In this document: positions 1 to 64,000 of the stretch, one piece after another | Layout: every line of letters begins with the position of its first letter | Position numbering within the stretch: position 1 is the first letter of the stretch | Assembly (NCBI GenBank): GCA_016218485.1 | Contig: JACRDY010000059.1 | Coordinates: forward strand, 11,529 to 75,528 | Source: Candidatus Falkowbacteria bacterium | Lineage (GTDB): Bacteria; Patescibacteriota; Patescibacteriia; JACRDY01 | Reading direction: 5' to 3' | DNA length: 64,000 nt | Notes under the pieces: generated by a model | What the model saw: only the letters and a program-made list of their open reading frames with translations | What the model was told of the DNA's origin: nothing | Databases searched by the model: none | Program-made: the position numbers and the translations under genes

Positions 1-894
1 AATGGCGAAATTATTTCCGCGGATAGCCGGCAGGTGTATCGGGGGATGGATGTGGGGACGGGCAAAGATTTATTAGCATATACGGTGACACTGCCTAAGA
101 AAAAATCCAAAATCCAAAGTTCCAAATCCCAAAAAATTCAGGTACATCTGATTGATGTAGTCAGCCCGCGGACGGATTTCACCGTGGCTGATTACCAAGC
201 GAAGGCGTACCGCGCTATTCGTCAGATTTTAGCCCGTGGTCATCTGCCGATTATTGTTGGCGGCAGCGGGCTGTACGTCAGCGCCGTGACCGAGGGGTAC
301 CAATTACATAAAATCAAAAGTTCAAAATCCAAAGTCAAAAAAGTCCGCCGGGGGTTAGACGGTGTATCGTTACCTCAGCTGCTGGCGCGCTTACAGCGTT
401 TTGATCCAGAGACGTTTGCTAAGATCAATCACCGCAATCGGCGGCACGTGCAGCGGGCGTTGGAGATTTATTATTTGACGGGCCGGCCGAAGTCAATTAT
501 TGAGGCTCAGCAGAAGCCGCAGTGGGATTTTTTGAAGATCGGTTTAAGTATTCCCAAAATAGAACTCCACCGTCGTATTGATGAACGGCTGACGCAACGG
601 CTCGAGCGCGAGGGGATGGCGGCAGAAGTGGCGCGGCTGCACCGGGAAGGCATCAGCTGGCGCCGGCTGGAGAGTTTTGGTTTAGAATACCAGTGGCTGG
701 CGCGGCTGCTGCAAAACAAGATTGATTACCCGACGATGCGCTCCGGTTTGTCGCGCGATATTAAACACTTCGTCAAGCGACAGCTGACCTGGTGGCGGCG
801 GGATAAGGAAATTATGTGGCTGGGTGATTACCGTTCGGTTGAAAAGAGGGTTAGGGAGTTTTTGACACAAAACATTAAAACATTAAAACACTAG
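1..894 (+). CDS. miaA: tRNA dimethylallyltransferase (MiaA), 5' end cut by the window edge
   Basis: Frame is open from nt 1 (NGEIISADSRQVYRGMDVGTGK, the MiaA N-terminal consensus); 286-aa ORF; the C-terminus reads into the palindrome at 870-950. Confidence 0.88.
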   Translation, partial: NGEIISADSRQVYRGMDVGTGKDLLAYTVTLPKKKSKIQSSKSQKIQVHLIDVVSPRTDFTVADYQAKAYRAIRQILARGHLPIIVGGSGLYVSAVTEGYQLHKIKSSKSKVKKVRRGLDGVSLPQLLARLQRFDPETFAKINHRNRRHVQRALEIYYLTGRPKSIIEAQQKPQWDFLKIGLSIPKIELHRRIDERLTQRLEREGMAAEVARLHREGISWRRLESFGLEYQWLARLLQNKIDYPTMRSGLSRDIKHFVKRQLTWWRRDKEIMWLGDYRSVEKRVREFLTQNIKTLKH

Positions 895-952
895 AACATT
901 AAAACAACAGCGTGTTTTAATGTTCTAGTGTTTTAATGTTTTAATGAGTAGT
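868..952. terminator. Near-perfect inverted repeat (~35-bp arms, aacattaaaacattaaaacactagaacattaaaac / rc) between convergent miaA and gatB; candidate bidirectional terminator
   Basis: Read directly. Both convergent ORFs end ...KTLKH because the two arms are mirror images. Confidence 0.6.
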
Positions 953-2439
953 TTTTGCACCATTTCCGGGTTGGCCTTGCCTTTGGTTTCTTTCATCACT
1001 TGGCCGACGAAGAACTGGAGGACGTTGGTTTTGCCGGACCGGTACTTGGCCACGTTATCGGGGTTTTCCGCGATGACGCGGGTAATGATTTTGGCTATCT
1101 CCGCCGAGTCGTCCAGTTGAGCCAAGTCTTCTTGGTTCATAATGTCGCTCGGATCGCTGCCGCGCTCAAACATCATGCGGAGGATTTTTTGGGCGGCGGT
1201 GGAGTTGACCTTATTTTGGTAGACCAGGGTAATAAACTCGGCGAAGTTTTCCGGAGTGATTTTCAGCTCAGCCATACTGGCGTTGGCTTCGTTGATGAGC
1301 TTGAATAGCTCGCTCGTCAGCCAGCCGCCGAGGAGTTTAATCAGTTTTTTCTTATTTTTATCCCAAATTTCTTCCGGATTGCCCTCGACGGTTTCGAGTG
1401 AGACCAGCCAGGCCTGGAGCTCGGAGATGGTGTTTTCGGTGAAGCTGGCGAGCGGAGCGTCCGCGGTCAGGAGCCGGGCGTCTTCGGCAGTGAATCCGTA
1501 CTCGGTTTCAAAGCGAGCGCGTTTGGCGATCGGCAGCTCCGGCAGCTGGGCCTGGAGTTTTTCGTAGTGAGTCTGGTCGCATGTCAGGGGCGGGAGATCC
1601 GGCTCCGGGAAGTAGCGGTAGTCGTGACTGGATTCTTTGGTGCGCTGACTGACGGTCGCCTGTTTTTTCTCGTCCCAGCCGCGGGTTTCCTGAGTTACTT
1701 TTTCCCCTGTGTCCAGGAGCTGGCCCTGCCGTTCGATTTCATAGTCAATGGATCGTTCCACCACGCGGAAGGAGTTGAGGTTTTTGATTTCCACTTTGGT
1801 GCCAAACTCTTTTTGCTGGTCCGGCCGCAGGGAAATATTGACCTCGCAGCGCATCTGGCCTTTTTCCATATCAGCGTCCGCGATACCGAGTGTGCGCACG
1901 ATCAGCTGGAGCTCTTGGCAGAAGGTTTTGGCTTCCCAGCCGTTTGTCATGTCAGCCTCGCTGACCAGCTCAAGGAGCGGCGCGCCGGAGCGGTTGAGGT
2001 CTACGAGCGTGACGCCCTGGCCGCGTCCCGCTGCCGCGGGCAGGCCCTGGCTGTCATGTTTGAGGCTGCCAGTGTCTTCTTCCAGGTGAATATGATTAAT
2101 GCGGATTTTCCGTCCACCGACTGCAATATCGCCGCCGACGATCGGCGGGTGGTTGGCGGAAGTGATCTGGTAGCCTTTGGGTAAGTCAGGATAAAAATAG
2201 TTTTTGCGCTCAAACCTGAATTCCGGCTGGATCGCTCCGTTGACAGCCAGGCCCAGGAGCGCGGTCCACTCCACGGCTTGCCGGTTGATCACCGGCAGAG
2301 CGCCGGGCTGGGCGGTACAGATCGGGCAGATGTTGGTGTTTGGTGGCGCGAGCTCGGTGTTGGCGCAACCACAAAACATCTTGGACTTGGTGTTCAGGTG
2401 CAGGTGGATTTCCATGCCGATGGTTGGGAGGTATTTCAT
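925..2439 (-). CDS. gatB: Asp/Glu-tRNA(Asn/Gln) amidotransferase subunit B
   Basis: 504 aa; N-terminus MKYLPTIGMEIHLHLNTKSKMFCGC and overall GatB architecture. Confidence 0.9.
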   Translation of the reverse strand: MKYLPTIGMEIHLHLNTKSKMFCGCANTELAPPNTNICPICTAQPGALPVINRQAVEWTALLGLAVNGAIQPEFRFERKNYFYPDLPKGYQITSANHPPIVGGDIAVGGRKIRINHIHLEEDTGSLKHDSQGLPAAAGRGQGVTLVDLNRSGAPLLELVSEADMTNGWEAKTFCQELQLIVRTLGIADADMEKGQMRCEVNISLRPDQQKEFGTKVEIKNLNSFRVVERSIDYEIERQGQLLDTGEKVTQETRGWDEKKQATVSQRTKESSHDYRYFPEPDLPPLTCDQTHYEKLQAQLPELPIAKRARFETEYGFTAEDARLLTADAPLASFTENTISELQAWLVSLETVEGNPEEIWDKNKKKLIKLLGGWLTSELFKLINEANASMAELKITPENFAEFITLVYQNKVNSTAAQKILRMMFERGSDPSDIMNQEDLAQLDDSAEIAKIITRVIAENPDNVAKYRSGKTNVLQFFVGQVMKETKGKANPEMVQKLLIKTLKH

Positions 2440-2477
2440 AGTAACTACGAATAATTCCTACGAATGACAAATAAGTA

Positions 2478-2512
2478 AACAGAAATTGGAAATTAGATAT
2501 TGGAAATTAAAG
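2478..2512. repeat. agatattggaaatt-type AT-rich repeat module (copy 1 of 3)
   Basis: Shares gaaattggaaattagatattggaaatt with 8070-8100 and 62412-62445. Confidence 0.6.
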
Positions 2513-2544
2513 ACACGGCTTATCCGGGGCTAATCAGTAGGAAC

Positions 2545-2835
2545 GGAGAATACCCCGCCGTAACTCCCCCTGCCAAGGGGGAGACGCCTCCGTTGCTGAG
2601 GTCTCTGCCCCGCCCCGCATTGTGCGGGGGGCGGAGCCGAAGCTTACGGAGGCGAGAGGGGGTGGGAGCGAAAACCCCACCCTGTCCCTCCCCTTACTTC
2701 GGTCGCCTGCGGCGAACCTTGTAAGGGGAGGAGACTGTCGAGCAACTTTTGGGTAGAGACAAAAGACTCCGGCAACCCCTCCTGTCCTCCCCCAACGCAT
2801 GAGGGAGAGACCGTCGAGCACGCTTGGTTGATACA
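2545..2835. repeat. GC-rich mosaic palindromic repeat cluster (modules ccccgcattgtgcgggg; ccccaccctgtccctcccctt; cctcctgtcctcccc)
   Basis: Modules recur at 4985-5085, 12790-13200, 19840-20400, 32385-32520 and 39640-39830. Confidence 0.75.
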
Positions 2836-2990
2836 TTCGTAGTCATAGTATTTTATCAGGAAAAGAGGAAAAAGAGAAGTGAAAATGTTGACAAATTTTT
2901 AAAAAGCAGTATGTTATATTGATGTCCTCTGGTAGGTCATTATGTAACAACACACGCCCAGAAGCGTGTAGAAAGGTACAGGGCTAGACC

Positions 2991-3614
2991 ATGAAGCTGC
3001 GTTATGTCACGTTGTTAGTGATCGTGATTGTGGTGGCGGTGTTTTGGACGTTCTACCGTCTGGGGTATACTCCCAGCGAGGTGCTTGCCGAAGCCTTCTA
3101 CGGTTCGCCCGGGCAGGTCGCCGAGGCAGAGGCGAGCGAAACACTGACTGGCACGAATAAGGGTGCCGTCACCGCGCAGTTGGCGGAACCGGATCCGGCT
3201 CGTGGGGTTCCGGAGTACCAGAAGCAGGGCTTCACTTCGGCGTTCAGGTGCGTTGACACGGATGGGGAGAATTTCCTCGTCGTGGAGAATGCCTTGGACT
3301 TCCCGGGTATTTTTACCGGACAGTTCGCGAAGGTTACCGCGGCCTTTGTGCTCCATGATTTCAACGATCGGAAGGTCGTGTTGGTCATTGATCCGGACTC
3401 TTTCCGGAACAACTTGGGGAGTTGGCTGAAGGACGCGGAAGCGGCGGAGGGCCGTGAAGGACCGACGGTCAAAGTGTACCGTCAAGCCTACGACGAACTG
3501 ATGAACGGGCTTGACGGTTTGCGTTTCGGCGAGACCTACTACCTGGAGGAAAAAGGGTTTACGCCCGAGAACGCTGACGGGTTCGCGATCGCCAGGTTCA
3601 CCACCATACCCTAG
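2991..3614 (+). CDS. hypothetical protein with an N-terminal membrane anchor
   Basis: 207-aa ORF; hydrophobic N-terminus LLVIVIVVAVFWTFY; GC-richer than neighbours; followed by a strong intrinsic terminator; no family recognised. Confidence 0.55.
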   Translation: MKLRYVTLLVIVIVVAVFWTFYRLGYTPSEVLAEAFYGSPGQVAEAEASETLTGTNKGAVTAQLAEPDPARGVPEYQKQGFTSAFRCVDTDGENFLVVENALDFPGIFTGQFAKVTAAFVLHDFNDRKVVLVIDPDSFRNNLGSWLKDAEAAEGREGPTVKVYRQAYDELMNGLDGLRFGETYYLEEKGFTPENADGFAIARFTTIP

Positions 3615-3635
3615 CGGGCATGAGCAACATTCAAG

Positions 3636-3670
3636 ACGCCCCGATGTCAGCATCGGGGCGTTTTCACTTT
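3636..3670. terminator. Rho-independent terminator (cgccccgatg-loop-catcggggcg + T-run), bidirectional between convergent genes
   Basis: Perfect 10-bp stem and flanking T tract read directly. Confidence 0.75.
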
Positions 3671-3679
3671 TTTCAGCAA

Positions 3680-4270
3680 CTATTTTTTTAACAACGGTTC
3701 CACGATTTTCCAGATATCGTCAGCCACTCGCTCTGGCGGTTGGTTGGCATGAATAATGTGCCAGCCGTGTTTTTTTGCCAAATCAAGATGGATCTGCCTG
3801 ACTTTTTGGATCAGTGCCTCATTGGTTTCGTGGGCATGGCTCTGTTCAATGGCTTCGGTAAATCGCTGGCCATCCAGGAGAATGGCAATATCCTCGGGTC
3901 GGATGAATGAATAAAAATGTTCCAGCAGGTCCAGATCTATTCCCGCGCCGGCGCCCCAGGCTAGCGCCGTACCGAAATAGTCCTCGGCTACGACATCATG
4001 TCCGGCTTGGAGCAAGCCACCGAGCTGTGGCTCAAATGATATACGGTCAATGTAGTGGAGGAGTTGCAGTTCTCGGGGAGAAAAATTCTGGGGGTTGCCT
4101 TGACGAAGGTACGAGTTAATCAGCGGGCCGGCCGGAGCCAATTCATAGATCGGGTATTTGACATATTCCGCGGTACGGCCAAGCGAGGTTAATTTTTCAG
4201 TCAGCAATTTTGCCTGCGTGCTTTTGCCGAGGTTATTAATACCATAAATGACGATAAATTTTCCGGGCAT
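3680..4270 (-). CDS. thymidylate kinase-like P-loop kinase
   Basis: 196 aa; GINNLGKSTQ P-loop with Tmk-like layout; sits in the thymidylate-synthesis cluster. Confidence 0.65.
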   Translation of the reverse strand: MPGKFIVIYGINNLGKSTQAKLLTEKLTSLGRTAEYVKYPIYELAPAGPLINSYLRQGNPQNFSPRELQLLHYIDRISFEPQLGGLLQAGHDVVAEDYFGTALAWGAGAGIDLDLLEHFYSFIRPEDIAILLDGQRFTEAIEQSHAHETNEALIQKVRQIHLDLAKKHGWHIIHANQPPERVADDIWKIVEPLLKK

Positions 4271-4343
4271 AGGTGGTTAGTGAGTAGTGAGGAGGGGGTA
4301 GGAGCCCCGCCTTCACGTTGGGACTTCGGCGCGGCCAGGGAAG

Positions 4344-4862
4344 TTAAGGTTTGAGAACCTGGTATCTCAATTGAATAGCATCCTCGGTCAGTTTTTGGAT
4401 ATCCAGCAGTCGCAGGGTCATATCAAGGTTTTGCCCTTCAGTGAATCTAATGCCTTGGCCGAAAATTTTTGGCTCAATCGTCAGGAGCAGTTCATCCACC
4501 AAGCCGGCGGCCAAGAATTGCGCGTTGGTTTTAGCGCCGCCGCCGAGAATCGCTGCAGGGAACCCTTTGGCTTCCAGGGCGTGAATGGTTTGCTCCGGGC
4601 TGCCTTTAAAAAATTCCAACACTCCCGGCTGCGTCTGACTAGCGAATTTTTCCGGTTCAGAGGTTAAAATAAAATTAAGCCGTCCGGGCAGTGGACGGTT
4701 AATCGTGGCATACGTTGAGCGGCCAAAAATAACCACGCCGGCTTTCTTGGTCTCGTCGGTGAATGACTGCTTGTCGGCGCTGCTGGTCCAGTCCGTCAGG
4801 TGCTCGCTGTCCAGGGCGATAATGCCGTCGGCGCTCATGGCCATCATTAGGGTAAGTTTCAT
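4344..4862 (-). CDS. dihydrofolate reductase family protein (RibD C-terminal/DHFR-like)
   Basis: 172 aa; MKLTLMMAMSADGIIA...FILTS...ILGGG pattern of the DHFR/RibD-C family; adjacent to thyA. Confidence 0.75.
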   Translation of the reverse strand: MKLTLMMAMSADGIIALDSEHLTDWTSSADKQSFTDETKKAGVVIFGRSTYATINRPLPGRLNFILTSEPEKFASQTQPGVLEFFKGSPEQTIHALEAKGFPAAILGGGAKTNAQFLAAGLVDELLLTIEPKIFGQGIRFTEGQNLDMTLRLLDIQKLTEDAIQLRYQVLKP

Positions 4863-4984
4863 AATTTTATTTCACCTATCACGTTTATTCTTTGTAATAC
4901 CCCGTCAGCTTGCTGCGGGGTTACCATATAATCCCGAGTCCAGAGCTTGCTCTGGGGTTCAATACCTTTTATTGAGTATTAATC

Positions 4985-5085
4985 GTTTTACTCCCACCCC
5001 CACCGCCTCCGTAAGCTTCGGCTCCGCCCCGCTGTAGCGGGGCGGGCCTCAGCAACGGAGGCGACTCCCCCTCGGGCAGGGGGAG
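4985..5085. repeat. GC-rich mosaic repeat (inverted relative to the 2560-2670 copy)
   Basis: cgcctccgtaagcttcggctccgccccgc...cctcagcaacggaggcg is the reverse complement of modules at 2585-2660. Confidence 0.7.
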
Positions 5086-5087
5086 AT

Positions 5088-5960
5088 TTAAATCGCGATG
5101 GGGAATTTAATGGTGGGGTAGCTGGCATAGCCGACTAGTTCGGTATCGGTGTACTGCCAGTCAAAAATATTGGTGAAGTTTTTCGTTTCAATCTTCGGCA
5201 GCGGGTAGGTGCTGGGATCGCGCGACAGCTGTTCATGAGCGCCTTCAACATGATTTACAAAAAGGTGAATGTCAGCTAAAAAGCCGATCAGCCGGCCTTC
5301 GGCAAAGCCACTCTCTTTAGCCAAGAGGTGCAGGAGGAGGGCGTAGCTGGCGATGTTAAACGGCAGACCGAGCATGATATCAACTGAGCGCTGATTCCAG
5401 AGCAGGTTGAGCCGGCCGTTGACGACGGTAACCTGGTACGCCCAGTGACAGGGTGGCAGCGCCATCTGATCCATCATCAGCGGATTCCAGGCGCAGACGA
5501 TCATCCGGCGATCATTGGGATTGGTTTTTAACATCTCCACCATATTTTTCAGCTGATCGCAGCCTTGGTCGGTATAGTTAGTGTCATAGTTATGGTACGG
5601 CGCGTTAAAGTGTCGCCACTGAAAGCCATAGATCGCTCCGAGGTCGCGCTCTTCCGTCATTCTTTTTTTTGATGGTTCGTCATGCCCGTAGGGCGCTTTT
5701 TTGGGGTTAGCCCACTCATCCCAGATGTGGTTATTGTGGTCCAGTAGCCATTGCTTGTCAGTAATACCCTTGATGAAAAATTCCAATTCTGAAGCGATGA
5801 GACGGAGTGGCACCTTCTTGGTTGTCAGCAGGGGATAGCCATTGGCCATGTCGTGCTCAAACATCCCACCGGCAATGGTGTAGGCGTCAGTACCCTGGCG
5901 GGTTTGTTTGATCTGACCCTCGTCGAGCGTTTTTTTAACCAAATCTAAGTATTGTTTCAT
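5088..5960 (-). CDS. thyA: thymidylate synthase
   Basis: 290 aa; KQTRQGTDAYTIAGGMFEHDM, LLTTKKV and other ThyA signatures. Confidence 0.92.
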   Translation of the reverse strand: MKQYLDLVKKTLDEGQIKQTRQGTDAYTIAGGMFEHDMANGYPLLTTKKVPLRLIASELEFFIKGITDKQWLLDHNNHIWDEWANPKKAPYGHDEPSKKRMTEERDLGAIYGFQWRHFNAPYHNYDTNYTDQGCDQLKNMVEMLKTNPNDRRMIVCAWNPLMMDQMALPPCHWAYQVTVVNGRLNLLWNQRSVDIMLGLPFNIASYALLLHLLAKESGFAEGRLIGFLADIHLFVNHVEGAHEQLSRDPSTYPLPKIETKNFTNIFDWQYTDTELVGYASYPTIKFPIAI

Positions 5961-5970
5961 AACAACGCAA

Positions 5971-6396
5971 TTATTTCCTGCCCGTGGAGCCGAATTGGCC
6001 AGTGCCGCGCCGCGCTTCGCTCAATTCAGCCGTCTCCGTTAGCTCGGCCAGCGCCACCGGGAAAATGACGAGCTGGGCGATCTTGTCGCCGGTTTCAATA
6101 GTGTAGGCTTCGCTGCCCAGATTGATCAGCTGCACATTATACTCGCCGCGGTAGCCGGCATCATAGACCCCGCCCATGGTGTGCAGGCCCGCGTTTTTGG
6201 GCAGGCTGCTCTTGTCTTTGACCATCGCGGCATAGCCACTGTTAAACTCTAGGGCAAAACCCAGATTAAAAATCCGACGTTCACCGACTCGCAGCGTATA
6301 CTGTTCTCGTGAGTACAGATCTAGACCGACATCGCCCGGGTGGGCGTAGGAGGGGAGTTTTACATCGGGGATGAGTTTTTTGATCAAGACCTTCAT
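5971..6396 (-). CDS. dut: dUTP diphosphatase
   Basis: GDVGLDLY and C-terminal RGTGQFGSTG motif; the ATG at 6396 (MKVLIKKL) is preferred over the TTG at 6417. Confidence 0.88.
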   Translation of the reverse strand: MKVLIKKLIPDVKLPSYAHPGDVGLDLYSREQYTLRVGERRIFNLGFALEFNSGYAAMVKDKSSLPKNAGLHTMGGVYDAGYRGEYNVQLINLGSEAYTIETGDKIAQLVIFPVALAELTETAELSEARRGTGQFGSTGRK

Positions 6397-6417
6397 GGAA
6401 ATAAGTTCAAAGTTCAA

Positions 6418-6560
6418 AAGTTATAAAGTTGAAAGTTCAAAGTCCAAAATCCCAAGTTCAAAGTTCAAATCAAGTTCAAAGTTTTAAGTTCAAATGCCAA
6501 ATCAGCGCATTGTTTGAACTTTGTCATTAGGTATTGATTTGAACTTTGGATTTTGAACTT
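6418..6560. repeat. AT-rich palindromic repeat (gttcaaagt arrays; caaagttcaaaatccaaatgacaaatcaa / rc)
   Basis: Same element at 14325-14450 and 45398-45525. Confidence 0.75.
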
Positions 6561-7126
6561 TAGTTATTTTTTGCTTTAATAGTTTTCAGAATGTCCTCAA
6601 TCTGCTGGTGCAGCTGTTCAATCGTGCCGTTGTTGTTAATCGTGAAGTTGGCAGTCTGGCCGGTTTCCAGGATGTGGATTTCCGCTTCGGCTCGTTCATC
6701 CTGCTGGAATTGTTCAAAGGTTTTACTGGTATCATCAACGTTTTCTCCGCGTTTGATGATTCGTTCGTAGCGAATTGGTTGATCAGCGGTTAGGTAAATG
6801 AGGGAGAAGCCGGCGAACCGTCGCAGGTATTTGATGTCCGGTTCACGGCGGACGCCGTCAACGGCGATCAGTTCGGCCGAATCTTTATTGACGTCTTCGG
6901 CAATCACCCGCGCCAGCGTGTCTTGGCCAAAATTTTTACGCAATGTTTGCGACATGTGCTGCATATTATCGCGGACGATCGGCAGGTACAAGCGGCCGAG
7001 GATATCGCGCAGTATGCCGGAAAACCGGTATGACGGCGCGCCGTATTTCTCCTTGAGATACTGGCAGGCGGTGCCTTTGCCACTGGAGATTTCGCCGACA
7101 AAGCCGAGGATGATTTTATTGGCCAT
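6560..7126 (-). CDS. P-loop nucleotide kinase (dNMP-kinase-like)
   Basis: 188 aa; GFVGEISSGKGT P-loop at the N-terminus; embedded in the thymidylate cluster; family assignment tentative. Confidence 0.55.
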   Translation of the reverse strand: MANKIILGFVGEISSGKGTACQYLKEKYGAPSYRFSGILRDILGRLYLPIVRDNMQHMSQTLRKNFGQDTLARVIAEDVNKDSAELIAVDGVRREPDIKYLRRFAGFSLIYLTADQPIRYERIIKRGENVDDTSKTFEQFQQDERAEAEIHILETGQTANFTINNNGTIEQLHQQIEDILKTIKAKNN

Positions 7127-7175
7127 AGTAGCAAGTTAGAAAGTTATAAAGTTGAAAGTTTAGTTTTTTTAACTT
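7127..7175. repeat. agttataaagttgaaagtt palindromic repeat family
   Basis: Related copies at 9142-9180, 9550-9615, 10420-10490 and 10960-11045. Confidence 0.65.
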
Positions 7176-7381
7176 TTCTGCTGGGGGGGTTCCGTTCATA
7201 GCCCTTTGGGCTTGAGTGGATTAGCTCATGAAGACGAGCTGACGATTCCCCTCAACTCCACGCTATATTTTCATCACTACGCACTATTGATAATATTTAA
7301 TCATGTGCTATAGTTTAAATAGAAATGTCAATTTTATACCCCAACAAATCCATCTCTTTTCTAGGCGGGTTTGTTTTTTAG

Positions 7382-7936
7382 TTACTGATTAGCGTAGTGT
7401 TCCATTTCATCATTCAAGAGGACATATTCAACACCCGCCAATTTGAGAATTTCTTTGGAGCGGCCGGCGGCGTGGTAGTCTTTTTCCACCACCACCCGTT
7501 TGATCCCGCAGTTGATGAGCATTTTGGCGCAGGTGTAGCAGGGGAACATTAGGCAGTAGATGGTGGCGCCATCCAGCGCCACGCCGAGTTTAGCCGCCTG
7601 GGTCATGGCATTCTGTTCGGCGTGCGAGGTGCGGATGCAGTGTTGGCTGGTGCTGCCATCGGGGTTGTTGACGGTGTGCATCTCATGACCGACTTCGTCG
7701 CAGTGTAGGCAGCCTTTGGGCGAGCCGACATAGCCGGTGACCAGAATATGTCGGTCGCGCGAGACGCAGCAGCCGGTACGGCCGCGGTCACAGGTACCGC
7801 GGGTGGCGGCGGCGCGGGCAATATTCAGGAAATATTGATCCCAGGTGGGGCGGACGTGGGCCGGAGCCGGTTCATTGGTTTGATTAGTTTGGTTTTGATT
7901 TTGTTCCTCCCAGGAGAGCTGGTTTGACTGGTCCAT
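7382..7936 (-). CDS. dCMP deaminase
   Basis: 184 aa; HAEQNA...PCYTCAK zinc-binding cytidine/deoxycytidylate deaminase motifs. Confidence 0.88.
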   Translation of the reverse strand: MDQSNQLSWEEQNQNQTNQTNEPAPAHVRPTWDQYFLNIARAAATRGTCDRGRTGCCVSRDRHILVTGYVGSPKGCLHCDEVGHEMHTVNNPDGSTSQHCIRTSHAEQNAMTQAAKLGVALDGATIYCLMFPCYTCAKMLINCGIKRVVVEKDYHAAGRSKEILKLAGVEYVLLNDEMEHYANQ

Positions 7937-8069
7937 ATGGCCGTGGTTAAGGAGTTAACAATTTCCTGTATTTTACCAGAGGGAGGAGTGGCAAGGCAAG
8001 AGGTCGGTTAATAACGCCCAAACTGACCTATAATCATTAGGGATAAGCCACATTCAGCAGAATAAAAAG

Positions 8070-8215
8070 GCAGATATTAGAAATTGGAAATTAGATATTG
8101 GGAATTGTCTAAAAGCAACGTTTTCGTTAACCAGGGTTTTAAAACCCTGGTTAACGGATGAGCAGAGTCTTTAATCAGGGTTTTCAAACCCTGGTTAACT
8201 TTCATTTTCCATTTC
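8070..8215. repeat. Composite element: agatattagaaattggaaattagatattgggaatt plus two copies of the perfect palindrome ttaaccagggttttaaaaccctggttaac
   Basis: Read directly; related composite at 62412-62532 and arm at 2478-2512; followed by a ccccgcattttgcgggg stem-loop at 8240-8285. Confidence 0.7.
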
Positions 8216-8346
8216 TGTCTTATTTCGTACATTCGCTTGCCTTCGCCGTAGCGGAGCCCCGCATTTTGCGGGGCTTCGCGCAGGCAAGGAACTCTAGGTC
8301 TCCATTGCCATGTATGATATTTTATATTAAACTCTAGGTAATTACT

Positions 8347-9141
8347 ATGGGTACGGCTAATATAAAAAATATTAAAGTAGCAGCGAAAGCCGGCGGGGAG
8401 GTACTCCGGCAGTATTTCGGTCAGGCTTTAAAAACTACCATTAAAACCGGTCCGGCGGATTTTGTGACCCAGGCGGATCTAGAGTCCGAGGCGGAAATTA
8501 TCAGAATTCTGGAAGCGGCGTTCCCGGACTACAATATTGACTCAGAAGAGCGCGGGCTGATTGATAAGGGTTCGGATTGGACATTTGTCATTGACCCGTT
8601 GGATGGTTCCAATAATTTTGTTTGTGGGATACCAAATTTTGCTGTTAGCATTGCTTTGTTAAAACAAAATACGTTGGAGGTTGGGGTTATTCAAGTGCCA
8701 TTATCCGGTCAGATTTATTGGGCGGCTCGGAATCAGGGTGCTTATGTCGGTGATTTGCCTAATCAGCCGCTCAGGGTGAGTGCGGCTCGGGAAATAAACT
8801 GTTCAACGATTGCCGTGGGTATGGGGTATGATGCTGTTCCTATGCGACAGACTATTTATAATCGGCTGGCCGCGATCCGTTTCCAGCGGGTATTGTCGGG
8901 CTGGTGTTCCACGCTGGAGCACGCGGTTTTGGCGGCGGGCAAGATTGAATTGGCGCTGCAGTACAAGGGCGAGCAGTATGATTTTTTGGCCGGGAAAATT
9001 ATTATGCGGGAAGCCGGTGCGATCATTACCGATTTGGCTGGCCAGCCGGAGAGCAGTGACTTGAACGGCAGTTTCATCGCCGGGAACAGCCGGGAGATGG
9101 TAGAGAAGTTTTTGGCGGGGATGGATTGGCAGGAATTATAG
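8347..9141 (+). CDS. inositol monophosphatase family protein (SuhB-like)
   Basis: 264 aa; DPLDGSNNF and WTFVIDPLDG IMPase motifs. Confidence 0.85.
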   Translation: MGTANIKNIKVAAKAGGEVLRQYFGQALKTTIKTGPADFVTQADLESEAEIIRILEAAFPDYNIDSEERGLIDKGSDWTFVIDPLDGSNNFVCGIPNFAVSIALLKQNTLEVGVIQVPLSGQIYWAARNQGAYVGDLPNQPLRVSAAREINCSTIAVGMGYDAVPMRQTIYNRLAAIRFQRVLSGWCSTLEHAVLAAGKIELALQYKGEQYDFLAGKIIMREAGAIITDLAGQPESSDLNGSFIAGNSREMVEKFLAGMDWQEL

Positions 9142-9163
9142 TTGAAAGTTATAAAGTTGAAAG

Positions 9164-9508
9164 TTATAAAGTTTTTATAAATCCAGAGATGAGTTTTGAT
9201 ATCTCAGTCGCCAGTTGAATGTACTGTGTGAATTGATCGTTGGGTATATATTTTAATTCTCGGCCAATATAGAGCATTGATCGTACTTCTCCACAGGATC
9301 CTTTGGCGATATAGAGGAAGGCGATGAATTCTTTATTCGTCCGGCGTTCAAACCCTTCAGCGATATTATTCATAATAGAGACTGAAGCTCTTTGAATTTG
9401 ATCACGGAATCCCCAGTCTTTATTATCTCTCATTGATGTGTATATGAGTAAGGATAATATTTGAGCTTTTTGCCAGGCAATAATATCTTCAAATCTTTTA
9501 ATAATCAT
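9164..9508 (-). CDS. four-helix-bundle protein (23S rRNA intervening-sequence protein family)
   Basis: 114 aa; AWQKA...ASVSIMNNIAEGFERRTNKEFIAFLYIAKGSCGEV matches family consensus; strongly AT-rich; flanked by agttataaagtt repeats. Confidence 0.8.
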   Translation of the reverse strand: MIIKRFEDIIAWQKAQILSLLIYTSMRDNKDWGFRDQIQRASVSIMNNIAEGFERRTNKEFIAFLYIAKGSCGEVRSMLYIGRELKYIPNDQFTQYIQLATEISKLISGFIKTL

Positions 9509-9671
9509 ATACTCACAGTATAAGAATAATTATTAAAAAATATCTAAACTCTTGATTTTTCCCTTTATAATTTGCAACTTTATAACTTTATAACTTTCAA
9601 CTTTATAACTTTTTTAACTAAAAAACCCCGTGGGCATATCCCACGAGCTTTTTTAAATTTTCAATCCGGAG

Positions 9672-10355
9672 TTAAACCGCCAGCTTGATACTCGGGCCCA
9701 TAGAGGTGCAGAGTACGGCATGTTTGAGGTAGGTGCCTTTAGACGATGAGGGTTTGGCTTTACGTACCGCTTCTAGGAAGGTTTCGGCATTATCCAGCAG
9801 TTTGTCTTGGCCAAAGGAGATTTTGCCGATCAGCTGATGGATGTTGCCGGTATTGTCGCTCTTGAAGGTGATTTTACCTTTTTTTAATTCTGAAATTATT
9901 TTAGCGACGTTCGGGCCGACAGTTTCGTTTTTCGGCGACGGCATCAGGCCGCGAGTGCCAAGGATTTTGGCGATGACGGCGATCTTCGGCATCATGGCCG
10001 GAGTGGCTACCGCCACTGCAAAATCAGTTTTCTCGGTTTTTTTGATTTCATTGATCAGGTCTTCGCCGCCGACCAGGTCAGCGCCGGCTTCCCGCGCGTC
10101 CTTTTCCTTATCAGCTTCCACAAAGGCAGCCACCCGTTTGCTCTTGCCCGTGCCGTGCGGCAGGGTAATGGTGGAGCGGATTTGCTGGTCGCTCTTTTTG
10201 GTATCAATGCCGAGCCGCAGGTGGATTTCCACGCCGGCGTCAAATTTTTCAGTCTTATGGCTGATAATCAGATTCAGCGCTTCGGCCAGGCTGTAGACTT
10301 GGCTGCGGTTAATTTTGGTAGCTAGTTCGTTGTAACGTTTGCCGTGTTTTGGCAT
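9672..10355 (-). CDS. rplA: 50S ribosomal protein L1
   Basis: 227 aa; L1 family throughout. Confidence 0.93.
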   Translation of the reverse strand: MPKHGKRYNELATKINRSQVYSLAEALNLIISHKTEKFDAGVEIHLRLGIDTKKSDQQIRSTITLPHGTGKSKRVAAFVEADKEKDAREAGADLVGGEDLINEIKKTEKTDFAVAVATPAMMPKIAVIAKILGTRGLMPSPKNETVGPNVAKIISELKKGKITFKSDNTGNIHQLIGKISFGQDKLLDNAETFLEAVRKAKPSSSKGTYLKHAVLCTSMGPSIKLAV

Positions 10356-10420
10356 AGGTATTTCGTTCAGTGGTGCGTGCGTCCGCCGCGGCGGACTCCC
10401 ACGGTTAGTTAGTTGTCAGT
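10356..10420 (-). promoter_or_regulatory. rplA 5' leader with conserved structured element (GUGGGAGUCCGCCGCGGCGGACGCACGCACCAC)
   Basis: ~45 nt identical to the rplK leader; contains the 16-bp palindrome gtccgccgcggcggac. Confidence 0.5.
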
Positions 10421-10490
10421 TAGAAAGTTGAAAGTTATAAAGTTAAAAGTACAAAACTTTCAACTTTATAACTTTATAATTTTAAACTTT
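10420..10490. repeat. agttataaagtt-family palindrome between rplK and rplA (terminator-like)
   Basis: Inverted repeat read directly. Confidence 0.6.
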
Positions 10491-10911
10491 ATTCCACCAT
10501 AATCCCCATCTGTCGGGCCGTGCCTTCAATAATGCGCATGGCGGCATTGATGTCATGAGCGTTGAGATCAACCATTTTTTTCTCGGCGATCTCTCTCACT
10601 TGAGCGCGGGTGACTTGGCCGACTTTTTCTTGCAGCGGTTTGCCTGAACCTTTGGCTACACCCGCGGCTTTTTTTAAGAGTTCAGCGGCCGGCGGAGTTT
10701 TGAGAATAAAGGTGTAGGTGCGATCCTCGTAGATGGTGATTTCACAGGGAGTAATGTCACCCGGCATTTGCTTGGTGGCTTCATTAAATTTACTGCAGAA
10801 TTCACTGATGTTCACGCCATGCTGGCCGAGCGCCGGGCCGACCGGCGGCGCCGGGTTGGCTTGCGCGCCCGGGATCTGCAGCTTGACGATTGTTTTGATT
10901 TTCTTAGCCAT
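10489..10911 (-). CDS. rplK: 50S ribosomal protein L11
   Basis: 140 aa; [35 protein letters not shown]. Confidence 0.95.
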
Positions 10912-10975
10912 ATACGTTTCGTTAAGTGGTGCGTGCGTCCGCCGCGGCGGACTCCCACGGTTGTTAGTTAAAAGT
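10912..10975 (-). promoter_or_regulatory. rplK 5' leader carrying the same structured element as the rplA leader
   Basis: gtgcgtgcgtccgccgcggcggactcccacgg on the + strand, identical to 10370-10410. Confidence 0.5.
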
Positions 10976-11041
10976 TAGAAAGTTGAAAGTTATAAAGTTG
11001 AAAGTTTTGTACTTTTAACTTTATAACTTTCAACTTGTAAC

Positions 11042-11587
11042 TCAGATTTTTTTTACTTGCAGGAAATCCAGCTCCACCGGTGTCTCGCGGCCGAACATAG
11101 AGACGAGCGCCTTGATCTTGCCGCGGGTTTCATCAATCTCGGAAATTTTTCCTTCAAAGTTTTTGAACGGGCCGTCCACGATGCGGATGGGCTGGCCGAT
11201 AGAGAGGTCAATGGTGTAGGTTGGCTCTTCCACGCCCTTGCGTTTCATGATAGCTTCCACTTCTTTTTTGGACATGGGCGTCGGCACCGTGCCGGAGCTG
11301 GTGAAGCCGGTGACGTTGGGGGTATTGCGCACCACGTACCAGGAATCATCAGTGACGGTCATTTCCACCATGATGTAGCCGGGGAAGATTTTTTCCTCAA
11401 TGACTTTCCGTTTACCATTTTTGATTTTGATCTTTCGCTCAGTCGGAATAACCACGTTAAAAATTTTGTCGTCCATACCCATGGAGACAATTCTGGACTT
11501 GAGGTCTTCCACCACTTTTTCCTCATAGCCGGAGTAGGTGTGAATGACGTACCAGCGGCGGCCGAGCTGTAGTGTTTGTTTTGGCAT
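11042..11587 (-). CDS. nusG: transcription termination/antitermination factor NusG
   Basis: 181 aa; NGN domain plus KOW (GQPIRIVDGPFKNFEGKISEID). Confidence 0.92.
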   Translation of the reverse strand: MPKQTLQLGRRWYVIHTYSGYEEKVVEDLKSRIVSMGMDDKIFNVVIPTERKIKIKNGKRKVIEEKIFPGYIMVEMTVTDDSWYVVRNTPNVTGFTSSGTVPTPMSKKEVEAIMKRKGVEEPTYTIDLSIGQPIRIVDGPFKNFEGKISEIDETRGKIKALVSMFGRETPVELDFLQVKKI

Positions 11588-11589
11588 AG

Positions 11590-11640
11590 TGGAGTAGTCC
11601 CTAGTCCTTAGTCCTTAGTCCTTAGTCCTTAGTCCTTAGC
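11590..11640. repeat. Tandem heptamer array (tccttag)x6-7; in the nusG mRNA it reads (CUAAGGA)n just 5' of the start codon
   Basis: Read directly; overlaps the secE stop codon; the same heptamer in opposite orientation lies before pilT at 13226-13262. Confidence 0.85.
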
Positions 11641-11642
11641 TC

Positions 11643-11831
11643 TTAGCGGTTGATGAGGTATTCAAAGCCAAAGGAAAAGATATAGTCTAGGAGACCCAAA
11701 AAGGCGGCCAACACCAGGCTGATGCCGATCACCAGCGCGGTGTGTTTGGTCGTTTCTTTTTTGGTCGGCCAAGTGACTTTTTTGAGTTCCACCTTGGATT
11801 CTTTGAAATATTCCACGATTTTGTTGGCCAT
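11643..11831 (-). CDS. secE: preprotein translocase subunit SecE
   Basis: 62 aa; single C-terminal TM; conserved secE-nusG-rplK-rplA context. Confidence 0.85.
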   Translation of the reverse strand: MANKIVEYFKESKVELKKVTWPTKKETTKHTALVIGISLVLAAFLGLLDYIFSFGFEYLINR

Positions 11832-11845
11832 AGTGTTTAAAATAA

Positions 11846-11947
11846 ATCCAGCACCTTCCAGAATACCCCATCAGCTTGCTGTGGGGGTGAATGGCTGAGA
11901 GAGTATGCCTGCAGTGTGTACTACCCCGACAGGAAGGTGCTGGATTT
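11846..11947. repeat. atccagcaccttccagaatacccc...ggaaggtgctggat palindromic repeat (long form with a gaatggctgagagagtat extension)
   Basis: Copies at 28771-28831, 31128-31245 and 51177-51237; partial at 4885-4935. Confidence 0.8.
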
Positions 11948-12131
11948 TAAAACCGCCCGGAGGCGGTATATTCAGTTTCTGTAGGTATTATAGGGGAAAA
12001 TACTGCGGCAGTCAAGGGGATAAGTTTTTGGGATAAGTTTTTGTACAGATAAGTTTTTGTGGTTGACATAAATAATATATTATGATAAAACAAGAAAGGT
12101 TTCCACCCCCATGACAATAAGGAGGCGGGTC

Positions 12132-12710
12132 ATGAAATTCACTCTTACGGAGCTGTTGTGTATCTTGCTGCTGATCGGTCTGGGAGCGTTCTATATGTGG
12201 GGGAACTTTGCCAAATTTGAGGATCAGGGGTTGGCTCAGGATAGCAAGGCGGCCAGCGCTGCGGCGACTACGGACACTCCAGTACAGGTCTGGCTGGCCT
12301 CGGATACGCCCCGGGACACGGTTACCTATGGCTGGCAGCGTCTGGCCATGTGGCAACTGCAGAATCACGCCCAGACCGATGTACGTCTGCAATCAGTGAC
12401 AGTACGGATCAAGAGCTCACACTCTGAGGATTTTGTCCGGATGGGGGTGGTATTCAACGGTGGTAATACCATTGACGATTGGGGGCCGTTCAGTTCGGAT
12501 ACAACAATCATGAACATGACACTCCCACCTGATGATGGGTACTTGACGCCAGAAGTATCTCGTCAACTGGAGCTGTTCGCGGAGATACAGCCAGTGGCGC
12601 TGTTTGATCCGGGTTGGTATGCCCAGGCGAGTCTCATCGGTCTGCAGACGGATCCGCCGGGTGCAGTCAGCGGACTGCCAGTGGATGGGTTCACCCTCCA
12701 CTTACAATAA
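12132..12710 (+). CDS. pilin-like protein (type IV pilin-like N-terminal helix; non-canonical prepilin site)
   Basis: aaggagg RBS then MKFTLTELLCILLLIGL (FTLxE with Glu5 but no Gly at -1); next to pilT; the ORF could also begin at 12111. Confidence 0.5.
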   Translation: MKFTLTELLCILLLIGLGAFYMWGNFAKFEDQGLAQDSKAASAAATTDTPVQVWLASDTPRDTVTYGWQRLAMWQLQNHAQTDVRLQSVTVRIKSSHSEDFVRMGVVFNGGNTIDDWGPFSSDTTIMNMTLPPDDGYLTPEVSRQLELFAEIQPVALFDPGWYAQASLIGLQTDPPGAVSGLPVDGFTLHLQ

Positions 12711-12789
12711 GCACATGATGAATCGGGAATCCCGCTCGGCGGGAGGCCCGATTTTCTTTTTTGCGTTGGAGTTGTTACCTCATTAATGA

Positions 12790-13200
12790 TAGAAGTAGGG
12801 AGGTTACTAATACGTTCCTCTCCTTACCAAGGAGAGGGCAGGTGAGGTTGCCGGAGCCTTCGGTCCCTACCCAAGGGGTGCTCGACGGTCTCCTCCTCTT
12901 ACAAGGTTCGCCGCAGGCAACCGAAGTAAGGGGAGGGACAGGGTGGGGTTAAGTTTACTGTATCGCAAAAAGTTTAAAGTATTTCGCATTGATTAGACTG
13001 CAAACCCCCTCCTGTCCTCCCCCTTATGAATAAGGGGGAGAGACGTGCTACCCCCGAACCCCACGTTACTTATTCTGTTTTCTTTTTGAATTTTATCTAG
13101 CTCTGACGGGGTAGGCAACATAGGAGGGTAATAGCCCGTCCTCCTCCTTACCAAGGAGAGGAACGCTCTAGCCTCGGCTCCACTGGACTTATTCTGTTTT
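12790..13200. repeat. GC-rich mosaic repeat cluster
   Basis: Contains ctctccttaccaaggagag twice, ggttgccggagccttcggtc, aaggggagggacagggtgggg, cctcctgtcctcccc and cttattctgttttc twice. Confidence 0.75.
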
Positions 13201-13225
13201 CTTTTCTTTCAAAATTTGGTAAAAT

Positions 13226-13262
13226 ACTAATAACTAAGGACTAAGGACTAAGGACTAAGGAC
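13226..13262. repeat. Tandem heptamer array (ctaagga)x5 immediately 5' of the pilT start; equals five tandem AAGGA Shine-Dalgarno cores
   Basis: Read directly; the last AAGGA lies 5 nt before the ATG. Confidence 0.85.
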
Positions 13263-13273
13263 TAAGGACTATT

Positions 13274-14323
13274 ATGGATATCAACCAATTTTTCTCGACC
13301 GCCATTACCAAGGGCGCTTCAGACGTTCACCTGGTGGCCGGGCACAAACCGACTGTCAGAATTTTTGGCAAGCTGCAGGAAATAGACGCTAGCGCGAGCG
13401 CGCTGGATAACGCGGAATTAACCAAGGGTATTTTTGGTCTCTTAACCAAAGAGCAGGTGGGGCGGTTTGAGCGCGAGTGGGAGCTGGACTTCGCCTACCA
13501 GGTGGATCACACCCGCTTCCGCGTCAACCTGCACTACCAGCTGGAGCAGATCGGCCTGGCCGCGCGTCTGGTGCCCAAAGATATCCCCACGCCGGCCGAG
13601 ATTAACCTGGAGCCGGTGCTCTACGAGCTGACGCACCTCAACCAGGGGTTCATCCTCGTCACCGGACCGACCGGCAGCGGTAAATCCACCACCATTGCCA
13701 GCATGCTCAATATTATCAATACCGAGCGGCGGTCGCACATCATTACCCTGGAAGATCCGATTGAGTTCATTTACCCCAAGCAGCAGAGTATCGTGGAGCA
13801 GCGCGAAGTCGGCCGCGACACCAAAACTTTCCACGCCGGGCTGAAGTATGTCCTGCGCCAGGATCCTAACGTCATCCTGATTGGCGAAATGCGCGACCCG
13901 GAGACCATCGCCGCCGCCCTGACCGCGGCCGAGACCGGGCACTTGGTTTTTTCCACCCTGCACACCAATTCGGCGGCCGAGACCGTGGAGCGGATCATTG
14001 ATTCGTTTGACTCCGAGCGGCAGCGCCAGATCCTGATCCAGCTTGGTTCGGCTTTGAAGGCGGTCGTGACGCAGCAGCTGGTGCCGACCGTGGAAGACAA
14101 GGTGACGGTGGCGCGGGAAATTATGATCAATACGCCCGCCATCGCCAACCTCATCAGGCAGAATAAGATCGCCCAGATTCCCTCGGTCATCCAGACCGGC
14201 CGTAATGATGGCATGATGACGATGAGCGCGGCGCTCAAAAATCTCTACAACAACGGACTGATTTCCGCCGATGTCTACCAGCACCGGCTGGTGAGCAGTG
14301 AGAAGGTGGGAAGTTACTTTTAG
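13274..14323 (+). CDS. pilT: type IV pilus retraction ATPase PilT
   Basis: 349 aa; GFILVTGPTGSGKSTT Walker A plus Asp box and His box of the PilT/PilU family. Confidence 0.9.
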   Translation: MDINQFFSTAITKGASDVHLVAGHKPTVRIFGKLQEIDASASALDNAELTKGIFGLLTKEQVGRFEREWELDFAYQVDHTRFRVNLHYQLEQIGLAARLVPKDIPTPAEINLEPVLYELTHLNQGFILVTGPTGSGKSTTIASMLNIINTERRSHIITLEDPIEFIYPKQQSIVEQREVGRDTKTFHAGLKYVLRQDPNVILIGEMRDPETIAAALTAAETGHLVFSTLHTNSAAETVERIIDSFDSERQRQILIQLGSALKAVVTQQLVPTVEDKVTVAREIMINTPAIANLIRQNKIAQIPSVIQTGRNDGMMTMSAALKNLYNNGLISADVYQHRLVSSEKVGSYF

Positions 14324-14324
14324 T

Positions 14325-14450
14325 TGAAAGTTCAAAGTTCAAAATCCAAATGACAAATCAATGCCAAATGACAAAGTTCAAAAGGTGCGACTATTAGGCA
14401 TTTAAACTTTGAACTTGATTTGAACTTTTGATTTTGAACTTTGAACTTAA
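14325..14450. repeat. AT-rich gttcaaagt palindromic repeat
   Basis: Near-identical to 6418-6560 and 45398-45525. Confidence 0.75.
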
Positions 14451-14453
14451 TCT

Positions 14454-14789
14454 ATGTCTCCAGAACGCTGGCAAACAATTAAAGGCCAAGTCAAGGATAA
14501 CCCGGCGCTGAAGGTGCTGGAAGAGGACGCGGGCGAGTTTGATGACATGCCCGGCAGTTTTGAGTCATTGGTGTTCATGGGGCCGATGGGTAAAATTAAG
14601 CTGGAGTTCATCACCCGGCCGGTCGTCTTGGACAAGAAAACCAATACCTCGCGCCGGATTGGCGCCGAGGCGAGCGTGGAGTATATTTATTCTGAAGATG
14701 AATTTAGCCACAAATTGACCGTCTACCAGTGGAATGAGGCCACGGATGATTGGGATGAGCTGAAAAGCAGTATGTTTGGGGGAGAATAA
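14454..14789 (+). CDS. hypothetical small acidic protein
   Basis: 111-aa ORF; no family recognised. Confidence 0.4.
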   Translation: MSPERWQTIKGQVKDNPALKVLEEDAGEFDDMPGSFESLVFMGPMGKIKLEFITRPVVLDKKTNTSRRIGAEASVEYIYSEDEFSHKLTVYQWNEATDDWDELKSSMFGGE

Positions 14790-14898
14790 ATTAATTACGA
14801 ATTACGAATTAAGAATTGTAGATTTTATTGCTGGTTGGGGGCGGGTAGACGCGGTACGTCGCTTTTTTTGTTACCCAAAGTTTGCTAAAATAAGACCA

Positions 14899-16668
14899 AT
14901 GCAGAGACACTTCACCACTCGCAAGCCCGACTACTCGCTGCACTCTTGGCGTGTGCGGTTTTTGTGGTGGGTGATCGTGGTCTTGACCGCCATTGTGATC
15001 GTTCGGCTATTCTGGCTGCAGGTAGTGCGCCATAGTGACTATCAGAATTTGGCGGCGCTGCAGCATGATATTTACCAGGAAGTATTGCCGGACCGGGGCA
15101 TTATCTATACGCAAAACACGCGGCTGGCTGAAGGCGCGGAAAATAAGTACTTTCCGGTGGCCAATAACCAGCGGTTTTATCTTATCTACGGCCAAACCTT
15201 TGCCGTCGAGGACGCGGGCAAGACCGCCGAGCAGCTGAATGCTGTTTTGGATTTGCCGCCGGACGTGCTGGCGCGCATTATTGAACAGCTGTCCAAACCC
15301 AATGATCCCTACGAGCCGTTGGTACATCGGGTGACGGAAGATAAGATCGCGGCCTTGTCCGCGCTGGCGCTGCCCGGCATCAAGTGGGAAGAGGAAACAC
15401 TGCGCTATTATCCGGACAAAAATATCGGCAGCAATATTCTCGGTTTTGTCGGCTGGGTCAATGATACGCTCGTCGGTCAGTACGGCCTGGAAGGCTATTT
15501 CAATAAAGAGTTGAGCGGAGAAAAGGGGTTTTTGCGCTCCGAGCGCGATGCTACCGGCCGGCTGATCGGCGTCGGCGAGCAGAACTTTAAAGAGGCGCTC
15601 AACGGCACTGACCTGTATCTGACTATTGATAATTCCATTCAAGCTTTTGCCTGTCAGACGTTGGGCGACGCCGTCACCAAGTACGACGCCGATGGCGGCG
15701 CGGTCATCGTGACCAATCCGCGCACCGGCGCAGTTCTCGCTCTGTGCAATAACCCCGACTACGATCCTAATGACTACAGCGCGGTGGAGAATATCCGCTC
15801 CTACACCATTCCGGCGATCTTTGACGCCTATGAGCCGGGCAGTGTTTTTAAGCCGCTGACACTGGCGGCGGCGCTGGAAGAGGGGAAAATCACCCCCGAG
15901 ACCACTTACGAAGATACCGGCGAGGTCAAGATTGACGGTTACAGTATCAAGAATTCTGACCTTAAAGGCCACGGCATGGTTAGCATGGTGGATGTGCTCA
16001 AACTGTCGCTCAACACCGGCGCCATCTTCGGCATGCGCCAAATCGGGCCGGCCAAGTTCGCCGACTACGTGCGCAATTTCGGTTTCGGCGAGCTGACCGG
16101 TATTCAGCTGGATAGCGAGGCGGCCGGGAACATTACCCCGCTCAAGAAGAATAAAGAAATCTACGCCGCCACCGCCTCGTTCGGTCAGGGCATCACGGTG
16201 ACGCCGCTGCAGATGGTCAATGCCTACGCGGCGATTGCCAACGGCGGTACGTTAATGAAACCGTACATCGTGGAACGAACTGTTGACGCGCTGGGCAGTG
16301 AATACCGCGCCGTGCCACAGGAGATCCGCCGGGTCGTCAGTGAGCGCACTGCCACTTTGATCTCTGGCATGATGGTGCAGGTGGTGGAGGCCGGCTACGG
16401 TCAGCGCGCCAAAGTGCCCGGCTACTACATCGCCGGCAAGACCGGTACGGCGCAGGTGGCTGAACCCGGCAGTGGCGTCTACGGCAGCCGGACTATGCAC
16501 ACCTTTGTCGGCTTTGGGCCGGTCAGCGATCCGCAGTTCGTCATGCTGGTGCGCTTGGATCACCCCACCGCCGCGCGCTTTGCCGAGAGTACCGCCACGC
16601 CCGCCTGGGGGCAGATCGCCAAGTTTATTCTCAACTACTACCAGATTCGGCCGGATGAGGTTAAGTAA
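14899..16668 (+). CDS. penicillin-binding protein 2 / peptidoglycan D,D-transpeptidase (FtsI family)
   Basis: TM segment FLWWVIVVLTAIVIV; SxxK (GSVFKP), SLN and KTG(T) motifs; start at the ATG at 14899 is inferred. Confidence 0.85.
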   Translation: MQRHFTTRKPDYSLHSWRVRFLWWVIVVLTAIVIVRLFWLQVVRHSDYQNLAALQHDIYQEVLPDRGIIYTQNTRLAEGAENKYFPVANNQRFYLIYGQTFAVEDAGKTAEQLNAVLDLPPDVLARIIEQLSKPNDPYEPLVHRVTEDKIAALSALALPGIKWEEETLRYYPDKNIGSNILGFVGWVNDTLVGQYGLEGYFNKELSGEKGFLRSERDATGRLIGVGEQNFKEALNGTDLYLTIDNSIQAFACQTLGDAVTKYDADGGAVIVTNPRTGAVLALCNNPDYDPNDYSAVENIRSYTIPAIFDAYEPGSVFKPLTLAAALEEGKITPETTYEDTGEVKIDGYSIKNSDLKGHGMVSMVDVLKLSLNTGAIFGMRQIGPAKFADYVRNFGFGELTGIQLDSEAAGNITPLKKNKEIYAATASFGQGITVTPLQMVNAYAAIANGGTLMKPYIVERTVDALGSEYRAVPQEIRRVVSERTATLISGMMVQVVEAGYGQRAKVPGYYIAGKTGTAQVAEPGSGVYGSRTMHTFVGFGPVSDPQFVMLVRLDHPTAARFAESTATPAWGQIAKFILNYYQIRPDEVK

Positions 16669-16669
16669 A

Positions 16670-16810
16670 TTGTTACATTGCTACATTGCCAAATTGCCAA
16701 ATGGTCATTCTGTTATATTGCTATATGGTTATACTGTTAAATACCCCACCAAACAATATAACAGTATAGCAATGTGACAATTTAGCAATTTGGCAATGGA
16801 GCAATGTATT
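16670..16810. repeat. Palindromic repeat built from attgcca/attgcta heptamers
   Basis: ttgctacattgccaaattgccaaatgg...ccatttggcaat-like arms; related copy at 32650-32740. Confidence 0.65.
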
Positions 16811-16871
16811 TTCCCATCTGTCCCGCCCATCTTGATTTTTCCTCATTCATCTGCTACACTGCCCAAACTCT

Positions 16872-18173
16872 ATGCGCGCTGTTATCGCCAAAATTCTCCG
16901 TTTCTTTGCTCGGAATGTATTGCAGAAATACCAGCCGGACGTTGTTGGCGTGACCGGCAGTATTGGTAAGACGTCCGCCAAGGAAGCCATCTTCACCGTC
17001 CTGTCCAGCGAGTTCCGCGTGCGCAAGACCGAGAAGAATTACAATAACGAGCTGGGCCTGCCTCTGACTGTCCTCGGTCTGGAAACCGGCGGGCGCAACC
17101 CCTTCTCTTGGCTGATGGTCATGGTGCGCGCCGCCAAGCTGTGGCTGCTGCGCTCCGTGAATTATCCGGAGATTTTGATCCTGGAAATGGGGGCGGATCG
17201 GCCCGGCGACATCAAGTACCTGACCGATTTCGTTCCCTGCACTGTCGGAGTGGTGACGGGCGTGGCGCCGGTGCACATTGAATTTTTCCAGCACCTTGAA
17301 CATATCGCCAAGGAAAAGAACACCCTGGTCAAAAGTTTGGGCAGAGAGGGCACGGCCGTGCTCAATGCCGATGATGAGCTGGTGCGGGCCATGGCCGAGG
17401 GGCTGAAAGCCAAAGTCATCACCTATGGCTTTTCCGAGCACGCCAGTCTGCGCGCCTACGAAGAGCGGGTGTCTGGTCAAGACCTGTCGCTCAAAGATGG
17501 CGTGGAGGCTATCCGGGGTTTGAGTTTCAAAGTGTCATACGGCGGCAGCACCGTGCCGGTATTCCTGCCGTCCGTGGTGGGGCGCCATTCGGTCAACGCC
17601 GCGCTGGCCGCCATTGCCGTGGGTGTGGCGTGTGGCATCAACCTGGTGCGTATTTCCGAAAATCTCAAACAGTATCGTCCGCCCAAGGGCAGAATGAACC
17701 TGATTGACGGCATCAAATACACGCTGATCATTGACGACACCTACAATTCTTCGCCGATTCCGGCGCTGGCCGCGCTGGATGTGCTCCACGAGATACAGCT
17801 GCCCACGGGTCGGCACAAGTTCGCGGTCCTTGGCGATATGCTGGAACTGGGCGGCTACACCGAGAAAGCGCATCTGGAAGTGGGGCGCAAAGTGGCCGAG
17901 CTCCGCATTGATTACCTGGTGACGGTTGGCGAGAAGTCGCAGAGTACCGCCAACGCCGCGCGCGGCGCCGGTATGTCGCCGGATCGCATCTACTCATTTG
18001 ACAATTCCCGGGAAGCTGGTAAATTCCTGCAGGATCGGGTGGAGCAGGGCGATTTGATCTTAGTTAAAGGTTCGCAGGGTATGCGGATGGAGCGGATCGT
18101 CAAAGAGCTGATGGCCGAACCATTGCGCGCCGCTGAACTGCTGTGCCGGCAGGAAGGGAAGTGGTTGCAATAA
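16872..18173 (+). CDS. murF: UDP-N-acetylmuramoyl-tripeptide--D-alanyl-D-alanine ligase
   Basis: 433 aa; GVTGSIGKTS Mur ligase P-loop; MurF-like domain order. Confidence 0.88.
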   Translation: MRAVIAKILRFFARNVLQKYQPDVVGVTGSIGKTSAKEAIFTVLSSEFRVRKTEKNYNNELGLPLTVLGLETGGRNPFSWLMVMVRAAKLWLLRSVNYPEILILEMGADRPGDIKYLTDFVPCTVGVVTGVAPVHIEFFQHLEHIAKEKNTLVKSLGREGTAVLNADDELVRAMAEGLKAKVITYGFSEHASLRAYEERVSGQDLSLKDGVEAIRGLSFKVSYGGSTVPVFLPSVVGRHSVNAALAAIAVGVACGINLVRISENLKQYRPPKGRMNLIDGIKYTLIIDDTYNSSPIPALAALDVLHEIQLPTGRHKFAVLGDMLELGGYTEKAHLEVGRKVAELRIDYLVTVGEKSQSTANAARGAGMSPDRIYSFDNSREAGKFLQDRVEQGDLILVKGSQGMRMERIVKELMAEPLRAAELLCRQEGKWLQ

Positions 18174-18352
18174 TTACGAATTACGAATTACGAATGAGTG
18201 ATTTTTAATTCGTAATTATTAACAGGAGTTACGCACTTCTAAAATTTTCAGCTAATTTTAGAGTAACAATAAAAATTATTAACAGCTAATTTTAGCCAAT
18301 TTTTATTAAAAGTGCGTAACTCCTGTTATTAATTCGTAATTCGTAATTAAAC
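18172..18352. repeat. attacga heptamer repeats plus a ~28-bp-arm inverted repeat (taattattaacaggagttacgcactt ... aagtgcgtaactcctgttattaatt) just upstream of tRNA-Glu
   Basis: Read directly. Confidence 0.7.
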
Positions 18353-18359
18353 TTGGCCC

Positions 18360-18434
18360 CATCGTCTAACGGTTAGGACATCAGGTTTTCAACCTGGTAA
18401 CCCGGGTTCGACTCCCGGTGGGGTCACCAACCGA
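18360..18434 (+). tRNA. tRNA-Glu (anticodon UUC), CCA encoded
   Basis: Cloverleaf folded by hand: acceptor GGCCCCA/TGGGGTC; D-arm TCGTCTAACGGTTAGGAC; anticodon loop TTTTCAA; T-arm CCGGGTTCGACTCCCGG. Confidence 0.85.
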
Positions 18435-18585
18435 TGAGCTGTTCGAGAGATGTTATAGGGTGACCTATAGCGGAGACCCGAACCTGTCCGCCGAAGTCCG
18501 CCGCGGCGGACGTAGGTGGATGGATTGAATATTTGGCTCGAAAGGGCAAACCAAGAAATCGCCGAAGGGCGGTTTTTTGATATAG
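18435..18585 (+). ncRNA. candidate small RNA or structured tRNA trailer ending in an intrinsic terminator (cgccgaagggcggtttttt)
   Basis: ~150 nt non-coding; contains a third copy of the gtccgccgcggcggac palindrome; terminator at ~18558-18580; not matched to any known RNA family. Confidence 0.2.
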
Positions 18586-18704
18586 CGTCGTACTAGAGGA
18601 TGATTTCTGTCCGTTGACAGGACTTTTTTATTTTTATTCAACACTATGCTATACTGCCCGCATCACCGGAGGGGGGCGACATATAATAATTAACATAAGA
18701 GTAT

Positions 18705-19769
18705 ATGCCAACGACGAAAGTCATGGCCGAGTATGTCTGGATGGATGGCCGGACGCCAACCGCCAAGCTGCGCTCAAAAACCAAAGTGATTGACGGGCCC
18801 ATTGGGCAGCTGTCGGATATCCCGCTGTGGGGTTTTGACGGCTCCAGCACCGAGCAGGCCGAGGGTCATTTTTCCGACTGCCTGCTGCAGCCGGTTTATT
18901 TTTTGCCTGATCCGGTGCGCGGGTTACCACATATTTTGGTTATGAGTGAGGTGCTGAACCCTGACGGTACGCCGCATCCGAGTAACACTCGGACGGTTTT
19001 ACGAAAGGTAACTGAACAGTACGCCGTCGCCGAGCCGCTGGCCGGCATTGAGCAGGAGTACACGTTGTACTACCAAGATCGTCCGGTCGGCTGGCCGGAG
19101 CGTGGGTTTCCGCACCCGCAGGGCCGCTACTACTGCGGCGTCGGCGCTGACGAAGTTTACGGCCGTGTTTTGGTTGAAGATCACATGAAGGCCTGTTTAG
19201 CCGCTGGCATTGCTCTGTCTGGGGTGAATGCCGAAGTCATGCCCGGTCAGTGGGAATTTCAGGTCGGCGCGTTGCCGCCGCTAGAATTGGCTGACCAACT
19301 GTGGCTGTCGCGCTGGCTCATCTACCGTCTGGGCGAAAATCATCAGTTCCATGTTAAGCTGGATCCCAAACCCATGCCGGGCGACTGGAATGGCGCCGGC
19401 GGACACACCAATTTTTCCACCAAAGCCATGCGTGAAGCAGGAGGCCTGCAGGCCATTGAAGCGGCTTGTCAGAAATTAGGCCAATTCCATAAGCAACATA
19501 TCGCTATTTATGGCGCGGACAATGACAAGCGTCTGACCGGCAAGCACGAGACGTGCGGTATCCGTGAGTTCCGCTTTGGCGTGTCGGATCGCGGCGCTTC
19601 CATCCGCATTCCGGCGGCGACCGCTAAGCAGCAACGCGGCTACCTGGAAGACCGCCGGCCGGCGGCAAATCTGGATCCGTACCAGATCCTGACGGCGCTT
19701 TTAGAGACGATCTGCGGCAGCGGTTTCGATCCCGCCAAGTATGGCTGGCAGCCGCAGGTGGTGATTTAA
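18705..19769 (+). CDS. glnII: glutamine synthetase type II (eukaryote-like GSII)
   Basis: 354 aa; AEYVWMDG...LWGFDGSSTEQAEG...SDC N-terminal GSII signature; length typical of GSII. Confidence 0.85.
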   Translation: MPTTKVMAEYVWMDGRTPTAKLRSKTKVIDGPIGQLSDIPLWGFDGSSTEQAEGHFSDCLLQPVYFLPDPVRGLPHILVMSEVLNPDGTPHPSNTRTVLRKVTEQYAVAEPLAGIEQEYTLYYQDRPVGWPERGFPHPQGRYYCGVGADEVYGRVLVEDHMKACLAAGIALSGVNAEVMPGQWEFQVGALPPLELADQLWLSRWLIYRLGENHQFHVKLDPKPMPGDWNGAGGHTNFSTKAMREAGGLQAIEAACQKLGQFHKQHIAIYGADNDKRLTGKHETCGIREFRFGVSDRGASIRIPAATAKQQRGYLEDRRPAANLDPYQILTALLETICGSGFDPAKYGWQPQVVI

Positions 19770-19789
19770 CCTTCTCTTACTCTAAAACA

Positions 19790-19835
19790 AAAAATCGCCC
19801 TTCAGCTTACGCTCAGGGCGTTTTTTTTGTTTAAT
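19790..19835. terminator. Rho-independent terminator after glnII (cgccct-tcagcttacgctc-agggcg + T8)
   Basis: Read directly; a sequence-related hairpin is at 20420-20462. Confidence 0.7.
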
Positions 19836-19839
19836 AAAA

Positions 19840-20400
19840 GAGGAGCACGTAGCCCGTTCCTCTCCAATCCATCAGAGAGGTCAGCCTGCCCCGCCCCGCA
19901 TTGTGCGGGGTGCGGGGCGAGGCAAGGGTGGAGGTTGCCGGAGTTTTTTAATCTCCTCCGAAGCGGGGCAGCACGTCTCCTCCCCTTGCGAGGTTCACCG
20001 AAGGTGACCGAAGTAAGGGGAGGGACAGGGTGGGGTTTTTATTGCTCTCACTCCCACCGTTATATCTAGTTCCACCGTTTGGGTGCTACCCCTCCGCGGG
20101 GGCTCGTTACTTTCTGCCTGCCCGCCACAACTTCGCAGATATTGGCGGGTAGCTTTGGCAGGCGGGTAACCAACTCCCACCCCCACCCATCAGGGCTTGA
20201 GCCCCTCAGGGCCGAAGGCCGCCCCCGTAAGCTTCCCCCGCACAATGCGGGGCAGGGGGAGACCCGCCCACTTCCACCCGCTCCGCGCCCACCCGCCGGT
20301 AGCCACTCCAGTACCCTGTCTGCTCCCTCGCGTCGCTCGGGGCAGTTGCCACCCCGAACCCCACCGGACTTATTTTGTTGGATGGTTGATGGTGGTTGAT
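19840..20400. repeat. Largest GC-rich mosaic repeat cluster (~560 bp)
   Basis: Contains ccccgcattgtgcgggg twice (both orientations), aaggggagggacagggtgggg, ggttgccggag, and ccgaaccccaccggacttattttgtt. Confidence 0.75.
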
Positions 20401-20419
20401 TGTAAGAAGGTAAATAAAA

Positions 20420-20462
20420 ACCGCCCCTCGGCTTATGCTCAAGGCGATTTTTTTATTTTCAA
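20420..20462. terminator. Hairpin + T-run (ccgcccctcggcttatgctcaaggcg), terminator-like, on the typA side
   Basis: Read directly. Confidence 0.5.
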
Positions 20463-20470
20463 AATAAAAG

Positions 20471-22285
20471 TTACTGCCGCTGGCCCATAGTCTTGCGCCG
20501 TTCGTCCGCGGCGTTGAGGATTTTTTTGCGGAGGCGGATGCTCTGGGGGGTGATTTCCACCAGCTCATCGTCGCCGATATACTCCAGAGCATCTTCCAGT
20601 TCCATGATTTTTGGCGCGTCAAAGTGCTCGTCAGAGCCTTCACCCTTGGAGCGCATATTGGTCAGCTGTTTGCCTTTACAGACATTGACCACCAGATCTT
20701 TTTCTCTGGCGTGCTGGCCGACAACTTGGCCTTGGTAGACGACCACGCCGGGTCCGAAGAACAGGCGGCCGCGCTGTTGGGCGTTAAGCAGGCTGTAGAG
20801 CGCGGTGGTGCCTGATTCGTGCGCCACCAGGCTGCCGCGATCGCGCTCCGGCCAGGCGCCGGAGTCAGGTCGGTAATCGGCAAAAATACTATTGATGATG
20901 CCCAGACCCTTGGTGTCAATCATGAATTCGCCCTTGTAGCCGAAGAGGCCGTAGGTGGGGATGAGGAAGTGGAGGAAGGTGATGTTGTTTTCGGTGTGCA
21001 TATTTTGCAGTTGGGCGTGGCGCGCTGAGAGTTTGGCGATGACCGCGCCGCTGGAGACGTCCGGCACTTCAATATGCACGTCTTCCCACGGCACCAGCGT
21101 CTGGCCGTCCACCTCTTTGGTAATGACCTGGGGGCGGGAGACCTGGACTTCATAGCCGTCGCGCCGCATGCGCTCTAAGAGAATGGCCAAATGTAGCTCG
21201 CCGCGGCCGGAGACAGTCCAGCCGCCTTCGCCGCGCGGCTCCACGCGCAGCGCCATGTCGGTTTCCAGCTCTTTATTCAGCCGCTCATTGATCTGGCGCG
21301 AGGTGACGTATTTTCCTTCCGTTCCGGCCAGGGGTGAATCATTGACCAGAATGTTAATTTTGACCGTCGGCTCTTCAATATGCAATGTCGGCAGAGCCAT
21401 GGGGTTATCAATATCGGCCACGGTTTCGCCAATATCAATTTCGGGAATACCGGCAATGGCGGCAATGTCGCCGGCCAGGACTTCCGGCACTTCCACCCGG
21501 TCCAGCCCGACATAGGTCATCAAACTGCTCAAGCGGTAGGGAGTGATGACACCCTGGCGGTTGATCAGGTTGACGCGCTCGCCGGCGGTCAGTTTGCCGT
21601 TGTGGACACGACCGGTGGCGATGCGGCCTTTGAAGTCATTAGCGGTGATGGAAGTGGCCAAGAATTGCAGGGGCGCGGCCGCCTCGCCGGTCGGCGGCGG
21701 CACTTCTTTGAGAATGGTGGCAAACAGCGGGGTGATGTCTTTCATATCAGCGATGGTGGGGGTCAGTCCGGCGAGGCCTTGTTTGGCCGAGGCATAAACA
21801 ATAGGGAAGTCGGTCAGGTGGTCGCTGGCGCCCAGCTCAATAAACAGGTCAAAAGTTTTATTGAGCGCGTAGTCAGGCCGGGCGTCGGGTTTGTCAATTT
21901 TATTAATCACCACGATGACTCGGTGGCCCAGCTCCAGGGCTTTTTTCAGGACGAAGCGGGTCTGCGGCATGGGGCCTTCTTTGGCATCCACCAGCAGCAG
22001 GTAGCCGTCGGCCATCTTCAAGACACGCTCCACTTCGCCCCCAAAGTCGGCGTGACCCGGCGTGTCAATGATATTGATCTTGTGTCCCTGCCAGGTGATG
22101 GCGGCGTTTTTGGAAAAAATAGTAATACCGCGCTCGCGCTCCAGCTCGTTGGAGTCCATGATCAGTTCCGAACCGGCGTCCTTGTGTAATTTGGTATCAG
22201 ATTGGGTCAGCAAAGCATCCACCAGCGTGGTCTTGCCGTGGTCAACGTGAGCGATAATGGCGATATTACGGATGTCAGTTTTCAT
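20471..22285 (-). CDS. typA: translational GTPase TypA/BipA
   Basis: 604 aa; [14 protein letters not shown]1 motif; EF-G-like domain order; aaggag RBS. Confidence 0.92.
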
Positions 22286-22470
22286 AGCTCCTTATATTAC
22301 ATTTCTGAGTCTCGCCCGGCACCTTCGGCGATACAACATATATTTTTACCTAAAACGGAAGGCGCCAGCCGCTTTACCAAACATACCTTGTTTAAAACTC
22401 CTTGGCGGAATGGAAGGTGCGGGGTGGTCAACGTGAGCGATAATGGCGATGTTACGGATGTCAGTTTTCA
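22286..22470 (-). promoter_or_regulatory. typA leader carrying a 48-nt duplicate of the typA start (41-codon u[19 protein letters not shown]...) and a long hairpin
   Basis: 22421-22470 duplicates 22238-22285 with one mismatch; the uORF runs 22470 to ~22345 on the minus strand. Confidence 0.5.
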
Positions 22471-22477
22471 TATTGAG

Positions 22478-22725
22478 TATCTAGTATCTAGTATCTGGTA
22501 TCTAGGGAAAAGTCACTGCTGTAAGTTAATTTTAGATATTCAACTTTAGATGCCGTCTATGAAAAAGCGCTGACGAGCAGCGTAGCCTTAAATCAGACGA
22601 GCAAAATATATCAGACTTTAGCAAAATAAGCAAGGTAAGTAGAGGAGGTGTCTCATAATCTAGGTGATTTTCCCAGATACCAGATACCAGATACCAGATA
22701 CTAGATACCAGATACTAAATACGGT
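22478..22725. repeat. ~250-bp element bounded by inverted tandem heptamer arrays (tatctag x4 ... ccagata x6)
   Basis: Read directly; MITE-like architecture. Confidence 0.6.
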
Positions 22726-22741
22726 ATACTGTAGGTAATTT

Positions 22742-23359
22742 ATGATCGCCGTTATCATTGACTGGCTGGCGCAGATTATTATCGCCGTTATTTCCTGGCT
22801 GGGGCATCCCGGCGTTTTTGTGCTGATGGCGCTGGAGAGCTGCGGTTTGCCTATTCCCTCGGAAATCATCATGCCGTTTGCCGGTTTTTTGGTCACGACC
22901 GGTCGATTATCGTTCTGGTTGGTGGTCGCCATGGGCGCGCTGGGCAATTTGGCCGGGTCGCTCTTGGCCTACTGGATTGGCTGGCGGGGCGGCCGTCCGC
23001 TGATTGAGCGCTACGGCAAGTATATTCTCTTGTCACATCGAGACTTGGATTTGGCGGAGCGCTGGTTTGGCCGCTATGGCGATGTGGTGGTGTTTTTCGG
23101 CCGGCTGTTGCCGGTGGTGCGCACCTATATTTCTTTTCCGGCCGGTCTGGCGCAGATGAATCTAAAAAAGTTCGCTTTTTACACCACCCTGGGCAGTCTG
23201 CCCTGGAGTCTGCTGTTTGCCGCTCTGGGAGTCAAGATGGGGGACAACTGGTCGGCGGTACGGCAGTGGCTGCACGATTTTGATCTGGCTATTGTCGGTT
23301 TGCTGGTTCTTTTGGTGGTACTGTTTATTTTTCGCCATCGTCGTCAGAGAGTCGGTTAA
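22742..23359 (+). CDS. DedA family membrane protein
   Basis: 205 aa; GVFVLMALESCGLPIPSEIIMPFAGFLV DedA/SNARE-associated signature. Confidence 0.85.
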   Translation: MIAVIIDWLAQIIIAVISWLGHPGVFVLMALESCGLPIPSEIIMPFAGFLVTTGRLSFWLVVAMGALGNLAGSLLAYWIGWRGGRPLIERYGKYILLSHRDLDLAERWFGRYGDVVVFFGRLLPVVRTYISFPAGLAQMNLKKFAFYTTLGSLPWSLLFAALGVKMGDNWSAVRQWLHDFDLAIVGLLVLLVVLFIFRHRRQRVG

Positions 23360-23404
23360 AGTATTTTTTCTGGGAAAATTGCCGTTGGCCCGGTTTTTTA
23401 TAAC

Positions 23405-23440
23405 ACTTGGATCGGAGGGCGGCGACGCCTTTTTGGTTGC
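23405..23440. repeat. Direct repeat cacttggatcggagggcggcgacgcc (copy 1; copy 2 at 27440-27475), flanking purL
   Basis: 26-nt identity read directly. Confidence 0.7.
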
Positions 23441-23590
23441 CTTTTTGGTTGACTTTACCCCGTAAAATTGGTTAGATACCTGTGGAGGGCGATCTTTGAT
23501 ATCAGCCGTTTTTAGGCTACAGCAGAAGAAACCGTATTCAGGTCAAACGACCTGTCACCAATTCACCAGACAGCGAAAGAAGGAGGCAGC

Positions 23591-26500
23591 ATGATACGGC
23601 GATTCTACCGACGTGAGCGAGCGGGATTTGAGTGGTGTTTTTATGTGGCGCTGTCCGCGGTACTGACGGCGGCGCAGGAAGAAGCGCTGCGTTGGCTGTT
23701 GGCGGAGACCTTTGCTCCCGGAGAGTTTGGCGAGCAGTCGCTCCTGACAGGCGAGTTTGAGGGGCCGGGGCGGATCGTGGAGATTGGTCCGCGGCTCAAC
23801 TTTGAGACTCCCTGGTCCAGTAACGCGGTGGCTATCTGCCACAATTGCGGACTGCACCAGGTGATCCGCTTGGAACGTTCCCGGCGGTATCTATTGCCGG
23901 CGGCGGTGGACGTGACGGCTTTCGTAGGAGGGCACCATGACCGGATGACCGAGATGGTCTACCGGCAGCCGCTGGACAGCTTGGTGATTGACCTGCAGCC
24001 GCAGTCGGTGCGGATCATTCACGTGCTGGAGCACGGGCGCGCCGCTCTGCGACAGATCAGCCAGGAGCTGGGTCTGGGATTTGACGAGCAGGACGTGGAA
24101 TACTACCACTACCTGTTTGTTGAATTGATGGGACGCGATCCCACCGACGTGGAACTGTTCCAACTGGCGCAGATGAACAGCGAACACTGCCGCCATTGGT
24201 TCTTCAAGGGGCGGCACATCATCAACGGGCAGGAGAAGCCCGGGACACTCTTGGATCTGATTCGTTCAACCTGGCAGGCCAATTCGGGTAATAGCGTTAT
24301 CGCCTTTAGCGATAACTCTAGCGCCATTCGGGCGCTGGCGGCGGTGGATACACTATTACCGCGACATGCCGGGCAGCCTTCAGCGATGCAGTTGTTGTCG
24401 TGGTGGTTACACGCGGTGCTCACAGCCGAGACGCACAACTTCCCGTCCGGCGTGGCGCCGGTTCCCGGCGCCGAAACCGGTACCGGCGGACGTCTGCGTG
24501 ATAACCACGCCACGGGTCGGGGCGCTTTTAGCTGCGCCAGTACGGCCGGGTTCATTACCGACAATCTGCATCTGCCGGGGTATCGTATTCCCGGTGAGCC
24601 GGATCATGACGTGGCGCATCCCACGACACTTGCTTCACCCTTGGAGCAGCAGATGGGAATGCCCAGAGGCGCCTTTGACTACGGCAACAAGTACGGTGAG
24701 CCTAATGTCGGAGGGTTTGCGCGGACGTTTGGTCTCTTTTTTCCTGACGGTGAACGTCGCGGAGCCTTCAAGCCCACGATGTTTACCGGTGGCCTGGGTT
24801 GGTTGCCTGATCAACAGACGAAGAAGGCGCCTCCGGCTCCGGGTATGCTGATCATCGGCATTGGCGGTCGGGCTTTCCGGATCGGACTCGGCGGCGGGTC
24901 GGCTTCCAGCATGACGCAGGGGGACAATCGCGCGGATCTAGACTTCAACGCGGTACAGCGCGGTGACCCGGAAACGAAACAGTGCGTCTGGCGCCTCATT
25001 CGCGCCTGTGTTGAGATGGGTATAGACAATCCCATTTTGAACATTCACGATCAAGGGGCCGGTGGTCCCTGCAACGTGCTGACCGAGCTGATGGAACCGG
25101 CCGGTGGCCGGATTGACATTCGTCAGATCAAGCTCGGCGATCAGACGCTGTCGGTATTGGAGATCTGGGGTGCGGAATATCAGGAGCGATACGGCTTGCT
25201 GATTGACCCCAAAAATCTCGCTCTCTTTCAGGCGATTTGCGAGCGTGAGAAAGTTTCCTGTGAAGTACTCGGTGAGGTCACCGGTGACGGTCGGGTGGTA
25301 GTCTATGACTCGCAGACCGAAACAACGCCGGTGAATCTTGATTTGCGGCAAGCCTTGACGCAGACGCCGCAAAAAACGTTTAAGGACGAGACTAGGCCGC
25401 TGCGGTTGGAGCCGCTGCGGATTCCTCCTGACTTGACGGTACGTGAGGCGTTGCGTTCGGTCTGGCAGCTCGTGGCAGTCGGTTCCAAAGAGTGGTTGAC
25501 GCATCAGGTTGACCACTCGGTCGGCGGACTAGTGGCGCGGGCGCAAGCCTGTGGTCCTCTTGGTTTGCCGGTGGCGGATAGCGCCGTGTTGGCGGCTAGT
25601 CACTTCGGTCTGACGGGGATGGCCACGGCGATCGGCGAACAGCCGGTCAAAGGGTTGATTTCTCCGGCAGCGGGCGGCCGTATGGCCGTGGCGGAAGCTT
25701 TGCTTAACTTGGCCGGAGCGCTCATTTCCGGCATCCGTGACATCAAAGCGTCGGTCAACTGGATGTGGCCGGCGAAATTCCCCGGTGAGGCTGACCGTCT
25801 CTGGCAAGCGGCCGAGGCGCTGACGACACTGATGAAGCAGATCGGCATGGCGGCTGACGGCGGCAAGGACAGTCTGTCCATGGCGGCCAGGCTGGATGAC
25901 GGTACGCTCGTCAAGTGTCTGGGCCAAGTGGTGGTGTCCGCCTACGTGACGGTAGCGGATATCAGGCAGGTGGTGACGCCGGACCTTAAGCCGGGCGACA
26001 GTCGGTTGGCGCTCTTGGAAGTGTCACCCGGTAAACAGCGGCTCGGCGGTACGGCTCTGGCGCAAGCGCTCGGGCAACTGGGCGATGACGCGCCCGACGT
26101 AGACAATCCGCTGCTGCTGGCCCAGAGCTTTCAGTTCGTCCAAGAATTGATCCGTCGCAATCTGTTGCTAGCCTGTCATGATGTCAGTGATGGCGGCCTC
26201 ATTACCGCTGTGGCGGAGATGGTCATGGCGGGGCAGCGTGGCTGCAGCCTGCAGCTCTCTGGGCAGCAGGGCGTATTCGCCCAGCTGTTCAATGAGGAGC
26301 CGCAGCTGGTGCTGCAGATGGCGGAAACGGACTATGCCGAGGTTCAATCGTTGGCCTTGGTTTACAACGTAGCGCTGACGTCAATCGGTCACACCGTAGC
26401 GGCGCCACGATTGTTCGTCACTTTTGAGGGAGAGACTGTGCTCTACGAGAGTTTGTCTGAATTACTGCGCCGGTGGCGGAAAACCAGCGATCGGCTGGAA

Positions 26501-27409
26501 GCTGAAAATATCGGTGAGGAGCTGGCGGCTCAACAGTCGCAGCATTGCGGTCAGCCTCCGTCATATCAATTAACCTTCACGCCGGAGCCGACTCTGCCAT
26601 TGTGGCTTCAGGGCAATCAGCCCAGAGTCGCGGTTATCCGTGAGGAAGGCAGTAATGGTGATCGGGAAATGGCCGCCGCGTTCCATCTGGCAGGTTTTGA
26701 GACTTGGGACCTGACCATGACTGACCTCTTGGCGAGGCGGGTGACACTGGATCAGTTCCGCGGTGTTGTCTTTGTCGGCGGGTTCTCTTACGCCGACGTT
26801 CTGGACAGCGCCAAGGGCTGGGCCGGGGTTATCCGTTTCAATCCCCAGCTGCGGGAGATGTTCGATCGGTTCTACGACCGGCCGGACACGTTCTCGCTCG
26901 GCGTCTGCAATGGTTGCCAGCTGATGGCGTTGTTGGGTTGGGTGCCCTGGAAAGGATTGCCCGATGTCCAGCAGCCGCGGTTTATCCATAACCGCTCCGG
27001 CCGGTTTGAGTCACGGTTGGTCACGGTCGGCATCGACCCCAGTCCGGCCATGATGCTGCAGGGTATGGCCGGGTCGCGTCTGGGCGTCTGGGTGGCTCAC
27101 GGTGAAGGACGGTTGCACTGTCCTGATCCTACGTTACTCGCCGACATCACGGCGCGACATCTCACGCCACTGCTGTATTGTGATCACCAGGGTACGGCGA
27201 CGGAGACCTACCCGTTCAATCCCAACGGTTCGCCGATGGGTATTGCCGGGCTGTGTTCTGCCGACGGCCGCCATCTGGCGGTTATGCCGCACCCGGAACG
27301 GATGTTCCAGTTGTGGCAGTGGCCGTATCTGCCGCCGGAGTGGCAGGGACTGCCAGCCTCGCCCTGGCTCCAGATGTTTCAGAATGCTCGCCGCTGGTGC
27401 GGCGAGTAG
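23591..27409 (+). CDS. purL: phosphoribosylformylglycinamidine synthase, large single-chain form (FGAM synthetase + glutaminase)
   Basis: 1272 aa; PurM-like duplicated core and C-terminal class-I amidotransferase domain (VIREEGSNGDREMAAAF...GVCNGCQ). Confidence 0.9.
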   Translation: MIRRFYRRERAGFEWCFYVALSAVLTAAQEEALRWLLAETFAPGEFGEQSLLTGEFEGPGRIVEIGPRLNFETPWSSNAVAICHNCGLHQVIRLERSRRYLLPAAVDVTAFVGGHHDRMTEMVYRQPLDSLVIDLQPQSVRIIHVLEHGRAALRQISQELGLGFDEQDVEYYHYLFVELMGRDPTDVELFQLAQMNSEHCRHWFFKGRHIINGQEKPGTLLDLIRSTWQANSGNSVIAFSDNSSAIRALAAVDTLLPRHAGQPSAMQLLSWWLHAVLTAETHNFPSGVAPVPGAETGTGGRLRDNHATGRGAFSCASTAGFITDNLHLPGYRIPGEPDHDVAHPTTLASPLEQQMGMPRGAFDYGNKYGEPNVGGFARTFGLFFPDGERRGAFKPTMFTGGLGWLPDQQTKKAPPAPGMLIIGIGGRAFRIGLGGGSASSMTQGDNRADLDFNAVQRGDPETKQCVWRLIRACVEMGIDNPILNIHDQGAGGPCNVLTELMEPAGGRIDIRQIKLGDQTLSVLEIWGAEYQERYGLLIDPKNLALFQAICEREKVSCEVLGEVTGDGRVVVYDSQTETTPVNLDLRQALTQTPQKTFKDETRPLRLEPLRIPPDLTVREALRSVWQLVAVGSKEWLTHQVDHSVGGLVARAQACGPLGLPVADSAVLAASHFGLTGMATAIGEQPVKGLISPAAGGRMAVAEALLNLAGALISGIRDIKASVNWMWPAKFPGEADRLWQAAEALTTLMKQIGMAADGGKDSLSMAARLDDGTLVKCLGQVVVSAYVTVADIRQVVTPDLKPGDSRLALLEVSPGKQRLGGTALAQALGQLGDDAPDVDNPLLLAQSFQFVQELIRRNLLLACHDVSDGGLITAVAEMVMAGQRGCSLQLSGQQGVFAQLFNEEPQLVLQMAETDYAEVQSLALVYNVALTSIGHTVAAPRLFVTFEGETVLYESLSELLRRWRKTSDRLEAENIGEELAAQQSQHCGQPPSYQLTFTPEPTLPLWLQGNQPRVAVIREEGSNGDREMAAAFHLAGFETWDLTMTDLLARRVTLDQFRGVVFVGGFSYADVLDSAKGWAGVIRFNPQLREMFDRFYDRPDTFSLGVCNGCQLMALLGWVPWKGLPDVQQPRFIHNRSGRFESRLVTVGIDPSPAMMLQGMAGSRLGVWVAHGEGRLHCPDPTLLADITARHLTPLLYCDHQGTATETYPFNPNGSPMGIAGLCSADGRHLAVMPHPERMFQLWQWPYLPPEWQGLPASPWLQMFQNARRWCGE

Positions 27410-27439
27410 ACGAATACCACATTCACCTGCTAAGTGCTT

Positions 27440-27475
27440 CATAGCACTTGGATCGGAGGGCGGCGACGCCCTTCT
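27440..27475. repeat. Direct repeat cacttggatcggagggcggcgacgcc (copy 2)
   Basis: See 23405-23440. Confidence 0.7.
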
Positions 27476-27553
27476 TTATTTTTTTATTCAACATTTTGGT
27501 TGCAAAAAATTCCCATTATTGTTAAGGTGGAGGCATCATTATTCCCCGTATAT

Positions 27554-28735
27554 ATGGGCAATCAGCTTATTTTTAGCAAAAATAAGGGTATTACATTGGC
27601 GCTAATCGTCGCCGCGGCGCTTTTTATTATATTAGGCGCGCCGGGATTGGTGCGGCCGGAGCAACAGCCGCTCGTTCGTTTGGCTGTGGCCGTAGGAGGG
27701 CTCTGCGGTAACGGATCGCTGGATGGAGGCGAACAGTGTGACGATGGCAATGCCACTGACGGTGACGGCTGTTCCGCTCTCTGCACGGTGGAGATCATTC
27801 CGCGGCGGGATCTGGCGCCGCGGCTGGCTATTACCAAATCAGCGGATTGGGTCAGTACCGCTCCCGGCGACCGGGTGATGTATACGGTGGAGCTGACCAA
27901 TACCGGCAGTGACGCCTGTAATAATGTCATTGTGATTGATCTCCTGCCCGACAGTTTCAGTTTTGCCGATGATGGAGAAGACATTCGGCTTTGGCAATGG
28001 GAGAGTCTGCGGGCCGGTGGCACGATTCATCTGGAGTATGCGGTGACTGTTGCCGCTGACGCGGCTGCCGGTCTATATACCAATACGGTGACAGCTCAGT
28101 GCAACCGTCTGGAGCCGATCAGCACGAGTGCAGAGGTGATTGTCATACCGCTGCTGATTGCGCCCGCGCCAGCTGAACCGATGGCTCCGTCGCCGGATAT
28201 CCTGCCGAGCGCTTCGCGTAATACGGGGCAGGGTGTGGAGCCATCAGTGGTACCGGTGAATGGATCGTTTGAGTCAGGGGTGACTGGAGAACAGACAGTA
28301 TTTCCTCCGACGATTGTTTACTATACTCCGCCGACGCCCGCAGTGCAGGTGCTGGGGCAAGAGGCTGCAGAGGAGCCGGTGGTGACGCCGGTTATTCCTG
28401 CTGGGCCGACCTGTGTTGCCTGCCGCGGTATTAAACTATTACTGTTGCTGGTGCTGATAGTCTCGCTGGGGTATGGCTATTTTTGGTTCTGGCGGCTGTT
28501 TGATGCTCGGCGCCGGTGGCTGGTTAGTCTGCTCGGATTGCTGGTGCCGATTGCCGCGTCGGTTAGCTTGGTGCTGGCCAAGGCTTGCTTGGATTCTCGG
28601 TACGTTGTTTTGACGACCGGCAATACGGTTCTCTGTAAATATTTTTTCTTTGCGGCGCTGGGTGTCTACCTGGGTGGTTTGCTAGTAACCTATTGGGTGG
28701 CGCCTCGGCCGAGCGATTTACCCGATGTACAATAA
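27554..28735 (+). CDS. cell-surface protein: N-terminal TM, Myxococcus-type cysteine-rich repeat, DUF11-like domain, Pro-rich linker, C-terminal TM segments
   Basis: CGNGSLDGGEQCDDGNATDGDGCSALCTVE matches the Cys-rich repeat consensus; ITKSADWVSTAPGDRVMYTVELTNTGSD is DUF11-like; start at the ATG at 27554 (MGNQLIF). Confidence 0.7.
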   Translation: MGNQLIFSKNKGITLALIVAAALFIILGAPGLVRPEQQPLVRLAVAVGGLCGNGSLDGGEQCDDGNATDGDGCSALCTVEIIPRRDLAPRLAITKSADWVSTAPGDRVMYTVELTNTGSDACNNVIVIDLLPDSFSFADDGEDIRLWQWESLRAGGTIHLEYAVTVAADAAAGLYTNTVTAQCNRLEPISTSAEVIVIPLLIAPAPAEPMAPSPDILPSASRNTGQGVEPSVVPVNGSFESGVTGEQTVFPPTIVYYTPPTPAVQVLGQEAAEEPVVTPVIPAGPTCVACRGIKLLLLLVLIVSLGYGYFWFWRLFDARRRWLVSLLGLLVPIAASVSLVLAKACLDSRYVVLTTGNTVLCKYFFFAALGVYLGGLLVTYWVAPRPSDLPDVQ

Positions 28736-28770
28736 GTTCAAAGATTGAATTGGTGGTAGCATTCATCTTT

Positions 28771-28831
28771 ATCCAGCACCTTTCAGAATACCCCGTCAGT
28801 TTGCTGCGGGGTATTCTGAAAGGTGCTGGAT
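28771..28831. repeat. atccagcacctttcagaatacccc...ggaaggtgctggat palindromic repeat (short form)
   Basis: Perfect ~28-bp arms. Confidence 0.8.
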
Positions 28832-28875
28832 TTATTTCAAAAGTCGCCCGATCGGGCGATTTTTGGGTATTGTGG

Positions 28876-28908
28876 GTATTTGTTGTAGAGACGCAATGCA
28901 TTGCGTCT
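28876..28908. repeat. Perfect palindrome tagagacgcaatgcattgcgtctcta
   Basis: Read directly. Confidence 0.6.
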
Positions 28909-29008
28909 CTACCAGACCCACCCCTGGACGCGTACATTTTTTTTGACAATTTATGATTATTGTAAGCTTTCAATTATCCATTGAGATAAAACAACAGGAG
29001 GTCAAGTC

Positions 29009-30481
29009 ATGTCGTCCAAGGCGATCGTAGATATCATCCGATGTGTGATGAATGGTCTGGCGTTGCCCGACAACGTCACGTGGGAAGGTGTGTGCGACGC
29101 ATACGGCTACGCCAAGCACAATCTTCCCGAAGAAGTGACTGCGGCGCTGTTTGAGCTCCTGGGGCAGTATCTCCGTCGGTTGCCGCCAGAGAAAGAAAAA
29201 ATCAAGAACCTTTTCGACTACTGGCAGGGAAAGGATCCCGCTCTTTCGCGACTCCAGGAGGTTGCAATCAAAACAGCAACCTATCCGTTTGAGCTGGAGT
29301 ATTGGGAGGGATGGCAGGATGACGATTTGTGTGACCTCGGGTATGAGCGGCTCGCCGCGATGCCCGTGACCGTGAAACGTTTGCAGGTGCAGTACCAATA
29401 CTGTCGTCCAGGAACAGAGCGACGGGCAACAGTCGTGGCAGCGCTGCTGGGTTGGTCGGATGAGGTATCCTATCACGAATTCAGCATGCTGGTCAGCACC
29501 TATCGGCAGCAGGGCTTCCCCGCGGATTTGGCGGGAGTTCTCAAAAAATGGGTGACTACTCAATCCACTCACTCCGCCGACTGGCTGGAGCAATGGGAGA
29601 GGATGAAGGCAGGTCATGACGCCGATTCGGCAGCGCTGGCGGAGGCGTTTTTCCATAACGCCATCTCCACCGCGCATGACTTCAATGAGCAGTGGAAGGT
29701 CTTGACAGAGTTGCCGCTCAGCGAGTGGCAACAACAGGCCGTTTTGGCCAAACTGGCCGAGACTGGCACGTTGGGAGACTGGCATTGGATTCTGGGGCGT
29801 ACTGAGCCCAAGGATCGTTCGCCGGAAGTCCTGCGGCTGATTGAGCAGGCGTACCAACAGACCGACTGGCGGACGCTCCTGCGTCTGGCACAGAACTCTG
29901 ACGCAGAGCCTGATGGGAATTGGGATGACGGGTACACTCGGATGCTCGGGGATGACGACCTGCTGTCTACAGTTCTGTTTGAGCAGATCGCTCGTGATCC
30001 CTCCGCGGAACTGCCGGAGCTGCTGCGGATTTGGTGCCGCACCATTCCCGAGAGCTCCTACGAGCCCGTCATCATGGAGAGGATTAAGGGAGCCATCACT
30101 ACGGCGCGTGATTGGCTGCAGACCTACGGCTGGTGGCAGCGGTCATCCGCCTTGATCGAGCTGGCGCAGTGTCGGCTGCTCGCGAGTGTCTCGTCCCTCG
30201 ACGAGTGGCTCAAGCTCTGCAGTGGATACAAACTGGAGCACTACACTTCGTGGGTGACTCCGCTGACGCGGCATTTCATCAGCGTCACGGATGCCGACTT
30301 TGAGTACTGGCAAAACAGGATCAAGCATCCGATCCTGCGGGACTGCGCCGGCGCCATTCTCCAGAAGATGCACACTAGCGCTGACAGCAAACAGTGTCTG
30401 GAGGCACTGCTCGAGCTGTGCTATGACTACCGGGACCCTCTCGGGTCAACGGTGGCGAAGGCGCTGCTCTCTGTCGCCTAA
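29009..30481 (+). CDS. hypothetical Trp-rich helical protein
   Basis: 490-aa ORF with an aggagg RBS; GC-richer than baseline; no family recognised; the overlapping minus-strand ORF 28970-29857 is judged spurious. Confidence 0.6.
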   Translation: MSSKAIVDIIRCVMNGLALPDNVTWEGVCDAYGYAKHNLPEEVTAALFELLGQYLRRLPPEKEKIKNLFDYWQGKDPALSRLQEVAIKTATYPFELEYWEGWQDDDLCDLGYERLAAMPVTVKRLQVQYQYCRPGTERRATVVAALLGWSDEVSYHEFSMLVSTYRQQGFPADLAGVLKKWVTTQSTHSADWLEQWERMKAGHDADSAALAEAFFHNAISTAHDFNEQWKVLTELPLSEWQQQAVLAKLAETGTLGDWHWILGRTEPKDRSPEVLRLIEQAYQQTDWRTLLRLAQNSDAEPDGNWDDGYTRMLGDDDLLSTVLFEQIARDPSAELPELLRIWCRTIPESSYEPVIMERIKGAITTARDWLQTYGWWQRSSALIELAQCRLLASVSSLDEWLKLCSGYKLEHYTSWVTPLTRHFISVTDADFEYWQNRIKHPILRDCAGAILQKMHTSADSKQCLEALLELCYDYRDPLGSTVAKALLSVA

Positions 30482-30496
30482 CATGCATGCGAGATT

Positions 30497-30535
30497 CAAT
30501 CCACCGGCGTTCGCGCCGGTGGCTTTCATTTAACA
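30497..30535. terminator. Rho-independent terminator (ccaccggcg-ttcg-cgccggtgg + T-rich)
   Basis: Read directly. Confidence 0.7.
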
Positions 30536-31125
30536 AAGATTTCAAGAAACAAAGAATCAATCGGTAAGTATTGTTTCGTTGCTTATTTGCTTCTTTGTTT
30601 CTTGGCCCCCCTGTTTCTTGGCCCCCTTGACTATTCAGGCGTAATTATTCTAAGATAACAAAATCCCAGACCGCGGAGGGTGTGGTCTCGAAGGACCTGG
30701 TCCTCAAACAGGATGCCTGTATTGCCTATTCGGGCCAGTGACGACATTCTCTGACACCATGGCAGCACCGTTTCTCCATTCGGGGCGCAATAGAGTGGGC
30801 GTTGCCCAAAAGCCCTGGGAGCGCAGAAACGAAGCGAGCAATGGCGATGAGACGCCGTCTAGGCCCGGATTCATCGGGCTCACCATGAATCAGAGGGACC
30901 CTTCGAGCCCTCCCTCCCGCGGTCGTTCACACGACACGAAAGCCCTCGCCCAACCACGATGATAAAAAAGTGTCTCCTAGTAGGACTCCAAATTCCCGGG
31001 TAGACACTTCCGGGGTCATCTGGTTGGGCGAGGTGCCCCTCCATTTTCATTCAGCCGATAGAATATCCGTTTAGAATATCCGTTTATAGCGGGTTTTTAT
31101 TTTTTTTGCTATACTGGTAATAGTA
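30536..31125. other. ~590-bp non-coding stretch of unknown nature (candidate structured RNA or decayed gene)
   Basis: No convincing ORF; internal palindromes (aggacctggtcct; duplicated ttcttggccccc; duplicated gaatatccgttta); did not match tmRNA, RNase P or SRP RNA consensus on inspection. Confidence 0.3.
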
Positions 31126-31127
31126 TA

Positions 31128-31245
31128 ATCCAGCACCTTCCAGAATATCCCGCAGCAAGCTGACGGGGTATTCTGGAAGGTGCTGGATGAATGGCTGAGA
31201 GAGTATTTCTGTGGCGTGCACTACCCCGACAGGAAGGTGCTGGAT
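31128..31245. repeat. atccagcaccttccagaata... palindromic repeat (long form)
   Basis: Near-identical to 11846-11947. Confidence 0.8.
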
Positions 31246-31256
31246 AAAATTTTGAT

Positions 31257-32015
31257 ATGGCGAGTCAGAACAAAAATTTAGTTAAGAAATTCCGGCCGCG
31301 CATCAGCGACGTCTTGGCCGACAAGCAGGGACTAGGACTGTCCTGGCGGGTGTTCAAGATTATCAGCGAGTTTGTGGCCGGATTTGAGTTCCTCAAGCGT
31401 TATGACGCGGCGGTTACGTTTTTCGGTTCGGCCCGACATGACGAGGGGCACCATGTGTATGAAGAAGCGCGGAAGCTGGCGGCCGAGTGCGCCACCATGG
31501 GCTTCGCGGTCATCACTGGTGGCGGCCCGGGCGTGATGGAGGCGGCCAACCAGGGCGCGACCGAAGCCGGCGGCGAGTCTATTGGGCTCAATATCCAGCT
31601 GCCCCGCGAGCAGCGGATGAACAAGTATGTTAAGCACGGTCAGCCGTTTCATTATTTCTTTACCCGTAAAGTCATGCTGACGTACGCGTCTGAAGTGTAC
31701 GTCTATTTTCCCGGCGGCTATGGCACGCTCGATGAGCTGCTGGAATTAATGACCTTGGTCCAGACCAAGAAAATCTGCCGGGTGCCGATCATCTTGGTGA
31801 ACAAGGCATTTTGGACGCCGCTGTTGCGTTGGTTTGCCAATGATTTACTCAAAGAATACAAGACGATCAGCCCTGATGATCTTAAGATTTACTACCTCGT
31901 GGATAATGCCGTTGAAGCCACGGCGCTGATCAAGAAACTGATTAAGGAGGGCAAGATCGGTGGGGCCGAGTGTCCGGTAGAATATGATGAGAGCTCGGAC
32001 ATCCGGCGGGTGTAG
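31257..32015 (+). CDS. LOG family protein (cytokinin riboside 5'-monophosphate phosphoribohydrolase-like / TIGR00730 Rossmann protein)
   Basis: 252 aa; GGGPGVMEAAN and PGGYGTLDEL motifs. Confidence 0.85.
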   Translation: MASQNKNLVKKFRPRISDVLADKQGLGLSWRVFKIISEFVAGFEFLKRYDAAVTFFGSARHDEGHHVYEEARKLAAECATMGFAVITGGGPGVMEAANQGATEAGGESIGLNIQLPREQRMNKYVKHGQPFHYFFTRKVMLTYASEVYVYFPGGYGTLDELLELMTLVQTKKICRVPIILVNKAFWTPLLRWFANDLLKEYKTISPDDLKIYYLVDNAVEATALIKKLIKEGKIGGAECPVEYDESSDIRRV

Positions 32016-32058
32016 GCTGGCTGGCTATAAATTAGGAGAAGCGTTATAGTATAATTAT

Positions 32059-32280
32059 ATGAATCAATTTGAAGGCGGTTACAAAGGTTCCGGCGGTCAC
32101 GCGGCGGATGCCGAGGGTGAAGCAAAACGCACTGAATTGGCCGCATTAGATCGGCAGATTCAGGTATTACAGCAACAGGTTGACGCTAAACGGCTTCAAT
32201 TTAAGAGTGGGGGAGGCGACGAAGAAATAAAATTGTTGAGTTTAATTAGAAGGCGGCGTAAGTTGCTTGGTATTGAATAG
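32059..32280 (+). CDS. hypothetical small coiled-coil protein
   Basis: 73-aa ORF with a tataat-like box upstream and a terminator-like hairpin downstream (32300-32335). Confidence 0.35.
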   Translation: MNQFEGGYKGSGGHAADAEGEAKRTELAALDRQIQVLQQQVDAKRLQFKSGGGDEEIKLLSLIRRRRKLLGIE

Positions 32281-32384
32281 TTGTTTATAAGGTTTAACCA
32301 ATAGGCCGCTCCGGAAACGAGGGCGGTTTTTTAGATAAATTTTTTTATTAAAATTATCCATAGCGCTGATTAAGCTCAACCCCA

Positions 32385-32520
32385 CCCTGTCCCTCCCCTT
32401 ACTTCGGCCCCGCATTATGCGGGGACCTTGCAAGAGGAGGAGACGTGCTCTTCCGACTCAGGTGGTAGGTCCCGTCTCCTCCCCTTGCGGAGTAAGGGGA
32501 GGGACAGGGTGGGGTTGAGC
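32385..32520. repeat. ~135-bp GC-rich mosaic palindrome (ccccaccctgtccctccccttacttcgg-ccccgcattatgcgggg ... aaggggagggacagggtgggg)
   Basis: Outer and inner arms complementary, read directly. Confidence 0.8.
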
Positions 32521-32649
32521 CAAATCATAGCGCCTGCCAGATTAAATTTTTTTGCTTTTTCTCGGTACTTGATATAGAATGGTCGTACAATCTAAGTCCC
32601 ATTTGGGCCTAAGCAGGGGTATAGCAAAAAATACCGCTGTCAGTTTTGC

Positions 32650-32740
32650 ATTAAAAATCTTGTTAAATTGCCACATTGCCAAATTGTCGCACTGTTGTGT
32701 GAGGTATTTAACAATGTAGCCATGTGACAATGTAACAATA
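32650..32740. repeat. attgcca-heptamer-based palindromic repeat upstream of uvrB
   Basis: Related to 16670-16810. Confidence 0.6.
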
Positions 32741-34662
32741 TGTTATTTAAAGTCGTTTCCCCATTCCAGCCGGCCGGCGATCAACCCGAGGCCATTACGG
32801 CCTTAACGGGCGGTTTTGCCAAATATCCGCAGCAGACGCTCCTCGGCGTGACCGGGTCAGGCAAGACTTTTACCGCGGCCAATGTCATTGCCAGACTGAA
32901 CAAGCCGACGTTGGTTTTGTCGCACAACAAGACACTGGCGGCGCAGCTGTACAATGAGTTCCGGGAATTTTTTCCCGAGAACAAGGTATGTTATTTTGTT
33001 TCGTATTACGACTACTACCAGCCGGAGAGCTATTTGCCGATCACTGACACGTACATTGAGAAGGACATGAAGATCAATGAGAAGATTGAGCAGCTGCGGC
33101 TTGAGGCCACGGCGGCCTTGATGAGCCGTGATGACGTGATTGTTGTCTCGTCCGTTTCTTGCATTTACGGCCTGGGCAAGCCGGATAATTTTAAATCCAG
33201 CGCCGTGGAAATCAAAGTGGGCAGTAAAATTTCCCCGGAAGAATTTGTCTCAAAACTCGTAGACATCCAGTATGAGAACTCGGACCTAGAGCTGCATCCG
33301 GGGAATTTTCGTTTGCGTGGCAGTACGGTGGAGCTGATTGAGGGCGCGGGTACCACGGTGCTGCGAATCGAGTTTGATGAAAAGAAAATCGCCAAGATCA
33401 GCGAGCTGCATCCCATCACGTTCAACAAGACCGGAGACATCAGTGACGTCTACATTTTCCCGGCGCGGCATTTCGTGTTTGACGCCGGCAGCACTCAGAA
33501 AGCTCTGAAAACCATTCGGGCTGAATTACAAGAACGGCTGCCCCAGCTCGATGACATTAAAGCCTATCGCCTTGAGAAGCGGACGAATTATGACCTGGAA
33601 ATGATAGAGCAGCTGGGACACTGCAAGGGGATTGAGAACTACTCGCGGCACTTTGACGGCCGGCGTCCGGGCGAGCAGCCCTATACCCTGATTGATTATT
33701 TCAAAGCTAAGGGTGACTGGCTGCTCTTAATTGACGAGAGCCATGTATCGCTGCCGCAGGTCCAGGGTATGTACGGCGGCGACCGCAGCCGCAAGGACAA
33801 TTTGATTGAGCACGGTTTTCGCTTGCCCTCGGCGTACGACAATCGGCCATTGACCTTTACTGAATTTGAAAAATATTTAAATCACGTGATTTATATTTCC
33901 GCCACGCCGAGCGAATATGAACGGGAACACTCGGGTCAGATCGTTGAGCAGATTATTCGGCCGACCGGTCTCGTGGATCCTCCGATCACGGTCAAGCCGG
34001 CCGAAGGCCAAGTCAAAGACGTGGAGCGGGAAATCCGGAAAACGGTTGAGCAGGGCTACCGCGTCTTAGTTACCACCTTGACTAAACGTCTGGCTGAAGA
34101 TTTGACCAGCTATTTGGTTGAACAGAACATTAAGGCCAAATACCTGCACAGTGAGATTGATACGATGGAGCGGACTAGGCTGATTCAGGATTTGCGCTTG
34201 GGTAAGTTTGACGTTTTGGTTGGGATTAACCTGCTCCGGGAAGGCCTGGACATCCCGGAAGTGGCGCTGGTGGCGATACTGGACGCGGACAAGGAAGGCT
34301 TCCTGCGCAATGAACGCAGTCTGATCCAGACCATTGGCCGAGCGGCGCGCAATGTGGACAGCCGGGTGATTATGTATGCCGACACGTATACCCGTTCAAT
34401 CAAAGCGGCCATCAAAGAAACCGACCGCCGACGGATGCGGCAAGAGCAGTATAATACCGAGCACGGCATTACTCCGGAGAGCATTACTAAGGCGATTATT
34501 GTTCGTGAGGACGTCATTCTGCCGGAATTGAAGGGCCAAGCGCTGGATGCCGAAAAAGTGTTAGTTGAGCTGGAGCTGCAGATGCAGGCCGCGGCCGAGA
34601 GTCTGGACTTCGAGCGGGCGATCATGCTGCGGGATAAGATTAAAGAATTAAAAGAGAAATAA
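32740..34662 (+). CDS. uvrB: excinuclease ABC subunit B
   Basis: 640 aa; GVTGSGKT Walker A, helicase motifs and C-terminal UVR domain. Confidence 0.95.
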   Translation: MLFKVVSPFQPAGDQPEAITALTGGFAKYPQQTLLGVTGSGKTFTAANVIARLNKPTLVLSHNKTLAAQLYNEFREFFPENKVCYFVSYYDYYQPESYLPITDTYIEKDMKINEKIEQLRLEATAALMSRDDVIVVSSVSCIYGLGKPDNFKSSAVEIKVGSKISPEEFVSKLVDIQYENSDLELHPGNFRLRGSTVELIEGAGTTVLRIEFDEKKIAKISELHPITFNKTGDISDVYIFPARHFVFDAGSTQKALKTIRAELQERLPQLDDIKAYRLEKRTNYDLEMIEQLGHCKGIENYSRHFDGRRPGEQPYTLIDYFKAKGDWLLLIDESHVSLPQVQGMYGGDRSRKDNLIEHGFRLPSAYDNRPLTFTEFEKYLNHVIYISATPSEYEREHSGQIVEQIIRPTGLVDPPITVKPAEGQVKDVEREIRKTVEQGYRVLVTTLTKRLAEDLTSYLVEQNIKAKYLHSEIDTMERTRLIQDLRLGKFDVLVGINLLREGLDIPEVALVAILDADKEGFLRNERSLIQTIGRAARNVDSRVIMYADTYTRSIKAAIKETDRRRMRQEQYNTEHGITPESITKAIIVREDVILPELKGQALDAEKVLVELELQMQAAAESLDFERAIMLRDKIKELKEK

Positions 34663-34666
34663 ATCT

Positions 34667-35119
34667 ATGAAGAAAAAACACGTGGACGCAGAGTACAGTC
34701 AGATCACCTCCTATATCTGGATTGGCACTAATCAGTGCTGTAATTTCCATTTTAAGAAAGAATTATTGCGGCAGGGGATTGACGCGGATATTAGTCTGGA
34801 AGAAGAGCGGGTGGATGAGCCGGTTGGTGTGCATCATTTTCTCTGGTTGCCAGTCAAAGATCATCATGCGTTGAGTCAGACACAGTTGCATATTGGGGCG
34901 GCTTTTATGGAAACGTTAGTCAAAAGCAAAATCAAGATGTATGTCCACTGCAAAAACGGTCATGGCCGTTCACCCAGTTTGGTGATGGCTTATTTTATCA
35001 CGCAAGGCAAAACGTATCAGCAGGCCTTTGACTTGGTCAAGAGTAAACGTCCGGAAGTACATCTTCGGCCGAGTCAAACAGCGGCTCTGCGGAAGTTTGC
35101 TCAGCGTCGGAAGAAATAA
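34667..35119 (+). CDS. dual-specificity / tyrosine protein phosphatase (DUSP-like)
   Basis: 150 aa; VHCKNGHGRSPS = HCx5R catalytic loop. Confidence 0.75.
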   Translation: MKKKHVDAEYSQITSYIWIGTNQCCNFHFKKELLRQGIDADISLEEERVDEPVGVHHFLWLPVKDHHALSQTQLHIGAAFMETLVKSKIKMYVHCKNGHGRSPSLVMAYFITQGKTYQQAFDLVKSKRPEVHLRPSQTAALRKFAQRRKK

Positions 35120-35231
35120 AAAAACAAACCCGTTCGCAATAGCGGGAACGGATTTGTTTGACGGTTCCAGGTTTGACACTTGAATATTACCAGTATAACA
35201 AAGTATATTGTTGTGTCAATGGAATAGGTGT

Positions 35232-35300
35232 GGAGCTAAGGGGAATCGAACCCCTGTATTCAAGTGTCAGGCTGGAATACCGCCACCAGGCATAGCTCCA
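35232..35300 (-). tRNA. tRNA-like gene with canonical acceptor and T-arm but atypical D/anticodon region; anticodon unresolved (loop CCUGACA)
   Basis: Minus-strand RNA GGAGCUAUGCCUGGUGGCGGUAUUCCAGCCUGACACUUGAAUACAGGGGUUCGAUUCCCCUUAGCUCCA; 7/7 acceptor pairs; GGGGUUCGAUUCCCC T-arm; no CCA; anticodon stem needs a C-U mismatch or a 9-bp stem. Confidence 0.55.
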
Positions 35301-35381
35301 CACCCAAGGCGAGTGTACCAGAGGTAGTATTAAAAAAATCTAAACTATTTAATTAATTAAAATTTTTGCCTTACTGTTGAT

Positions 35382-38222
35382 ATGCCCAGTGAATCCATCC
35401 AAATCCGCGGCGCGCGGGAACACAATCTCAAGAGCATCAACGTGGATATTCCGATTAACCAGTTCACGGTGATTACCGGCCTGTCCGGCAGCGGCAAGTC
35501 GAGCCTCGCGTTTGACACCGTCTACGCCGAGGGTCAGCGTCGGTATGTTGAGAGTCTGTCGAGTTACGCCCGGCAGTTTTTGGGCATCATGGGCAAGCCG
35601 GATGTGGACAGCATCAAGGGCCTCTCGCCGGCGATTTCGATTGAGCAGAAGAGTATCTCACACAACCCGCGCTCAACCGTCGGGACGATCACGGAAATTT
35701 ACGACTACTTGCGTCTGCTCTATGCCCGGATCGGCGTGCCGCACTGTCCGCTGTGCGGTACGGTAATCAAACCGCAAGACGCGGAGAGTATTACCAAAAA
35801 TTTGCTGACTGGTTTTGCCGGGAAAAAAGTCAAGATTCTGGCGCCCATTGTGCGTGGCAAAAAGGGCAACTACGAGCAGCTATTTTTAGACTTGAACAAA
35901 CAGGGCTATGTCCGCGTCCGGGTGGATGGCAAGGAAGGGGAGGTGACGGATTATTTTGGCCAGGGTAAGACAGTGATTGAGCGCTATGCCCCGCACAACA
36001 TTGAAGTCTTGATTGACACGATTAAAGTTGACGGTCCGGCGAAAACTCGGTTGCAGCGCTCGATTGAGTCGGCATTGAAGCTGGCCGCTGGTCTGGTGAT
36101 GGTTATTATTGAGCAGCATAAAAAAGACGCAATTGAAAAAGTTTACTCACAGCATTTAGCTTGTCCGGACTGCGGCATTAGTTTTGACAAATTACAGCCG
36201 CGCCTGTTCAGCTTCAATTCACCCTTTGGCGCCTGTCCGACCTGTCACGGTCTGGGCTTTATCCAAAAATTCGAGCCGGAGCTGATTATTCCGGACAAAG
36301 GCTGGACGCTGTCTGAGGGCGCTATTCGGCCGCAGGGGTTCAGCGTCAGCGGGTTCTTTGGTCAAATGCTCGAGACCCTCGGTCACAAGTACAAGTTTAG
36401 CGTTGAGACGCCGGTTCAGGATTTGTCCAAGAAAATCATGGATATTATTTTCTATGGCACGGATGACAAGATTGACTGGGAATTCGCCTCCAAGAGCACG
36501 GATAATGTCTGGGAGTGGACGGGTCGCTGGGAGGGGATTGTGCACCGTCTGGAGCGGCTGTACAAGCAAACGGACTCGGATAGCCGGCGGGCGGAGATGG
36601 AGCGCTACATGATAGAGCAGCCGTGCGGTGGCTGCGGCGGCGCCCGGCTCAAGCAGGAGGCGCTGGCCGTGATGCTATCCGGTAAAAATATCCATGAGAT
36701 TACCGGCTTGCCAATTACCGAGCTGGTTGCTTTTCTGTCCACGATCAAGCTGAACAAAGCGGAAACCGAGATCGGCAAACAAATCATGAAAGAGCTGGCT
36801 GACCGACTGCAGTTTCTGGTTGACGTCGGACTTGATTATTTGACGCTGGCGCGGCGCGGGGCCACGCTGTCCGGGGGCGAGGGTCAGCGGATTCGTCTGG
36901 CGACGCAGATCGGCTCGGAGCTGCGCGGCGTGACCTATATCCTGGACGAGCCGTCGATCGGCCTGCACCAACGTGATAATGAGAAACTGATCAAGACGCT
37001 CAAGAATATGCGCGATATTGGCAACACCGTCATCGTGGTGGAGCACGACGAGGATACGATTTTGGCCGCGGATTATGTGTTTGATATCGGGCCGGGCGCG
37101 GGGATCCACGGCGGGCACGTGGTGGCGGAGGGCACGCCGGAGCAGATTAAGAAAAATAAAAAATCGCTGACCGGGGCGTATCTGTCCGGCCGCCAGCACA
37201 TCAGCGTCCCGGATAAGCGGCGCCGGCCGCACGGTTTTATTGAGCTGCGCGGCGCGCGCCACAATAATTTGAAAGATATTAACGTCGACTTTCCCGTGGA
37301 AGTGCTGTGCTGCATCACCGGCGTGTCCGGCAGCGGCAAGTCCAGCCTGATTACCGACACGTTGTATCCAATACTCGCCAAGAAACTGCACTACGCGCGC
37401 GTGGTGCCCGGCGCGCATGACAGCATTGAGAATTTCGGCTATGTGGACAAGGTGATTATCATTGACCAGTCGCCGATTGGCCGGACGCCCCGTAGTAATC
37501 CAGCTACTTATACGGGAGTGTTTACTTATATTCGTGAGTTATTTGCCGCTACGAAAGAGGCTAAGATACGGGGCTACCAGCCGGGACGGTTCAGCTTCAA
37601 CGTTGAGGGCGGACGCTGCGGCAACTGCGAGGGCGACGGCGTGATTAAGATTGAGATGCATTTCTTGCCTGATGTCTATGTGGAGTGCGAGCAGTGCAAA
37701 GGTCAGCGCTACAATGAGGAAACACTGGAGGTGAAGTACAAAGACAAGAATATCGCTGAAGTTCTGAATATGACGGTGGAAGAAGCCCTGACGTTCTTCG
37801 GGCCGGTGCCGCGGATTAAGAGCAAGATGCAGACGCTCTTCGACGTTGGCTTGGGCTATATCAAGCTGGGCCAGTCCGCCACCACGCTGTCCGGCGGCGA
37901 GGCCCAGCGCATCAAGCTGACCGCCGAGTTGTCACGGCGCGATACCGGGCGTACACTGTATATACTTGATGAGCCGACCACCGGCCTGCACTTCGCCGAC
38001 ATTGAGAAGCTCCTGGAAGTGCTGAATCGTCTGGTGGACAAAGGCAACACGGTGATCGTGATTGAGCACAATCTCGACGTAGTCAAGTCCGCGGACTATA
38101 TTATTGATTTGGGTCCCGAAGGCGGCGACCGCGGCGGGCAAGTGATTGCCAAAGGCACGCCAGAGCAGATAGTCAAAGAAAAGGGGAGCTATACCGGGAA
38201 GTTTTTGCGGAGGGTGGTTTAA
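35382..38222 (+). CDS. uvrA: excinuclease ABC subunit A
   Basis: 946 aa; two ABC modules with zinc-finger insertions. Confidence 0.95.
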
Positions 38223-38334
38223 TCCATCTTTTTGCTTTTTTAGGTTATCCACAGTTTAATCTTGATTTTTGATCAGAATAGTGTATTATTATTTTTAGGA
38301 TCTAAATAATAATTAATTTTTTAAGATCAAAAAT

Positions 38335-39414
38335 ATGGAGGAATTTAAATTAAAAGCATTCAAAGTCATCCAAAATGGTAGGCAATTTTACGTTTCAACC
38401 ATCACATGTGAGCAGCTACTCGACGAAGATACCTTTAGAACCGACATTTGGAAAGAGGAATTGAAAAATACTCCATCAAAACAAGGGTATCAACGAGAAC
38501 CATCTCAAAATCATGTTAATGGAGTTGTGAAGTATATGGCTGGTGATAATATATCAATTTTTCCCACCAGTATTTTGCTAAATTGCCGTTATAAAATACC
38601 TAGTCGCGAAAATGGCAGTATATTTGAGATAACTATTGATAGACCTCTATGGATCGTGGATGGTCAGCACCGAATTTATGGCATTAGAAAGGCCATTCAA
38701 GAGAAAGGTCTAAGAGAGTGGAAAGGATTTTCTGTGCCGGTAGTTATATTAGATGAATTTGATCAAGGTGAAGAATTAGCTCAATTTAAGGTTATTAATG
38801 AGAGTCAAAAGGGGATATCTACTGGTCTGTTGCAGTGGCAGATGTATCAACAGTATACTCGTGACCCTGAAATGAAGGATAAATATAAGAGTAAAATTTG
38901 GCAGGTCAAAGCTTTAATGGCTATGGATAAACTTAATGATGACGATAATAGCCCTTGGAAAAATCATATTCAACTGCCAAACGTGGAGAAACGCAGAGAT
39001 CATTCAATTAACCAAACTTCTTTTGTGACTTCTTTGAAGCCTTTATTTAAGGATGGTTTTCTAAGTAATTATAAACTAGATGATTCGGTTTTAGTCCTTA
39101 AGAATTATTGGAAAGCGGTCTCTGTATTGTTTCCTGAGGCAATGAAAGACCATAAGCATTATTTACTATTAAAAACCCCTGGTATTTTTCCATTACATCT
39201 ATTAGCTAACGAAATATTACCGCGTTGTAACAAAGATGTCAGTATAGAGAAGATATTGGAGTATTTAAAAGTTGTTTTTAAAGATCAAAAATATAGTAAC
39301 GAATTTTGGTCGAAAAAAGGCCGAGGAGCAGCTTTGTTAGGAAGTATGAAAGGATTTAAACGTTTAGCGGATGATTTGATCATGGATCTTCCAGAACAAA
39401 CCTTAACAAAATAA
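38335..39414 (+). CDS. DGQHR domain protein (DndB-like, ParB/Srx-fold)
   Basis: 359 aa; WIVDGQHRIYGI motif; ~36% GC against a ~55% background. Confidence 0.75.
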   Translation: MEEFKLKAFKVIQNGRQFYVSTITCEQLLDEDTFRTDIWKEELKNTPSKQGYQREPSQNHVNGVVKYMAGDNISIFPTSILLNCRYKIPSRENGSIFEITIDRPLWIVDGQHRIYGIRKAIQEKGLREWKGFSVPVVILDEFDQGEELAQFKVINESQKGISTGLLQWQMYQQYTRDPEMKDKYKSKIWQVKALMAMDKLNDDDNSPWKNHIQLPNVEKRRDHSINQTSFVTSLKPLFKDGFLSNYKLDDSVLVLKNYWKAVSVLFPEAMKDHKHYLLLKTPGIFPLHLLANEILPRCNKDVSIEKILEYLKVVFKDQKYSNEFWSKKGRGAALLGSMKGFKRLADDLIMDLPEQTLTK

Positions 39415-39424
39415 TTAAAATAAT

Positions 39425-39565
39425 ATGGCTAGAAAGATGACCAGTCCTCGAGTAGCTAAGATTGCCTCAAAGCAGTTAAAAAGCAAGACTGCTAATAAGG
39501 CGGCCAAGATGACTGCGGCCAGCGCTTTATCTCAGCGAGAAAAAAGTCGTCGTAAACGAAAGTAG
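39425..39565 (+). CDS. small lysine/alanine-rich basic protein (histone-H1-like composition), 46 aa
   Basis: MARKMTSPRVAKIASKQLKSKTANKAAKMTAASALSQREKSRRKRK translated by hand; 10 nt after the DGQHR gene; followed by a terminator; absent from the ORF track because it is under 60 aa. Confidence 0.45.
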   Translation: MARKMTSPRVAKIASKQLKSKTANKAAKMTAASALSQREKSRRKRK

Positions 39566-39574
39566 AGAATTCAT

Positions 39575-39610
39575 CTAAATCACCTCCGCCTCCCGCGGGG
39601 GTGTTTTTTT
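39575..39610. terminator. Hairpin (cctcccgcgggggtg) + T7, intrinsic terminator closing the DGQHR island
   Basis: Read directly. Confidence 0.6.
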
Positions 39611-39639
39611 AGTTTAGAAATATTTTAACTTTGGTATGG

Positions 39640-39830
39640 TAGGGTGTGTAATAGCCCGTTCCCCTCCTTTCCAAGGAGGGGCCAGGGGCGGTTGCCGGAG
39701 CCTTCGGTCTCTACCCAAGCTTTGTTCGCAGGCCACGGTAGCAGCCAATACCTCGGCAACCTCACCCGTCCTCCCCTTAGAAAGGGGAGGAACGGTCTAT
39801 TCCCGGTTGCCGGAGTTTAAATCCAATATA
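39640..39830. repeat. GC-rich mosaic repeat (cccctcctttccaaggagggg; ggttgccggagccttcggtc; cctccccttagaaaggggagg)
   Basis: Shares modules with 12790-12900. Confidence 0.7.
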
Positions 39831-39834
39831 TATG

Positions 39835-40233
39835 ACAAAAATTTACAACCGTCGTCAATTTAAACACTTGCGGCAAAAATTAAAGAGGGAATCAACCCCT
39901 TCGGAAGATAGGCTTTGAGGCGAAATTAACAACCGCCAATTAGGATTTAAGTTTCGCCGTCAGCACGGCATCGGTAAGTACATCGTTGATTTTTACTGTG
40001 CCGAACTACAATTGGTTATTGAGGTGGATGGCGACTCGCATACCGACCCCGATATTTACGCCGCTGACCGCATTCGTGATGCTGCATTAAGTGTTCAGGG
40101 TATAACGATTAAGCGGTATTACAGCAATGAAATTTTTAATAATTTAGAAGGTGTTATCTTGGATATTGAGGAAGTGTGTCGTGGGATAAAAAACAGCCGC
40201 CCGGGGGAGACCCGAGCGGAGCGGTGGCCATGA
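39835..40233 (+). pseudogene. DUF559 (Vsr-like endonuclease-fold) gene remnant: no ATG start and an in-frame TGA at the conserved Trp position
   Basis: Frame translates KIYNRRQFKHLRQKLKRESTPSEDRL*GEINNRQLGFKFRRQHGIGKYIVDFYCAELQLVIEVDGDSH..., matching the DUF559 consensus end to end; TGA at 39916-39918. Confidence 0.65.
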
Positions 40234-40256
40234 TGGTATAGCCGATGGTTTGGTAC

Positions 40257-40547
40257 CTACTCGCCGTAGGTACGGGTATACATCGCGAGCTGTTTGGCGA
40301 TGATCACGATCGGCTGACCCGGTTCGATGACGTAGGGTGGTCCACCCAAGCAGGATTTTCGTCCATTGATCATGAGTATTCCTTCTTGGGTTGAGATTGT
40401 TGTTCGCTGTACTGCCGGGCCGAGATCGTATTCGCCCGCCATGATCACATTCCAGGATTTGACGGGGTTGCCGTCAGCATCCAGTGCCCTCACATTTTTG
40501 ATTCGGCCATCGTGGCCGTGTCCAATGCTGGTTACCTTGCTGAGCAC
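40257..40547 (-). CDS. hypothetical small protein
   Basis: 96-aa ORF; weak DUF3892-like feel; not confidently assigned. Confidence 0.4.
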   Translation of the reverse strand: MLSKVTSIGHGHDGRIKNVRALDADGNPVKSWNVIMAGEYDLGPAVQRTTISTQEGILMINGRKSCLGGPPYVIEPGQPIVIIAKQLAMYTRTYGE

Positions 40548-40710
40548 CCTCCACCTCCTTGGATCTCGTCGTGTGAGTTTAAAGTATACGGTCAGTCACA
40601 AAAAGTCAAGTGAATCGTTCTATAGAGTAGTGGCGGATTTGGCCCCTTTGGTTTATAATTATACTGTTACTCTTTGGCAGCTCAATTAACTTATTCATAA
40701 AAAATGCAGT

Positions 40711-41748
40711 ATGAATAATTCTCCATTGTTTCCGCGTTTGTGGGAAAAATTTAAACAGCTGTTCGTGATTGTGGCTGTGGTGCTGGTGGTCGGCTCAATC
40801 GTGGTGTATTTTGGCGCCACTAGTCTGACGCGACTACGGTATGGCGGGATCAGCGCTAATGACGCGCCAAGTTACGGCGGCGCGTTCGGAGATTATGGCG
40901 TGGCGACCGGCCTGAGCGCGAGTGATTCTCGTGGCGTGTTTCAGACCAAAGTCGCGTATGAGGCGGATGACTCGGGCAACGGACTGGTGGCAGCGGCGCA
41001 GGCTCAGGAGGGTGAGCTGACTCAGAAGAAAATTATCCGCAATGGCGCGCTCGGTCTGTTCGTGGACAGTCCGGAGGAGTCAGCGCAGGCGATTGAGCGG
41101 GTGGCTCTGAGCGTGGACGGTTTTGTCCAGGATTCGAATATTAGCGAGCAGACGAATGGCAGCAAGTACGGGGAAGTGGTCATCCGGGTGCCGGCTGTTG
41201 AGTTTGATTCCGTTATGGAGCAAATCAAGGGCCTGGCTCGTGAAGTGGAATTTGAGCGCGAGAACGCGCAGGATGTGACGGAGCAGTTTGTCGACCTGGA
41301 CGCGCAGCTGCGCAATTATCGGGCGGAAGAGGGGCGCTATCTTAAATTCATGAATCAGGCGAAGAATATTGATGAGACGCTCAAAGTCGCCGAGCGGCTG
41401 AGCGTGGTCCGCGGGCAGATTGAGCGGATCGAGGGTCAGCTCAAGTTTCTGTCCCGGCAGGTTGATATGTCAGTCATCAGTGTCAGCCTGACATCGTATG
41501 ACGACGTTAAGGTCTTTGGCGTGCGCTGGCGGCCGTTGTATGAGCTCAAAAAAGCGGCGCGCGGTCTGTTTGAGGCGGGTCGGACGTATATCAACTTTGT
41601 TATCAAGTTGGTTGTCTATCTGCCGATCATTGTGCTCTGGGCGCTGACTATCCTTCTGGTTACCTGGGTCGTTTGGAAATTGTTGAAGTGGCTGCACCGG
41701 CGATTTTTGCAAGGGAAAAAATTGGATGATAGTTGGCCGCGGCAGTAA
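40711..41748 (+). CDS. DUF4349-like membrane-anchored protein (N-terminal TM, coiled-coil middle, C-terminal TM)
   Basis: 345 aa with that architecture. Confidence 0.6.
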   Translation: MNNSPLFPRLWEKFKQLFVIVAVVLVVGSIVVYFGATSLTRLRYGGISANDAPSYGGAFGDYGVATGLSASDSRGVFQTKVAYEADDSGNGLVAAAQAQEGELTQKKIIRNGALGLFVDSPEESAQAIERVALSVDGFVQDSNISEQTNGSKYGEVVIRVPAVEFDSVMEQIKGLAREVEFERENAQDVTEQFVDLDAQLRNYRAEEGRYLKFMNQAKNIDETLKVAERLSVVRGQIERIEGQLKFLSRQVDMSVISVSLTSYDDVKVFGVRWRPLYELKKAARGLFEAGRTYINFVIKLVVYLPIIVLWALTILLVTWVVWKLLKWLHRRFLQGKKLDDSWPRQ

Positions 41749-41794
41749 AAAAGAGTATAGTAAAGGGGTGCTATTTAGTGCCCCTTTTGGTAGT

Positions 41795-43411
41795 ATGTCA
41801 TTTTTTATTAAAAAAATTGGTCTTCATCAGCGGTATACTATTATTTTTGTTTTGTTAGGGATCGCTTCTTTTTTGGTTTTTAGTGTCCTGTCTGCCCGAC
41901 TGGCTTTCGTATCGGATGAATATGAGTTTATTTACGCTGCAGCGCAGGTACGCGATTGGGGTACACTTGTTCAGGTGCTAACCTCGAAAATTGGTGGCGA
42001 TTTTTATCGTCCAGTTTTGTATTTTTCTTTTATTATTGATTTTTGGGTTTATGGTTTGCAACCATTTGGTTATTATCTAACCAATAGTTTGTTAGCGGCG
42101 GTTAATGTGGTTTTAGTAGCGTTGATAGTTTTTACCGCTTTAGTTAATTACTTTTATAGTGATCCACGGGATCATGCTCGCAGTTTATTTCTTGCCCTTG
42201 TCTCTGGCGTGGTCTTTATGATTTTTCCGAATCATCATGAAGCCGTCACGTGGTTGGCCGCCAGAACGGATCTCTTAGCCGCTACGTGGTACTTTTTATC
42301 AGTTCTATTGTGGTTAAAATATTTAGCGGCCGAGAGGCGGGGTGGTCGGTATTTGACTGCAGGTTGTATTTTTGCCTTTCTAGCTTTTTTTACCAAAGAG
42401 ATGAGCGTTACCTTGGTACTCGCGCTGCCCATTATTTTTTTAGGGCATTTATTGTATATGCATCAGCGCCAGCAAAATTATAATTTTAAAAAATTGGTTG
42501 GTTTCTTGCCGCTTTTGGCGATATTTATTTTTTATTTGGTCTTCCGGCGGTATATCGTGGGGTATTGGTTCGGCGGGTATATGCTGAGTGGCAGTTCCGA
42601 GTTTCTTAAAATAGACATTCCGGCGGTTATCCGTTTGGTGTTGTCACCGGTGTCGATAGTTTTTTATTCACTGAATCATAGTTATTTTTTTCAGATAGTA
42701 TTGCCGCGTTGGGGCGGACCGTTTCGGGGGTTACCGTTTACCGATTATTTACAATATTTTAAATTTTTGTTTTATGGCGGTGGGGCAGTGTTCATATCGT
42801 TAACGGCGTTTTTTGCCTATTATCAGCAGCGAGTGCGTACCTGGTTACTGGGTGTCATGGTCGGCATACTCTGGGTTTATGTGACGATTCTGCCGATAGT
42901 TGGTTTACTAAAAACCGTTGGGTTGAATTTGGAATCAACGAGGTTTTTTTATTTACCCTCACTAGGAATTTGTTTTCTGTTGACGTTTAGTGTACTGTTT
43001 TGGCCAAAAATTATCCGTGGTATTATGGTGGTTGTCATGGTGTCTTTATTGTCAATTGTCTATTGGATAAATTATCAGCCGTGGTTGACTGCTTCCGTTT
43101 CCGCCAATTCAATTCAGCAAACCGTTACGCAATACGGTAGTGAGATCGTTTTCGACGATTGGGTGTATCTCGTGAATGTTCCCGATAATATCCATGGTGC
43201 CTATGTTTTTCGTCGGGGGTTGACTCAGATGTTCCAGCTCTTTCAGCCTCAGATTGATCGGCAGAAAATAATTATAACCGGCCGAGGCGTGGCAGGCATG
43301 GCCGCGCCAGACTGTTTATCATTGCTCAGCGATCAGTATTGGTTGATGAATACCGATCCTGAGAGCGGTATTGTTGATGGTTTGAGCAGAGCGGGAGCGG
43401 GGGGGGGGTAG
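41795..43411 (+). CDS. GT-C family glycosyltransferase (PMT/ArnT-like), interrupted at a G10 tract
   Basis: Many TM helices; GYYLTNSLLAAVNVVLVALIVF matches the GT39/83 N-terminal loop region; start inferred at MSFFIKK; stop immediately follows G10 at 43399-43408. Confidence 0.65.
   Translation: MSFFIKKIGLHQRYTIIFVLLGIASFLVFSVLSARLAFVSDEYEFIYAAAQVRDWGTLVQVLTSKIGGDFYRPVLYFSFIIDFWVYGLQPFGYYLTNSLLAAVNVVLVALIVFTALVNYFYSDPRDHARSLFLALVSGVVFMIFPNHHEAVTWLAARTDLLAATWYFLSVLLWLKYLAAERRGGRYLTAGCIFAFLAFFTKEMSVTLVLALPIIFLGHLLYMHQRQQNYNFKKLVGFLPLLAIFIFYLVFRRYIVGYWFGGYMLSGSSEFLKIDIPAVIRLVLSPVSIVFYSLNHSYFFQIVLPRWGGPFRGLPFTDYLQYFKFLFYGGGAVFISLTAFFAYYQQRVRTWLLGVMVGILWVYVTILPIVGLLKTVGLNLESTRFFYLPSLGICFLLTFSVLFWPKIIRGIMVVVMVSLLSIVYWINYQPWLTASVSANSIQQTVTQYGSEIVFDDWVYLVNVPDNIHGAYVFRRGLTQMFQLFQPQIDRQKIIITGRGVAGMAAPDCLSLLSDQYWLMNTDPESGIVDGLSRAGAGGG
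43399..43408. repeat. Homopolymeric G10 tract
   Basis: Read directly; removing one G fuses the 41726-43411 and 43419-43817 frames. Confidence 0.9.
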
Positions 43412-43418
43412 CCATGAT

Positions 43419-43817
43419 TTGGTCGATTGGGATTTGGCGGCGGGTGAAGTGATCGGCAACGATATTGCAGTGGTATCCACGGGGGTCTATCGGGTAACCG
43501 GGCCGCATCCTGAGATTGTTTTTAGAAATCTTGATTTAGATCCTGCTGGAATAAAAAATTTACAGTTGACGGTAATCCCTAAAAATAATTATCTTTGGCA
43601 GCCCTACCATGTCTACTGGACGACTAATAGGTATCCGGGTTATCATGAGTACCATCGTAATATTTGGGTCTTCCGTGACGTGTTGTCTCTGGATGCACAG
43701 AGTGAAAATTTCCAGATTCCAGTTTGTCGGTATCCCGCGTTTGTTTTTTCCGATAGTGTACAAGATATAAAATTGACATTACCATTTGTTATTGGTGAAG
43801 ATTTCAGTTTGCAATAA
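43419..43817 (+). CDS. probable C-terminal continuation of the GT-C glycosyltransferase (frame +1 after the G10 tract)
   Basis: Frame is open back through the poly-G; TTG start only; 132 aa. Confidence 0.45.
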   Translation: MVDWDLAAGEVIGNDIAVVSTGVYRVTGPHPEIVFRNLDLDPAGIKNLQLTVIPKNNYLWQPYHVYWTTNRYPGYHEYHRNIWVFRDVLSLDAQSENFQIPVCRYPAFVFSDSVQDIKLTLPFVIGEDFSLQ

Positions 43818-43823
43818 GTAGGT

Positions 43824-45383
43824 ATGCTATTTTCTATTAACCAAGTTATCATCCCCAGTCAGCCCGGCTGCTACCTGATGAAAAATTCAGCCGGAGAGAT
43901 TTTGTATATTGGTAAAGCCAAAAATCTGCCCAAGCGGGTCAAGTCATACTGGCAAAAAAAGCATATTGATCCAAAACTGGACGAGCTTATCACCGAGGTG
44001 GCGGATATTGAATTCATGGTTACGCGCAATGAAGTGGAAGCATTACTCCTGGAGGCGCGCCTGATCAAGCAGCACCAGCCGAAGTACAACTCCATGCTCA
44101 AGGAAAACGTCCCGTATTTGTATATCAAGATTACCGATGAAGAATTTCCTCGGTTGGTCAGCGTCAGGAAAATTGAGGGACCGGGGAAATATTTCGGGCC
44201 GTTTGTCAGCGGTCGCGGGCGCAAGTATCTGCTCCTGACCACCGCGCGCCTGTTCGGCATTCGGACGAACAAGCTGACGAGCCGCAGCAGCCGCGAGCTG
44301 TATCAGCTCTTGAGCGAGATCAAAGAAAAGCAACTGGAAAAATTGTCGCCAGTGGAATACCAGCGCAACGTCAAACTGGCGGACATGTTCCTGCGCGGTA
44401 AGCGGACGCAGCTTTTGGGCGAGCTGGAAAAGAGAATGAAGCAGGCGAGCGCTGAAGAGCATTTCGAGCTGGCCAAATTATATCGCGATCAAATTCACGC
44501 CATCAAGATTATTGCCGAGGATCAGCTGGTGTCGCTGCCCAAGAGCTATGATCAGGATGTGGTTAATTTTGTCATGGCCGGCGAGACGGCGTATTTCCAG
44601 GTGTTTAATGTCAGTAAGGGGATAGTGACTTCAAGACAGCAGATAGCGGTTAGCGGTTGGCAGTTAGCCAGTCAGCCCGGATTATTACGCGATTTTTTAC
44701 AACAGTACTACTTAACCCGTGCCGCACCAAAGGAAATTGTTTTGCCGATTGAACCGGCGGAGTCAGCTTTAATAGAGCAATATCTGGAAGATTTGAAAAG
44801 TCAGAAGGTTTTTTTAACCATACCAAAAGTGGGCGACAAGAAGAAACTATTGGAACTCGTGCGGGAAAATATTTTGAGCGGTCTGGCCAATAATCCACTG
44901 GCTGAACTGCAGGCGCAATTGGGCCTCCAGCGGCTGCCCCTGACCATTGACGGTTTTGATATTTCTAATACCTCGGGCCAGCAGGCGGTTGGCTCGTGCG
45001 TGCGTTTCCATGACGGCAAACCGGACAAGAGCATGTACCGGAAGTTTAGAATTAAAACCGTTGAGGGGCCGAATGACTTTGCCATGATGAAAGAAGTCGT
45101 GGGGCGGCGGTACCGTGAGGGCAAGGATGTGCCTGATTTAATCTTGATTGATGGGGGCAAGGGTCAGCTCGGGGTGGCAACGCGCGCGCTGCAAGCTTTA
45201 CGAATTATGGTGCCGGTTATTTCTTTAGCCAAAAAACAGGAGGAAATTTTCATCCCCGGCCGGGAGCAGTCCATTCAGCTGGATAAGAATTCACCGGCCC
45301 GTAAACTGCTGCAGCAGGTTCGGGATGAGGCGCATCGGTTCGCGATCAGTTACCACAAGCTGCTAAGAAAAAGACGGGGCTAA
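43824..45383 (+). CDS. uvrC: excinuclease ABC subunit C
   Basis: 519 aa; N-terminal GIY-YIG (GCYLMKNSAGEILYIGKAKNL), UvrBC-interaction region and RNase-H-like endonuclease domain. Confidence 0.88.
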   Translation: MLFSINQVIIPSQPGCYLMKNSAGEILYIGKAKNLPKRVKSYWQKKHIDPKLDELITEVADIEFMVTRNEVEALLLEARLIKQHQPKYNSMLKENVPYLYIKITDEEFPRLVSVRKIEGPGKYFGPFVSGRGRKYLLLTTARLFGIRTNKLTSRSSRELYQLLSEIKEKQLEKLSPVEYQRNVKLADMFLRGKRTQLLGELEKRMKQASAEEHFELAKLYRDQIHAIKIIAEDQLVSLPKSYDQDVVNFVMAGETAYFQVFNVSKGIVTSRQQIAVSGWQLASQPGLLRDFLQQYYLTRAAPKEIVLPIEPAESALIEQYLEDLKSQKVFLTIPKVGDKKKLLELVRENILSGLANNPLAELQAQLGLQRLPLTIDGFDISNTSGQQAVGSCVRFHDGKPDKSMYRKFRIKTVEGPNDFAMMKEVVGRRYREGKDVPDLILIDGGKGQLGVATRALQALRIMVPVISLAKKQEEIFIPGREQSIQLDKNSPARKLLQQVRDEAHRFAISYHKLLRKRRG

Positions 45384-45397
45384 TGTATCGTATACTA

Positions 45398-45525
45398 AAA
45401 TTCAAAGTTCAAAATCCAAATGACAAATCAAGTTCAAAGCCTAAATGTCAAATCAACGCACCTTTTTGAACTTTGTCATTTGGCATTGATTTGAACTTTG
45501 GATTTTGAACTTTGAACTTATCGGG
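45398..45525. repeat. AT-rich gttcaaagt palindromic repeat
   Basis: Near-identical to 14325-14450. Confidence 0.75.
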
Positions 45526-45596
45526 GTTATATGGATTGCTTGTTATCACATTGATTATTTGTTAAAATAAAGAAAACTAACCCATAAGCCTTACGT

Positions 45597-46430
45597 ATGA
45601 TAGACGCTCCTCAGACGGGAACCGACATTCCGGTGTCCAGTCAGCGACCAATTTCATCTTATGCAACGAGCCGTTTTCCGTGGCTGACGATGATTATTTC
45701 TATTCTGGCCACCGTCATTGTGGTTGGCGGCGGCGGGTACTACTGGTGGCAGCAGAGTGTTGGCACGACGCAAGTGACATTGCAGCAACAGGCCGATGCG
45801 GCAGCAGCCAGCGTCACCGCCTGCGCCAATGATTTGACCGGTTGCCGTGATCAGCTGACCAAGAGCCAGGATGAGCAGCAGCAGATCAATGCCGAGCTGG
45901 CGATGATTGCTCAACTGCCCTACCAGGGCTGGAAAACGTACACCGATACCCAGTTCGGCTGGCAGTGGCTGTACCCGCCGGATTGGCAGGTCAGCGAGCA
46001 GGTGATAAACGCGGCCAAGAACGTCAGCGGCAAGAACGGTTTTTGCCTAAAGTTTGATTCGTCAGACAGTACGACGTTATCCGTTTGTTACCGTTTGCAG
46101 TCAGACACGACCGCCACCACTTGGTTCCGTACCGGCATCGGCTACACCGAACTGGCCAAAGTGCCGGTCAGCTTTTCTATCCTCGGTCAGCAGATGAACG
46201 AGAAGACGCTGTTCGGTCAAGATGGCGAGGTGAAAGATATTATTTACTTTCAAAACATGAAAGATGACGAGACCGGCTATCCGGCACGAGCTAAGGTGGG
46301 GGATTACTACATTACCGCTATGGCCTCCGACGCCGGTTTCCGTGGCACCGGCTTGAGCGTTATTGACCAGAAACTTTTGGATTTGATTCTCGCTTCCGCC
46401 AAATTGCCGACTGCTGTTGAGCAGCCGTAG
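45597..46430 (+). CDS. hypothetical membrane-anchored / secreted protein
   Basis: 277 aa; TM MIISILATVIVVGGGGYYWW; no family recognised. Confidence 0.5.
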   Translation: MIDAPQTGTDIPVSSQRPISSYATSRFPWLTMIISILATVIVVGGGGYYWWQQSVGTTQVTLQQQADAAAASVTACANDLTGCRDQLTKSQDEQQQINAELAMIAQLPYQGWKTYTDTQFGWQWLYPPDWQVSEQVINAAKNVSGKNGFCLKFDSSDSTTLSVCYRLQSDTTATTWFRTGIGYTELAKVPVSFSILGQQMNEKTLFGQDGEVKDIIYFQNMKDDETGYPARAKVGDYYITAMASDAGFRGTGLSVIDQKLLDLILASAKLPTAVEQP

Positions 46431-47004
46431 AACTAATATGGCCGGTATACTACGACTAGCAGTCTCTGGATCAGCCGGATCATTCTCCGAAGAAGCCGCC
46501 CGCTGGTACCTCCAGCGCGAGGGGCAAGAGGGGGAGATTGTTTTTGGGATTGATCCGGATGGCGTGTTCGCCGCGCTCGCCGAGGGGCGGGCGGACCTGG
46601 GGATTATCCCGGTGGTGAATTCGCGGGGCGGATTGGTCATAGACGCCTATGTGGCCATGGGCAAGAATTTGTTTACCGTGGTTGACCACGTGGTGATTGA
46701 AGTCCAACAGTGTTTGCTGGCGTTACCGGGAACAACCAAAGCAGCGATTACCCAGTTCGCCTCACACCCGCAGGCCTTTGCCCAGTGTGAGCGGTATCTG
46801 CTGAATAATTTTCCTAATATCAAACATACCCCGTGGTCAGACACGGCTGAAGCGGCGGAGGATTTAAAATCAGGCAAACTGCCGTTGACTACCGGTGTGA
46901 TCGCGTCAGCCTTGGCCGGCAAGAATAATGGATTGGAAATTCTGGAAAAGGGGATTCAGGACGCCCGGCCGAATCTGACGACGTTTTTGGTGGTGCAGCA
47001 GTAG
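46417..47004 (+). CDS. pheA: prephenate dehydratase (PDT domain only)
   Basis: 195 aa; ...ASHPQAFAQCERYL...TTFLVV PDT signatures; no ACT domain. Confidence 0.75.
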   Translation: MSSRRTNMAGILRLAVSGSAGSFSEEAARWYLQREGQEGEIVFGIDPDGVFAALAEGRADLGIIPVVNSRGGLVIDAYVAMGKNLFTVVDHVVIEVQQCLLALPGTTKAAITQFASHPQAFAQCERYLLNNFPNIKHTPWSDTAEAAEDLKSGKLPLTTGVIASALAGKNNGLEILEKGIQDARPNLTTFLVVQQ

Positions 47005-47090
47005 TAATTTTCTGTGTTATTCTGTGCTTTAGTCTGTGTTCTTCTGTGTGCGTTTTAAATTTATAGCACACAGACCACACAGACCCCGAC
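47005..47090. repeat. ctgtgt / cacaga heptamer-type palindromic repeat
   Basis: Read directly. Confidence 0.55.
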
Positions 47091-47294
47091 TGGCGTTGGG
47101 GCACGGAAAAACACGGAGTTGTAAGGTTAGGCTATCGCCATGGCTCTACAGCCATGGCTCTACCCTTGCATTATTTTTAATTTTTTGCTAAACTAAGCCC
47201 AGCTTAATTAAATCATCACTCATCTGCGCCATTTTCCTTCCCTTGTTTTTACAACAATCGGGCAGGCACAGAGAGGGATAATAAAGGAAAAAAT

Positions 47295-47990
47295 ATGCCA
47301 ACATTACCAACGTTGGAGGAAATGCTTAAGGCTGGCCTACATTTTGGTCACCAGAAGGACAAGTGGCATCCCAAAATGGAGCAGTACATTTTCGCGGAGC
47401 GCAACGGCGTCCATATTATTGATCTGGAAAAAACCCAGATCAAGCTTCAGGCAGCGCTGCAATTTATTACCAACACGGTCAAAGCTGGCGGTGTTATTTT
47501 GTTTGTCGGAACTAAAGATCAGGCCAAAGACAGTGTTACCAAGGCCGCACAGGACTGTGGTATGCCATACGTGTCTAACCGCTGGCTCGGCGGTACGCTC
47601 ACCAACTTTCCCATTATTTTAAAACTCATTAAGAAGTACAAAGATCTCAAAGCCAAACAGGAAACGGGCGGATTCAAGGGCTACACCAAAAAAGAGCAGC
47701 TGGATTTTCAAGAAGATATCGTTAAGCTGGAAGGGCGCGTCGGCGGTATCAAAGATCTTAAGAAAGCGCCGGACGCTATTTTCCTCGTGGACGCTAAACA
47801 CGAGAAGACCGCGCTGACTGAAGCCAAGAAAAAAGGCATCACGCTGGTGGTGCTCTGTGACACTAATATCAACCCGACCAAGATTGACTATGTCATTCCG
47901 GGTAATGATGACGCGACCAAGGGTATAGAGATGATCGTGGCGCTGGTGGCGGAGGCGGTTAAAGAAGGCAAAGCGCTGCAGGGGAAGTAA
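47295..47990 (+). CDS. rpsB: 30S ribosomal protein S2
   Basis: 231 aa; S2 family. Confidence 0.95.
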   Translation: MPTLPTLEEMLKAGLHFGHQKDKWHPKMEQYIFAERNGVHIIDLEKTQIKLQAALQFITNTVKAGGVILFVGTKDQAKDSVTKAAQDCGMPYVSNRWLGGTLTNFPIILKLIKKYKDLKAKQETGGFKGYTKKEQLDFQEDIVKLEGRVGGIKDLKKAPDAIFLVDAKHEKTALTEAKKKGITLVVLCDTNINPTKIDYVIPGNDDATKGIEMIVALVAEAVKEGKALQGK

Positions 47991-47997
47991 TTTTTAA

Positions 47998-48020
47998 TTA
48001 CGAATTACGAATTACGAATG
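47998..48020. repeat. Tandem heptamer array (attacga)x3 between rpsB and tsf
   Basis: Also at 14800-14822, 18172-18196 and (inverted) 18330-18352. Confidence 0.8.
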
Positions 48021-48034
48021 ATAAAAATAAAATT

Positions 48035-48802
48035 ATGAGTTTAGACGATATCAAAAAGTTGAGAGAAACCACTGGCGCCGGCATGGTTGATTGTCAGAAG
48101 GCGCTGGATGAAGCGGGCGGAGACCTGACTGCCGCCGTGGATATTCTGCGCAAGAAAGGCCTGGAAAAAGCCGGCAAGAAAGCGGAGCGTGCGACGAGCG
48201 AAGGGATGATTGCCATGGCCCGAGAGGGGAAAAAAGTGGCGGTGGCTTCACTGCGTTGCGAGACTGATTTCGTGGCGCGCAACAGCGACTTTGGCGCGGC
48301 CGTGGCGGAGTTTGCCAGCCAGCTTTTGACAGTTTCTGCCGATGAGTTCAAAACCTGGGCCGAGGAAAAAATCAAGAACGAATTGATCGTAAAAATTGGT
48401 GAAAATCTCCAGCTGGGCGACTTCGGTGTGCTGGAAGGTGATGTTGTCGGCGTTTACCTCCATTCGGACAAGAAGCAGGCCGCGGTGGTGGTACTGTCCG
48501 GTGGTACGGCAGCACAGGCCAATGATCTGGCGATGCAGGTGGTGGCCATGTCTCCGAGTTATATCCGGCCGGAAGATGTGCCGGCCGAGGTTATTGCTAA
48601 AGAAAAGGAAATTTACGTTGAACAAATGGCTGGAGAGAATAAACCGGCCGAAGTTTTGCAGAAGATTATTGAAGGTAAACTGCAAAAGTTTTATATGGAG
48701 ACTTGTTTACTAAAGCAGCCGTTTATTAAAGATGACAGTCAGACTGTTGAGCAGTGCTTGGGCAACGCGACGGTGAATGAGTTTCAGCGGTATAGTATTT
48801 AG
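48035..48802 (+). CDS. tsf: elongation factor Ts
   Basis: 255 aa; N-terminal UBA-like LRETTGAGMVDCQKAL. Confidence 0.93.
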   Translation: MSLDDIKKLRETTGAGMVDCQKALDEAGGDLTAAVDILRKKGLEKAGKKAERATSEGMIAMAREGKKVAVASLRCETDFVARNSDFGAAVAEFASQLLTVSADEFKTWAEEKIKNELIVKIGENLQLGDFGVLEGDVVGVYLHSDKKQAAVVVLSGGTAAQANDLAMQVVAMSPSYIRPEDVPAEVIAKEKEIYVEQMAGENKPAEVLQKIIEGKLQKFYMETCLLKQPFIKDDSQTVEQCLGNATVNEFQRYSI

Positions 48803-48849
48803 TTTTGAGATAGTATTTAGGAAAGGCCTCGTTCGCGGGGCTTTTTTGT

Positions 48850-48950
48850 ATTCCTGGAGTGACACAGCCTCTGGCTGTGTTATGTTATTCAGTAGAGCTT
48901 TCAGCATAACACAGCCAGAGGCTGTGTCACTCCTACTGTGTCACTCCTAC
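48850..48950. repeat. Palindromic repeat gagtgacacagcctctggctgtgttatg ... cataacacagccagaggctgtgtcactc
   Basis: Variants at 56566-56650 and 60112-60190, between paralogs of the Cys-rich array. Confidence 0.8.
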
Positions 48951-49007
48951 TAGCTACGGGCATTCTTTTTATGCTATAATACGCTCATAACCCTTAACCT
49001 TTCCCCT

Positions 49008-50018
49008 ATGGTTCAAAAAGTCCGCGTCGCCATTAACGGTTTCGGTCGCATTGGCCGGGCGGCATTTAAAATTGCTTTAGACAACAAGAAAGTGGAGGTG
49101 GTGGCGATTAATGATCTGGTGGCGCCGTCGGTGCTGGCGTATCTTTTAAAATATGATTCAGTCTACAATACGTACGATAAGAAAGTGACCGCTGACAGTA
49201 AACACGTCATCGTCAATGGCAAGAAGTATCCGGTGTTTCAGGAGCGCGAGCCAAAGAGATTGCCCTGGAAAAAGTTGGGAGTGGATGTGGTTTTGGAGTG
49301 CACCGGATTTTTTCTGGACACGGCCGGGGCCGGACAGCACCTGCGGGCGGGCGCCAAAAAAGTGGTCATCTCCGCACCGGGCAAAGACGATGTGGCCAAC
49401 ACGCACGTCTTCGGCACTCTAGAGACGCAGAAGCATGTTAAGCACGGCCAAGTGGTTTCCAACGCTTCCTGCACCACCAATTGCATCAGCCCGGTGATGC
49501 AAGTCTTGGCCACCGTGTTTGGGATTGAGAAAGCGATGATGACGACCGCGCACGCCTATACCGCGAGCCAGGGGCTGGTTGATGAACCAAACAGCAAGGA
49601 TATGCGTGAAGGCCGCGCGGCGGCAATGAACCTAGTACCCACCCACACCGGCGCGGCGGAGGCGACCGCCAAAGTGGTCCCGGCGCTGCAGGGAAAATTC
49701 ACCGGTATTTCCATCCGCGTGCCCGTGATCTGCGGTTCGTTGTCTGACGTCACCTGTGTTTTGAAAAAAAATGTGACGGCAGAACAGGTCAATAATGCGT
49801 TTCGCCGCGCTGCCAAGCAGCCGCTGTTCAAAAATATTCTGGAAGTTTCCGACGCACCATTAGTTTCCAGTGACATCATTGGCAATCCGCATTCGGCGAT
49901 CGTGGACACGACCTTTACCCGCGTGGTTGACGGTAACTTAGTGAAGGTTTTGGCCTGGTATGATAACGAGTGGGGGTACGCGCACCGGTTGGTGGAGATG
50001 GCGGTGGCAGTAAGTTAG
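49008..50018 (+). CDS. gap: glyceraldehyde-3-phosphate dehydrogenase
   Basis: 336 aa; NGFGRIGR and ASCTTNC active-site motifs. Confidence 0.95.
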   Translation: MVQKVRVAINGFGRIGRAAFKIALDNKKVEVVAINDLVAPSVLAYLLKYDSVYNTYDKKVTADSKHVIVNGKKYPVFQEREPKRLPWKKLGVDVVLECTGFFLDTAGAGQHLRAGAKKVVISAPGKDDVANTHVFGTLETQKHVKHGQVVSNASCTTNCISPVMQVLATVFGIEKAMMTTAHAYTASQGLVDEPNSKDMREGRAAAMNLVPTHTGAAEATAKVVPALQGKFTGISIRVPVICGSLSDVTCVLKKNVTAEQVNNAFRRAAKQPLFKNILEVSDAPLVSSDIIGNPHSAIVDTTFTRVVDGNLVKVLAWYDNEWGYAHRLVEMAVAVS

Positions 50019-50019
50019 T

Positions 50020-50125
50020 AATCAGTAATCAGTAATCAGTAATCAGTAATCAGTAATCAGTAATCAGTAATCAGTAATCAGTAATCAGTAACTAGTTACT
50101 AGTTACTGATTACCAGTTACTTTAT
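50020..50125. repeat. Tandem heptamer array (agtaatc)x10 followed by inverted (agttact)x3
   Basis: Read directly. Confidence 0.9.
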
Positions 50126-50129
50126 AAAT

Positions 50130-51176
50130 ATGTTCTCAAAACAAGATCTCTCCCAATTTTTCCTCCTGTTGCTATTAGCAGCTTCTCTGTATTTGGTGTA
50201 CCTCTTTTTCAAGCCTTTCTTAATGGTGATTCTCCTGTCCGGCGTGCTGGTGTCTATTTTCTATAGTTGGTATGAGTGGGTGCTGCCGCGGTTGCAGGGT
50301 AAGCGGAGTTGGGCGGCGTTGATTATGGTGGTGGTCATCGCGGTCATTATTATTCTGCCAGTGACGTTGTTTATTTTTTACCTGTCCAAAAAATCACTGG
50401 AAGGCTTTAGCGCCATTACCGTTTGGATCAATAGCGGCGCGGCTGAACGGACGGTCAATCAGGGACTGTTGAGCCGGTTCAGTTTCATTGATGTTGAAGC
50501 GCTGAATCTTCGTCAGTATCTGGTCAGCGCCAGCTCGCGGATTTACAGCTTTCTCCTGTCTGGCGGCACCTCGCTCCTCAAAGGCACGACGCAGCTGTTC
50601 ACCAGTTTGATCTTGATGTTTTTCACCATGTTTTTCCTGTTCCGTGACGGTAAAACATTCATGCGTGAGGTGATGCACCTGACGCCGCTGCCCAATAAGT
50701 ATGACCGGAAGATTTTTCAGAAATTTCGCGATGTCAGCTACTCTACCATCACCAGTACCTTTGTAACCGCTATTGTCCAGGGTATTATTGGTTCAGTGGG
50801 TTTCATGATCGTCGGCATCCCGGCTTTTTTCGCCGGTGTCGCCATGGCGTTTTTGGCGCTGTTGCCGTATGTTGGCGCGACATTTGTTTGGCTGCCGGCG
50901 GGGTTGTATCTCCTCCTGACCGGCAAGATTTGGCAAGGCATATTTATTTTAATCTGGGGGTCGGTGGTGGTCAGTCTGGTAGATAATATTTTGCGGCCGA
51001 TGCTGATTAAGAATAAAGCCCAGATCCATCCGTTGATTATTTTCTTTGCGATCTTCGGCGGTATCCTTACCTTTGGCTTCTGGGGGATGATTCTCGGGCC
51101 GATCATTATTTCCATTGCGTTTACCATTCTCCATATTTATGAATTGGAGTACGCTGATGTATTGGAGGAGGAATAA
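50130..51176 (+). CDS. AI-2E family transporter (PerM/UPF0118)
   Basis: 348 aa; 8 TM helices; LIKNKAQIHPLIIFFAIFGG...GPII C-terminal family signature. Confidence 0.8.
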   Translation: MFSKQDLSQFFLLLLLAASLYLVYLFFKPFLMVILLSGVLVSIFYSWYEWVLPRLQGKRSWAALIMVVVIAVIIILPVTLFIFYLSKKSLEGFSAITVWINSGAAERTVNQGLLSRFSFIDVEALNLRQYLVSASSRIYSFLLSGGTSLLKGTTQLFTSLILMFFTMFFLFRDGKTFMREVMHLTPLPNKYDRKIFQKFRDVSYSTITSTFVTAIVQGIIGSVGFMIVGIPAFFAGVAMAFLALLPYVGATFVWLPAGLYLLLTGKIWQGIFILIWGSVVVSLVDNILRPMLIKNKAQIHPLIIFFAIFGGILTFGFWGMILGPIIISIAFTILHIYELEYADVLEEE

Positions 51177-51237
51177 ATCCAGCACCTTCCAGCATATCCC
51201 GTCAGCGTGCTGCGGGGTATGCTGGAAGGTGCTGGAT
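51177..51237. repeat. atccagcaccttccagcata... palindromic repeat (short form)
   Basis: Family copy. Confidence 0.8.
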
Positions 51238-51339
51238 AAAAATTAGAAATTGGAGAAAAACCCTTTGAAATAAAAGGTTTTTTATTTGCCAAAATAGGGG
51301 ATTCTGGTATAGTTGATGAGGGAGAAATTCAGTATTTCC

Positions 51340-51440
51340 TGCGTTTTAGTTATTGGAAAGAGATTTAGTATATCGTATGTCGTATATGGTATGTGGGGAA
51401 ATTCCCCCATATACCATATACCACATACTATATTCCCCCC
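51340..51440. repeat. gtatatg-heptamer-based palindrome directly upstream of paralog 1
   Basis: tcgtatgtcgtatatggtatgtgggg / ccccatataccatataccacatac. Confidence 0.6.
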
Positions 51441-51441
51441 T

Positions 51442-53091
51442 ATGCTCAACTGCAAGAATTGTAATCAACCTTTCACCATCTACCCCGAAGACCAGGAAAT
51501 GTACGATAAGTTTGCCGTACCCGCGCCGCGGCGTTGTCCGCGTTGCCGGCTGATTCAGCGGCTGATGTTCCGGAACGCTCGGGCCCTGTATTACCGGAAG
51601 TGCGACCGCAGCGGCGAGACCATTTTGTCCAGCTATAATCCGAGTCAGCCGTTCCCGGTGTACAAGCCGGATATTTGGTGGAGTGACCAATGGGAAGCCA
51701 TGGATTACGCCCGGGATTATGATTTTGGCAAACCATTTTTTGCCCAATTCAAAGAGCTGAATGACGTGGTACCGCACTTCAGCCTCTTCGTCAGTAATGG
51801 CACGGTGGTGAATTGCGACTTTACCAACTGTATTGGTTTTTCCAAGAATTGTTATTTGACGTTTGAGACTGACTACGCGGAGGACAGCTATTACTCCAAC
51901 CTCTTGAAACGGAGCAAGGACATGGTGGACTGTTCTATTTGCTATGATGATGAATTTTGCTACCAGTGCGTTGATTGCCAGGCGTCGTACGGCTTGCGCT
52001 ATTGTCAAAATTGCACCGGTTGCCGGGACAGCTATTTCCTGTTTGATTGTAAATCGTGTAATGACTGCATCGGCTGTATCAACCAGCGCTATCAGAAATT
52101 CATGATTTTTAACGAGCAGTACAGTGAAGCAGAATATAACCAGAAAAAAGCCGCGCTGCGGCTGGATACCCGCTCGGGCGTCGCGGCGCTCGCTTCGCAG
52201 TGCCAGCAGTTTTTCGGGAAGCACCCGCACAAAAATTTGCAGTTTGAAAAGAACGTCAATAGTGTCGGTAACTATTTGTATAACTCCAAAAACGCATTCC
52301 AGTGCTTCGACTGCAGCGACCTGGAAGACTGCCGCTACTGCGCTAAGCTGTCAATCGGCGTCAAGTCGTGCATGGATTACAACTCGTGGGGCGACCGGGC
52401 GGAGCTCGTCTACAGCTGTTCGGATGTCGGCGGCGGCGTGTATAACCTGAAATTTTGCTGGGCGATTGATACCAAGACCTCAGACTGTGAATACTGCACG
52501 CAGTGTATTGCCTGCAAGGACTGCTTTGGCTGCAGCGGACTGCAAAAGAAGCAGTACTGCATTTTGAATAAACAGTATTCGGAAAAAGAGTATTTCGCGT
52601 TGAAAGAAAAAATTATTGCCAAAATGACAGCCGATGGAGAGTATGGTGAATTTTTTCCGGCAGAGCTGTGTCCGTTTGCCTATAATGAAACCATCGTGAT
52701 GGATTATTTCCCCCTAACCAAAGATGAAGCGTTGAAAGCCGGCTATCGCTGGTATGACCGGGAAAAGTCCAAGCAGCCTGCTGAAACTGAGGCGCCGGAT
52801 GCGATTGGCGAGGTGGCGGACGCCATCATTGGTAAGGTATTAGCCTGCCGTGATTGCCAGTCAAATTATAAGATTATTAAACAAGAATTAGATTTTTGCC
52901 GTCGGGCGAGCGCGCCGATTCCTAGCCAGTGTCCGGACTGCCGACATTTTGGCCGAATGAACAAGCGGATGCCGCTGAGTTTGATCACGGTCAAATGCGA
53001 TAAATGCGGCAATGACATGACGACCGGATATACTGCCGGGGCGGTGCAGAAGGTGTATTGCGAGGAATGTTATCAGAAGGAAATTTACTAG
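51442..53091 (+). CDS. Cys-rich multi-zinc-ribbon repeat protein, paralog 1 of 6 (unassigned family)
   Basis: N-terminal CxxC...CPRCR ribbon; two internal Cys-rich blocks each ending in YC(I/M)(L/F)N(K/E)QYSE.EY; GEYGEFFP...PFAYNET; C-terminal ribbons ending YCEECYQKEIY. Confidence 0.8.
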   Translation: MLNCKNCNQPFTIYPEDQEMYDKFAVPAPRRCPRCRLIQRLMFRNARALYYRKCDRSGETILSSYNPSQPFPVYKPDIWWSDQWEAMDYARDYDFGKPFFAQFKELNDVVPHFSLFVSNGTVVNCDFTNCIGFSKNCYLTFETDYAEDSYYSNLLKRSKDMVDCSICYDDEFCYQCVDCQASYGLRYCQNCTGCRDSYFLFDCKSCNDCIGCINQRYQKFMIFNEQYSEAEYNQKKAALRLDTRSGVAALASQCQQFFGKHPHKNLQFEKNVNSVGNYLYNSKNAFQCFDCSDLEDCRYCAKLSIGVKSCMDYNSWGDRAELVYSCSDVGGGVYNLKFCWAIDTKTSDCEYCTQCIACKDCFGCSGLQKKQYCILNKQYSEKEYFALKEKIIAKMTADGEYGEFFPAELCPFAYNETIVMDYFPLTKDEALKAGYRWYDREKSKQPAETEAPDAIGEVADAIIGKVLACRDCQSNYKIIKQELDFCRRASAPIPSQCPDCRHFGRMNKRMPLSLITVKCDKCGNDMTTGYTAGAVQKVYCEECYQKEIY

Positions 53092-53154
53092 CGCACAGCA
53101 CAGAGCTTATAGCACAAAGCTATGCGCTCTGAGCTCTGTGCTTTGAGCTACTTT
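53092..53154. repeat. Inter-paralog palindromic spacer (gcacagcacaaagc...gctctgagctctgtgctttgagc); same at 54841-54903 and 58418-58477
   Basis: Three near-identical copies read directly. Confidence 0.8.
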
Positions 53155-54840
53155 ATGCCAACCTGTAAACAATGCAATCAACCTTTCATCCTTGGCCAGA
53201 TCGGCACAGATATTTTGCGGCGGCTGGATGTACCTGAACCGTCAGTGTGTGATGTTTGCGCCGTGCGCCAGCTGATGGCCTTTCGGAACGAGCGGACTTT
53301 TTATTCCAGCCAGTGTCAGAAGTGTTCGAAAACCATTCTATCGATGTATCCGCCAGACACCGCGCTGAGCGTCTACTGTCGCGACTGCTGGTGGGGAGAT
53401 ACTTGGGACGGCACGCAGTTTGGCCGAGTGTATCGTGGGCCGGAAACATTTTTCCAAGAGCTAGCTGAACTGCAGAAAGTCGTGCCTCGGGAAGGATTGG
53501 TTAACCTGAACAGTCCGGATTGCGATTACTGCAACCACGTCCGTGATTGCAAGTCCTGCTATATGTGTTCGCTCTTGTCTGATCAGTGTGAAGAATGTTA
53601 CTACTGCTACTGGATTGTCACGGTGAAGGATTCAGCGGCCTGTTACTATGGGCGCAATAACCAGCGCTGTTACTTCTGTGTCGCCACGATCCAGAGCTAT
53701 GGCTGCTCGTATGTATTGGAATGTGAAAATTGTTTAGACTGCCACTATAGCTTTGATCTGCGAGGCTGTAAGAATTGCATGTTCAGCAGCAACTTACGCA
53801 ATCAGCAGTATGTTTTTGAGAATCAACAGTTGACCAAGACTGAATACGAAACGCGGGCCGCGGCAGTCAATCGGGGGAGCTGGCAGCAGTCACGAGACTC
53901 TGTGCAACGCTGGCATCAGCTGATTGACCAGGCGGTGAAGGCGTACTCATACCAGAGTAAATGTGAAAATTCTACCGGGGATAATATCCAGAGCAGCGTG
54001 AACACCCAGCTCGCCTATAATAGTTTTGAAGATGAAAACGCCTATAACGCCGCGAGCGTGATTTGTGCTAAGAATATTTTTAACGGTTTTGCCGTGGGCA
54101 GCCAGCCGACCGAATGGGCGAGTAATATCGCCGTCGTGAAGGGCGGCACGCAGATCGTCAGCTGTTTCAACACCGCGTACTCCAGCGATATTTATTTTTG
54201 TGAGAATCTAATTTCCTGCATGGACTGCATCGGCTGTATTGGCCTGCACAAAAAGAAGTACTGCATTCTGAATACACAGTATGAGGAAGAGGAGTATAAA
54301 AAAATCAAAGCCGAGCTACTCGGGTATTTGCGTCAGAGCGGCGCGCTGTCGGAATTTTTCCCAAAGTCATTTTCGCCATTTGCCTACAATGAAACCGCGG
54401 CGCAGGATTTTTATCCTTTGACGAAAGAACAAGCCGTTCAGCTGGACTATACTTGGAAGGATGAATTACCCGGGACTTTTGGCCATGAGACGCTGCCAGC
54501 CGATGGCGTGCCCGATCGGATTGCCGAGGTGAATGATGACATCTTACGGCAGACTCTAGCCTGTATTCACTGCGGCCGGAATTTCAAATTAATTAAACAA
54601 GAGCTGACACTTTATCGGTCGCTCGGCGTGCCGATCCCGCGCGAATGTTTTAATTGTACGTTGCGTCAGCGGCTGGACTTGATGGGGGAGCGTGATTTAC
54701 GGGAGCGGCAGTGTGATTGTACGCGAGCAGAACATCAGCAGCATCAGGGTAAAACATGCCAAAATAAGTTTTTGACGAAATATACCGCGAAAGATAAGAA
54801 GGTGTACTGCGAGGAGTGTTATCAGAAGGAAATTTACTAA
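53155..54840 (+). CDS. Cys-rich multi-zinc-ribbon repeat protein, paralog 2
   Basis: Same architecture; true start MPTCKQCNQPF (the ORF-track start lies in the inter-paralog palindrome). Confidence 0.8.
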   Translation: MPTCKQCNQPFILGQIGTDILRRLDVPEPSVCDVCAVRQLMAFRNERTFYSSQCQKCSKTILSMYPPDTALSVYCRDCWWGDTWDGTQFGRVYRGPETFFQELAELQKVVPREGLVNLNSPDCDYCNHVRDCKSCYMCSLLSDQCEECYYCYWIVTVKDSAACYYGRNNQRCYFCVATIQSYGCSYVLECENCLDCHYSFDLRGCKNCMFSSNLRNQQYVFENQQLTKTEYETRAAAVNRGSWQQSRDSVQRWHQLIDQAVKAYSYQSKCENSTGDNIQSSVNTQLAYNSFEDENAYNAASVICAKNIFNGFAVGSQPTEWASNIAVVKGGTQIVSCFNTAYSSDIYFCENLISCMDCIGCIGLHKKKYCILNTQYEEEEYKKIKAELLGYLRQSGALSEFFPKSFSPFAYNETAAQDFYPLTKEQAVQLDYTWKDELPGTFGHETLPADGVPDRIAEVNDDILRQTLACIHCGRNFKLIKQELTLYRSLGVPIPRECFNCTLRQRLDLMGERDLRERQCDCTRAEHQQHQGKTCQNKFLTKYTAKDKKVYCEECYQKEIY

Positions 54841-54903
54841 CACACAGCACAAAGCGCAGAGCACAAAGCTATGCGCTCTGAGCTCTGTGCTTTGAGCTAC
54901 TGT

Positions 54904-56565
54904 ATGCCAACCTGTAAAAACTGCACCACCGACTTCACCATCACCGACGCAGACAAAACGTTCTACGCCAAGATTGACGTACCCGAGCCGACGCGCTGCC
55001 CGCAGTGCCGGAAACAGCGGCGTTTGAGCTTCCGCAATGAGTCAAATTTTTATTTAACCAAATGTCAGCGGTGTCATAAAGAAACGGTTTCGGTGTATTC
55101 ACCGAATAAACCTTTGGTGGTGTATTGTAAAGACTGCTGGTGGGGTGAGGACTGGAATCCGTTGGATTACGGCCAAGAGTTTGATTGGCAGAAAAGTTTT
55201 ACCGAGCAGTTTAGAGATCTGATGGCGGTGGTGCCGCGGCCGGCGCTCTTGCATTCCGAGAGCGTGAACTGCGATTATAGCATGTTTTCGGCCAATAATA
55301 AGGACTGCTACATGCTGGTACAGTCCAGTAACTGCGAAGAATGCCACTACTGCTACTGGGTGCAGAAATGCCGTAATTGTTTGGATTCGGCGTTTTGTTT
55401 GGACTGCGAGCTGTGCTATCAAGTTGTCGGCGGGGAAAAGTGTTATAACTGTTTTTATTGTAACAATTGTTCCGGTTGCTTGGACAGTCGGTTTCTGCTT
55501 AATTGTCGTGGCTGCAAAAATTGCTTTGGCTGCGTTAATCTCAATAACGCGCAATATTGCATTTTTAATGAACAGAAAACGAAAACCGAGTATGAAACAT
55601 TTATTCAATCAGTAGATTTTATTTCATACCGACACTACCGAGAGTACCAGGAAAAGTTTTATCAGTTTTCTTTACAGCACCCGCGTCGTTTCGCTGAAAT
55701 TTATCAGGCGGATAATTCTACGGGTAATTATCTCAAACGGGTTAAAAACGTCACCATGATTTTTGACGGTTATGATATTGAAGACTGTAGCTACGGTCAG
55801 CACGTCTTGCGTGAGGTGAAAGATGTGATGGATGTCAGTAATGCCGCTCGTAAAGCAGAATTAGTCTATGAAAGTGTTCAGGCGGTATTGAACGTGTATC
55901 AGATTCGTTTTAGTTTATTCCCGCGTCAAGGCGCTTCATTTTTGGATTACTGCGATCATTGCGTCGGGGCTAAGAATTGTTTCGGCTGCATCGCGGTGCG
56001 GAATCAAAAGTATTGCATTTTGAATAAACAGTATAGTGAAAAAGAATATACCGTTGTGGTGCCGAAAATTATTAATCACCTCAAACAAACAGGGAAGTGG
56101 GGAGAATTTTTTGATCCGAGTCTGTCGGCGTTTGGCTATAACGAAACGAACGCCATGGAATTTTTCCCGTTGACGAAAAAAGCGGCAATGACTCAAGGGT
56201 TTAACTGGGAGGATAACACCGGCGGTACTTTCGGCCAGGAAACAATCAAGTGGGCAAACATGCCGGATCGTTTCAGCGACTATGCGGGCGACTTGAGCCG
56301 AGAAGTGTTGACGTGCTCTGACTGCCGGCGGAATTATAAGTTGGTGGCCGTAGAACTGGATTTTTATAAAAAATATAGCTTACCCATTCCGCGGCAGTGC
56401 CCGAAGTGTCGCCACCGCGAGCGCATCACCAGCCGGAATCCGGAACAGCTGTATCACCGTGCCTGTATGAACGCAGGGTGTAAGAATGAATTTGAAACCA
56501 CGTATTCACCCGCCCGACCGGAAAAAGTTTATTGTGAAGCGTGTTACCAGAAAGAGATTTATTAG
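54904..56565 (+). CDS. Cys-rich multi-zinc-ribbon repeat protein, paralog 3
   Basis: Same architecture; 5' ~100 nt near-identical to paralogs 5 and 6. Confidence 0.8.
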   Translation: MPTCKNCTTDFTITDADKTFYAKIDVPEPTRCPQCRKQRRLSFRNESNFYLTKCQRCHKETVSVYSPNKPLVVYCKDCWWGEDWNPLDYGQEFDWQKSFTEQFRDLMAVVPRPALLHSESVNCDYSMFSANNKDCYMLVQSSNCEECHYCYWVQKCRNCLDSAFCLDCELCYQVVGGEKCYNCFYCNNCSGCLDSRFLLNCRGCKNCFGCVNLNNAQYCIFNEQKTKTEYETFIQSVDFISYRHYREYQEKFYQFSLQHPRRFAEIYQADNSTGNYLKRVKNVTMIFDGYDIEDCSYGQHVLREVKDVMDVSNAARKAELVYESVQAVLNVYQIRFSLFPRQGASFLDYCDHCVGAKNCFGCIAVRNQKYCILNKQYSEKEYTVVVPKIINHLKQTGKWGEFFDPSLSAFGYNETNAMEFFPLTKKAAMTQGFNWEDNTGGTFGQETIKWANMPDRFSDYAGDLSREVLTCSDCRRNYKLVAVELDFYKKYSLPIPRQCPKCRHRERITSRNPEQLYHRACMNAGCKNEFETTYSPARPEKVYCEACYQKEIY

Positions 56566-56650
56566 GAACGACACGCCCTCTGGGCGTGTTATGTTTGTTA
56601 CGCGCTCTGTAACCATAACACAGCCAGAGGCTGTGTCGTTCCCTTGGAGG
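56566..56650. repeat. Inter-paralog gacacgccctctgggcgtgttatg...cataacacagccagaggctgtgtc palindrome
   Basis: Same family as 48850-48950 and 60112-60190. Confidence 0.8.
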
Positions 56651-56695
56651 AACAATTTTTGACAAAATTTAAAATCCTGGCTATACTAAAGCATT

Positions 56696-58417
56696 ATGCC
56701 ATACTGCCGAAATTGCTCCCAAGCGTTTGACATTACGTTAAAAGAAAAAGATTTTTACGCTAAGATGGGCACCAAACAGCCGAGCCATTGTTTTGATTGC
56801 CGGATGCAGCGCAAGTACGCGTTCAGAAATGAGCGCAAAATTTATAACCGCCAGTGCAGCTTGTGTCAGCAACAGATTATCAGCTCTTACCCGGCGGACG
56901 CGCCTTTTCCGGTGTATTGTTTTGATTGTTGGTGGTCGGATCGGTGGGACGGTTTGAGCTACGGCCGGGATTTTGATTGGTCCCGTCCATTTTTTTCGCA
57001 ACTCTCTGAGCTGTCGCTCAAGGTCCCGCACCAAGCCCTGCCCAATCCGAATAATAACCAGAACAGCCCGTATGTTACGTGGGCCGATTGGAACAAAAAT
57101 TGTTATTTAGTCTTTTCTTCTTCAATGTGTGAAGATTGTTTGTACTCTGAAGTTTTGGTTGACGCTCGAGACTGTGTTGACTGCACGAATGTTAAAGAAT
57201 CGGAGAACTGTTATTTTTCTATCGATTTGCAGAAATGCTATAACGTCAAATTTAGCCGCAATGTAAAAGATTGCCTGGATTGTAATTTTTGTTTTGATTG
57301 CGCTGACTGCAAAAATTGTTTTTTGTCTTATAATCTGCGTCACGGAGAATACTATATCCGTAATGTTCAGTACTCGCCGGACGCGTATGTCCAGGCAGTC
57401 GAGCGGATTATGGCCAGCCGCAGCGAGCTCGTGCGGGCGTGGGATGAATTTATTAACATGATGCGCTCTGACGCCATCCACCAGTTCGCTCGTCAGGTGA
57501 AGTGTGAAGACGTGGAGGGTGATGAGCTGTATGCCTGCAAGCGCAGTTTCAATAGTTTTGATTCGCGCGAGATTCAGGATTGCTGCAATATTATTTACGG
57601 CGACAAGATTAACGACTGCGCTGATAGCTTCGCCATCGTTGACCACGCTGAAAAATGTTTGGAGGTCTTTAGTGTCAATGGCGGCTATCAAAATATGTAC
57701 GGCTATGGTTATTGGGGAAAATCCCAAAATAGCCGGTACAGCAATACCTGCGTTTCGTCCGTTGATTGTTTCGGCTGCATTGGTCTAAAACACCAGAAAT
57801 ATTGTATTCTGAACAAGCAGTATTTGGCGGCCGAATATCAAATCATGGTCAAAAAAGTTTTGGAACATATGCGGAAGTCTAATTATCCGACGTACGCTGG
57901 CCAGACGAGCGAGTGGGGTGAATTTTTCCCGGTGCAGCTTTCACCCTTTGCTTATAATGAAACAATGGCTCATGTTTATTATCCGCTTAAAAAAGAAGAA
58001 GTTTTAGCGCGCGGCTGGGGCTGGAGGGACGAAAATGATATACTCACTGGTAAAGAAACTATTCATGGGGAGGCATTGCCGGATGCTGCGGCATCAGTTC
58101 CCAAGGGCATGACTGACCAGGTGATCGGCTGCGCTGACTGTGGCCGGAATTACAAGCTGATCAAGCAGGAAATAGATTTCTACACCAAACATACTCTGCC
58201 GCTGCCCAAGATGTGTCCGGAGTGCCGCTTTCAGCAGCGGTTGGCCCTGCGTAATCCGCGTAAGCTGTGGCCGCGGCAGTGCACCTGTCTCCTGGGTCAC
58301 GCCAGCCATCAGGGTCAATCAGTCTGTCCGATTCATTTCAAGACCACCTACCGGCCGGCCGAAGGGGGAGAGGCGAAAGTGTATTGTGAGGAATGTTATC
58401 AGAAGGAAATTTACTAG
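56696..58417 (+). CDS. Cys-rich multi-zinc-ribbon repeat protein, paralog 4
   Basis: Same architecture (MPYCRNCSQAF... ...VYCEECYQKEIY). Confidence 0.8.
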   Translation: MPYCRNCSQAFDITLKEKDFYAKMGTKQPSHCFDCRMQRKYAFRNERKIYNRQCSLCQQQIISSYPADAPFPVYCFDCWWSDRWDGLSYGRDFDWSRPFFSQLSELSLKVPHQALPNPNNNQNSPYVTWADWNKNCYLVFSSSMCEDCLYSEVLVDARDCVDCTNVKESENCYFSIDLQKCYNVKFSRNVKDCLDCNFCFDCADCKNCFLSYNLRHGEYYIRNVQYSPDAYVQAVERIMASRSELVRAWDEFINMMRSDAIHQFARQVKCEDVEGDELYACKRSFNSFDSREIQDCCNIIYGDKINDCADSFAIVDHAEKCLEVFSVNGGYQNMYGYGYWGKSQNSRYSNTCVSSVDCFGCIGLKHQKYCILNKQYLAAEYQIMVKKVLEHMRKSNYPTYAGQTSEWGEFFPVQLSPFAYNETMAHVYYPLKKEEVLARGWGWRDENDILTGKETIHGEALPDAAASVPKGMTDQVIGCADCGRNYKLIKQEIDFYTKHTLPLPKMCPECRFQQRLALRNPRKLWPRQCTCLLGHASHQGQSVCPIHFKTTYRPAEGGEAKVYCEECYQKEIY

Positions 58418-58477
58418 TGCACAGCACAAAGCGCACAGCACAAAGCTATGCGCTCTGAGCTCTGTGCTTTGAGCTAT

Positions 58478-60109
58478 ATGCCTAAATGTAAACAATGCAC
58501 CACCGATTTCCCCATCACCGACGCAGACAAAACGTTCTACGCCAAGATTGACGTACCTAAACCGACGCGCTGTCCGCAATGCCGCCGCGTTCGCCGATTG
58601 AGCTACCGTAATGAAATCACATTGTATCCCGCCATCTGTGGTTTGTGTAAGAAAAGCATGATCAGCATGTACAACCCGGACGGATCGTATGTGGTGTATT
58701 GTCAGGATTGCTGGTGGGGAGACGGCTGGGACCCGACGGCATCCGGTCAGACGTATGATCCGAGCCGATCATTTTTTGAACAATTTAGTGAGTTGATGAA
58801 AAAAGTGCCGCGGATCAGTTTGATTAATAAAGAAGCGGACAATAGCGAGTACTGTAATTTTTCTTGGCGGAACAAAAATTCCTACCTTTTATTTACCGGC
58901 GGAGAGAACGATGACGTGTTTTATGCTAATCGCTGCTGGAAGTGCCGGAGTAGTATTGATTGCTCCAACCTGTATAATTGTGAATTGTGTTATGAAGCGA
59001 CTGATTCCGCCAATTGTTATAATTGCGCTTGGCTAGAATACTCAACCGGCTGCTCTGACTGTTGGCTGGGGTACAACCTTAGCGGCTGCTCGGACTGTTT
59101 CGGCTGCGTTAACCTGTCTAATCAGAAATTTCATATTTTTAATACCCCGGTACCTGAAGCCGAGTACCGTCAGCGGATCGCGGAGTTGAAGAAGGACCTG
59201 CCGGCGGCGGCGCAGCTATTTCGGGCACAAAAAATGAAAGGGGTGCGCAAGTACGCCAATATTATAAAATCAGTGAATTGCAGCGGTGATTCAATCGTTG
59301 GCAGCAAGAATTGCCAGTCGTGTTTCCGGGTCAAAGACGCGGAAGACTGCAAGTACGTTTGCGATACGACATTGATCAAAGACAGCTATGACGTTGATAA
59401 CGATGATCATTCAGAATTGCTCTATGAGTGCATTGGTAACGAGTCCAACCATAATCAGCAATTCATTGACATCTGCTGGTTTGATCGGGATATTCAGTAC
59501 TGTAGCCTCTGCATGAGCTCAAAGAATCTGTTTGGCTGTGTGGGAATGAAAAACGCGGAGTACTGTATTTTGAATAAAAAATATTCAGCGGAAGAATATG
59601 AGACGCTACGCCAGCAGATTATTGTCAAAATGAAACAAGATGGGGAATATGGTGAGTTTTTTCCCAGTAAATTTTCGCCCTTTGGTTATAATGAGACGAA
59701 CGCCTCCCTGTATTACGAGCTCAAAAAAGAGCAGGCTGTTGCCGCCGGCTTTACCTGGCAGGACAATTTGCCGTCAACGACTGGTAAAGAAACGCTCAAG
59801 GAATTACCGGCGGACATTAGCCAGGTAAACGAGGGGATTACCAAAGAGATTTTGGCCTGCCAGTCGTGCGGTAAGAATTATAAATTTATTCCCCAGGAAG
59901 TGAAACTGTATAAAATGCTCGGCGTACCGCTCCCGCCACAGTGTTTCCGCTGTCGTCATGTTGGCCGGATCCACCGACGGAATGGCCAGACACTCTATAG
60001 CCGCACCTGCATGAAAGACGGCTGCAAGAATTCATTTGAGACGCCATACGCGCCGGATCGGAAAGAAGTGGTTTACTGTGAGGAGTGCTATCAGAAGGAA
60101 ATTTACTAA
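58478..60109 (+). CDS. Cys-rich multi-zinc-ribbon repeat protein, paralog 5
   Basis: Same architecture. Confidence 0.8.
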   Translation: MPKCKQCTTDFPITDADKTFYAKIDVPKPTRCPQCRRVRRLSYRNEITLYPAICGLCKKSMISMYNPDGSYVVYCQDCWWGDGWDPTASGQTYDPSRSFFEQFSELMKKVPRISLINKEADNSEYCNFSWRNKNSYLLFTGGENDDVFYANRCWKCRSSIDCSNLYNCELCYEATDSANCYNCAWLEYSTGCSDCWLGYNLSGCSDCFGCVNLSNQKFHIFNTPVPEAEYRQRIAELKKDLPAAAQLFRAQKMKGVRKYANIIKSVNCSGDSIVGSKNCQSCFRVKDAEDCKYVCDTTLIKDSYDVDNDDHSELLYECIGNESNHNQQFIDICWFDRDIQYCSLCMSSKNLFGCVGMKNAEYCILNKKYSAEEYETLRQQIIVKMKQDGEYGEFFPSKFSPFGYNETNASLYYELKKEQAVAAGFTWQDNLPSTTGKETLKELPADISQVNEGITKEILACQSCGKNYKFIPQEVKLYKMLGVPLPPQCFRCRHVGRIHRRNGQTLYSRTCMKDGCKNSFETPYAPDRKEVVYCEECYQKEIY

Positions 60110-60111
60110 CA

Positions 60112-60190
60112 AGGGAACGACACGCCCTCTGGGCGTGTTATGTCGGTTACACGCTCTGTAACGATAACACAGCCAGAGGCTGTGTCGCTC
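60112..60190. repeat. Inter-paralog palindrome (same family as 56566-56650)
   Basis: Near-identical. Confidence 0.8.
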
Positions 60191-60200
60191 CGAACAGCAT

Positions 60201-61841
60201 ATGCCAACCTGTAAACAATGCACCACCGACTTTCCCATCACCGACGCAGACAAAACGTTCTACGCTAAGATTAGCGTACCCGAGCCGACGCGCTGTCCGG
60301 ACTGCCGGCAGCAGCGACGGTTGTCGTGGGTCAATGAAATGAATCTATATCCCCGTCAGTGCGACCTATCAGGTAAAAATATTATTTCGTCATGTCGGCC
60401 GGATAGCGGCTTGATTATTTATGATACTCACCGGTGGTGGGGTGACGGCTGGGAAGGTCTGAATTTTGGGGTTGAGTATAATGAGGGTCAAAAATTTTTT
60501 GATCAATTTTTTGCATTACATAAGACCGTACCCCATCCAGCGCTCAACGTTACCTATGGCACGTTGATTGACAGCGAGTACGTGAATTACTGTGGTCATA
60601 CCAAAAGTAGCTACCTGATATTTGACAGTGACTACGATGAGGATTGCTATTACTGCTATTCAGTTAATAATTCTAAAGACCTGGTTGATTGTTTAAAAAT
60701 GCAGCGTTCTGAATTGTGCTATAGCTGTATTGACTGCGATGAATGTTTTAACTTGTTTTACTCTCAAGATTGTTTGCGCTGTTCCGAGAGTTATTGGTTA
60801 AAAAACTGTTACAACTGCGTCAATTGTTTTGGCTGCGTGAATGCGCGGAATCAGAAGTATTGTTGGTTCAACGAACAATTAACGCCGGAAGAATATCAAC
60901 GTCGTTTAGCCGGAGCTACCATCAGCAGCCGTCAGGCGGTTAGACAGTGGCAGACGAAGTATGCGGATTTTAGATTGCAGTATCCCTGTATTTACCAGCA
61001 CGGGATCAAAAATGACGGCTGTACCGGCGATTACCTGAAAAACACCAATCAAGTCGCTGATTCGTATGATTGCTGGGAGGCGCAGAATTGCCGCTACTGT
61101 TACGCGATTTATTTTTCCTCAAAAGATATGTATGACGTTTTCCAGTGGGGGAATTGTCAGCTGATGTATGAAGGCGTGGTGGTGGGGGAGAATGATTATA
61201 ACTGCAAATTTTGTTTCCAATGCTATAACAGCTGTCAAAACCTAGAATACTGTTTTGAGAGTCATGGCTGCAAAAACTGCTTTGGCTGTGTTGGCTTAAA
61301 GAAAAAAGAATTTTGCATTCTTAATAAACAGTATACCGAACCGGAGTACTTACGATTACGGGAACAGATTATTCAGAAAATGAAAGCCGATGGTGAATAT
61401 GGCGAGTTTTTCCCGGCGGCATATTCTCCGTTTGGTTATAATGAAACGACGGCCCGGTTTTACTATCCGTTGTCGCGCGAGCAGGCGCTGGAACGTGGCT
61501 GGCGCTGGTTTGATCAAGAGGAAAAGAACGTTGATCATAAAGCACCGCCGGATGATTTGGGAATGGTGACCGAGGATATATTGAGAGAAACGTACGTCTG
61601 CGCCTGTGGCAAGTCGTTCAAAATTATTCCCCAGGAATGGAAATTTTATCAGAATTTAAAAATCCCTCTGCCCGATCAATGTTACATCTGCCGTCATCAG
61701 GATAGACTACGGCAGCGCAACCCGCAGCATCTCTGGCCGCGTCAGTGTGCCAAATGTCAGAAAGACATGCAGACGACATATGCTCCGGACCGGCCGGAAA
61801 TAGTCTACTGTCGTGAATGTTTCCGCGAGGCAGTGTATTAG
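60201..61841 (+). CDS. Cys-rich multi-zinc-ribbon repeat protein, paralog 6
   Basis: Same architecture; C-terminus diverged to YCRECFREAVY. Confidence 0.8.
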   Translation: MPTCKQCTTDFPITDADKTFYAKISVPEPTRCPDCRQQRRLSWVNEMNLYPRQCDLSGKNIISSCRPDSGLIIYDTHRWWGDGWEGLNFGVEYNEGQKFFDQFFALHKTVPHPALNVTYGTLIDSEYVNYCGHTKSSYLIFDSDYDEDCYYCYSVNNSKDLVDCLKMQRSELCYSCIDCDECFNLFYSQDCLRCSESYWLKNCYNCVNCFGCVNARNQKYCWFNEQLTPEEYQRRLAGATISSRQAVRQWQTKYADFRLQYPCIYQHGIKNDGCTGDYLKNTNQVADSYDCWEAQNCRYCYAIYFSSKDMYDVFQWGNCQLMYEGVVVGENDYNCKFCFQCYNSCQNLEYCFESHGCKNCFGCVGLKKKEFCILNKQYTEPEYLRLREQIIQKMKADGEYGEFFPAAYSPFGYNETTARFYYPLSREQALERGWRWFDQEEKNVDHKAPPDDLGMVTEDILRETYVCACGKSFKIIPQEWKFYQNLKIPLPDQCYICRHQDRLRQRNPQHLWPRQCAKCQKDMQTTYAPDRPEIVYCRECFREAVY

Positions 61842-61844
61842 ACA

Positions 61845-61900
61845 CAGATTACACAGATAATCACAACTGGCACAGATCCGTGTGATCTGTGTAATCTGTG
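61845..61900. repeat. cacagat heptamer-based palindrome
   Basis: gacacagattacacagataatcaca...gtgatctgtgtaatctgtgtc. Confidence 0.7.
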
Positions 61901-61904
61901 TCTA

Positions 61905-61965
61905 AAAAAAAGAGCCGGCGGACGCGCCAGGCGAGGTGGATACTTCGCGCGTCCGTCGGTTTTTT
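61905..61965. terminator. Bidirectional intrinsic terminator (cggacgcgc...gcgcgtccg stem with T-runs on both strands)
   Basis: Read directly. Confidence 0.7.
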
Positions 61966-62257
61966 AGTGCAGTAGCGGAGTGTCGCTGCTGGCTCCGCAG
62001 TCGTGGATGACGGGACCCGGAGCATCGTCAGCGGTGAAGCTGACATTACAGATGTTGCAATACCATCGCGTGCCGCCTTCACCGACCACGGCCATCCGTG
62101 TTTTGGCTGGCGGCGTCGCCGCCGGTGCGGTGGTGGCGAATGCGGTTGTTGTCAGTACTGTGTGGCATTCCGGGCAGCGTCCGGTACTGGCGGACGGATC
62201 ACCGTGCCAGCCGCACCCCGCACAAGTCGTATACTGTCTGGCTTGCATCCCAGGCAT
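61964..62257 (-). CDS. small GC-rich double zinc-ribbon protein
   Basis: 97 aa; CAGCGWHG...CPEC and YCNICN...HDCG halves joined by a Thr/Ala/Pro linker; ggagggg RBS 5 nt upstream. Confidence 0.55.
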   Translation of the reverse strand: MPGMQARQYTTCAGCGWHGDPSASTGRCPECHTVLTTTAFATTAPAATPPAKTRMAVVGEGGTRWYCNICNVSFTADDAPGPVIHDCGASSDTPLLH

Positions 62258-62411
62258 TGTCCCCTCCTATGGTTTGAGGATGTCTATAGGGTACAGGGAT
62301 TTTTTCTTTTTGTCAAAGGTATTTAAAAGGTATTTAAAATCCACATTATTTTCGGGGGACGAATTTTGTGCTATACTGTGTTTACCGATATATCAATAAT
62401 TAAAGAGGTAT

Positions 62412-62532
62412 TTAGATATTAGAAATTAGATATTGGAAATTAAAGACTCTACTTTTCTGGTTAACCGGGGTTTTAAAATCTTGGTTAAGAAAGACATTGC
62501 TGACAAACAATTTCCAATATCTAATTTCCAAT
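62412..62532. repeat. Complete composite palindromic element (agatattagaaattagatattggaaatt ... ggttaaccggggttttaaaatcttggttaag ... caatttccaatatctaatttccaatttct) upstream of eno
   Basis: Related to 8070-8215 and 2478-2512. Confidence 0.7.
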
Positions 62533-62543
62533 TTCTATTTTTT

Positions 62544-63803
62544 ATGAAAATAAAACAAATCCGCGCTCGTGAGATTCTTGATTCTCGCGGCGACCCGACC
62601 GTTGAGGTCGAGGTAGTGTTGAGGAACGGCATTCGGGTGAAAGCTTCAGTACCCTCCGGCGCTTCCACGGGCGCGCATGAGGCTTGGGAGTTCCGTGACG
62701 GCGACAAGAAACGGTACGGTGGTAAGGGTGTGTTGAAAGCGGTACGAAACGTCAATGACAAAATCGCGCCGATGCTTCTGGGCCAGCGTGCCAATAAGCA
62801 GTCGTACCTGGATGAACTGATGATTAAGTTGGACGGCACCAAGAACAAGCAGAATCTCGGCGCTAATGCCATTCTCGGTGTGTCACTGGCAGTTGCCCGC
62901 GCCGCCGCGGCGAGTAAAGGCTGGCCTTTGTATAAATACCTCCGGACGTTGTCGTCGCTGGAACTGATGCGCTACCAGCTGCCCATGCCGATGTTTAATA
63001 TTTTTAACGGCGGTAAGCACGCCGACACCAATCTTGATTTCCAGGAATTCATGATCATCCCGAAAGGGCTGAACGGCAGCTTCGCGGAAAAAGTTCGGGC
63101 GGGCGCGGAAGTCTTTCATGCGCTTGGTAAAGTGCTCTTGGCCAACGGCAAAGATACCGATGTGGGGAATGAGGGCGGGTACGCGCCGGATATTCACCTG
63201 ACGACTGACGCCATCAAGTATATTCTGACGGCGATTACCAAAGCCGGATACAATAAGGGTAAACAGCAGATTTTTCTCGGCACTGACGTGGGCGCGTCCG
63301 AGCTCTACCGCAAGAGCCAAAAAGAGTATCATTTTCAGCTCGGGGTTCATCGCCTCAACCGTCAGCAGATGATTGACGAGTTTGCCGAATGGCTGACTAA
63401 GTATCCATTCTGTTCCATTGAAGACCCGCTGGATCAGGATGATTGGCTCGGCTGGCAGCAAATCACCAAACAGCTGGGCAGAAAGGTGATGCTGGTGGGC
63501 GATGATCTGTTTGTTACCAATGTCGATCGTTTAACCATAGGTATTAGTAAAAATGCGGGCAATGCCGTTTTGGTCAAGCTCAATCAAGTCGGCAGCCTGT
63601 CTGAAACCCTGCGCTGTATTGAGCTGGCTAAGGCGCATCGCTACAATGTGGTGATTTCGCACCGCTCTGGTGAAACATCCGATGATTTTATCGCTGATCT
63701 GGCCGTGGCGGTCAATGCCGAGTATATCAAGTCAGGGTCGCTGTCCCGCGGCGAGCGTCTGGCCAAGTATAATCGGCTGATGGAAATTGAGAGAGAAATT
63801 TAA
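62544..63803 (+). CDS. eno: enolase
   Basis: MKIKQIRAREILDSRGDPTVEVEV... the ORF-track start at 62433 is an upstream extension through the repeat. Confidence 0.95.
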   Translation: MKIKQIRAREILDSRGDPTVEVEVVLRNGIRVKASVPSGASTGAHEAWEFRDGDKKRYGGKGVLKAVRNVNDKIAPMLLGQRANKQSYLDELMIKLDGTKNKQNLGANAILGVSLAVARAAAASKGWPLYKYLRTLSSLELMRYQLPMPMFNIFNGGKHADTNLDFQEFMIIPKGLNGSFAEKVRAGAEVFHALGKVLLANGKDTDVGNEGGYAPDIHLTTDAIKYILTAITKAGYNKGKQQIFLGTDVGASELYRKSQKEYHFQLGVHRLNRQQMIDEFAEWLTKYPFCSIEDPLDQDDWLGWQQITKQLGRKVMLVGDDLFVTNVDRLTIGISKNAGNAVLVKLNQVGSLSETLRCIELAKAHRYNVVISHRSGETSDDFIADLAVAVNAEYIKSGSLSRGERLAKYNRLMEIEREI

Positions 63804-63895
63804 GATTGCAGATTTCAGATTGCAGATTGGTATAGTAGTAACGTTACGTACCAACCCAATCTGCAATCTGAAATCTGCAATCTGAAATCTACTAT
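63785..63895. repeat. gattgca / gatttca heptamer-based palindrome between eno and gpmI
   Basis: Read directly. Confidence 0.75.
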
Positions 63896-64000
63896 GTCCC
63901 ACACTTTCCAGCCCACTGTCCTCTGCATCCTTGATGGTTTTGGCGTGGCCAAGCCGTCAAAGGCGAATGCCGTGACGCGCGCCAAGATGCCGGTCTATAC
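63894..64000 (+). CDS. gpmI: 2,3-bisphosphoglycerate-independent phosphoglycerate mutase, 5' fragment (runs off the window)
   Basis: MSHTFQPTVLCILDGFGVAKPSKANAV matches the iPGM N-terminus. Confidence 0.75.
   Translation, partial: MSHTFQPTVLCILDGFGVAKPSKANAVTRAKMPVY

Follow-up and report, generated by a model that had tools for sequence, protein, structure and literature searches.

Cyanobacterial genomes carry perfect tandem intergenic heptamers, the STRR repeats, a class comparable with the arrays considered here. In marine Beggiatoaceae, some Cyanobacteria and Bacteroidetes, the heptamer TAACTGA forms intergenic direct repeats that are usually forward-oriented and run to 2-6 copies or more (MacGregor 2015, PMC4679880). 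These repeats lie a few nucleotides upstream of start codons, including those of ribosomal-protein operons, in an SD-poor setting where they overlap the expected ribosome-binding site, and a role in translation has been proposed for them (PMC4679880). Among the long simple sequence repeats (SSRs) of prokaryotes, heptanucleotide units are the commonest class in the work of Mrazek et al. (2007) as summarised in PMC4679880.

Two further systems link heptamers to RNA processing or expression. In Haemophilus influenzae, the transcribed (ATCTTTC)n tract of hmw1A changes in length by slippage, and its length is inversely related to expression; the repeats of hmw1A and hmw2A, of which at least 11 units are present in nature, fold as the left arm of a long hairpin cleaved by RNase III (PMC12721329). 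The intervening sequence (IVS) in the 23S rRNA of Coxiella burnetii carries an S23p/IVP open reading frame and terminal inverted repeats whose stem is cut by RNase III, and the number of heptamers upstream of S23p differs between strains (PMC4990558).

Here we analyse two arrays of the heptamer CTAAGGA in a 64-kb stretch of DNA from a groundwater bacterium, Candidatus Falkowbacteria (Patescibacteria); this whole stretch is referred to below as the window. None of the papers covered by our literature search described such arrays in Patescibacteria/CPR.

Two CTAAGGA Arrays Precede nusG and pilT

A sequence-only reading had placed the same heptamer in front of nusG and pilT, and this holds: CTAAGGA is repeated in the mRNA sense at both genes, with the array ending 10 nt (nusG) or 5 nt (pilT) before the ATG (Table 1). 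The nusG array also begins within the secE stop codon, as that reading had noted, although its count of five to seven repeats needs qualifying; both sites do carry tandem arrays, but only five units in each are perfect and the other one or two are degenerate. TRF reports a period of 7 at both sites, with 6.4 copies and 97% matches on the nusG side (11595-11639) and 5.6 copies and 100% matches on the pilT side (13233-13271). A two-unit probe with up to two mismatches gave 11 matches in the window, all of them at these arrays, a number reached by none of 100 dinucleotide-preserving shuffles (mean 0.15). As expected of SSRs, both arrays consist of perfect head-to-tail copies and are longer than chance would give. 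The gene assignments are supported by profile matches to SecE (PF00584, E 1e-21), NusG (PF02357 plus KOW, E 2e-29) and the T2SSE family for PilT (PF00437, E 2e-47).

Table 1. Features of the secE-nusG and pilT regions, in window positions
Feature	Position	Strand	Remarks
nusG, 181 aa	11042..11587	-	ATG at 11587-11585
10-nt spacer CTACTCCACT	11588..11597	-	Between last unit of nusG array (AGGGA) and nusG ATG; T at -1
nusG-proximal heptamer array	11598..11646	-	CTAAGAG, 5 x CTAAGGA, CTAGGGA; occupies secE-nusG intercistronic spacer
secE stop codon TAA	11643..11645	-	Inside first (degenerate) unit of nusG array
secE, 62 aa	11643..11831	-	Upstream of nusG, co-oriented
Promoter-like site TTGACT-17-TATAAT	11987..12015	-	11/12 matches; upstream of secE
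Putative extended -10 element TGGTAAAAT of pilT	13217..13225	+	Conserved in relatives
pilT-proximal heptamer array	13227..13268	+	CTAATAA, then 5 x CTAAGGA
5-nt spacer CTATT	13269..13273	+	Precedes pilT ATG (13274); T at -1
pilT, 349 aa	13274..14323	+	T2SSE-family ATPase, PilT-type

Both arrays probably lie within transcribed leader RNA. The strong promoter-like site upstream of secE is the likely promoter of a secE-nusG-rplK-rplA transcript that would carry the nusG array; promoter-like matches in the region as a whole are at chance level (5 against 3.8 expected). The putative extended -10 element of pilT is conserved as TG-G/T-TAWAAT/TATAGT in five relatives (L001, L202, L204, L206 and L208). 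Transcription of pilT is predicted to start near 13232, at the first array unit, and the array would make up practically the whole of the predicted 5' UTR. On the minus strand, a weak promoter-like match (13298..13271) might in theory drive an antisense (UCCUUAG)n RNA.

The two leaders fold no better than shuffled sequences, with z-scores of 0.05 and -0.71 compared with -5 to -12 for the hairpin arrays, and 35-49 nt of them are predicted to be unstructured. As at hmw1A and hmw2A, a heptamer repeat would here occupy a 5' UTR; unlike the hmw repeats, however, the CTAAGGA arrays have 5-7 units and form no hairpin, and it is the hairpin-type arrays elsewhere in the window that resemble hmw more closely. 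Rfam returned no match to the CTAAGGA arrays at the gathering threshold, nor at E<=1 over 10300-14600, and the hairpin arrays draw only sub-threshold look-alikes of miRNA hairpins.

The Arrays Belong to a Large Population of 7- and 8-nt Repeats

The window contains 47 arrays of period 7 or 8; 20 first-order Markov simulations gave 0-6 (mean about 2.4). Some 35 of the 47 fall in the non-coding 13% of the window, and nearly half of the spacers of at least 25 nt (22/48) hold an array. The resulting density is 7 per 10 kb, and in relatives it reaches up to about 10 per 10 kb. About 20 different repeat units are represented, CTAAGGA itself being found at two sites only in the 64 kb. Many of the arrays are organised as hairpins in which an array is followed by a loop and an inverted array, and others occur singly, immediately next to start codons. 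Hairpins of the window and of a related strain (L201) were compared by base pairs counted outward from the loop, the repeats having misplaced the MAFFT/RNAalifold alignment.

Start-proximal 7/8-mer arrays number 27 in the window and 80 relatives, and an SD core is present only in the nusG/pilT pair (2/27). Among the genes preceded by non-SD arrays are tsf ((AATTACG)3), the gene downstream of pilT and a gene for an AI-2E transporter, where AGTTACT units follow (CAGTAAT)12. Inverted array pairs also flank inserted genes in this and other genomes. All of the 23S-rRNA-IVS-protein (IVP) genes examined, in the window and at 10 other loci, lie between inverted heptamer arrays, an arrangement like that of the Coxiella IVS, although the window elements are in mRNA spacers and not in rRNA.

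The CTAAGGA arrays are like the TAACTGA repeats in their forward orientation, in lying a few nucleotides before starts and in the SD-poor character of the leaders. They are unlike them in that no unit dominates (CTAAGGA is accompanied by the many other units of the window), in the frequent hairpin arrangements and in belonging to the Patescibacteria; moreover, the TAACTGA unit has no complementarity to 16S rRNA, whereas CTAAGGA includes an SD core. With the long SSRs they share perfect tandem heptamers, an intergenic location and a sporadic distribution across phyla, features ascribed to polymerase slippage, but the density, the paired inverted arrangement and the exact stop-to-start placement seen here go beyond the summary of that class in PMC4679880.

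Shine-Dalgarno Use and Possible Multiple Ribosome-binding Sites

This organism initiates mostly without an SD. Only 8/56 genes are preceded by sequence whose predicted anti-SD duplex reaches -6 kcal/mol or better, which is no more than background (11.8% of random 22-mers), and in most relatives nusG and pilT lack a preceding SD; the SD is thus neither a general signal nor conserved at the orthologues of these two genes. The leaders of the window are A-rich and G-poor, with T at -1 for 38/44 ATG starts, and the G-rich CTAAGGA units are atypical among them. A few genes have a canonical SD: AAGGAGG or AGGAGG stands ahead of the ORFs at 12132, 23591 and 29009, and AGGAGG precedes nusG in three relatives (L030, L047 and L048). 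The anti-SD is therefore probably intact. Neither the window nor the 209 loci searched contained a 16S rRNA. Against an assumed 16S tail, ACCUCCUUU, the arrays give duplex energies of -4.9 to -5.8 kcal/mol, UAAGGA matching the canonical tail. The spacing is also that of an SD (about 4-10 nt), with AAGGA-CTATT-ATG at pilT (5 nt) and AGGGA-CTACTCCACT-ATG at nusG (10 nt), and as at canonical SD and standby sites a single-stranded tract is predicted upstream. Natural SDs, however, are single and these are multiple.

It is this multiplicity that might point to a designed enhancer or standby platform, in which the phased cores would hold 30S subunits, or ribosomes that have terminated on secE, and feed them to the AUG, giving unusually strong or coupled initiation of nusG and pilT in an otherwise SD-poor organism. 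We regard such a platform as unlikely, although a good deal is consistent with it. The arrays are in the sense orientation, the leaders are predicted to be unstructured, the last unit is correctly spaced, and the start of the nusG array in the secE stop codon would suit re-initiation. Standby on an unstructured 5' tail is known to promote initiation when the tail is 16-18 nt or longer (Sterk et al. 2018, PMC5934652), a length that the predicted single-stranded CTAAGGA leaders exceed. Metagenome arrays point the same way. In the sample examined, an ATG-initiated long ORF starts within 20 nt of 20/107 (CTAAGGA)>=3 arrays in the sense orientation, compared with 4/110 in the antisense orientation (Fisher p = 4e-4), an approximately six-fold sense excess near ATGs, and many of these arrays have GGA 4-10 nt from the ATG. 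This test uses the first start after the array, a simple proximity test being passed by 26% of random positions. The sense bias and the GGA spacing suggest that an SD core, where one is present, is put to use.

Against a platform, non-SD arrays are common at the same start-proximal position in the genome and the clade, SD use is at background level, and close relatives manage with two intact units, with a non-SD array or with none; SD cores are, in addition, unnecessary for standby. Arrays of the AAGGA type also occur as 3' hairpins (in L043 and in 25/101 metagenome arrays). Taken with the 47 arrays of many different units, these observations do not bear out a dedicated design of multiple ribosome-binding sites. 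A designed stack of such sites becomes less likely once the two arrays are seen as a single instance of the tendency, general in this genome, to fill spacers with repeats.

Comparison with Relatives and Copy-number Variation

The nusG and pilT arrays are not conserved. At the nusG site L201 (97% NusG identity) has TAAGGA CTACGTA CTAGGAA CTAAGGA CTATCATGT ATG, and its secE-nusG spacer is 33 nt compared with 55 nt in the window. In L204 and L205 (85%) the site is occupied by a non-SD array, CCAACAG CTATCGG CTGACAG CTAACAG, in L206 by a 14-mer repeat, and in L001, L202, L207 and L208 there is no array. The pilT leaders of relatives are AU-rich and without an SD; in L001 just 9 nt separate the -10 element from the pilT ATG, and in the closest assembled relative pilT looks nearly leaderless. 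The best relative in a PilT search is 78% identical, and the close-strain comparison covers the nusG site alone in one strain (L201).

The difference from this one strain, L201, in the number and perfection of the units fits slippage. A stronger proposal is that unit number sets the expression of pilT and nusG in a graded, heritable and reversible manner, as in the hmw1A 5' UTR, making the arrays contingency loci. Both the number and the sequence of the units differ from those of L201, the perfection of the repeats implies that the arrays are young, and there are precedents in hmw1A and in the strain-variable heptamers upstream of the Coxiella S23p gene; pilus retraction, the function of pilT, is plausibly phase-variable. 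We nevertheless think such tuning doubtful. As an essential housekeeping gene nusG is an odd target, housekeeping genes of all kinds are preceded by arrays, and variation is known from one close strain at one of the two sites. The hmw mechanism, moreover, needs a hairpin and RNase III cleavage, and the CTAAGGA arrays do not fold.

Protein-binding and Long-range Readings

The leaders of CsrA targets carry repeated A(N)GGA motifs, one of them overlapping the SD position. In a similar way, a regulator that binds RNA at GGA motifs (CsrA/RsmA-like, S1 or Csp-like) might control both divergent operons together by masking the ribosome-binding site. The CTAAGGA leaders resemble CsrA targets in having repeated A(N)GGA motifs with one at the SD position, the unit precedes two genes, and binding of S1, Csp or CsrA was proposed for the TAACTGA repeats (MacGregor 2015). 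We consider this highly improbable, however, as the GGA motifs are unstructured and 7 nt apart, unlike the typical presentation in hairpin loops, and the roughly 20 units would demand about 20 binders. A tblastn search of the window and about 0.96 Mb of related Patescibacteria loci found no CsrA homologue, a weak negative given that these are partial genomes, and the protein-binding site proposed from the sequence gained no support.

On the DNA the two arrays are exact inverted copies 1587 nt apart, with arms of 45 nt that are 93% complementary and enclose secE and a pilin-like gene. Outside the arrays the flanks share no detectable homology: their local alignment score is 16, shuffles average 14.3, and 122/500 shuffles reach 16. 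An inverted duplication of the flanks, in the form of a 96-nt extension with "74% complementary" positions, was rejected, not being significant once the arrays were left out. The geometry of the arms, and the other inverted pairs that flank inserted genes, including every IVP gene examined, would be in keeping with a split IVS-like stem or a recombination substrate that inverts the 1.6-kb secE/pilin-like segment, the leader role being secondary, but there is very little to recommend this: the arms cannot pair in cis because they are located on divergent transcripts, the secE-nusG adjacency and the divergent pilT/secE order are ancestral in relatives without arrays, so no cassette has been inserted between the arms, the homology is confined to the arrays, and no recombinase or IVS-protein gene lies between them.

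Discussion

We favour, with a probability of roughly 55%, the interpretation that the nusG and pilT arrays are young, slippage-expanded microsatellite leaders whose last unit is usable as an SD and whose multiplicity is a by-product. The analysis establishes the position and orientation of the arrays, their lack of predicted structure, their membership of a genome-wide class, their non-conservation and the rarity of SDs; the transcription start, the pairing with 16S rRNA and the origin by slippage are inferred. The two arrays would be lineage-specific heptanucleotide microsatellites within a genome-wide set of 7-8-nt spacer-filling arrays that is shared variably with relatives and is presumably polymorphic in copy number. 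In contrast to the hairpin-type arrays found elsewhere in the genome, both would provide a single-stranded, purine-rich and unstructured leader. The start-proximal unit could work as an SD element, AAGGA-N5-AUG at pilT and AGGGA-N10-AUG at nusG, because UAAGGA is complementary to the canonical 3' tail of 16S rRNA. The upstream copies would come mainly from slippage and concerted expansion and would bring at most a mild benefit as a landing (standby) site. As a counterpoint to this interpretation, both arrays are in the sense orientation, have SD-compatible spacing and contain exactly five perfect units. These shared features could reflect selection or gene conversion instead of neutral slippage.

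A more speculative possibility, which we consider improbable, is that the heptamer arrays, including those of CTAAGGA, are the footprint of a fast, concertedly evolving repeat system that is related to rRNA intervening sequences, linked to IVP genes and spread through the mRNA spacers of Patescibacteria and other phyla. Two single arms of such a system may have been recruited as leaders that bear an SD, can be tuned by copy number and together set the translation of nusG and pilT in an otherwise SD-free initiator.

If the SD reading is true, these leaders would supply, in a bacterium poor in SDs, a natural range of 1-7 phased cores on which the roles of multiplicity and standby in initiation could be tested. 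The better-supported result is that fast-evolving 7-8-nt arrays saturate the spacers of Patescibacteria. They come either as hairpins replacing ordinary stem-loops or as single-stranded leaders abutting starts, and they are linked to the genes for 23S-rRNA-IVS proteins. The result has consequences for gene calling and for ribosome-binding-site models in Patescibacteria genomes, gives the arrays a use as sensitive markers of strains, and suggests an undescribed way of generating and maintaining RNA structure between genes.

CTAAGGA Arrays before nusG and pilT

Direct reading, TRF (array identity 97% and 100%) and a two-unit CTAAGGA probe, with 11 matches at the nusG and pilT sites only where shuffles of the window expect 0.15, agree that tandem arrays precede nusG and pilT as the sequence-only reading had described; their presence is genuine and firmly backed by the statistics. 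Pfam assigns the genes at the arrays to SecE, NusG and a PilT-type ATPase. NusG and PilT match proteins of an NCBI 'Candidatus Falkowbacteria bacterium' MAG at 100% identity. The described overlap with the secE stop was also confirmed, the last sense codon (CGC, minus strand) being followed by a TAA (11645-11643) inside the unit CTAAGAG. Both leaders are without structure (folding z of 0.05 and -0.71 against shuffles).

The divergent pbp<pilT / secE>nusG>rplK order is ancestral in this sub-clade, and the arrays therefore arose within pre-existing spacers. Compared across relatives, array copy number differs in L201 (97% NusG identity), where the secE-nusG spacer (TAAGGA CTACGTA CTAGGAA CTAAGGA CTATCATGT ATG) spans 33 nt against 55 nt in the window and holds a degenerate array with two intact units only. 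L204 and L205 (85% NusG identity) carry CCAACAG CTATCGG CTGACAG CTAACAG, heptamers without the Shine-Dalgarno (SD) core, L206 has a 14-mer repeat, and the spacer is without an array in four loci (L001, L202, L207 and L208).

The extended -10 upstream of pilT is kept in L001, L202, L204, L206 and L208. Transcription is predicted to start near 13232, 1-2 nt ahead of the first perfect CTAAGGA unit, so that the predicted 5' UTR would be essentially (CUAAGGA)5CUAUU. The pilT leaders of relatives are AU-rich and without an SD; in L001 the ATG stands only 9 nt past the -10, so the mRNA is nearly leaderless there. A strong promoter-like site (TTGACT-17-TATAAT) lies upstream of secE, and the nusG array therefore probably sits inside a polycistronic mRNA. 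The terminator-like hairpin just downstream of this predicted promoter could serve either for attenuation in the leader or for termination in both directions. The prepilin-like ORF between secE and pilT gave no Pfam match, and the longer start at 12111 from the ORF finder is probably wrong.

SD Use and Translation Initiation

In the window and 80 loci of relatives, 27 period-7/8 arrays finish no more than about 25 nt from a start codon; an SD core is present in the two CTAAGGA arrays and in no other. With a canonical anti-SD assumed, 8 of the 56 window genes reach -6 kcal/mol, against 11.8% of random 22-mers; by this measure the genome hardly uses SD. Window leaders are rich in A and poor in G at positions -12 to -4, and T occupies -1 in 38 of 44 ATG-start genes, nusG and pilT included, a context suggesting that initiation is independent of SD and signaled by U(-1)AUG. 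Start contexts frequently read ACT-ATG or CT-ATG, and across the 80 related loci (L001-L080) almost every nusG orthologue has T at -1, as judged by eye. A few window genes do carry a textbook AAGGAGG or AGGAGG, and AGGAGG precedes nusG in some relatives, so the host has probably kept an intact anti-SD.

An exact (CTAAGGA)3 probe matched >120 metagenome contigs with GC from 30% to 74%, and the unit is therefore widespread, not lineage-specific. When each array was extended and the first start codon beyond it taken (ATG, ORF of at least 100 aa), an ORF started within 20 nt of 20/107 arrays in sense versus 4/110 in antisense (p = 4e-4), many of these start-proximal arrays placing GGA 4-10 nt ahead of the ATG. 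The majority are not near a start. Of 101 arrays, 25 are of hairpin type, with an inverted partner no more than 120 nt away, and L043, a relative, has an array of AAGGA type that forms a 3' hairpin in the spacer of a convergent gene pair. It seems, then, that use is made of the SD-like unit where it falls ahead of a start codon, but this does not define the arrays in general. A true multi-SD or standby enhancer, an option raised in the sequence-only reading, is attractive and fits the spacing of the last unit at both starts, but start-proximal non-SD arrays are common and SD use is at background; we consider it unlikely, and tandem SDs are probably not why the arrays exist.

Relation to Known Repeats

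Among described systems, the nearest are the TAACTGA heptamers of Beggiatoaceae, Cyanobacteria and Bacteroidetes, which are forward-oriented and abut start codons in SD-poor leaders (PMC4679880); as summarized in that source, prokaryotic long simple sequence repeats are most often heptamers. We classify the CTAAGGA leaders with such start-codon-proximal heptamer repeats. The 5'-UTR heptamers of H. influenzae hmw demonstrate that transcribed repeats can set expression, via an RNase III-cleaved hairpin (PMC12721329). Comparable tuning by copy number here is a somewhat weaker prospect than multiple SDs: copy number does differ between the window and L201, but the hmw mechanism resembles the hairpin arrays of the window, not the CTAAGGA leaders.

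Period-7/8 Arrays and IVP Genes

The window holds 47 period-7/8 arrays, where 20 Markov simulations gave 0-6 (mean about 2.4); about 35 fall in the non-coding 13%, and among the 48 spacers that are 25 nt or longer, 22 contain one. Units are diverse (AGTTGAA/AGTTATAA, AAGTTCA, AATTACG, CAGTAAT in 12 copies, AGATACC, AGATTGC, ATTGCCA, GCACAAA and others) and take two architectures, an array-loop-inverted array forming a hairpin (z of -5 to -12 versus shuffles) or a lone array extending to a start codon. Many of the arrays are such hairpins starting at or beside the upstream stop codon, in places held by ordinary GC-rich stem-loops in more distant relatives. Neighboring genes are housekeeping (rplK, rplA, rpsB-tsf, gap, eno, bipA and a Mur ligase gene). 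Relatives, all Patescibacteria, have similar arrays at variable density. In L001, the closest assembled relative, an array in the post-pilT spacer corresponds in position to window array 14322-14448, with unrelated units.

The hairpin arrays are under structural selection, with concerted and compensatory sequence turnover. In the stem downstream of nusG, each window unit has a periodic G-C pair that is C-G in each L201 unit; the hairpin found there in more distant relatives is of the ordinary GC-rich kind.

Inverted heptamer or octamer arrays flank 11/11 examined genes for the 23S-rRNA-IVS-protein (IVP; PF05635), with genome-specific units in GC-diverse organisms. No family of hairpin arrays is more common in the window than AGTTGAA/AGTTATAA, the one that flanks its IVP gene, and an IVP gene lies within 30-75 nt of the array in 5/120 (CTAAGGA)3 metagenome loci. 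The Coxiella 23S rRNA intervening sequence (IVS) is RNase III-cut and has tandem GACAGAT heptamers, strain-variable in number, before its S23p ORF (PMC4990558). The IVP arrays share this rRNA-IVS-like architecture but sit in mRNA spacers, which by analogy suggests that hairpin arrays are IVS-like stems; this leaves the two single-stranded CTAAGGA leaders unaccounted for.

Positions of arrays, genes and other elements (window unless a locus is named)
Feature	Coordinates	Strand	Description
nusG-proximal array		minus	CTAAGAG, 5 perfect CTAAGGA, CTAGGGA, then CTACTCCACT, then nusG ATG (11587)
pilT-proximal array	13227-13268	plus	CTAATAA, 5 perfect CTAAGGA, then CTATT, pilT ATG (13274)
Extended -10, pilT	13217-13225		TGGTAAAAT
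Terminator-like hairpin	11955-11980	minus	CCGCCTCCGGGCGG then TTTTAAAA
Prepilin-like ORF	12132-12710	plus	Type IV prepilin-like N terminus MKFTLTELL...; strong AAGGAGG SD
Array examples	10418-10492, 10966-11042, 14322-14448, 16669-16808, 45397-45519, 50008-50121, 63803-63890		Intergenic, 7-8-nt units
Post-pilT array, L001	3728-3801	minus	(CCATATC)4 + (TAATACC)6, ending TTACTCT-ATG of next gene
Hairpin downstream of nusG	10965-11044; L201 693-775	minus (window)	Stems of 28-31 base pairs
IVP gene	9164-9508	minus	Flanked by 9140-9173 and 9563-9612
Other IVP loci	L206 2502-2932; L051 about 6546-7046; L050; L002; L076
IVP metagenome loci	L190, L111, L131, L185, L151		CTAAGGA-type flanking arrays
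Long palindromic element	11844-11947, about 28771-28832, about 31127-31246, 51177-51236		ATCCAGCACCTTCCAGAATACCCC...GGGGTATTCTGGAAGGTGCTGGAT, dispersed, REP/MITE-like; related copy near 4890-4960
rplA and rplK leaders	10356-10410 (rplA), 10912-10965 (rplK)	minus	Near-identical, about 50 nt, directly upstream; hairpin GTCCGCCGCGGCGGAC between GTGGGAG and CACCAC
GC hairpin	about 18490-18515
GC-rich palindromic repeats	12780-13170, 32380-32520		CCTCTCCTTACCAAGGAGAGG; CCCTCCCCTTA...TAAGGGGAGGG; recurring 20 kb away
Tandem paralogous ORFs	51313-61841		Six, about 550-590 aa
Borderline tRNA match	35231-35299	minus	Rfam 29.8 bits (gathering threshold 29); no ARAGORN call

Other Repeats

The secE leader contains one copy of the long palindromic element, placed after the promoter-like site and ahead of secE. 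The rplK/rplA leader, without an Rfam match and with a related sequence ahead of rplK in L201, may be an L1/L11 autoregulatory leader. GC-rich palindromic repeats fill the 563-nt spacer from the pilin-like gene to pilT, and a similar palindrome (CCCCTTATAAAGGGG) lies ahead of nusG in L037. Two of the tandem paralogous ORFs were scanned, with no Pfam match; three junctions are 30-nt heptamer-based spacers (GCACAGC ACAAAGC ...), and the ATG lies inside a 14-nt repeat, AGCTATGCGCTCTG, that runs on into the coding sequence.

Origin of the CTAAGGA Leaders

A binding array for a GGA-recognizing protein is very improbable, no CsrA having been found by tblastn in the window and about 0.96 Mb of related Patescibacteria loci, as is a long-range IVS-like or invertible element: the arrays are mutually inverted on the DNA at a separation of 1587 nt, with no homology past their edges, but the surrounding synteny is ancestral and the two arms sit on divergent transcripts. 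We favor, with a probability of roughly 0.55, young microsatellite leaders of a lineage-wide array class, which slippage would have expanded; they would supply an unstructured leader in which the last unit could serve as SD, the extra copies being a by-product.

In a search of the literature outside subscription journals, we met no account of arrays of this kind from Patescibacteria. The spread of arrays through the genome, and their link to IVP genes, are more novel leads than the two CTAAGGA leaders themselves.

Follow-up and report, generated by a model that had tools for sequence, protein, structure and literature searches.

The DNA analysed here, a 64-kb window from the genome of a Candidatus Falkowbacteria bacterium, carries four copies of a hairpin-forming repeat (against none expected by chance), all of them intergenic and none inside a gene, which adjoin secE, a DUF11 surface protein gene, a LOG gene (identified by PF03641) and a gene for an AI-2E family transporter (Table 1). 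That these copies form a genuine family, at the places where a sequence-only reading had put them, was confirmed by seven matches in the window to the 24-nt arm ATCCAGCACCTTCCAGAATACCCC at three or fewer mismatches (0.00 expected from 100 shuffles), and by a covariance model that, run with its filters off, returned the four loci alone (E 2e-19 to 2e-9; next match E 0.014). Neither a GIY-YIG nuclease, a pilin nor a Y1 transposase gene was found in the window, and its comparison with Rfam gave tRNA matches only.

Table 1. Positions and forms of the repeat copies and of one related fragment in the 64-kb window.
Feature	Position	Strand	Form and model score
Copy 11846	11846..11945	+	100-nt-type; 14-nt terminal inverted repeats and P2 hairpin tip; model R1 89.8 bits, E 2e-19
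Copy 28771	28771..28831		61-nt near-perfect palindrome; model R1 54 bits
Copy 31128	31128..31245	+	composite; model R1 71.8 bits over entire 118 nt
Copy 51177	51177..51237		61-nt palindrome; model R1 50 bits
Tip-only fragment	4897..4920	+	tip hairpin (ATACCCCGTCAGCTTGCTGCGGGG) without terminal arms; a second, similar small hairpin follows

Repeat copies in the window

The copy at 11846 had been described as a hairpin with arms of roughly 28 bp, ending at 11947 and lying after the 3' end of secE. It ends two bases earlier, only its 14-nt termini pair with one another, and, because secE (11643-11831) is encoded on the minus strand, it lies upstream of the start codon rather than 3' of the gene: it occupies the secE leader, 14 nt from the ATG at 11831, with a promoter-like TTGACT-17-TATAAT upstream of it (minus strand, 12015-11987). 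Its middle and P3 region are decayed, and it aligns end to end with the consensus derived from metagenomes. The placement of the remaining copies after gene ends or before gene starts was borne out, with copy 28771 found 35 nt downstream of the stop codon of the DUF11 surface protein gene, the first base of copy 51177 directly following the TAA stop of the transporter gene, and copy 31128 separated by 11 nt from the LOG gene ATG (31257) downstream of it.

The structures of these copies differ in several respects. Copy 28771 consists of 24-nt arms and a tip mini-stem with one bulge, and is flanked on each side by TTTA (28768-28771 and 28831-34), then TT, while the minus-strand reading of copy 51177 is TTTTTA/TCCAGC...GCTGGA/TTTA/TTCC. 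Copy 31128 is composed of a 61-nt palindrome (31128-31188) joined to the 57 nt at the 3' end of the 100-nt element (31189-31245); equivalently, it can be viewed as a 100-nt element into which 18 nt have been inserted, completing the complement of its left arm. Its tip is inverted relative to those of the other copies. The extension that it was said to hold in common with copy 11846, at about 55 bp and without differences, is indeed shared, and was found to span 57 nt with identity at 51 of the 57. Compensatory changes distinguish the copies (C>T with G>A at 28771; A>C with T>G at 51177), the two 100-nt-type copies of the window have flanks opposite in orientation to the consensus, and a clean TTTA pair is absent from copy 11846. 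As for a partial copy placed at 4885-4935, the hairpin tip is common to it and to the family and the rest of the element is not: the 21-nt tip motif CCCCGTCAGCTTGCTGCGGGG occurs without substitution within 4897-4920, and the whole-element model scores 9.1 bits there (E 6), which is not significant. When folded as single-stranded DNA, the three 61-nt copies reach -31 to -33.5 kcal/mol (z -12 to -15), with values of -33.5 kcal/mol (z -14.9) for copy 28771 and -31.4 kcal/mol (z -12.3) for copy 51177; copy 11846 reaches -21 kcal/mol (z -3.6).

Structure, spread and insertion of the element

The intact, full-form unit, approximately 100 nt in length, is more than a simple palindrome: its single strand folds into a 14-bp terminal stem, formed by perfect 14-nt terminal inverted repeats, that encloses three hairpins. 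Two subfamilies share this same multibranch fold (z about -8). Within it, hairpins P2 and P3 are kept by paired changes, with 28 cells altered on both sides, where shuffles gave 11.2 +/- 3.1, and with pairing in 90.8% of cells, a share that falls to 41-48% once the partners are slid. This signal derives largely from the two subfamilies and thus from few independent events. Comparison of the element with Rfam gave only sub-threshold matches to miRNA-type hairpins, and no likeness to any of its ribozymes or introns.

A metagenome scan returned at least 120 loci with the same arm, and 80 distinct complete sites were recovered outside the window, at element lengths of 41-132 nt that include deletion derivatives of 41 and 68-70 nt. 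[quoted passage not shown] Of the 80 sites, 38 carry one identical 100-nt sequence, in genomes named Candidatus Doudnabacteria, which shows a recent multiplication of the element in a genome of that type.

Among the 67 instances of about 100 nt outside the window, the left flank TTT was found in 64-66 and the right flank TTATT in 63-66, and orientation relative to the asymmetric TTTATT was fixed in 66. Two pairs of filled and empty paralogs, both from related loci rather than from the window copies, record an insertion at TTTA^T that brought a second TTTA. One compares a filled site at 8654-8876 of locus L171 with its empty paralog at 9958-10078 (GAATTTTA/TTATGAC), and the other compares locus L139 with its own paralog (GGAGTTTA/TACTTC); the insert measures 102 nt (34 codons) for the 100-nt form and 72 nt for the 70-nt form. 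At the level of sequence, these comparisons show that the element integrates at TTTA^T, in one orientation, and leaves TTTA at both ends. The earlier suggestion that the repeats are MITE-like is upheld by their terminal inverted repeats, the TTTA direct repeat at their ends, the two filled and empty pairs and the sequence found at 38 sites. The family as a whole combines inverted ends and small size with many dispersed copies that lack coding capacity and an insertion accompanied by a direct repeat; the flanking repeats proposed as a check on this point are present as TTTA pairs in metagenome copies and at 28771, and a clean pair is lacking at 11846.

Copies were also found inside genes. In-frame copies lie within genes for UvrC, RecX, a GmrSD-like protein (GmrSD_N/HNH) and a DUF3800 protein, and other copies interrupt genes for Fpg, PAP2, a pilin and a GIY-YIG protein. 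Removal of 102 nt leaves Fpg intact, with its GNIY/SDE motif and a continuous H2TH domain regained, and leaves PAP2 with an intact domain. Because three of the six frames of the element are open, some genes are read through their insertion and others are truncated by it; open frames are favoured, with at least six in-gene copies read through and four interrupted. Most copies are intergenic despite high coding density, as would be expected if insertions in stop-containing frames were harmful.

GIY-YIG units with the same ends

Units of the form TTTA/TCCAGCACC...GGTGCTGGA/TTTA were found to enclose a gene for a single-domain GIY-YIG nuclease of 81-100 aa. In locus L171, which also carries an identical consensus copy, the unit reads TTTA/TCCAGCACC-ATG...GIY-YIG...GGTGTTGGA/TTTA. 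A unit from Collierbacteria reads ATCCAGCACCACTTTTG-[GIY-YIG]-CAAAAGTGGTGCTGGAT, and a 37-nt mini hairpin at another locus (L181) corresponds exactly to the two 17-nt ends of that unit, while the ends of a Pacebacteria unit co-vary (TCCCGCACC.../...GGTGCGGGG). Genes flanked on both sides by the hairpin repeat were observed at loci L171, L245-L250, L242, L147 and L214, with the terminal 9-17 nt alone being common to these units and the dispersed repeats; other GIY-YIG homologs have their own inverted repeats on each side. No GIY-YIG unit was found to have the longer, family-specific arm (TTCCAGAATACCCC); what the units and the family have in common is limited to the terminal 9 nt and the TTTA tag.

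The protein encoded in the related loci (81-98 aa) has PF01541 as its sole domain, and its matches in the PDB are to generic GIY-YIG domains only. In 7 of the 26 closest homologs the C-terminal tail is the translation of a CCAGCACCAC-type end. Over 66 aa the protein shows 42% identity (E 3e-13) to the product of a GIY-YIG gene that has canonical, Ssn-related hairpins of the NTS type on its flanks; hairpins of this canonical type, and a GIY-YIG gene between them, are thus also present among the CPR-type contigs analysed. The published SRM motif HGTCWYN(0-2)YYVSBRHN(0-5)WNVSBRGN(0-2)RNCYNB matches neither the consensus element nor the GIY-YIG loci, and has one match in the window, which is at chance level (0.5 expected).

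Mobility, rival explanations and known systems

Taken as a whole, the best explanation, and the one regarded as probable, is that the repeat is a non-autonomous, MITE- or REP-like hairpin mobile element, acted on in trans by an Ssn-type GIY-YIG nuclease, of which the window contains old copies. The element would be cut in trans, and so mobilised or processed, by such a small single-domain nuclease, a role that is attributed to it because the same-ended, TTTA-tagged units enclose its gene. The fixed TTTA located 5' of the hairpin is compatible with cutting of one strand of single-stranded DNA just upstream of that hairpin. Counting against mobilisation of this type, GIY-YIG enzymes hydrolyse DNA, and we know of none that joins strands. 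The window copies are decayed or palindromised relics of the mobile element: they are old, two of them with decayed interiors, and three were made into perfect 61-nt palindromes, probably by hairpin-templated repair or by recombination between arms. They lie in mRNA leaders and trailers, where the hairpins may passively affect mRNA stability; any host function of the copies is putative.

More tentatively, and with considerable doubt attached to the claim in its entirety, the ends and the GIY-YIG gene together might constitute an autonomous transposon of a new class, of which a subset is specialised on prepilin genes. The nuclease, of approximately 85 aa, would act on folded single-stranded DNA, host repair or ligation would complete the move, and the hairpins of 100, 61, 41 and 37 nt would be non-autonomous derivatives of the unit. 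The specialised subset would target TTTA inside the G-F-T codons of prepilin genes, where the right end (GGT GCN GGN TTT A) and an internal ATG might provide a replacement leader peptide; it is proposed that the pilin would therefore stay cleavable.

Several other explanations invoke a different origin or a different enzyme. An internal-deletion derivative of an ordinary insertion sequence with ATCCAGCACC ends, mobilised in double-stranded form by a DDE transposase that is specific for the 14-bp inverted ends and whose cut at TTTA(T) is staggered by 4-5 bp, would account for the perfect 14-bp terminal inverted repeats, the direct TTTA(T) repeat at both ends, the small size, the many copies and the derivatives of 41 and 68-70 nt. 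Such a classical MITE is nevertheless unlikely: the target is invariant, the orientation on TTTATT (66/67) is not what a symmetric-end DDE element would give, the internal hairpins are kept through paired changes, and the approximately 0.98 Mb of copy-bearing loci contain no DDE or other transposase gene with these ends, while GIY-YIG genes with the same ends are seen. Movement of a single strand through 'peel and paste' by a Y1 HUH tyrosine transposase, as in REP/RAYT or IS200/IS605-type systems, with insertion 3' of TTTA without duplication and the right-hand TTTA belonging to the element, would fit the fixed orientation, the constant tetranucleotide 5' of the left end and the subterminal hairpins at both ends. 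This arrangement, in which 18 nt separate TTTA from P2 and 12 nt separate P3 from the second TTTA, matches the general layout of IS608, and a faint Y1_Tnp match is present in genes of relatives of the window genome. This mechanism is judged quite unlikely, as tblastn with the Y1 proteins of those relatives gave no match either in the window or in the copy-bearing loci, the ends are TTTA/ATCCAGC with the GTAG tag absent, and P2 and P3 are mirror images rather than same-strand copies. That stop-carrying copies within genes are removed or skipped, as a tiny intron or through ribosomal bypass between the TTTAT repeats, so that the genes stay functional, is exceedingly improbable. The Fpg, PAP2 and pilin genes are otherwise intact and taking out exactly 102 nt restores them, and identical TTTAT on each side would yield matching take-off and landing codons in any frame; against this stand the lack of Rfam ribozyme or intron likeness, the preference of in-gene copies for open frames and the mostly intergenic placement, with a recent burst sufficing to explain a few fresh knock-outs.

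The remaining alternative treats the repeats as signals selected by the host, whether for termination, for stabilisation of mRNA ends, or for marking DNA for a host nuclease that controls single-stranded DNA uptake, as has been proposed for the Neisseria NTS. REP-type hairpins stabilise mRNA 3' ends; all four window copies are intergenic, at 0-35 nt from a gene end or 11-14 nt from a start, their stems are kept by compensatory changes, and the NTS/Ssn system modulates transformation (PMC11893778). The more specific proposal that the hairpins were co-opted as terminators did not hold. After GGAT, the flanks of the four copies (TTTAAAAC, TTATTTCA, AAAATTTT and AAAAATTA) contain no T-run, none of the four was called by an intrinsic-terminator scan of the window, and related copies lie inside coding sequences; as Rho-independent terminators the window copies were rejected on the lack of a T-tract and on the position of 11846 and 31128 upstream of the secE and LOG start codons. 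Direct reading located a separate canonical hairpin and T-run after copy 28771 (28844-28864), and a weaker, A/T-rich hairpin and T-run after copy 51177 (approximately 51255-51285), which has one mismatch in its 8-bp stem and was not called by the scan. Those features, together with the relatives that lack a copy in the regions compared, the genes that related copies disrupt, and the ability of DNA-level conversion to keep perfect palindromes without selection on RNA, make a host-signal origin very unlikely.

To our knowledge, more than twenty years passed without a mobilising enzyme being known for hairpin repeats of the dRS3, RPE or CGTC type. The link to small GIY-YIG nucleases was made in 2025, without evidence of movement (PMC11893778). 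On single-stranded DNA, the Ssn nucleases described there bind the hairpin of their repeat and make their cut immediately upstream of it, and copies of that repeat lie on both sides of the nuclease genes (PMC11893778). The NTS/SRM repeats in question (Chenal et al. 2025, PMC11893778) correspond to the CGTC-tagged REPs described by Di Nocera et al. 2013 (PMC3733652), which include Neisseria dRS3 and Rickettsia RPE-4/-6 (PMC3733652). The CPR family shares with that system a small single-domain GIY-YIG gene between hairpin-forming inverted repeats, the scattering of the same repeat in many copies with a short conserved 5' tag that sets orientation, and the presence of some copies inside genes, repair genes among them. 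It differs in its tag (TTTA rather than CGTC, with their HGTCWY... motif unmatched), in its unit of about 100 nt with three hairpins (20-50 nt in theirs), in a host clade that is not mentioned in that paper, and in an insertion that is shown here by empty sites and was only hypothesised there (PMC11893778). Like the Rickettsia palindromic elements (in part after PMC3733652), the family consists of palindromic repeats of about 100 nt, intergenic and in frame inside genes, in a small-genome bacterium; unlike them, it has some in-gene copies in stop-containing frames (the window itself having no in-gene copy), and there is no sequence relation, with RPE-4/-6 carrying the CGTC tag. With REP/BIME-RAYT and IS200/IS605 it has in common hairpin repeats that spread through the recognition of a folded single strand and an orientation-specific placement beside a fixed tetranucleotide, but neither a GTAG tag nor a Y1 transposase was found, and the gene associated with the family encodes a GIY-YIG nuclease. 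Bacterial MITEs such as Correia/NEMIS, ERIC, RUP and Nezha are of similar size, likewise have terminal inverted repeats and a short direct repeat where they insert, and also lie beside genes and in transcripts; unlike them, the CPR family has an invariant target and a fixed orientation, and no DDE-transposase parent was seen.

The CPR family adds evidence of movement at the sequence level, namely exact empty sites, 38 identical copies, an invariant TTTA with fixed orientation, and mini hairpins that equal the two ends of a GIY-YIG unit. Whether GIY-YIG/hairpin units behave as single-stranded DNA transposons is directly testable with short oligonucleotides and the 85-aa protein. In practical terms, the repeats break assemblies and yield spurious 'hypothetical proteins' in databases; in reduced CPR genomes they also lengthen genuine proteins, UvrC for example, by inserts of 34 residues.

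The window copies and the 100-nt unit

The sequence-only reading had placed a dispersed palindromic repeat at four positions in the window, and the arm ATCCAGCACCTTCCAGAATACCCC and its complement were indeed read in the sequence at each of them. That arm, with up to three mismatches allowed, gave seven matches across the window (0.00 expected from 100 shuffles), and a family covariance model run over the window with its filters off returned only those four loci (E 2e-19 to 2e-9), the next-best match being at E 0.014. Three of the loci contain near-perfect 61-nt palindromes (28771-28831, 31128-31188 and 51177-51237), whose folds as single-stranded DNA reach -31 to -33.5 kcal/mol (z -12 to -15) and whose differences from one another are paired changes that preserve the stem; among the matches listed, such perfect palindromes were found in the window only. 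Copy 11846 ends at 11945 rather than 11947, and only its 14-nt ends pair, in place of the arms of about 28 bp that had been reported. The extension shared by copies 11846 and 31128 is present as 57 nt of which 51 are identical rather than as an identical block, and of the partial copy proposed near 4900 there remains a 21-nt motif of the hairpin tip, free of substitutions, the rest being absent and the model score only 9 bits.

A scan of metagenomes with a pattern specific for 21 bases of the arm (the family-specific longer arm being TTCCAGAATACCCC) recovered at least 120 loci from groundwater and sediment samples; a scan of genome collections with a 14-base pattern gave chance matches only (loci L001-L120, irrelevant here). 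The usual form in the metagenome loci was not a simple palindrome but a 100-nt unit, ATCCAGCACCTTCCAGAATACCCCGCAGCTTGCTGCGGGGATGAATGGCTCAATATAGCCTTCCTGCGGGGTGCAATACCCCGACAGGAAGGTGCTGGAT, accompanied by shortened versions (41 and 68-70 nt) that correspond to deletions between short internal direct repeats. Both sequence subfamilies share one fold, comprising a 14-bp closing stem and three hairpins (z about -8), and two of its internal hairpins, P2 and P3, are kept by paired changes: 28 cells were changed on both sides versus 11.2 +/- 3.1 after shuffling, a count that reflects few independent covariation events because the paired changes mostly separate the two subfamilies. Pairing holds for 90.8% of cells in the named structure, as against 41-48% with slid partners.

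What had been described as an 'extension' in the window corresponds to the 3' portion of this unit. Copy 11846 spans the whole unit in decayed form (fold z -3.6), and copy 31128 equals a unit enlarged by 18 bases, which fill out the complement of the left arm; both have decayed interiors and flanks oriented opposite to the consensus. With both gathering and E-value thresholds, Rfam searches returned only tRNAs and meaningless miRNA-hairpin matches from the window, from its 30.5-31.3 kb region and from the consensus element, and no copy was found in viral contigs.

Positions of the repeat copies and of other features (window coordinates unless a locus outside the window, L, is named)
Feature	Position	Remark
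Family copy	11846-11945	100-nt type
Family copy	28771-28831	61-nt palindrome
Family copy	31128-31245	composite, 118 nt
Family copy	51177-51237	begins directly after a TAA stop codon
Elements in pilin clusters	L171:6270-6560, 6970-7015, 9780-9860; L242:2960-3400; L244, L251-L253	
NTS/SRM-type hairpins	L158:5870-5935 and ~6330; L126, L230, L240, L161, L163, L166, others	
202-209-aa gene of relatives	L254:15035-15643; L255:13050-13679	downstream of uvrA
490-aa ORF	29009-30481	no Pfam match
ORF-poor stretch	30560-31100	~450 nt, immediately upstream of copy 31128
Promoter-like site	30627-30656	
Hairpin and T-run	31078-31104	
GGAGGGG...CCCCTCC-rich family	2673-2792, 12831-12950, 19975-20039, 39675-39728	unrelated to the studied family
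Strand-switching tandem repeats	50003-50114, 11593-11639, 13227-13271, 22675-22730, 6403-6560, 14314-14450, 45391-45520	
Seven tandem paralogous genes	51313-61841	~550-590 aa
Palindromes between the paralogs	56565-56642, 60114-60191, 53089-53171	and relatives
Weak tRNA-model match	35231-35299 (minus)	immediately upstream of uvrA

Insertion sites and the standing of the window copies

The suggestion that these repeats are MITE-like was borne out, and comparison of sequences shows the family to be mobile. At least 80 complete and distinct sites were found outside the window and, among the matches listed, at least 38 of them share one identical 100-nt sequence; the listed instances of about 100 nt are preceded by TTT in 64-66 of 67 cases and followed by TTATT in 63-66 of 67, with the flanks in constant orientation relative to the asymmetric interior of the element. 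The point of insertion was fixed by two comparisons of filled and empty paralogs: in locus L171 an empty site, GAATTTTA|TTATGAC, corresponds to a filled site whose 102 additional bases end in a second TTTA, and in locus L139 a 70-nt form was placed in GGAGTTTA|TACTTC.

The majority of copies are intergenic. Some lie in frame inside real genes, because three of the unit's six reading frames are open and 102 nt amounts to 34 codons. In-frame copies, checked with Pfam, were found in UvrC (within its RNase H-like endonuclease domain), RecX, a GmrSD_N/HNH protein, DUF3800 and a transglutaminase-like protein, and copies in stop-containing frames interrupt Fpg, PAP2, a pilin and a GIY-YIG gene; removal of 102 nt from Fpg exactly restores its GNIY|SDE motif and H2TH domain. 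A search with the element-encoded peptides yielded 33 candidates, mostly spurious short ORFs, and the proteins carrying such a peptide were named from Candidatus Doudnabacteria of the Rifle aquifer.

The further suggestion that the window copies had been co-opted as terminators was not supported, as no T-run lies directly after any of the four copies and a scan classed none of them as terminator-like. Copy 28771 has a separate canonical terminator downstream (28844-28864), and downstream of copy 51177 a weaker A/T-rich hairpin with a T-run (about 51255-51285) was read directly, the scan having left it uncalled. Copy 11846, said to follow the 3' end of secE, lies instead 14 nt upstream of its start codon, because secE is on the minus strand, and stands between that codon and a strong promoter-like site (12015-11987, minus strand). 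The LOG start codon falls 11 nt beyond the end of copy 31128; a TATAAT overlapping that copy (31124-31129) was rejected as a promoter because its sole -35-like hexamer lies at a distance of 12 nt and it went uncalled in the scan. On the simplest reading, the window copies are old insertions, with effects on neighbouring transcripts that would be incidental at most, and some of them became perfect palindromes, with the tip inverted, via recombination or templated repair between the arms.

The window's LOG protein is encoded by just one other public contig (Logan contig SRR12113407_782663), and this contig starts at the base directly after the 61-nt palindrome, which suggests that the palindrome breaks short-read assemblies. 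The window's UvrA is identical to a protein assigned to a Candidatus Falkowbacteria bacterium, and its relatives are Patescibacteria. In relatives at 77-80% UvrA identity no family copy was found in three 23-kb regions, where the LOG and DUF11 genes do not share the synteny around uvrA.

GIY-YIG units and published hairpin repeats

Other elements in the fetched loci carry the same ends and TTTA tag around a different interior. The L171 contig has an identical consensus copy as well as a unit whose ends flank a small ORF, TTTA|TCCAGCACC-ATG...MYYVYLLKS...GGTGTTGGA|TTTA, encoding a single GIY-YIG domain. Homologs of 81-102 aa, the named ones from Candidatus Pacebacteria and Candidatus Collierbacteria, lie in units of the same design, with co-varying ends TCCCGCACCACTTTTT / AAAAAGTGGTGCGGGG in the former and the arrangement ATCCAGCACCACTTTTG-[GIY-YIG]-CAAAAGTGGTGCTGGAT in the latter. 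A 37-nt hairpin in locus L181, ATCCAGCACCACTTTTG-TTC-CAAAAGTGGTGCTGGAT, consists of exactly both ends of the Collierbacteria unit, and the two would form an autonomous/non-autonomous pair of a sister family. More distant homologs have inverted repeats of their own on both sides, and in 7 of the 26 closest homologs the C-terminal tail is a translated end of this type. Searches of the protein against PDB sequences and NCBIfam found generic GIY-YIG similarity only. No Y1 transposase homolog was found in the window or the copy-bearing loci, and the window holds neither GIY-YIG nor pilin genes. We infer both the role of the GIY-YIG nuclease, as the likely partner enzyme of the family, and the chemistry by which the family would move.

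Published Ssn nucleases are single-domain GIY-YIG proteins of about 94 aa whose binding target is a hairpin repeat (NTS/SRM) with hundreds of copies, and which cleave single-stranded DNA only, on one strand, immediately upstream of the hairpin; their genes often have the repeat on both sides, an insertion-sequence look that the authors remarked upon, and CPR bacteria are not mentioned (Chenal et al. 2025, PMC11893778). Repeats of this sort, Neisseria dRS3 and Rickettsia RPE-4/-6 among them, were earlier classed as CGTC-tagged REPs and reported to lack a transposase and to lie in some cases inside repair genes (Di Nocera et al. 2013, PMC3733652). In its architecture the present family agrees with them, but its tag is TTTA rather than CGTC, its unit is longer than the published repeat, and the published SRM motif does not match it. 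It is probably a new form of the Ssn-type pairing of hairpin repeat and GIY-YIG nuclease.

The fetched groundwater contigs contain 21 hairpins of the Neisseria-type NTS/SRM consensus, CGTCATTCCCGCGAAAGCGGGAATCCAG and TGTCATCCCGGGCTTGACCCGGGATCCAG among them; a 97-aa GIY-YIG gene has such hairpins on both sides and is itself interrupted by the 100-nt element. The product of one GIY-YIG gene with canonical NTS-type hairpins at its flanks is 42% identical to the L171 protein (E 3e-13). GIY-YIG units and related hairpin elements of about 40-110 nt also lie inside type IV pilin clusters, in positions that coincide exactly with the TTTA in the G-F|T codons (GGN TTT A|CN) of the prepilin cleavage motif. 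A new pilin leader, such as MGRISIKKSGAG|FTLIE, is supplied by the element's right end (GGT GCN GGN TTT A) together with an internal ATG or the GIY-YIG ORF itself; in L171 the nuclease ORF continues in frame into the pilin.

Other features of the window

Copies 28771 and 31128 are inverted relative to one another (65 nt, 92% complementary) and bracket the 490-aa ORF and an ORF-poor stretch, a repeat-gene-repeat order (28771-31188) that resembles the NTS-gene-NTS layout described in Neisseria. The ORF-poor stretch, between a promoter-like site and a hairpin with T-run, had no Rfam match at E<=1 and may be an undescribed non-coding RNA gene. A gene that relatives of the window genome carry downstream of uvrA, faintly matching Y1 transposases (IS200/RAYT-like), is missing at the corresponding place in the window.

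The window (50.9% G+C) is rich in other palindromic intergenic repeats. Another dispersed family of about 120 nt, rich in GGAGGGG...CCCCTCC, shows 88-92% identity between copies and occurs in both orientations. Tandem repeats of 7 or 8 nt make up many intergenic regions and change strand midway, as with (AGTAATC)n followed by (GTTACTA)n or the AAGTTCAAAG type; these fold as long A/T-rich hairpins at gene ends and may be the genome's usual terminators. The tRNA-model match scored 29.8 bits, at the Rfam threshold, and was uncalled by ARAGORN. The seven tandem paralogs, separated by further palindromic elements, carry a C-terminal treble-clef zinc-finger-like motif.

Follow-up and report, generated by a model that had tools for sequence, protein, structure and literature searches.

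Among the long SSRs of LSSR-rich bacteria heptamers are commonest, with polymerase slippage as a proposed cause, according to two papers that cite Mrazek 2007 (PMC4679880, PMC4692102). Where these papers deal with LSSRs (Mrazek et al., 2007) and cyanobacterial STRRs (Mazel et al., 1990), they describe over-represented, intergenic 7-nt tandem units that occupy many loci per genome with several different units, again with slippage as the proposed origin. In Xanthomonas, intergenic arrays of the heptamer GGGAATC form 70-75 inverted pairs per genome that are closely spaced and stem-loop capable (Rehm et al., 2015, PMC4692102); repeat length and sequence vary among related species, while whether a repeat is single or an inverted pair usually does not (PMC4692102). 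TAACTGA repeats of marine Beggiatoaceae, Cyanobacteria and Bacteroidetes lie a few nucleotides upstream of start codons that lack a canonical ribosome-binding site, occur in ribosomal-protein operons and occasionally inside ORFs, and show that one heptamer can be common to unrelated phyla (MacGregor, 2015, PMC4679880). Heptamer repeats near start codons have been reported in SD-poor contexts (PMC4679880; bioRxiv 10.1101/2022.06.06.494920). REP/BIME/REPIN and MITE-type palindromes are extragenic, form hairpins and belong to families scattered in either orientation; they are transcribed together with the neighboring genes and in some cases are nested (e.g. PMC3116915).

We analyzed 64 kb (hereafter, the window) of a MAG from an uncultured, groundwater-type Candidatus Falkowbacteria, a member of the Candidate Phyla Radiation. 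Its tandem arrays share the traits given above for LSSRs and STRRs, for TAACTGA and for the REP and MITE palindromes, and they share with Xanthomonas the intergenic heptamer arrays in inverted pairs. They are of a kind already known from cyanobacterial STRRs, Xanthomonas GGGAATC and Beggiatoaceae TAACTGA; what is new is the host. Classical STRR1-3 units are CCCCAGT, TTGGTCA and CAACAGT. The units of the window differ from these, although the AGTAATC array (equivalent to CAGTAAT) has their CAGT core. Compared with STRRs, known from large-genome cyanobacteria, the arrays sit in a compact genome, are very dense (~0.7 per kb) and mostly palindromic, and lie close against coding-sequence ends. Whereas Xanthomonas has a single dominant G-rich unit that forms G-quadruplexes (PMC4692102), the window has more than 15 different AT-rich units with no common motif and no G4 potential, several of which may be combined in one composite element. 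TAACTGA, in contrast, is one unit in almost exclusively direct repeats (1 of 170 sets is indirect; PMC4679880), while the window has many units, mostly in inverted pairs, and these adjoin stop and start codons equally often.

Census of tandem arrays in the window

TRF assigned 34 of the 69 tandem-repeat clusters in the window to period 7 and 12 to period 8, while third-order Markov shuffles of the window yielded ~1.4 period-7 and ~1.6 period-8 rows per shuffle. Period 7 is enriched ~25-fold relative to shuffles and 6-15-fold relative to other genomes: its clusters reach 0.53 per kb, compared to 0.034 per kb in diverse prokaryotic loci (1.39 Mb) and 0.092 per kb in mostly Patescibacteria loci (0.87 Mb). 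Non-coding DNA makes up 17.3% of the window and holds 29 of the 34 period-7 clusters (P = 9e-18, binomial test); its autocorrelation has maxima at lags 7, 14 and 21. In coding sequence the only signal is that of period 3. The heptamer arrays are real and occur far above chance, and the 7-nt periodicity that a first-pass annotation had called a genome signature is strong in non-coding DNA. Some arrays are nearly perfect (TRF: AGTAATC x11.9, 96% matches; CTAAGGA x5.6, 100%). Heptad-like DNA within miaA forms an in-frame 15-aa insertion.

The elements are as follows (z, RNAfold z-score):

869-946: palindrome of AAAACATT x4.8, a 6-nt loop and an inverted array x4.2 (TRF), the arms forming a perfect 34-bp palindrome (dG -44, z -11.8); overlaps the final codons of convergent miaA (stop 894) and gatB (stop 925)
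2481-2509: solo GAAATTG array, family E
6403-6561: family A quasi-palindrome of AGTTCAA, AATCCAA and ATGACAA (z -7.0); fills the gap from a kinase-like gene (stop 6560) to the dUTPase gene (start 6396)
7129-7160: solo TAGAAAGT array; start codon 7126 (minus strand) 2 nt downstream
8076-8107: solo array of ATTGGAA/ATTAGAA (family E) between divergent genes
9140-9173: AGTTGAAAGTTATAAAG array; with its inverted partner it brackets a low-GC 23S_rRNA_IVP (PF05635) ORF, 9164-9508
9563-9612: the inverted partner (29 nt, 100% identity); a canonical terminator on the minus strand (9627-9647), 3' of rplA, lies immediately upstream of it
10410-10495: family B hairpin of alternating 7- and 8-nt units, AAGTTGA and AAGTTATA (z -5.1); overlaps the rplK stop codon, beyond which a conserved leader precedes rplA
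10960-11045: family B hairpin (z -11.0); overlaps the nusG stop codon, beyond which the same leader precedes rplK
11595-11646: (CTAAGGA)n array, minus-strand sense, an inverted copy of 13226-13271; nusG start codon 7 nt downstream
13226-13271 (plus strand): CTAAGGA x5.6; start codon of a PilT/T2SSE-type ATPase gene 2 nt downstream
14322-14448: family A element (z -9.0) occupying a whole intergenic region, with a 2-nt overlap of the upstream stop codon and the next start codon 5 nt beyond its end
14793-14817 (plus strand): solo AATTACG x3.6, beginning 3 nt past a stop codon; a canonical terminator-like site (14838-14865) lies downstream
16669-16810: octamer palindrome, ATTGCCAA / ATTGCTAC (z -8.6), beginning immediately 3' of the PBP2 stop codon
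18171-18349: AATTACG x3.4 (18172-18195) and inverted x2.7 (18330-18348) around a nested second palindrome (dG -65, z -14.6); overlaps the Mur-ligase stop codon, with tRNA-Glu 5 nt past its end
22474-22724: AGTATCT x4.3 (22476-22505) and, inverted at a spacing of 180 nt, CCAGATA x6.1 (22673-22715) (z -5.0); divergent region between typA and a VTT-domain gene, start codon 17 nt past its end
32660-32742: octamer palindrome, AAATTGCC / TAACAATG, abutting the uvrB start codon
45397-45520: family A element (z -4.7) 13 nt past the uvrC stop codon; 87% identical, in inverted orientation, to 14328-14445
47008-47087: hairpin of TTCTGTG... / CACACAGAC units, period 9-10 (z -11.4 for 47005-47180), beginning 3 nt past the prephenate dehydratase stop codon
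47996-48019 (plus strand): solo AATTACG x3.4 inside the 44-nt rpsB-tsf spacer
50008-50123: AGTAATC x11.9 (50008-50091) and inverted AGTTACT x5 (50087-50121), asymmetric (z -4.2); overlaps the GAPDH stop codon, AI-2E transporter start codon 6 nt past its end
51366-51436: hairpin of GTATATC x3.6 (51368-51392) / CCATATA x3.9 (51407-51433) (z -6.7); the first zf_Tbcl paralogue has its probable ATG (51442) 5 nt past the end
61842-61902: ACACAGATT hairpin, period 9 (z -8.7), beginning immediately 3' of the stop codon of the last zf_Tbcl paralogue and followed by a canonical terminator
62410-62543: family E palindrome, GAAATTAGATATTGG... (z -4.6), ending at the probable enolase start codon (62544)
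63796-63892: palindrome with arms AGATTGC x3.9 (63803-63829) and CAATCTG x4.9 (63857-63890), units AGATTGC / AGATTTC (dG -57, z -12.5); overlaps the enolase stop codon

All eight loci at which the first-pass annotation had reported arrays carry repeats at or near the positions it gave. A heptamer period holds for AATTACG, AGTAATC, AGTATCT/CCAGATA, AGATTGC and GTATATC, but several arrays have periods of 8-10 by TRF: those read as 'attgcca' (16669-16808 and 32665-32739) are octamers, 'cacagat' (61842-61902) has period 9 and 'ctgtgt' (47010-47085) period 9-10. Nor are the arrays confined to 14800-63895, since equivalents occur upstream at 869-946, 2481, 6403-6561, 7129, 8076, 9140-9612, 10410-11045, 11595 and 13226.

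Palindromes, families and relatives

The palindromes that the same annotation had described as frequent are confirmed, and most arrays form one: of the 48 arrays with period 7 or 8, 35 are matched by an inverted array no more than 400 nt away. The commonest architecture is array-loop-inverted array with arms of 20-65 nt, and the predicted folds are very stable (RNAfold z-scores of -4.2 to -14.6 at 15 paired loci; -2.1 for the octamer pair 32660-32742). Pairing covers 69-100% of arm length and unit variants are mirrored in the opposite arm, while the period self-match inside a single arm is often just 0.5-0.85, suggesting that the arms are copies of each other. Arm mismatches on the sense strand show no G.U excess (12 G.U versus 22 A.C), which fits symmetry kept at the DNA rather than the RNA level. 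The palindrome at 50008-50123 is unequal, with 12 copies in one arm and 5 in the other. Segments enclosed by inverted arrays range from 4 nt to 1.6 kb and include the PF05635 ORF and nested palindromes.

The idea that each locus has its own heptamer did not hold, as AATTACG, AGTTCAA-type, AAAGTTAT-type and GAAATTG-type units recur as dispersed families. Family A comprises three copies (80-87% identity) of a whole composite element of ~120 nt, in which different units keep a constant order at unrelated loci and in either orientation; family B consists of two copies (90% identity), and family E and AATTACG each occupy four loci. Palindromic families C and D, which are not heptameric, are likewise dispersed in the window.

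Units are shared among loci in the window, with a syntenic relative and across phyla. The relative, L166 (EF-Ts 65% identical), has equal array density and architecture, and other Patescibacteria show the same architecture. When its orthologous intergenic regions were compared with the window, the unit family was retained at two sites: ACACAGAT downstream of the last zf_Tbcl gene, and AATTACG in the rpsB-tsf gap. Three L166 assemblies from different samples are 100% identical over 4.4 kb, and no copy-number variation was seen among them there. Parcubacteria GW2011_GWC2_42_12 carries an A-like element too, at a site that is not orthologous. Arrays of AATTACG, AGTTCAA and AGTAATC also occur in HIP1-rich (cyanobacterial-type) contigs, where AATTACG arrays again appear as inverted pairs and alongside other units, and in a streamlined Mu-like phage with 12 such arrays in 9.9 kb. 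In IMG/VR these units gave 64, 43 and 44 matches, respectively, compared to 13, 8 and 1 for three same-composition control units, a recurrence 3-60 times above controls.

Placement at gene boundaries

At most loci, 0-7 nt separate the array from a stop or start codon. Twelve elements start -11 to +5 nt from a stop codon and a thirteenth starts 13 nt past one; arrays lie 0-7 nt upstream of nine start codons and 15-17 nt upstream of two more, and the uvrB start is overlapped. Three elements span exactly from stop to start (6403-6561, 14322-14448 and 50008-50123), and more start-proximal or stop-to-start elements are found in L166 and L107. Elements occur in all three divergent intergenic regions of the window and inside the nusG-rplK-rplA and rpsB-tsf clusters, the rpsB-tsf one being solo and without a hairpin. 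Most of the arrays had initially been placed in 3' UTRs or between convergent or tandem genes; many do begin at or near stop codons, but others lie in divergent gaps or close to starts.

Origin and possible roles

We favor, at somewhat better than even odds, the reading that these are heptanucleotide LSSR/STRR-type repeats (some with 8-10-nt units) shaped by slippage and palindromization, with REP-like extragenic behavior. Arrays would arise and expand by replication slippage, with seven nucleotides as the favored unit as in other bacteria; the nearly perfect AGTAATC and CTAAGGA arrays and the 12-versus-5 palindrome suggest that slippage is ongoing. Intrastrand template switching or duplication-inversion would make one arm a copy of the other, giving array-loop-inverted-array quasi-palindromes. 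Whole composite elements may then disperse to further intergenic regions in the manner of REPs or MITEs, as suggested by the recurrence of families A and B and the A-like Parcubacteria element. Because a 7-nt unit causes a frameshift, selection would purge arrays from coding DNA, and in a compact genome the arrays would therefore fill gaps right up to stop and start codons. The miaA insertion is expected if expansion is indiscriminate and subsequently filtered by selection.

Several observations sit less easily with this account. Purely neutral slippage does not explain the cross-phylum recurrence of AATTACG, AGTTCAA and AGTAATC, or the unit families kept at both orthologous L166 sites despite the divergence of EF-Ts. 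Also awkward are the arrays kept by the streamlined phage, a modest strand bias of solo arrays relative to flanking genes and the lack of any observed copy-number variation among the L166 assemblies. All of this leaves room for a sequence-specific function or a trans-acting factor.

Along these lines, the arrays could be cis-regulatory RNA or ssDNA sites for a trans-acting protein with a ~7-nt footprint, controlling translation initiation or coupling at cistron boundaries, a reading we consider unlikely. A cold-shock-domain, S1 or CsrA-like protein could be the reader, as proposed for TAACTGA repeats. The genome is Shine-Dalgarno-poor, and gap-spanning hairpins would juxtapose the upstream stop and the downstream start; in one variant, the terminating ribosome unzips the hairpin and exposes the next start. 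Besides the start-proximal and stop-to-start elements, the retained and recurrent units and the strand bias, this reading draws on the scarcity of strong SD sequences, found in only 19% of genes without an upstream array and in none of the array-preceded genes (CTAAGGA arrays offer only a weak SD-like match), and on precedent as a hypothesis (PMC4679880; bioRxiv 10.1101/2022.06.06.494920). However, more than 15 units without a common motif would demand many readers or one non-specific reader, no candidate binding protein was found, and many elements have just a stop codon next to them or are remote from every start. Insertion into intrinsically tiny gaps (nine in the window are under 25 nt) accounts equally well for how closely the elements fit between coding sequences, RNA-level selection lacks a G.U signal, and some sites in the strand-bias counts share a contig and are not independent.

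It is likewise improbable that the elements are non-autonomous mobile elements of REPIN/MITE type, with a transposase elsewhere in the genome and heptad periodicity as a family property. The composites of constant unit order, the related copy in a distant Parcubacteria genome, the varied segments enclosed by inverted arrays and the dispersal of families C and D would suit such elements. But the 64-kb window holds no transposase or RAYT gene, and no target-site duplications or empty sites were recognised, which also counts against the reading favored above. Unlike REP and MITE palindromes, the arms are internally tandem-periodic (7-8 nt) and families have few copies in the window; many arrays are singletons with unique units, and perfect long arrays and unequal arms point to local slippage.

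The elements are probably not ordinary transcription terminators, and the earlier idea that paired arrays are Rho-independent, partly bidirectional terminators is quite improbable. Like intrinsic terminators, many place a very stable predicted hairpin right after a stop codon, and one lies between convergent genes with a T-rich tail on one side; register slippage in the U-rich 3' arms could conceivably yield a U-tract. Yet the long stems are AT-rich (21-43% G+C) and lack a U-tract, with 1-4 T in the 10-nt tail of 12 of 13 elements and 6 in the other, whereas canonical terminator-like sites in the same window have stems of 50-73% G+C and 4-9 T in 10 nt (6-9 in five of six). Canonical terminators adjoin array elements at 9627-9647, 14838-14865 and 61911-61951, so the arrays are not needed for termination. 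Together with the sites in divergent gaps, inside operons and just before starts, this leaves the terminator reading only partly supported. The sense strand has no G.U pair preference, and a terminator scan of the window found no enrichment (30 sites versus 26.4 in shuffles).

A MAG assembly or binning artefact, suggested by the source and by short contigs of the relative that end within an AATTACG palindrome, so that such repeats do break assemblies, is very hard to credit, as the arrays are internal to an 80.6-kb contig, obey gene boundaries, recur in families, are identical in the three L166 assemblies and have matching architecture in many independent public contigs.

Under the favored reading, consequences at the RNA level may follow. 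Transcribed arrays would form long AU-rich hairpins at cistron boundaries, and these may stabilize or process mRNA ends or modulate downstream initiation.

Heptamer arrays and their intergenic location

Tandem Repeats Finder (TRF) returned 102 rows for the 64-kb window, which merged into 69 clusters, 34 of them with a period of 7 nt (2.1-13.3 copies) and 12 with a period of 8 nt. Third-order Markov shuffles of the window gave on average 1.35 period-7 and 1.55 period-8 rows, and the frequency of base matches in non-coding DNA was 0.324, 0.300 and 0.280 at lags of 7, 14 and 21 nt and about 0.27 at other lags; in coding DNA, autocorrelation revealed a period-3 signal alone. By both measures the repeats exceed what composition would give and prefer period 7, as LSSRs do, and like LSSR/STRR-type repeats they are built of 7-nt units joined head to tail, with a minority of arrays of period 8-10. 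Within the window, period 7 is thus favored over other periods (34 of 69 clusters), as the first-pass annotation had proposed. Repeats were present in the TRF output at all eight loci it named, and most of these are heptameric as described, but the 'attgcca' arrays (16669-16808, 32665-32739) are octamers, 'cacagat' (61842-61902) has a period of 9 and 'ctgtgt' (47010-47085) one of 9-10.

Period-7 clusters occur at 0.53 per kb in the window; the corresponding density is 0.034 per kb for diverse prokaryotic loci (1.39 Mb in total) and 0.092 per kb for a set of mostly Patescibacteria loci (0.87 Mb). The GAPDH protein of the window had no exact entry in the database queried. A GAPDH scan of genome contigs, the protein being too conserved, had returned only ~60%-identical loci from many phyla, and these served solely as a background set in the repeat census; TypA-neighborhood loci of relatives were used as census material only, and synteny around TypA is not conserved in the relatives examined. 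Array density is uniform along the 64-kb window and similar in L166, the syntenic locus of a relative, and equivalent arrays lie upstream of position 14800, which had been taken as the start of the array region. Non-coding DNA makes up 17.3% of the window, yet 29 of the 34 period-7 clusters lie within it (binomial P = 9e-18), the intergenic location expected of LSSR/STRR-type repeats. The gene map is heuristic: ORFs were selected greedily, four starts were corrected, three dubious ORFs were dropped and a tRNA-Glu was added.

Three other classes of repeat were set aside. A CRISPR array is ruled out, as the units are 7-10 nt long and contiguous, versus 24-48-nt repeats with unique spacers of similar length. 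DNA-uptake sequences and phase-variation contingency loci were dropped as well: the units follow one another without spacers and are highly varied, the arrays lie neither between promoter elements nor inside surface-gene reading frames, and no length variation was seen.

To our knowledge, neither a function nor the cause of the 7-nt unit has so far been established for bacterial heptamer repeats. Heptanucleotides are the most abundant long SSRs in LSSR-rich bacteria, where slippage by polymerase has been proposed (Mrazek et al. 2007, as cited in PMC4679880 and PMC4692102), and three heptamers have been known as STRRs in Calothrix since 1990 (as cited in PMC4692102). Strict STRRs are defined by a heterocystous cyanobacterial host and the units STRR1-3; since the host here is a Candidatus Falkowbacteria (CPR) and the units are others, we regard the window repeats as LSSR/STRR-like. 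The host assignment agrees with the TypA and EF-Ts of the window, which are identical to NCBI proteins of a Candidatus Falkowbacteria MAG (contig of 80,640 bp). The literature searched contained no description of heptamer repeats in CPR/Patescibacteria. The feature is therefore of a known type and the lineage is new for it, and the window has emphases of its own: the arrays are mostly palindromic, form dispersed composite elements and fit extremely tightly between coding sequences.

At 38335-39414 and 41726-43817, the uvrA...uvrC neighborhood is broken up by two segments of low G+C (0.39-0.42, versus ~0.52 for the window). These segments, which may have been acquired, carry a DndB-like gene (PF14072) and ORFs that match no Pfam family. 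A large single-chain PurL (FGAR amidotransferase, 1272 aa; 23591-27409) and a glutamine-synthetase-like gene (18705-19769) represent biosynthetic content that is noteworthy in a CPR genome.

Palindromic architecture and dispersed families

An inverted partner no more than 400 nt away was found for 35 of the 48 arrays that have a period of 7 or 8 nt and 2.5 copies or more. This bears out the earlier description of the arrays as palindromic, and folded intergenic regions form long hairpins whose stems are the arrays (z -4.2 to -14.6 versus shuffles at 15 paired loci, and only -2.1 at the octamer pair 32660-32742). Two inverted heptamer arrays close together in one intergenic region are a likeness to Xanthomonas, which has 70-75 GGGAATC arrays per genome as inverted pairs (PMC4692102); GGGAATC, however, is G-rich and G-quadruplex-forming, whereas the window units are AT-rich and without G-tracts.

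The arms are 20-65 nt long and pair with one another over 69-100% of their length, while the self-match at the period inside an arm is often only 0.5-0.85. Variant units of one arm are mirrored in the opposite arm, and the 34-bp arms at 869-946 are perfect, two variant units included. Arm-to-arm pairing that surpasses within-arm periodicity, together with the mirrored variants, indicates that the arms are mutual copies and not independently grown arrays. When mismatches between arms were oriented by sense strand, G.U-compatible changes were not in excess (12 versus 22 A.C changes), so there is no sign of RNA-specific selection, which fits palindromy at the DNA level. At the gathering threshold, Rfam gave tRNA matches alone (tRNA-Glu and one borderline) and no known RNA family for the elements, and an E-value search of 9100-11700 gave just sub-threshold miRNA-precursor look-alikes, that is, generic long hairpins. 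The borderline tRNA match (35231-35299, minus strand) barely exceeds the gathering score (29.8 versus 29 bits) and is not called by ARAGORN.

Other arrays are solo:

Solo arrays in the window (position, unit)
14793 and 47996: AATTACG
2481 and 8076: GAAATTG-type
7129: TAGAAAGT
11595 and 13226: CTAAGGA

Nearly perfect, fresh arrays of AGTAATC (11.9 copies) and CTAAGGA (5.6 copies), as well as the unequal arms at 50008-50123 (12 versus 5 copies), indicate ongoing slippage.

The first-pass annotation saw a different heptamer at each locus, a claim contradicted by window self-BLAST and alignment, in which four heptad-type families recur:

Dispersed heptad-type families in the window
6433-6561, 14328-14445, 45401-45519: family A, both orientations, 80-87% identity
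10361-10475, 10917-11030: family B, 90% identity
2477-2514, 8078-8175, 62412-62537: family E
four loci: AATTACG family

Family A is a ~125-nt composite with units in the order AGTTCAA, AGTTCAA, AATCCAA, ATGACAA, ATCAA and so on, and its three copies keep a common hairpin with a related element of another genome, with a few compensatory changes. Family A-type heptad-like DNA (AAAATCC, AAAGTTC units) also lies in the miaA coding region at 95-140 and 305-345, where it encodes K/S/Q-rich stretches, the first of which (95-140) inserts 15 residues that are absent from solved MiaA structures (PDB 2qgn).

Immediately downstream of the family B hairpins are two nearly identical ~45-nt leaders (AACCGTGGGAGTCCGCCGCGGCGGACGCACGCACCAC...; 10356-10410 and 10912-10960, minus strand), ahead of rplA and rplK. 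They have no match in Rfam and might be a duplicated regulatory leader, perhaps L1-binding, or a promoter. A low-GC ORF (9164-9508, minus strand; GC3 0.33) that separates the inositol monophosphatase gene from rplA encodes a 23S rRNA-intervening-sequence protein (PF05635, E = 8.5e-34), and the inverted AGTTGAAAGTTATAAAG arrays on both sides of this inserted ORF give it a cassette-like look. No second PF05635 copy occurs in the other loci, which were examined for an association of such genes with arrays.

Two further dispersed families are palindromic and without heptamers:

Dispersed palindromic families without heptamers
2673-2789, 12834-12950, 19975-20039, 32378-32516, 39657-39794: family C, core CCCCACCCTGTCCCTCCCCTTAC...GTAAGGGGAGGAGAC
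28771-28832, 31127-31188, 51177-51237, 11845-11945, 4896-4921: family D, GC-rich near-perfect ~60-nt palindromes (ATCCAGCACCTTCCAGAATACCCCG...CGGGGTATTCTGGAAGGTGCTGGAT)

Two copies of family D have a ~55-nt extension or insertion in common. Family C also occurs at 9951-9985 of loci L084/L085 and upstream of typA in a relative; at 32365-32520 it forms a large palindrome (dG ~-119 kcal/mol), and the ORFs predicted across family C regions (2534-2836, 20079-20399) are unlikely to be genuine.

Families A, B, E and AATTACG, each at 2-4 loci and in both orientations, are dispersed extragenic palindromes of the REP/REPIN type. We favor, with moderate confidence, an account in which slippage would generate SSR arrays, one arm would be copied onto the other at the DNA level (by template switching or duplication-inversion) to give a palindrome, the palindromic elements would then spread as REP-like elements, and selection would confine them to intergenic DNA, since a unit of 7 nt puts a coding sequence out of frame. 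We consider it improbable that the elements are truly mobile and depend on a dedicated transposase: no RAYT (Y1/HUH) transposase was found among the window ORFs scanned against Pfam. MITEs are defined by terminal inverted repeats and a target-site duplication; inverted arrays could supply such termini here, and inspection of the flanks and comparison with L166 recognized no duplication or empty site.

Placement at gene boundaries and the question of termination

Twelve elements start between -11 and +5 nt from a stop codon, nine end 0-7 nt upstream of a start codon, and three fill the whole stop-to-start gap (6403-6561, 14322-14448 and 50008-50123), while the element at 869-946 reaches into the final codons of both convergent genes. 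Gaps in the window are intrinsically tiny (nine are <25 nt), and any ~100-nt element that enters one will touch the stop codon as well as the start codon. When only intergenic regions of 25 nt or more are counted, elements occupy 18 of 34 tandem, three of three divergent and one of two convergent regions, and they are also found in the nusG-rplK, rplK-rplA and rpsB-tsf gaps. Most arrays had earlier been placed in 3' UTRs or between convergent or tandem genes; many elements do follow stop codons, and others lie in divergent regions or directly 5' of starts.

A strong Shine-Dalgarno (SD) match precedes ~15% of all genes and 7 of 37 (19%) of those without an upstream array; it precedes no array-preceded gene, CTAAGGA arrays giving a weak match only. 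Many gene starts in the window follow AT-rich repeat DNA. Arrays or elements at the nine starts, where the SD-like match is weak or absent, resemble TAACTGA arrays, which lie a few nt 5' of starts without a canonical RBS in Beggiatoaceae, cyanobacteria and Bacteroidetes, and for which S1, Csp and CsrA have been suggested as possible readers (PMC4679880). The TAACTGA unit itself is absent from the window TRF output, where the nearest unit is CAGTAAT, versus CAGTTAT for the rotated reverse complement of TAACTGA. In Nostoc, start-proximal heptamers influence reporter expression (bioRxiv 10.1101/2022.06.06.494920). Palindromic arrays also break short-read assemblies and mislead ORF start calls; in the window, ORF finders over-extend at least four genes into arrays (starts at 14776, 51313, 62433 and 6417).

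A terminator-like role had been suggested for the arrays. The G+C of the elements is 0.21-0.43, versus 0.50-0.73 in the stems of canonical terminator-like sites of the same window, and no U-tract follows 12 of 13 oriented hairpins, which have 1-4 T in the 10 nt after the stem; canonical sites have 4-9 (6-9 at five of six). Such canonical sites directly adjoin array elements at 9627-9647, 14838-14865 and 61911-61951, and a terminator scan of the window gave no enrichment over shuffles, catching 869-946 only through internal T-runs. AT-rich stems with few T, adjoining canonical sites and the divergent, intra-operon and start-proximal placements together make a general terminator role unlikely. 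Elements may contribute to termination at some loci, but that the arrays are purely terminators is quite improbable. At the RNA level, candidate roles would be 3'-end protection, RNase III processing, or masking and unmasking of the next start.

Arrays in relatives, other lineages and phages

L166 lies on a 182-kb contig and encodes an EF-Ts 65% identical to that of the window, and its gene order matches window 43.8-63.8 kb (uvrC, rpsB, tsf, gap, the AI-2E transporter gene, zf_Tbcl paralogues, eno). Its arrays of period 7 or 8 number ~0.6 per kb and are organized as in the window, tight against stops and starts. The comparison of orthologous intergenic regions proposed in the first-pass annotation gave a divided result, in that most units are unlike those of the window and the unit family is kept at two sites:

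Orthologous sites keeping the unit family in the window and L166
directly after the last zf_Tbcl gene: ACACAGAT
between rpsB and tsf: AATTACG-type sequence

AATTACG and AAAGTTAT hairpins are found at non-orthologous sites as well. The zf_Tbcl genes of the window (51442-61841) are six tandem paralogues of ~550-590 aa with N- and/or C-terminal matches to treble-clef zinc fingers (zf_Tbcl, zf_Tbcl_2), and three of their junctions are conserved 30-nt gaps with AGCACAAAGC repeats; L166 has two paralogues at the corresponding place.

Over 4.4 kb, arrays included, the sequence of this relative is 100% identical in three assemblies made from different samples; no array copy-number polymorphism was seen, and two of the assemblies terminate within an AATTACG palindrome. 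That the arrays are an assembly artefact is barely credible. More distant Patescibacteria have paired arrays with units common to the window (AAATGAC, AGTTGAA, AATTACG), and Parcubacteria GW2011_GWC2_42_12 (EF-Ts 42% identical) has paired arrays as well as an element resembling family A. The site of this element (locus L107) is non-orthologous, as none of the flanking genes has an ortholog in the window. The trait is patchy, with at least two paired arrays in 10 of 165 other fetched loci.

Exact matches to three consecutive units in IMG/VR numbered 64 stretches for AATTACG, 43 for AGTTCAA and 44 for AGTAATC, versus 13, 8 and 1 for three control units of the same base composition, so that the three test units are 3-60 times more frequent than the three controls. 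Of the 64 AATTACG loci, eight abound in the cyanobacterial HIP1 octamer and show inverted pairs of AATTACG and of other heptamers. A Mu-like phage (L198; portal, terminase, DUF3164) has 12 AATTACG arrays, some paired and some solo, within 9.9 kb, and in two further IMG/VR loci of 59% G+C (L312, L310) nearly all gaps are filled with CAGTAAT, CAGTGAT, CAGTGGT or GGTCAGT arrays, up to 29 in 9 kb. Their units have a CAGT core in common with the AGTAATC array of the window; STRR1, STRR3 and the reverse complement of TAACTGA have this core too. Between co-directional ORFs, solo AATTACG arrays lie preferentially on the sense strand (26:12) and AGTTCAA arrays on the antisense strand (3:14), at sites that are not all independent.

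Identical units across phyla at frequencies above controls, the two conserved orthologous sites, a phage saturated with arrays, the strand bias of solo arrays and the constant array length in the three assemblies would all suit a sequence-specific regulatory function, which we nevertheless judge unlikely. A bolder proposal, to which we give rather little credence, is that a few 'cosmopolitan' heptamers (AATTACG, AGTTCAA, AGTAATC/CAGT-core and others) would constitute a cross-phylum, phage-carried, sequence-specific system, in which a conserved nucleic-acid-binding factor that covers 7 nt would recognize the tandem or palindromic arrays at the borders of cistrons, and the arrays would set translation initiation/coupling or mRNA fate. 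The IMG/VR excess, the two conserved sites, the AATTACG-saturated phage and the exact stop-start fit are consistent with it. If true, it would concern lineages that use little SD pairing (CPR bacteria, cyanobacteria, Bacteroidetes and Beggiatoaceae).

A density of ~0.7 arrays per kb is notable in a tiny, compact CPR genome, where every non-coding base is under pressure. This density, the units common to cyanobacteria and phages, and the exact wedging between stop and start codons argue that the elements are extraordinarily invasive or useful, and the CPR arrays provide a new, phylogenetically distant comparison set in which to test slippage against function.
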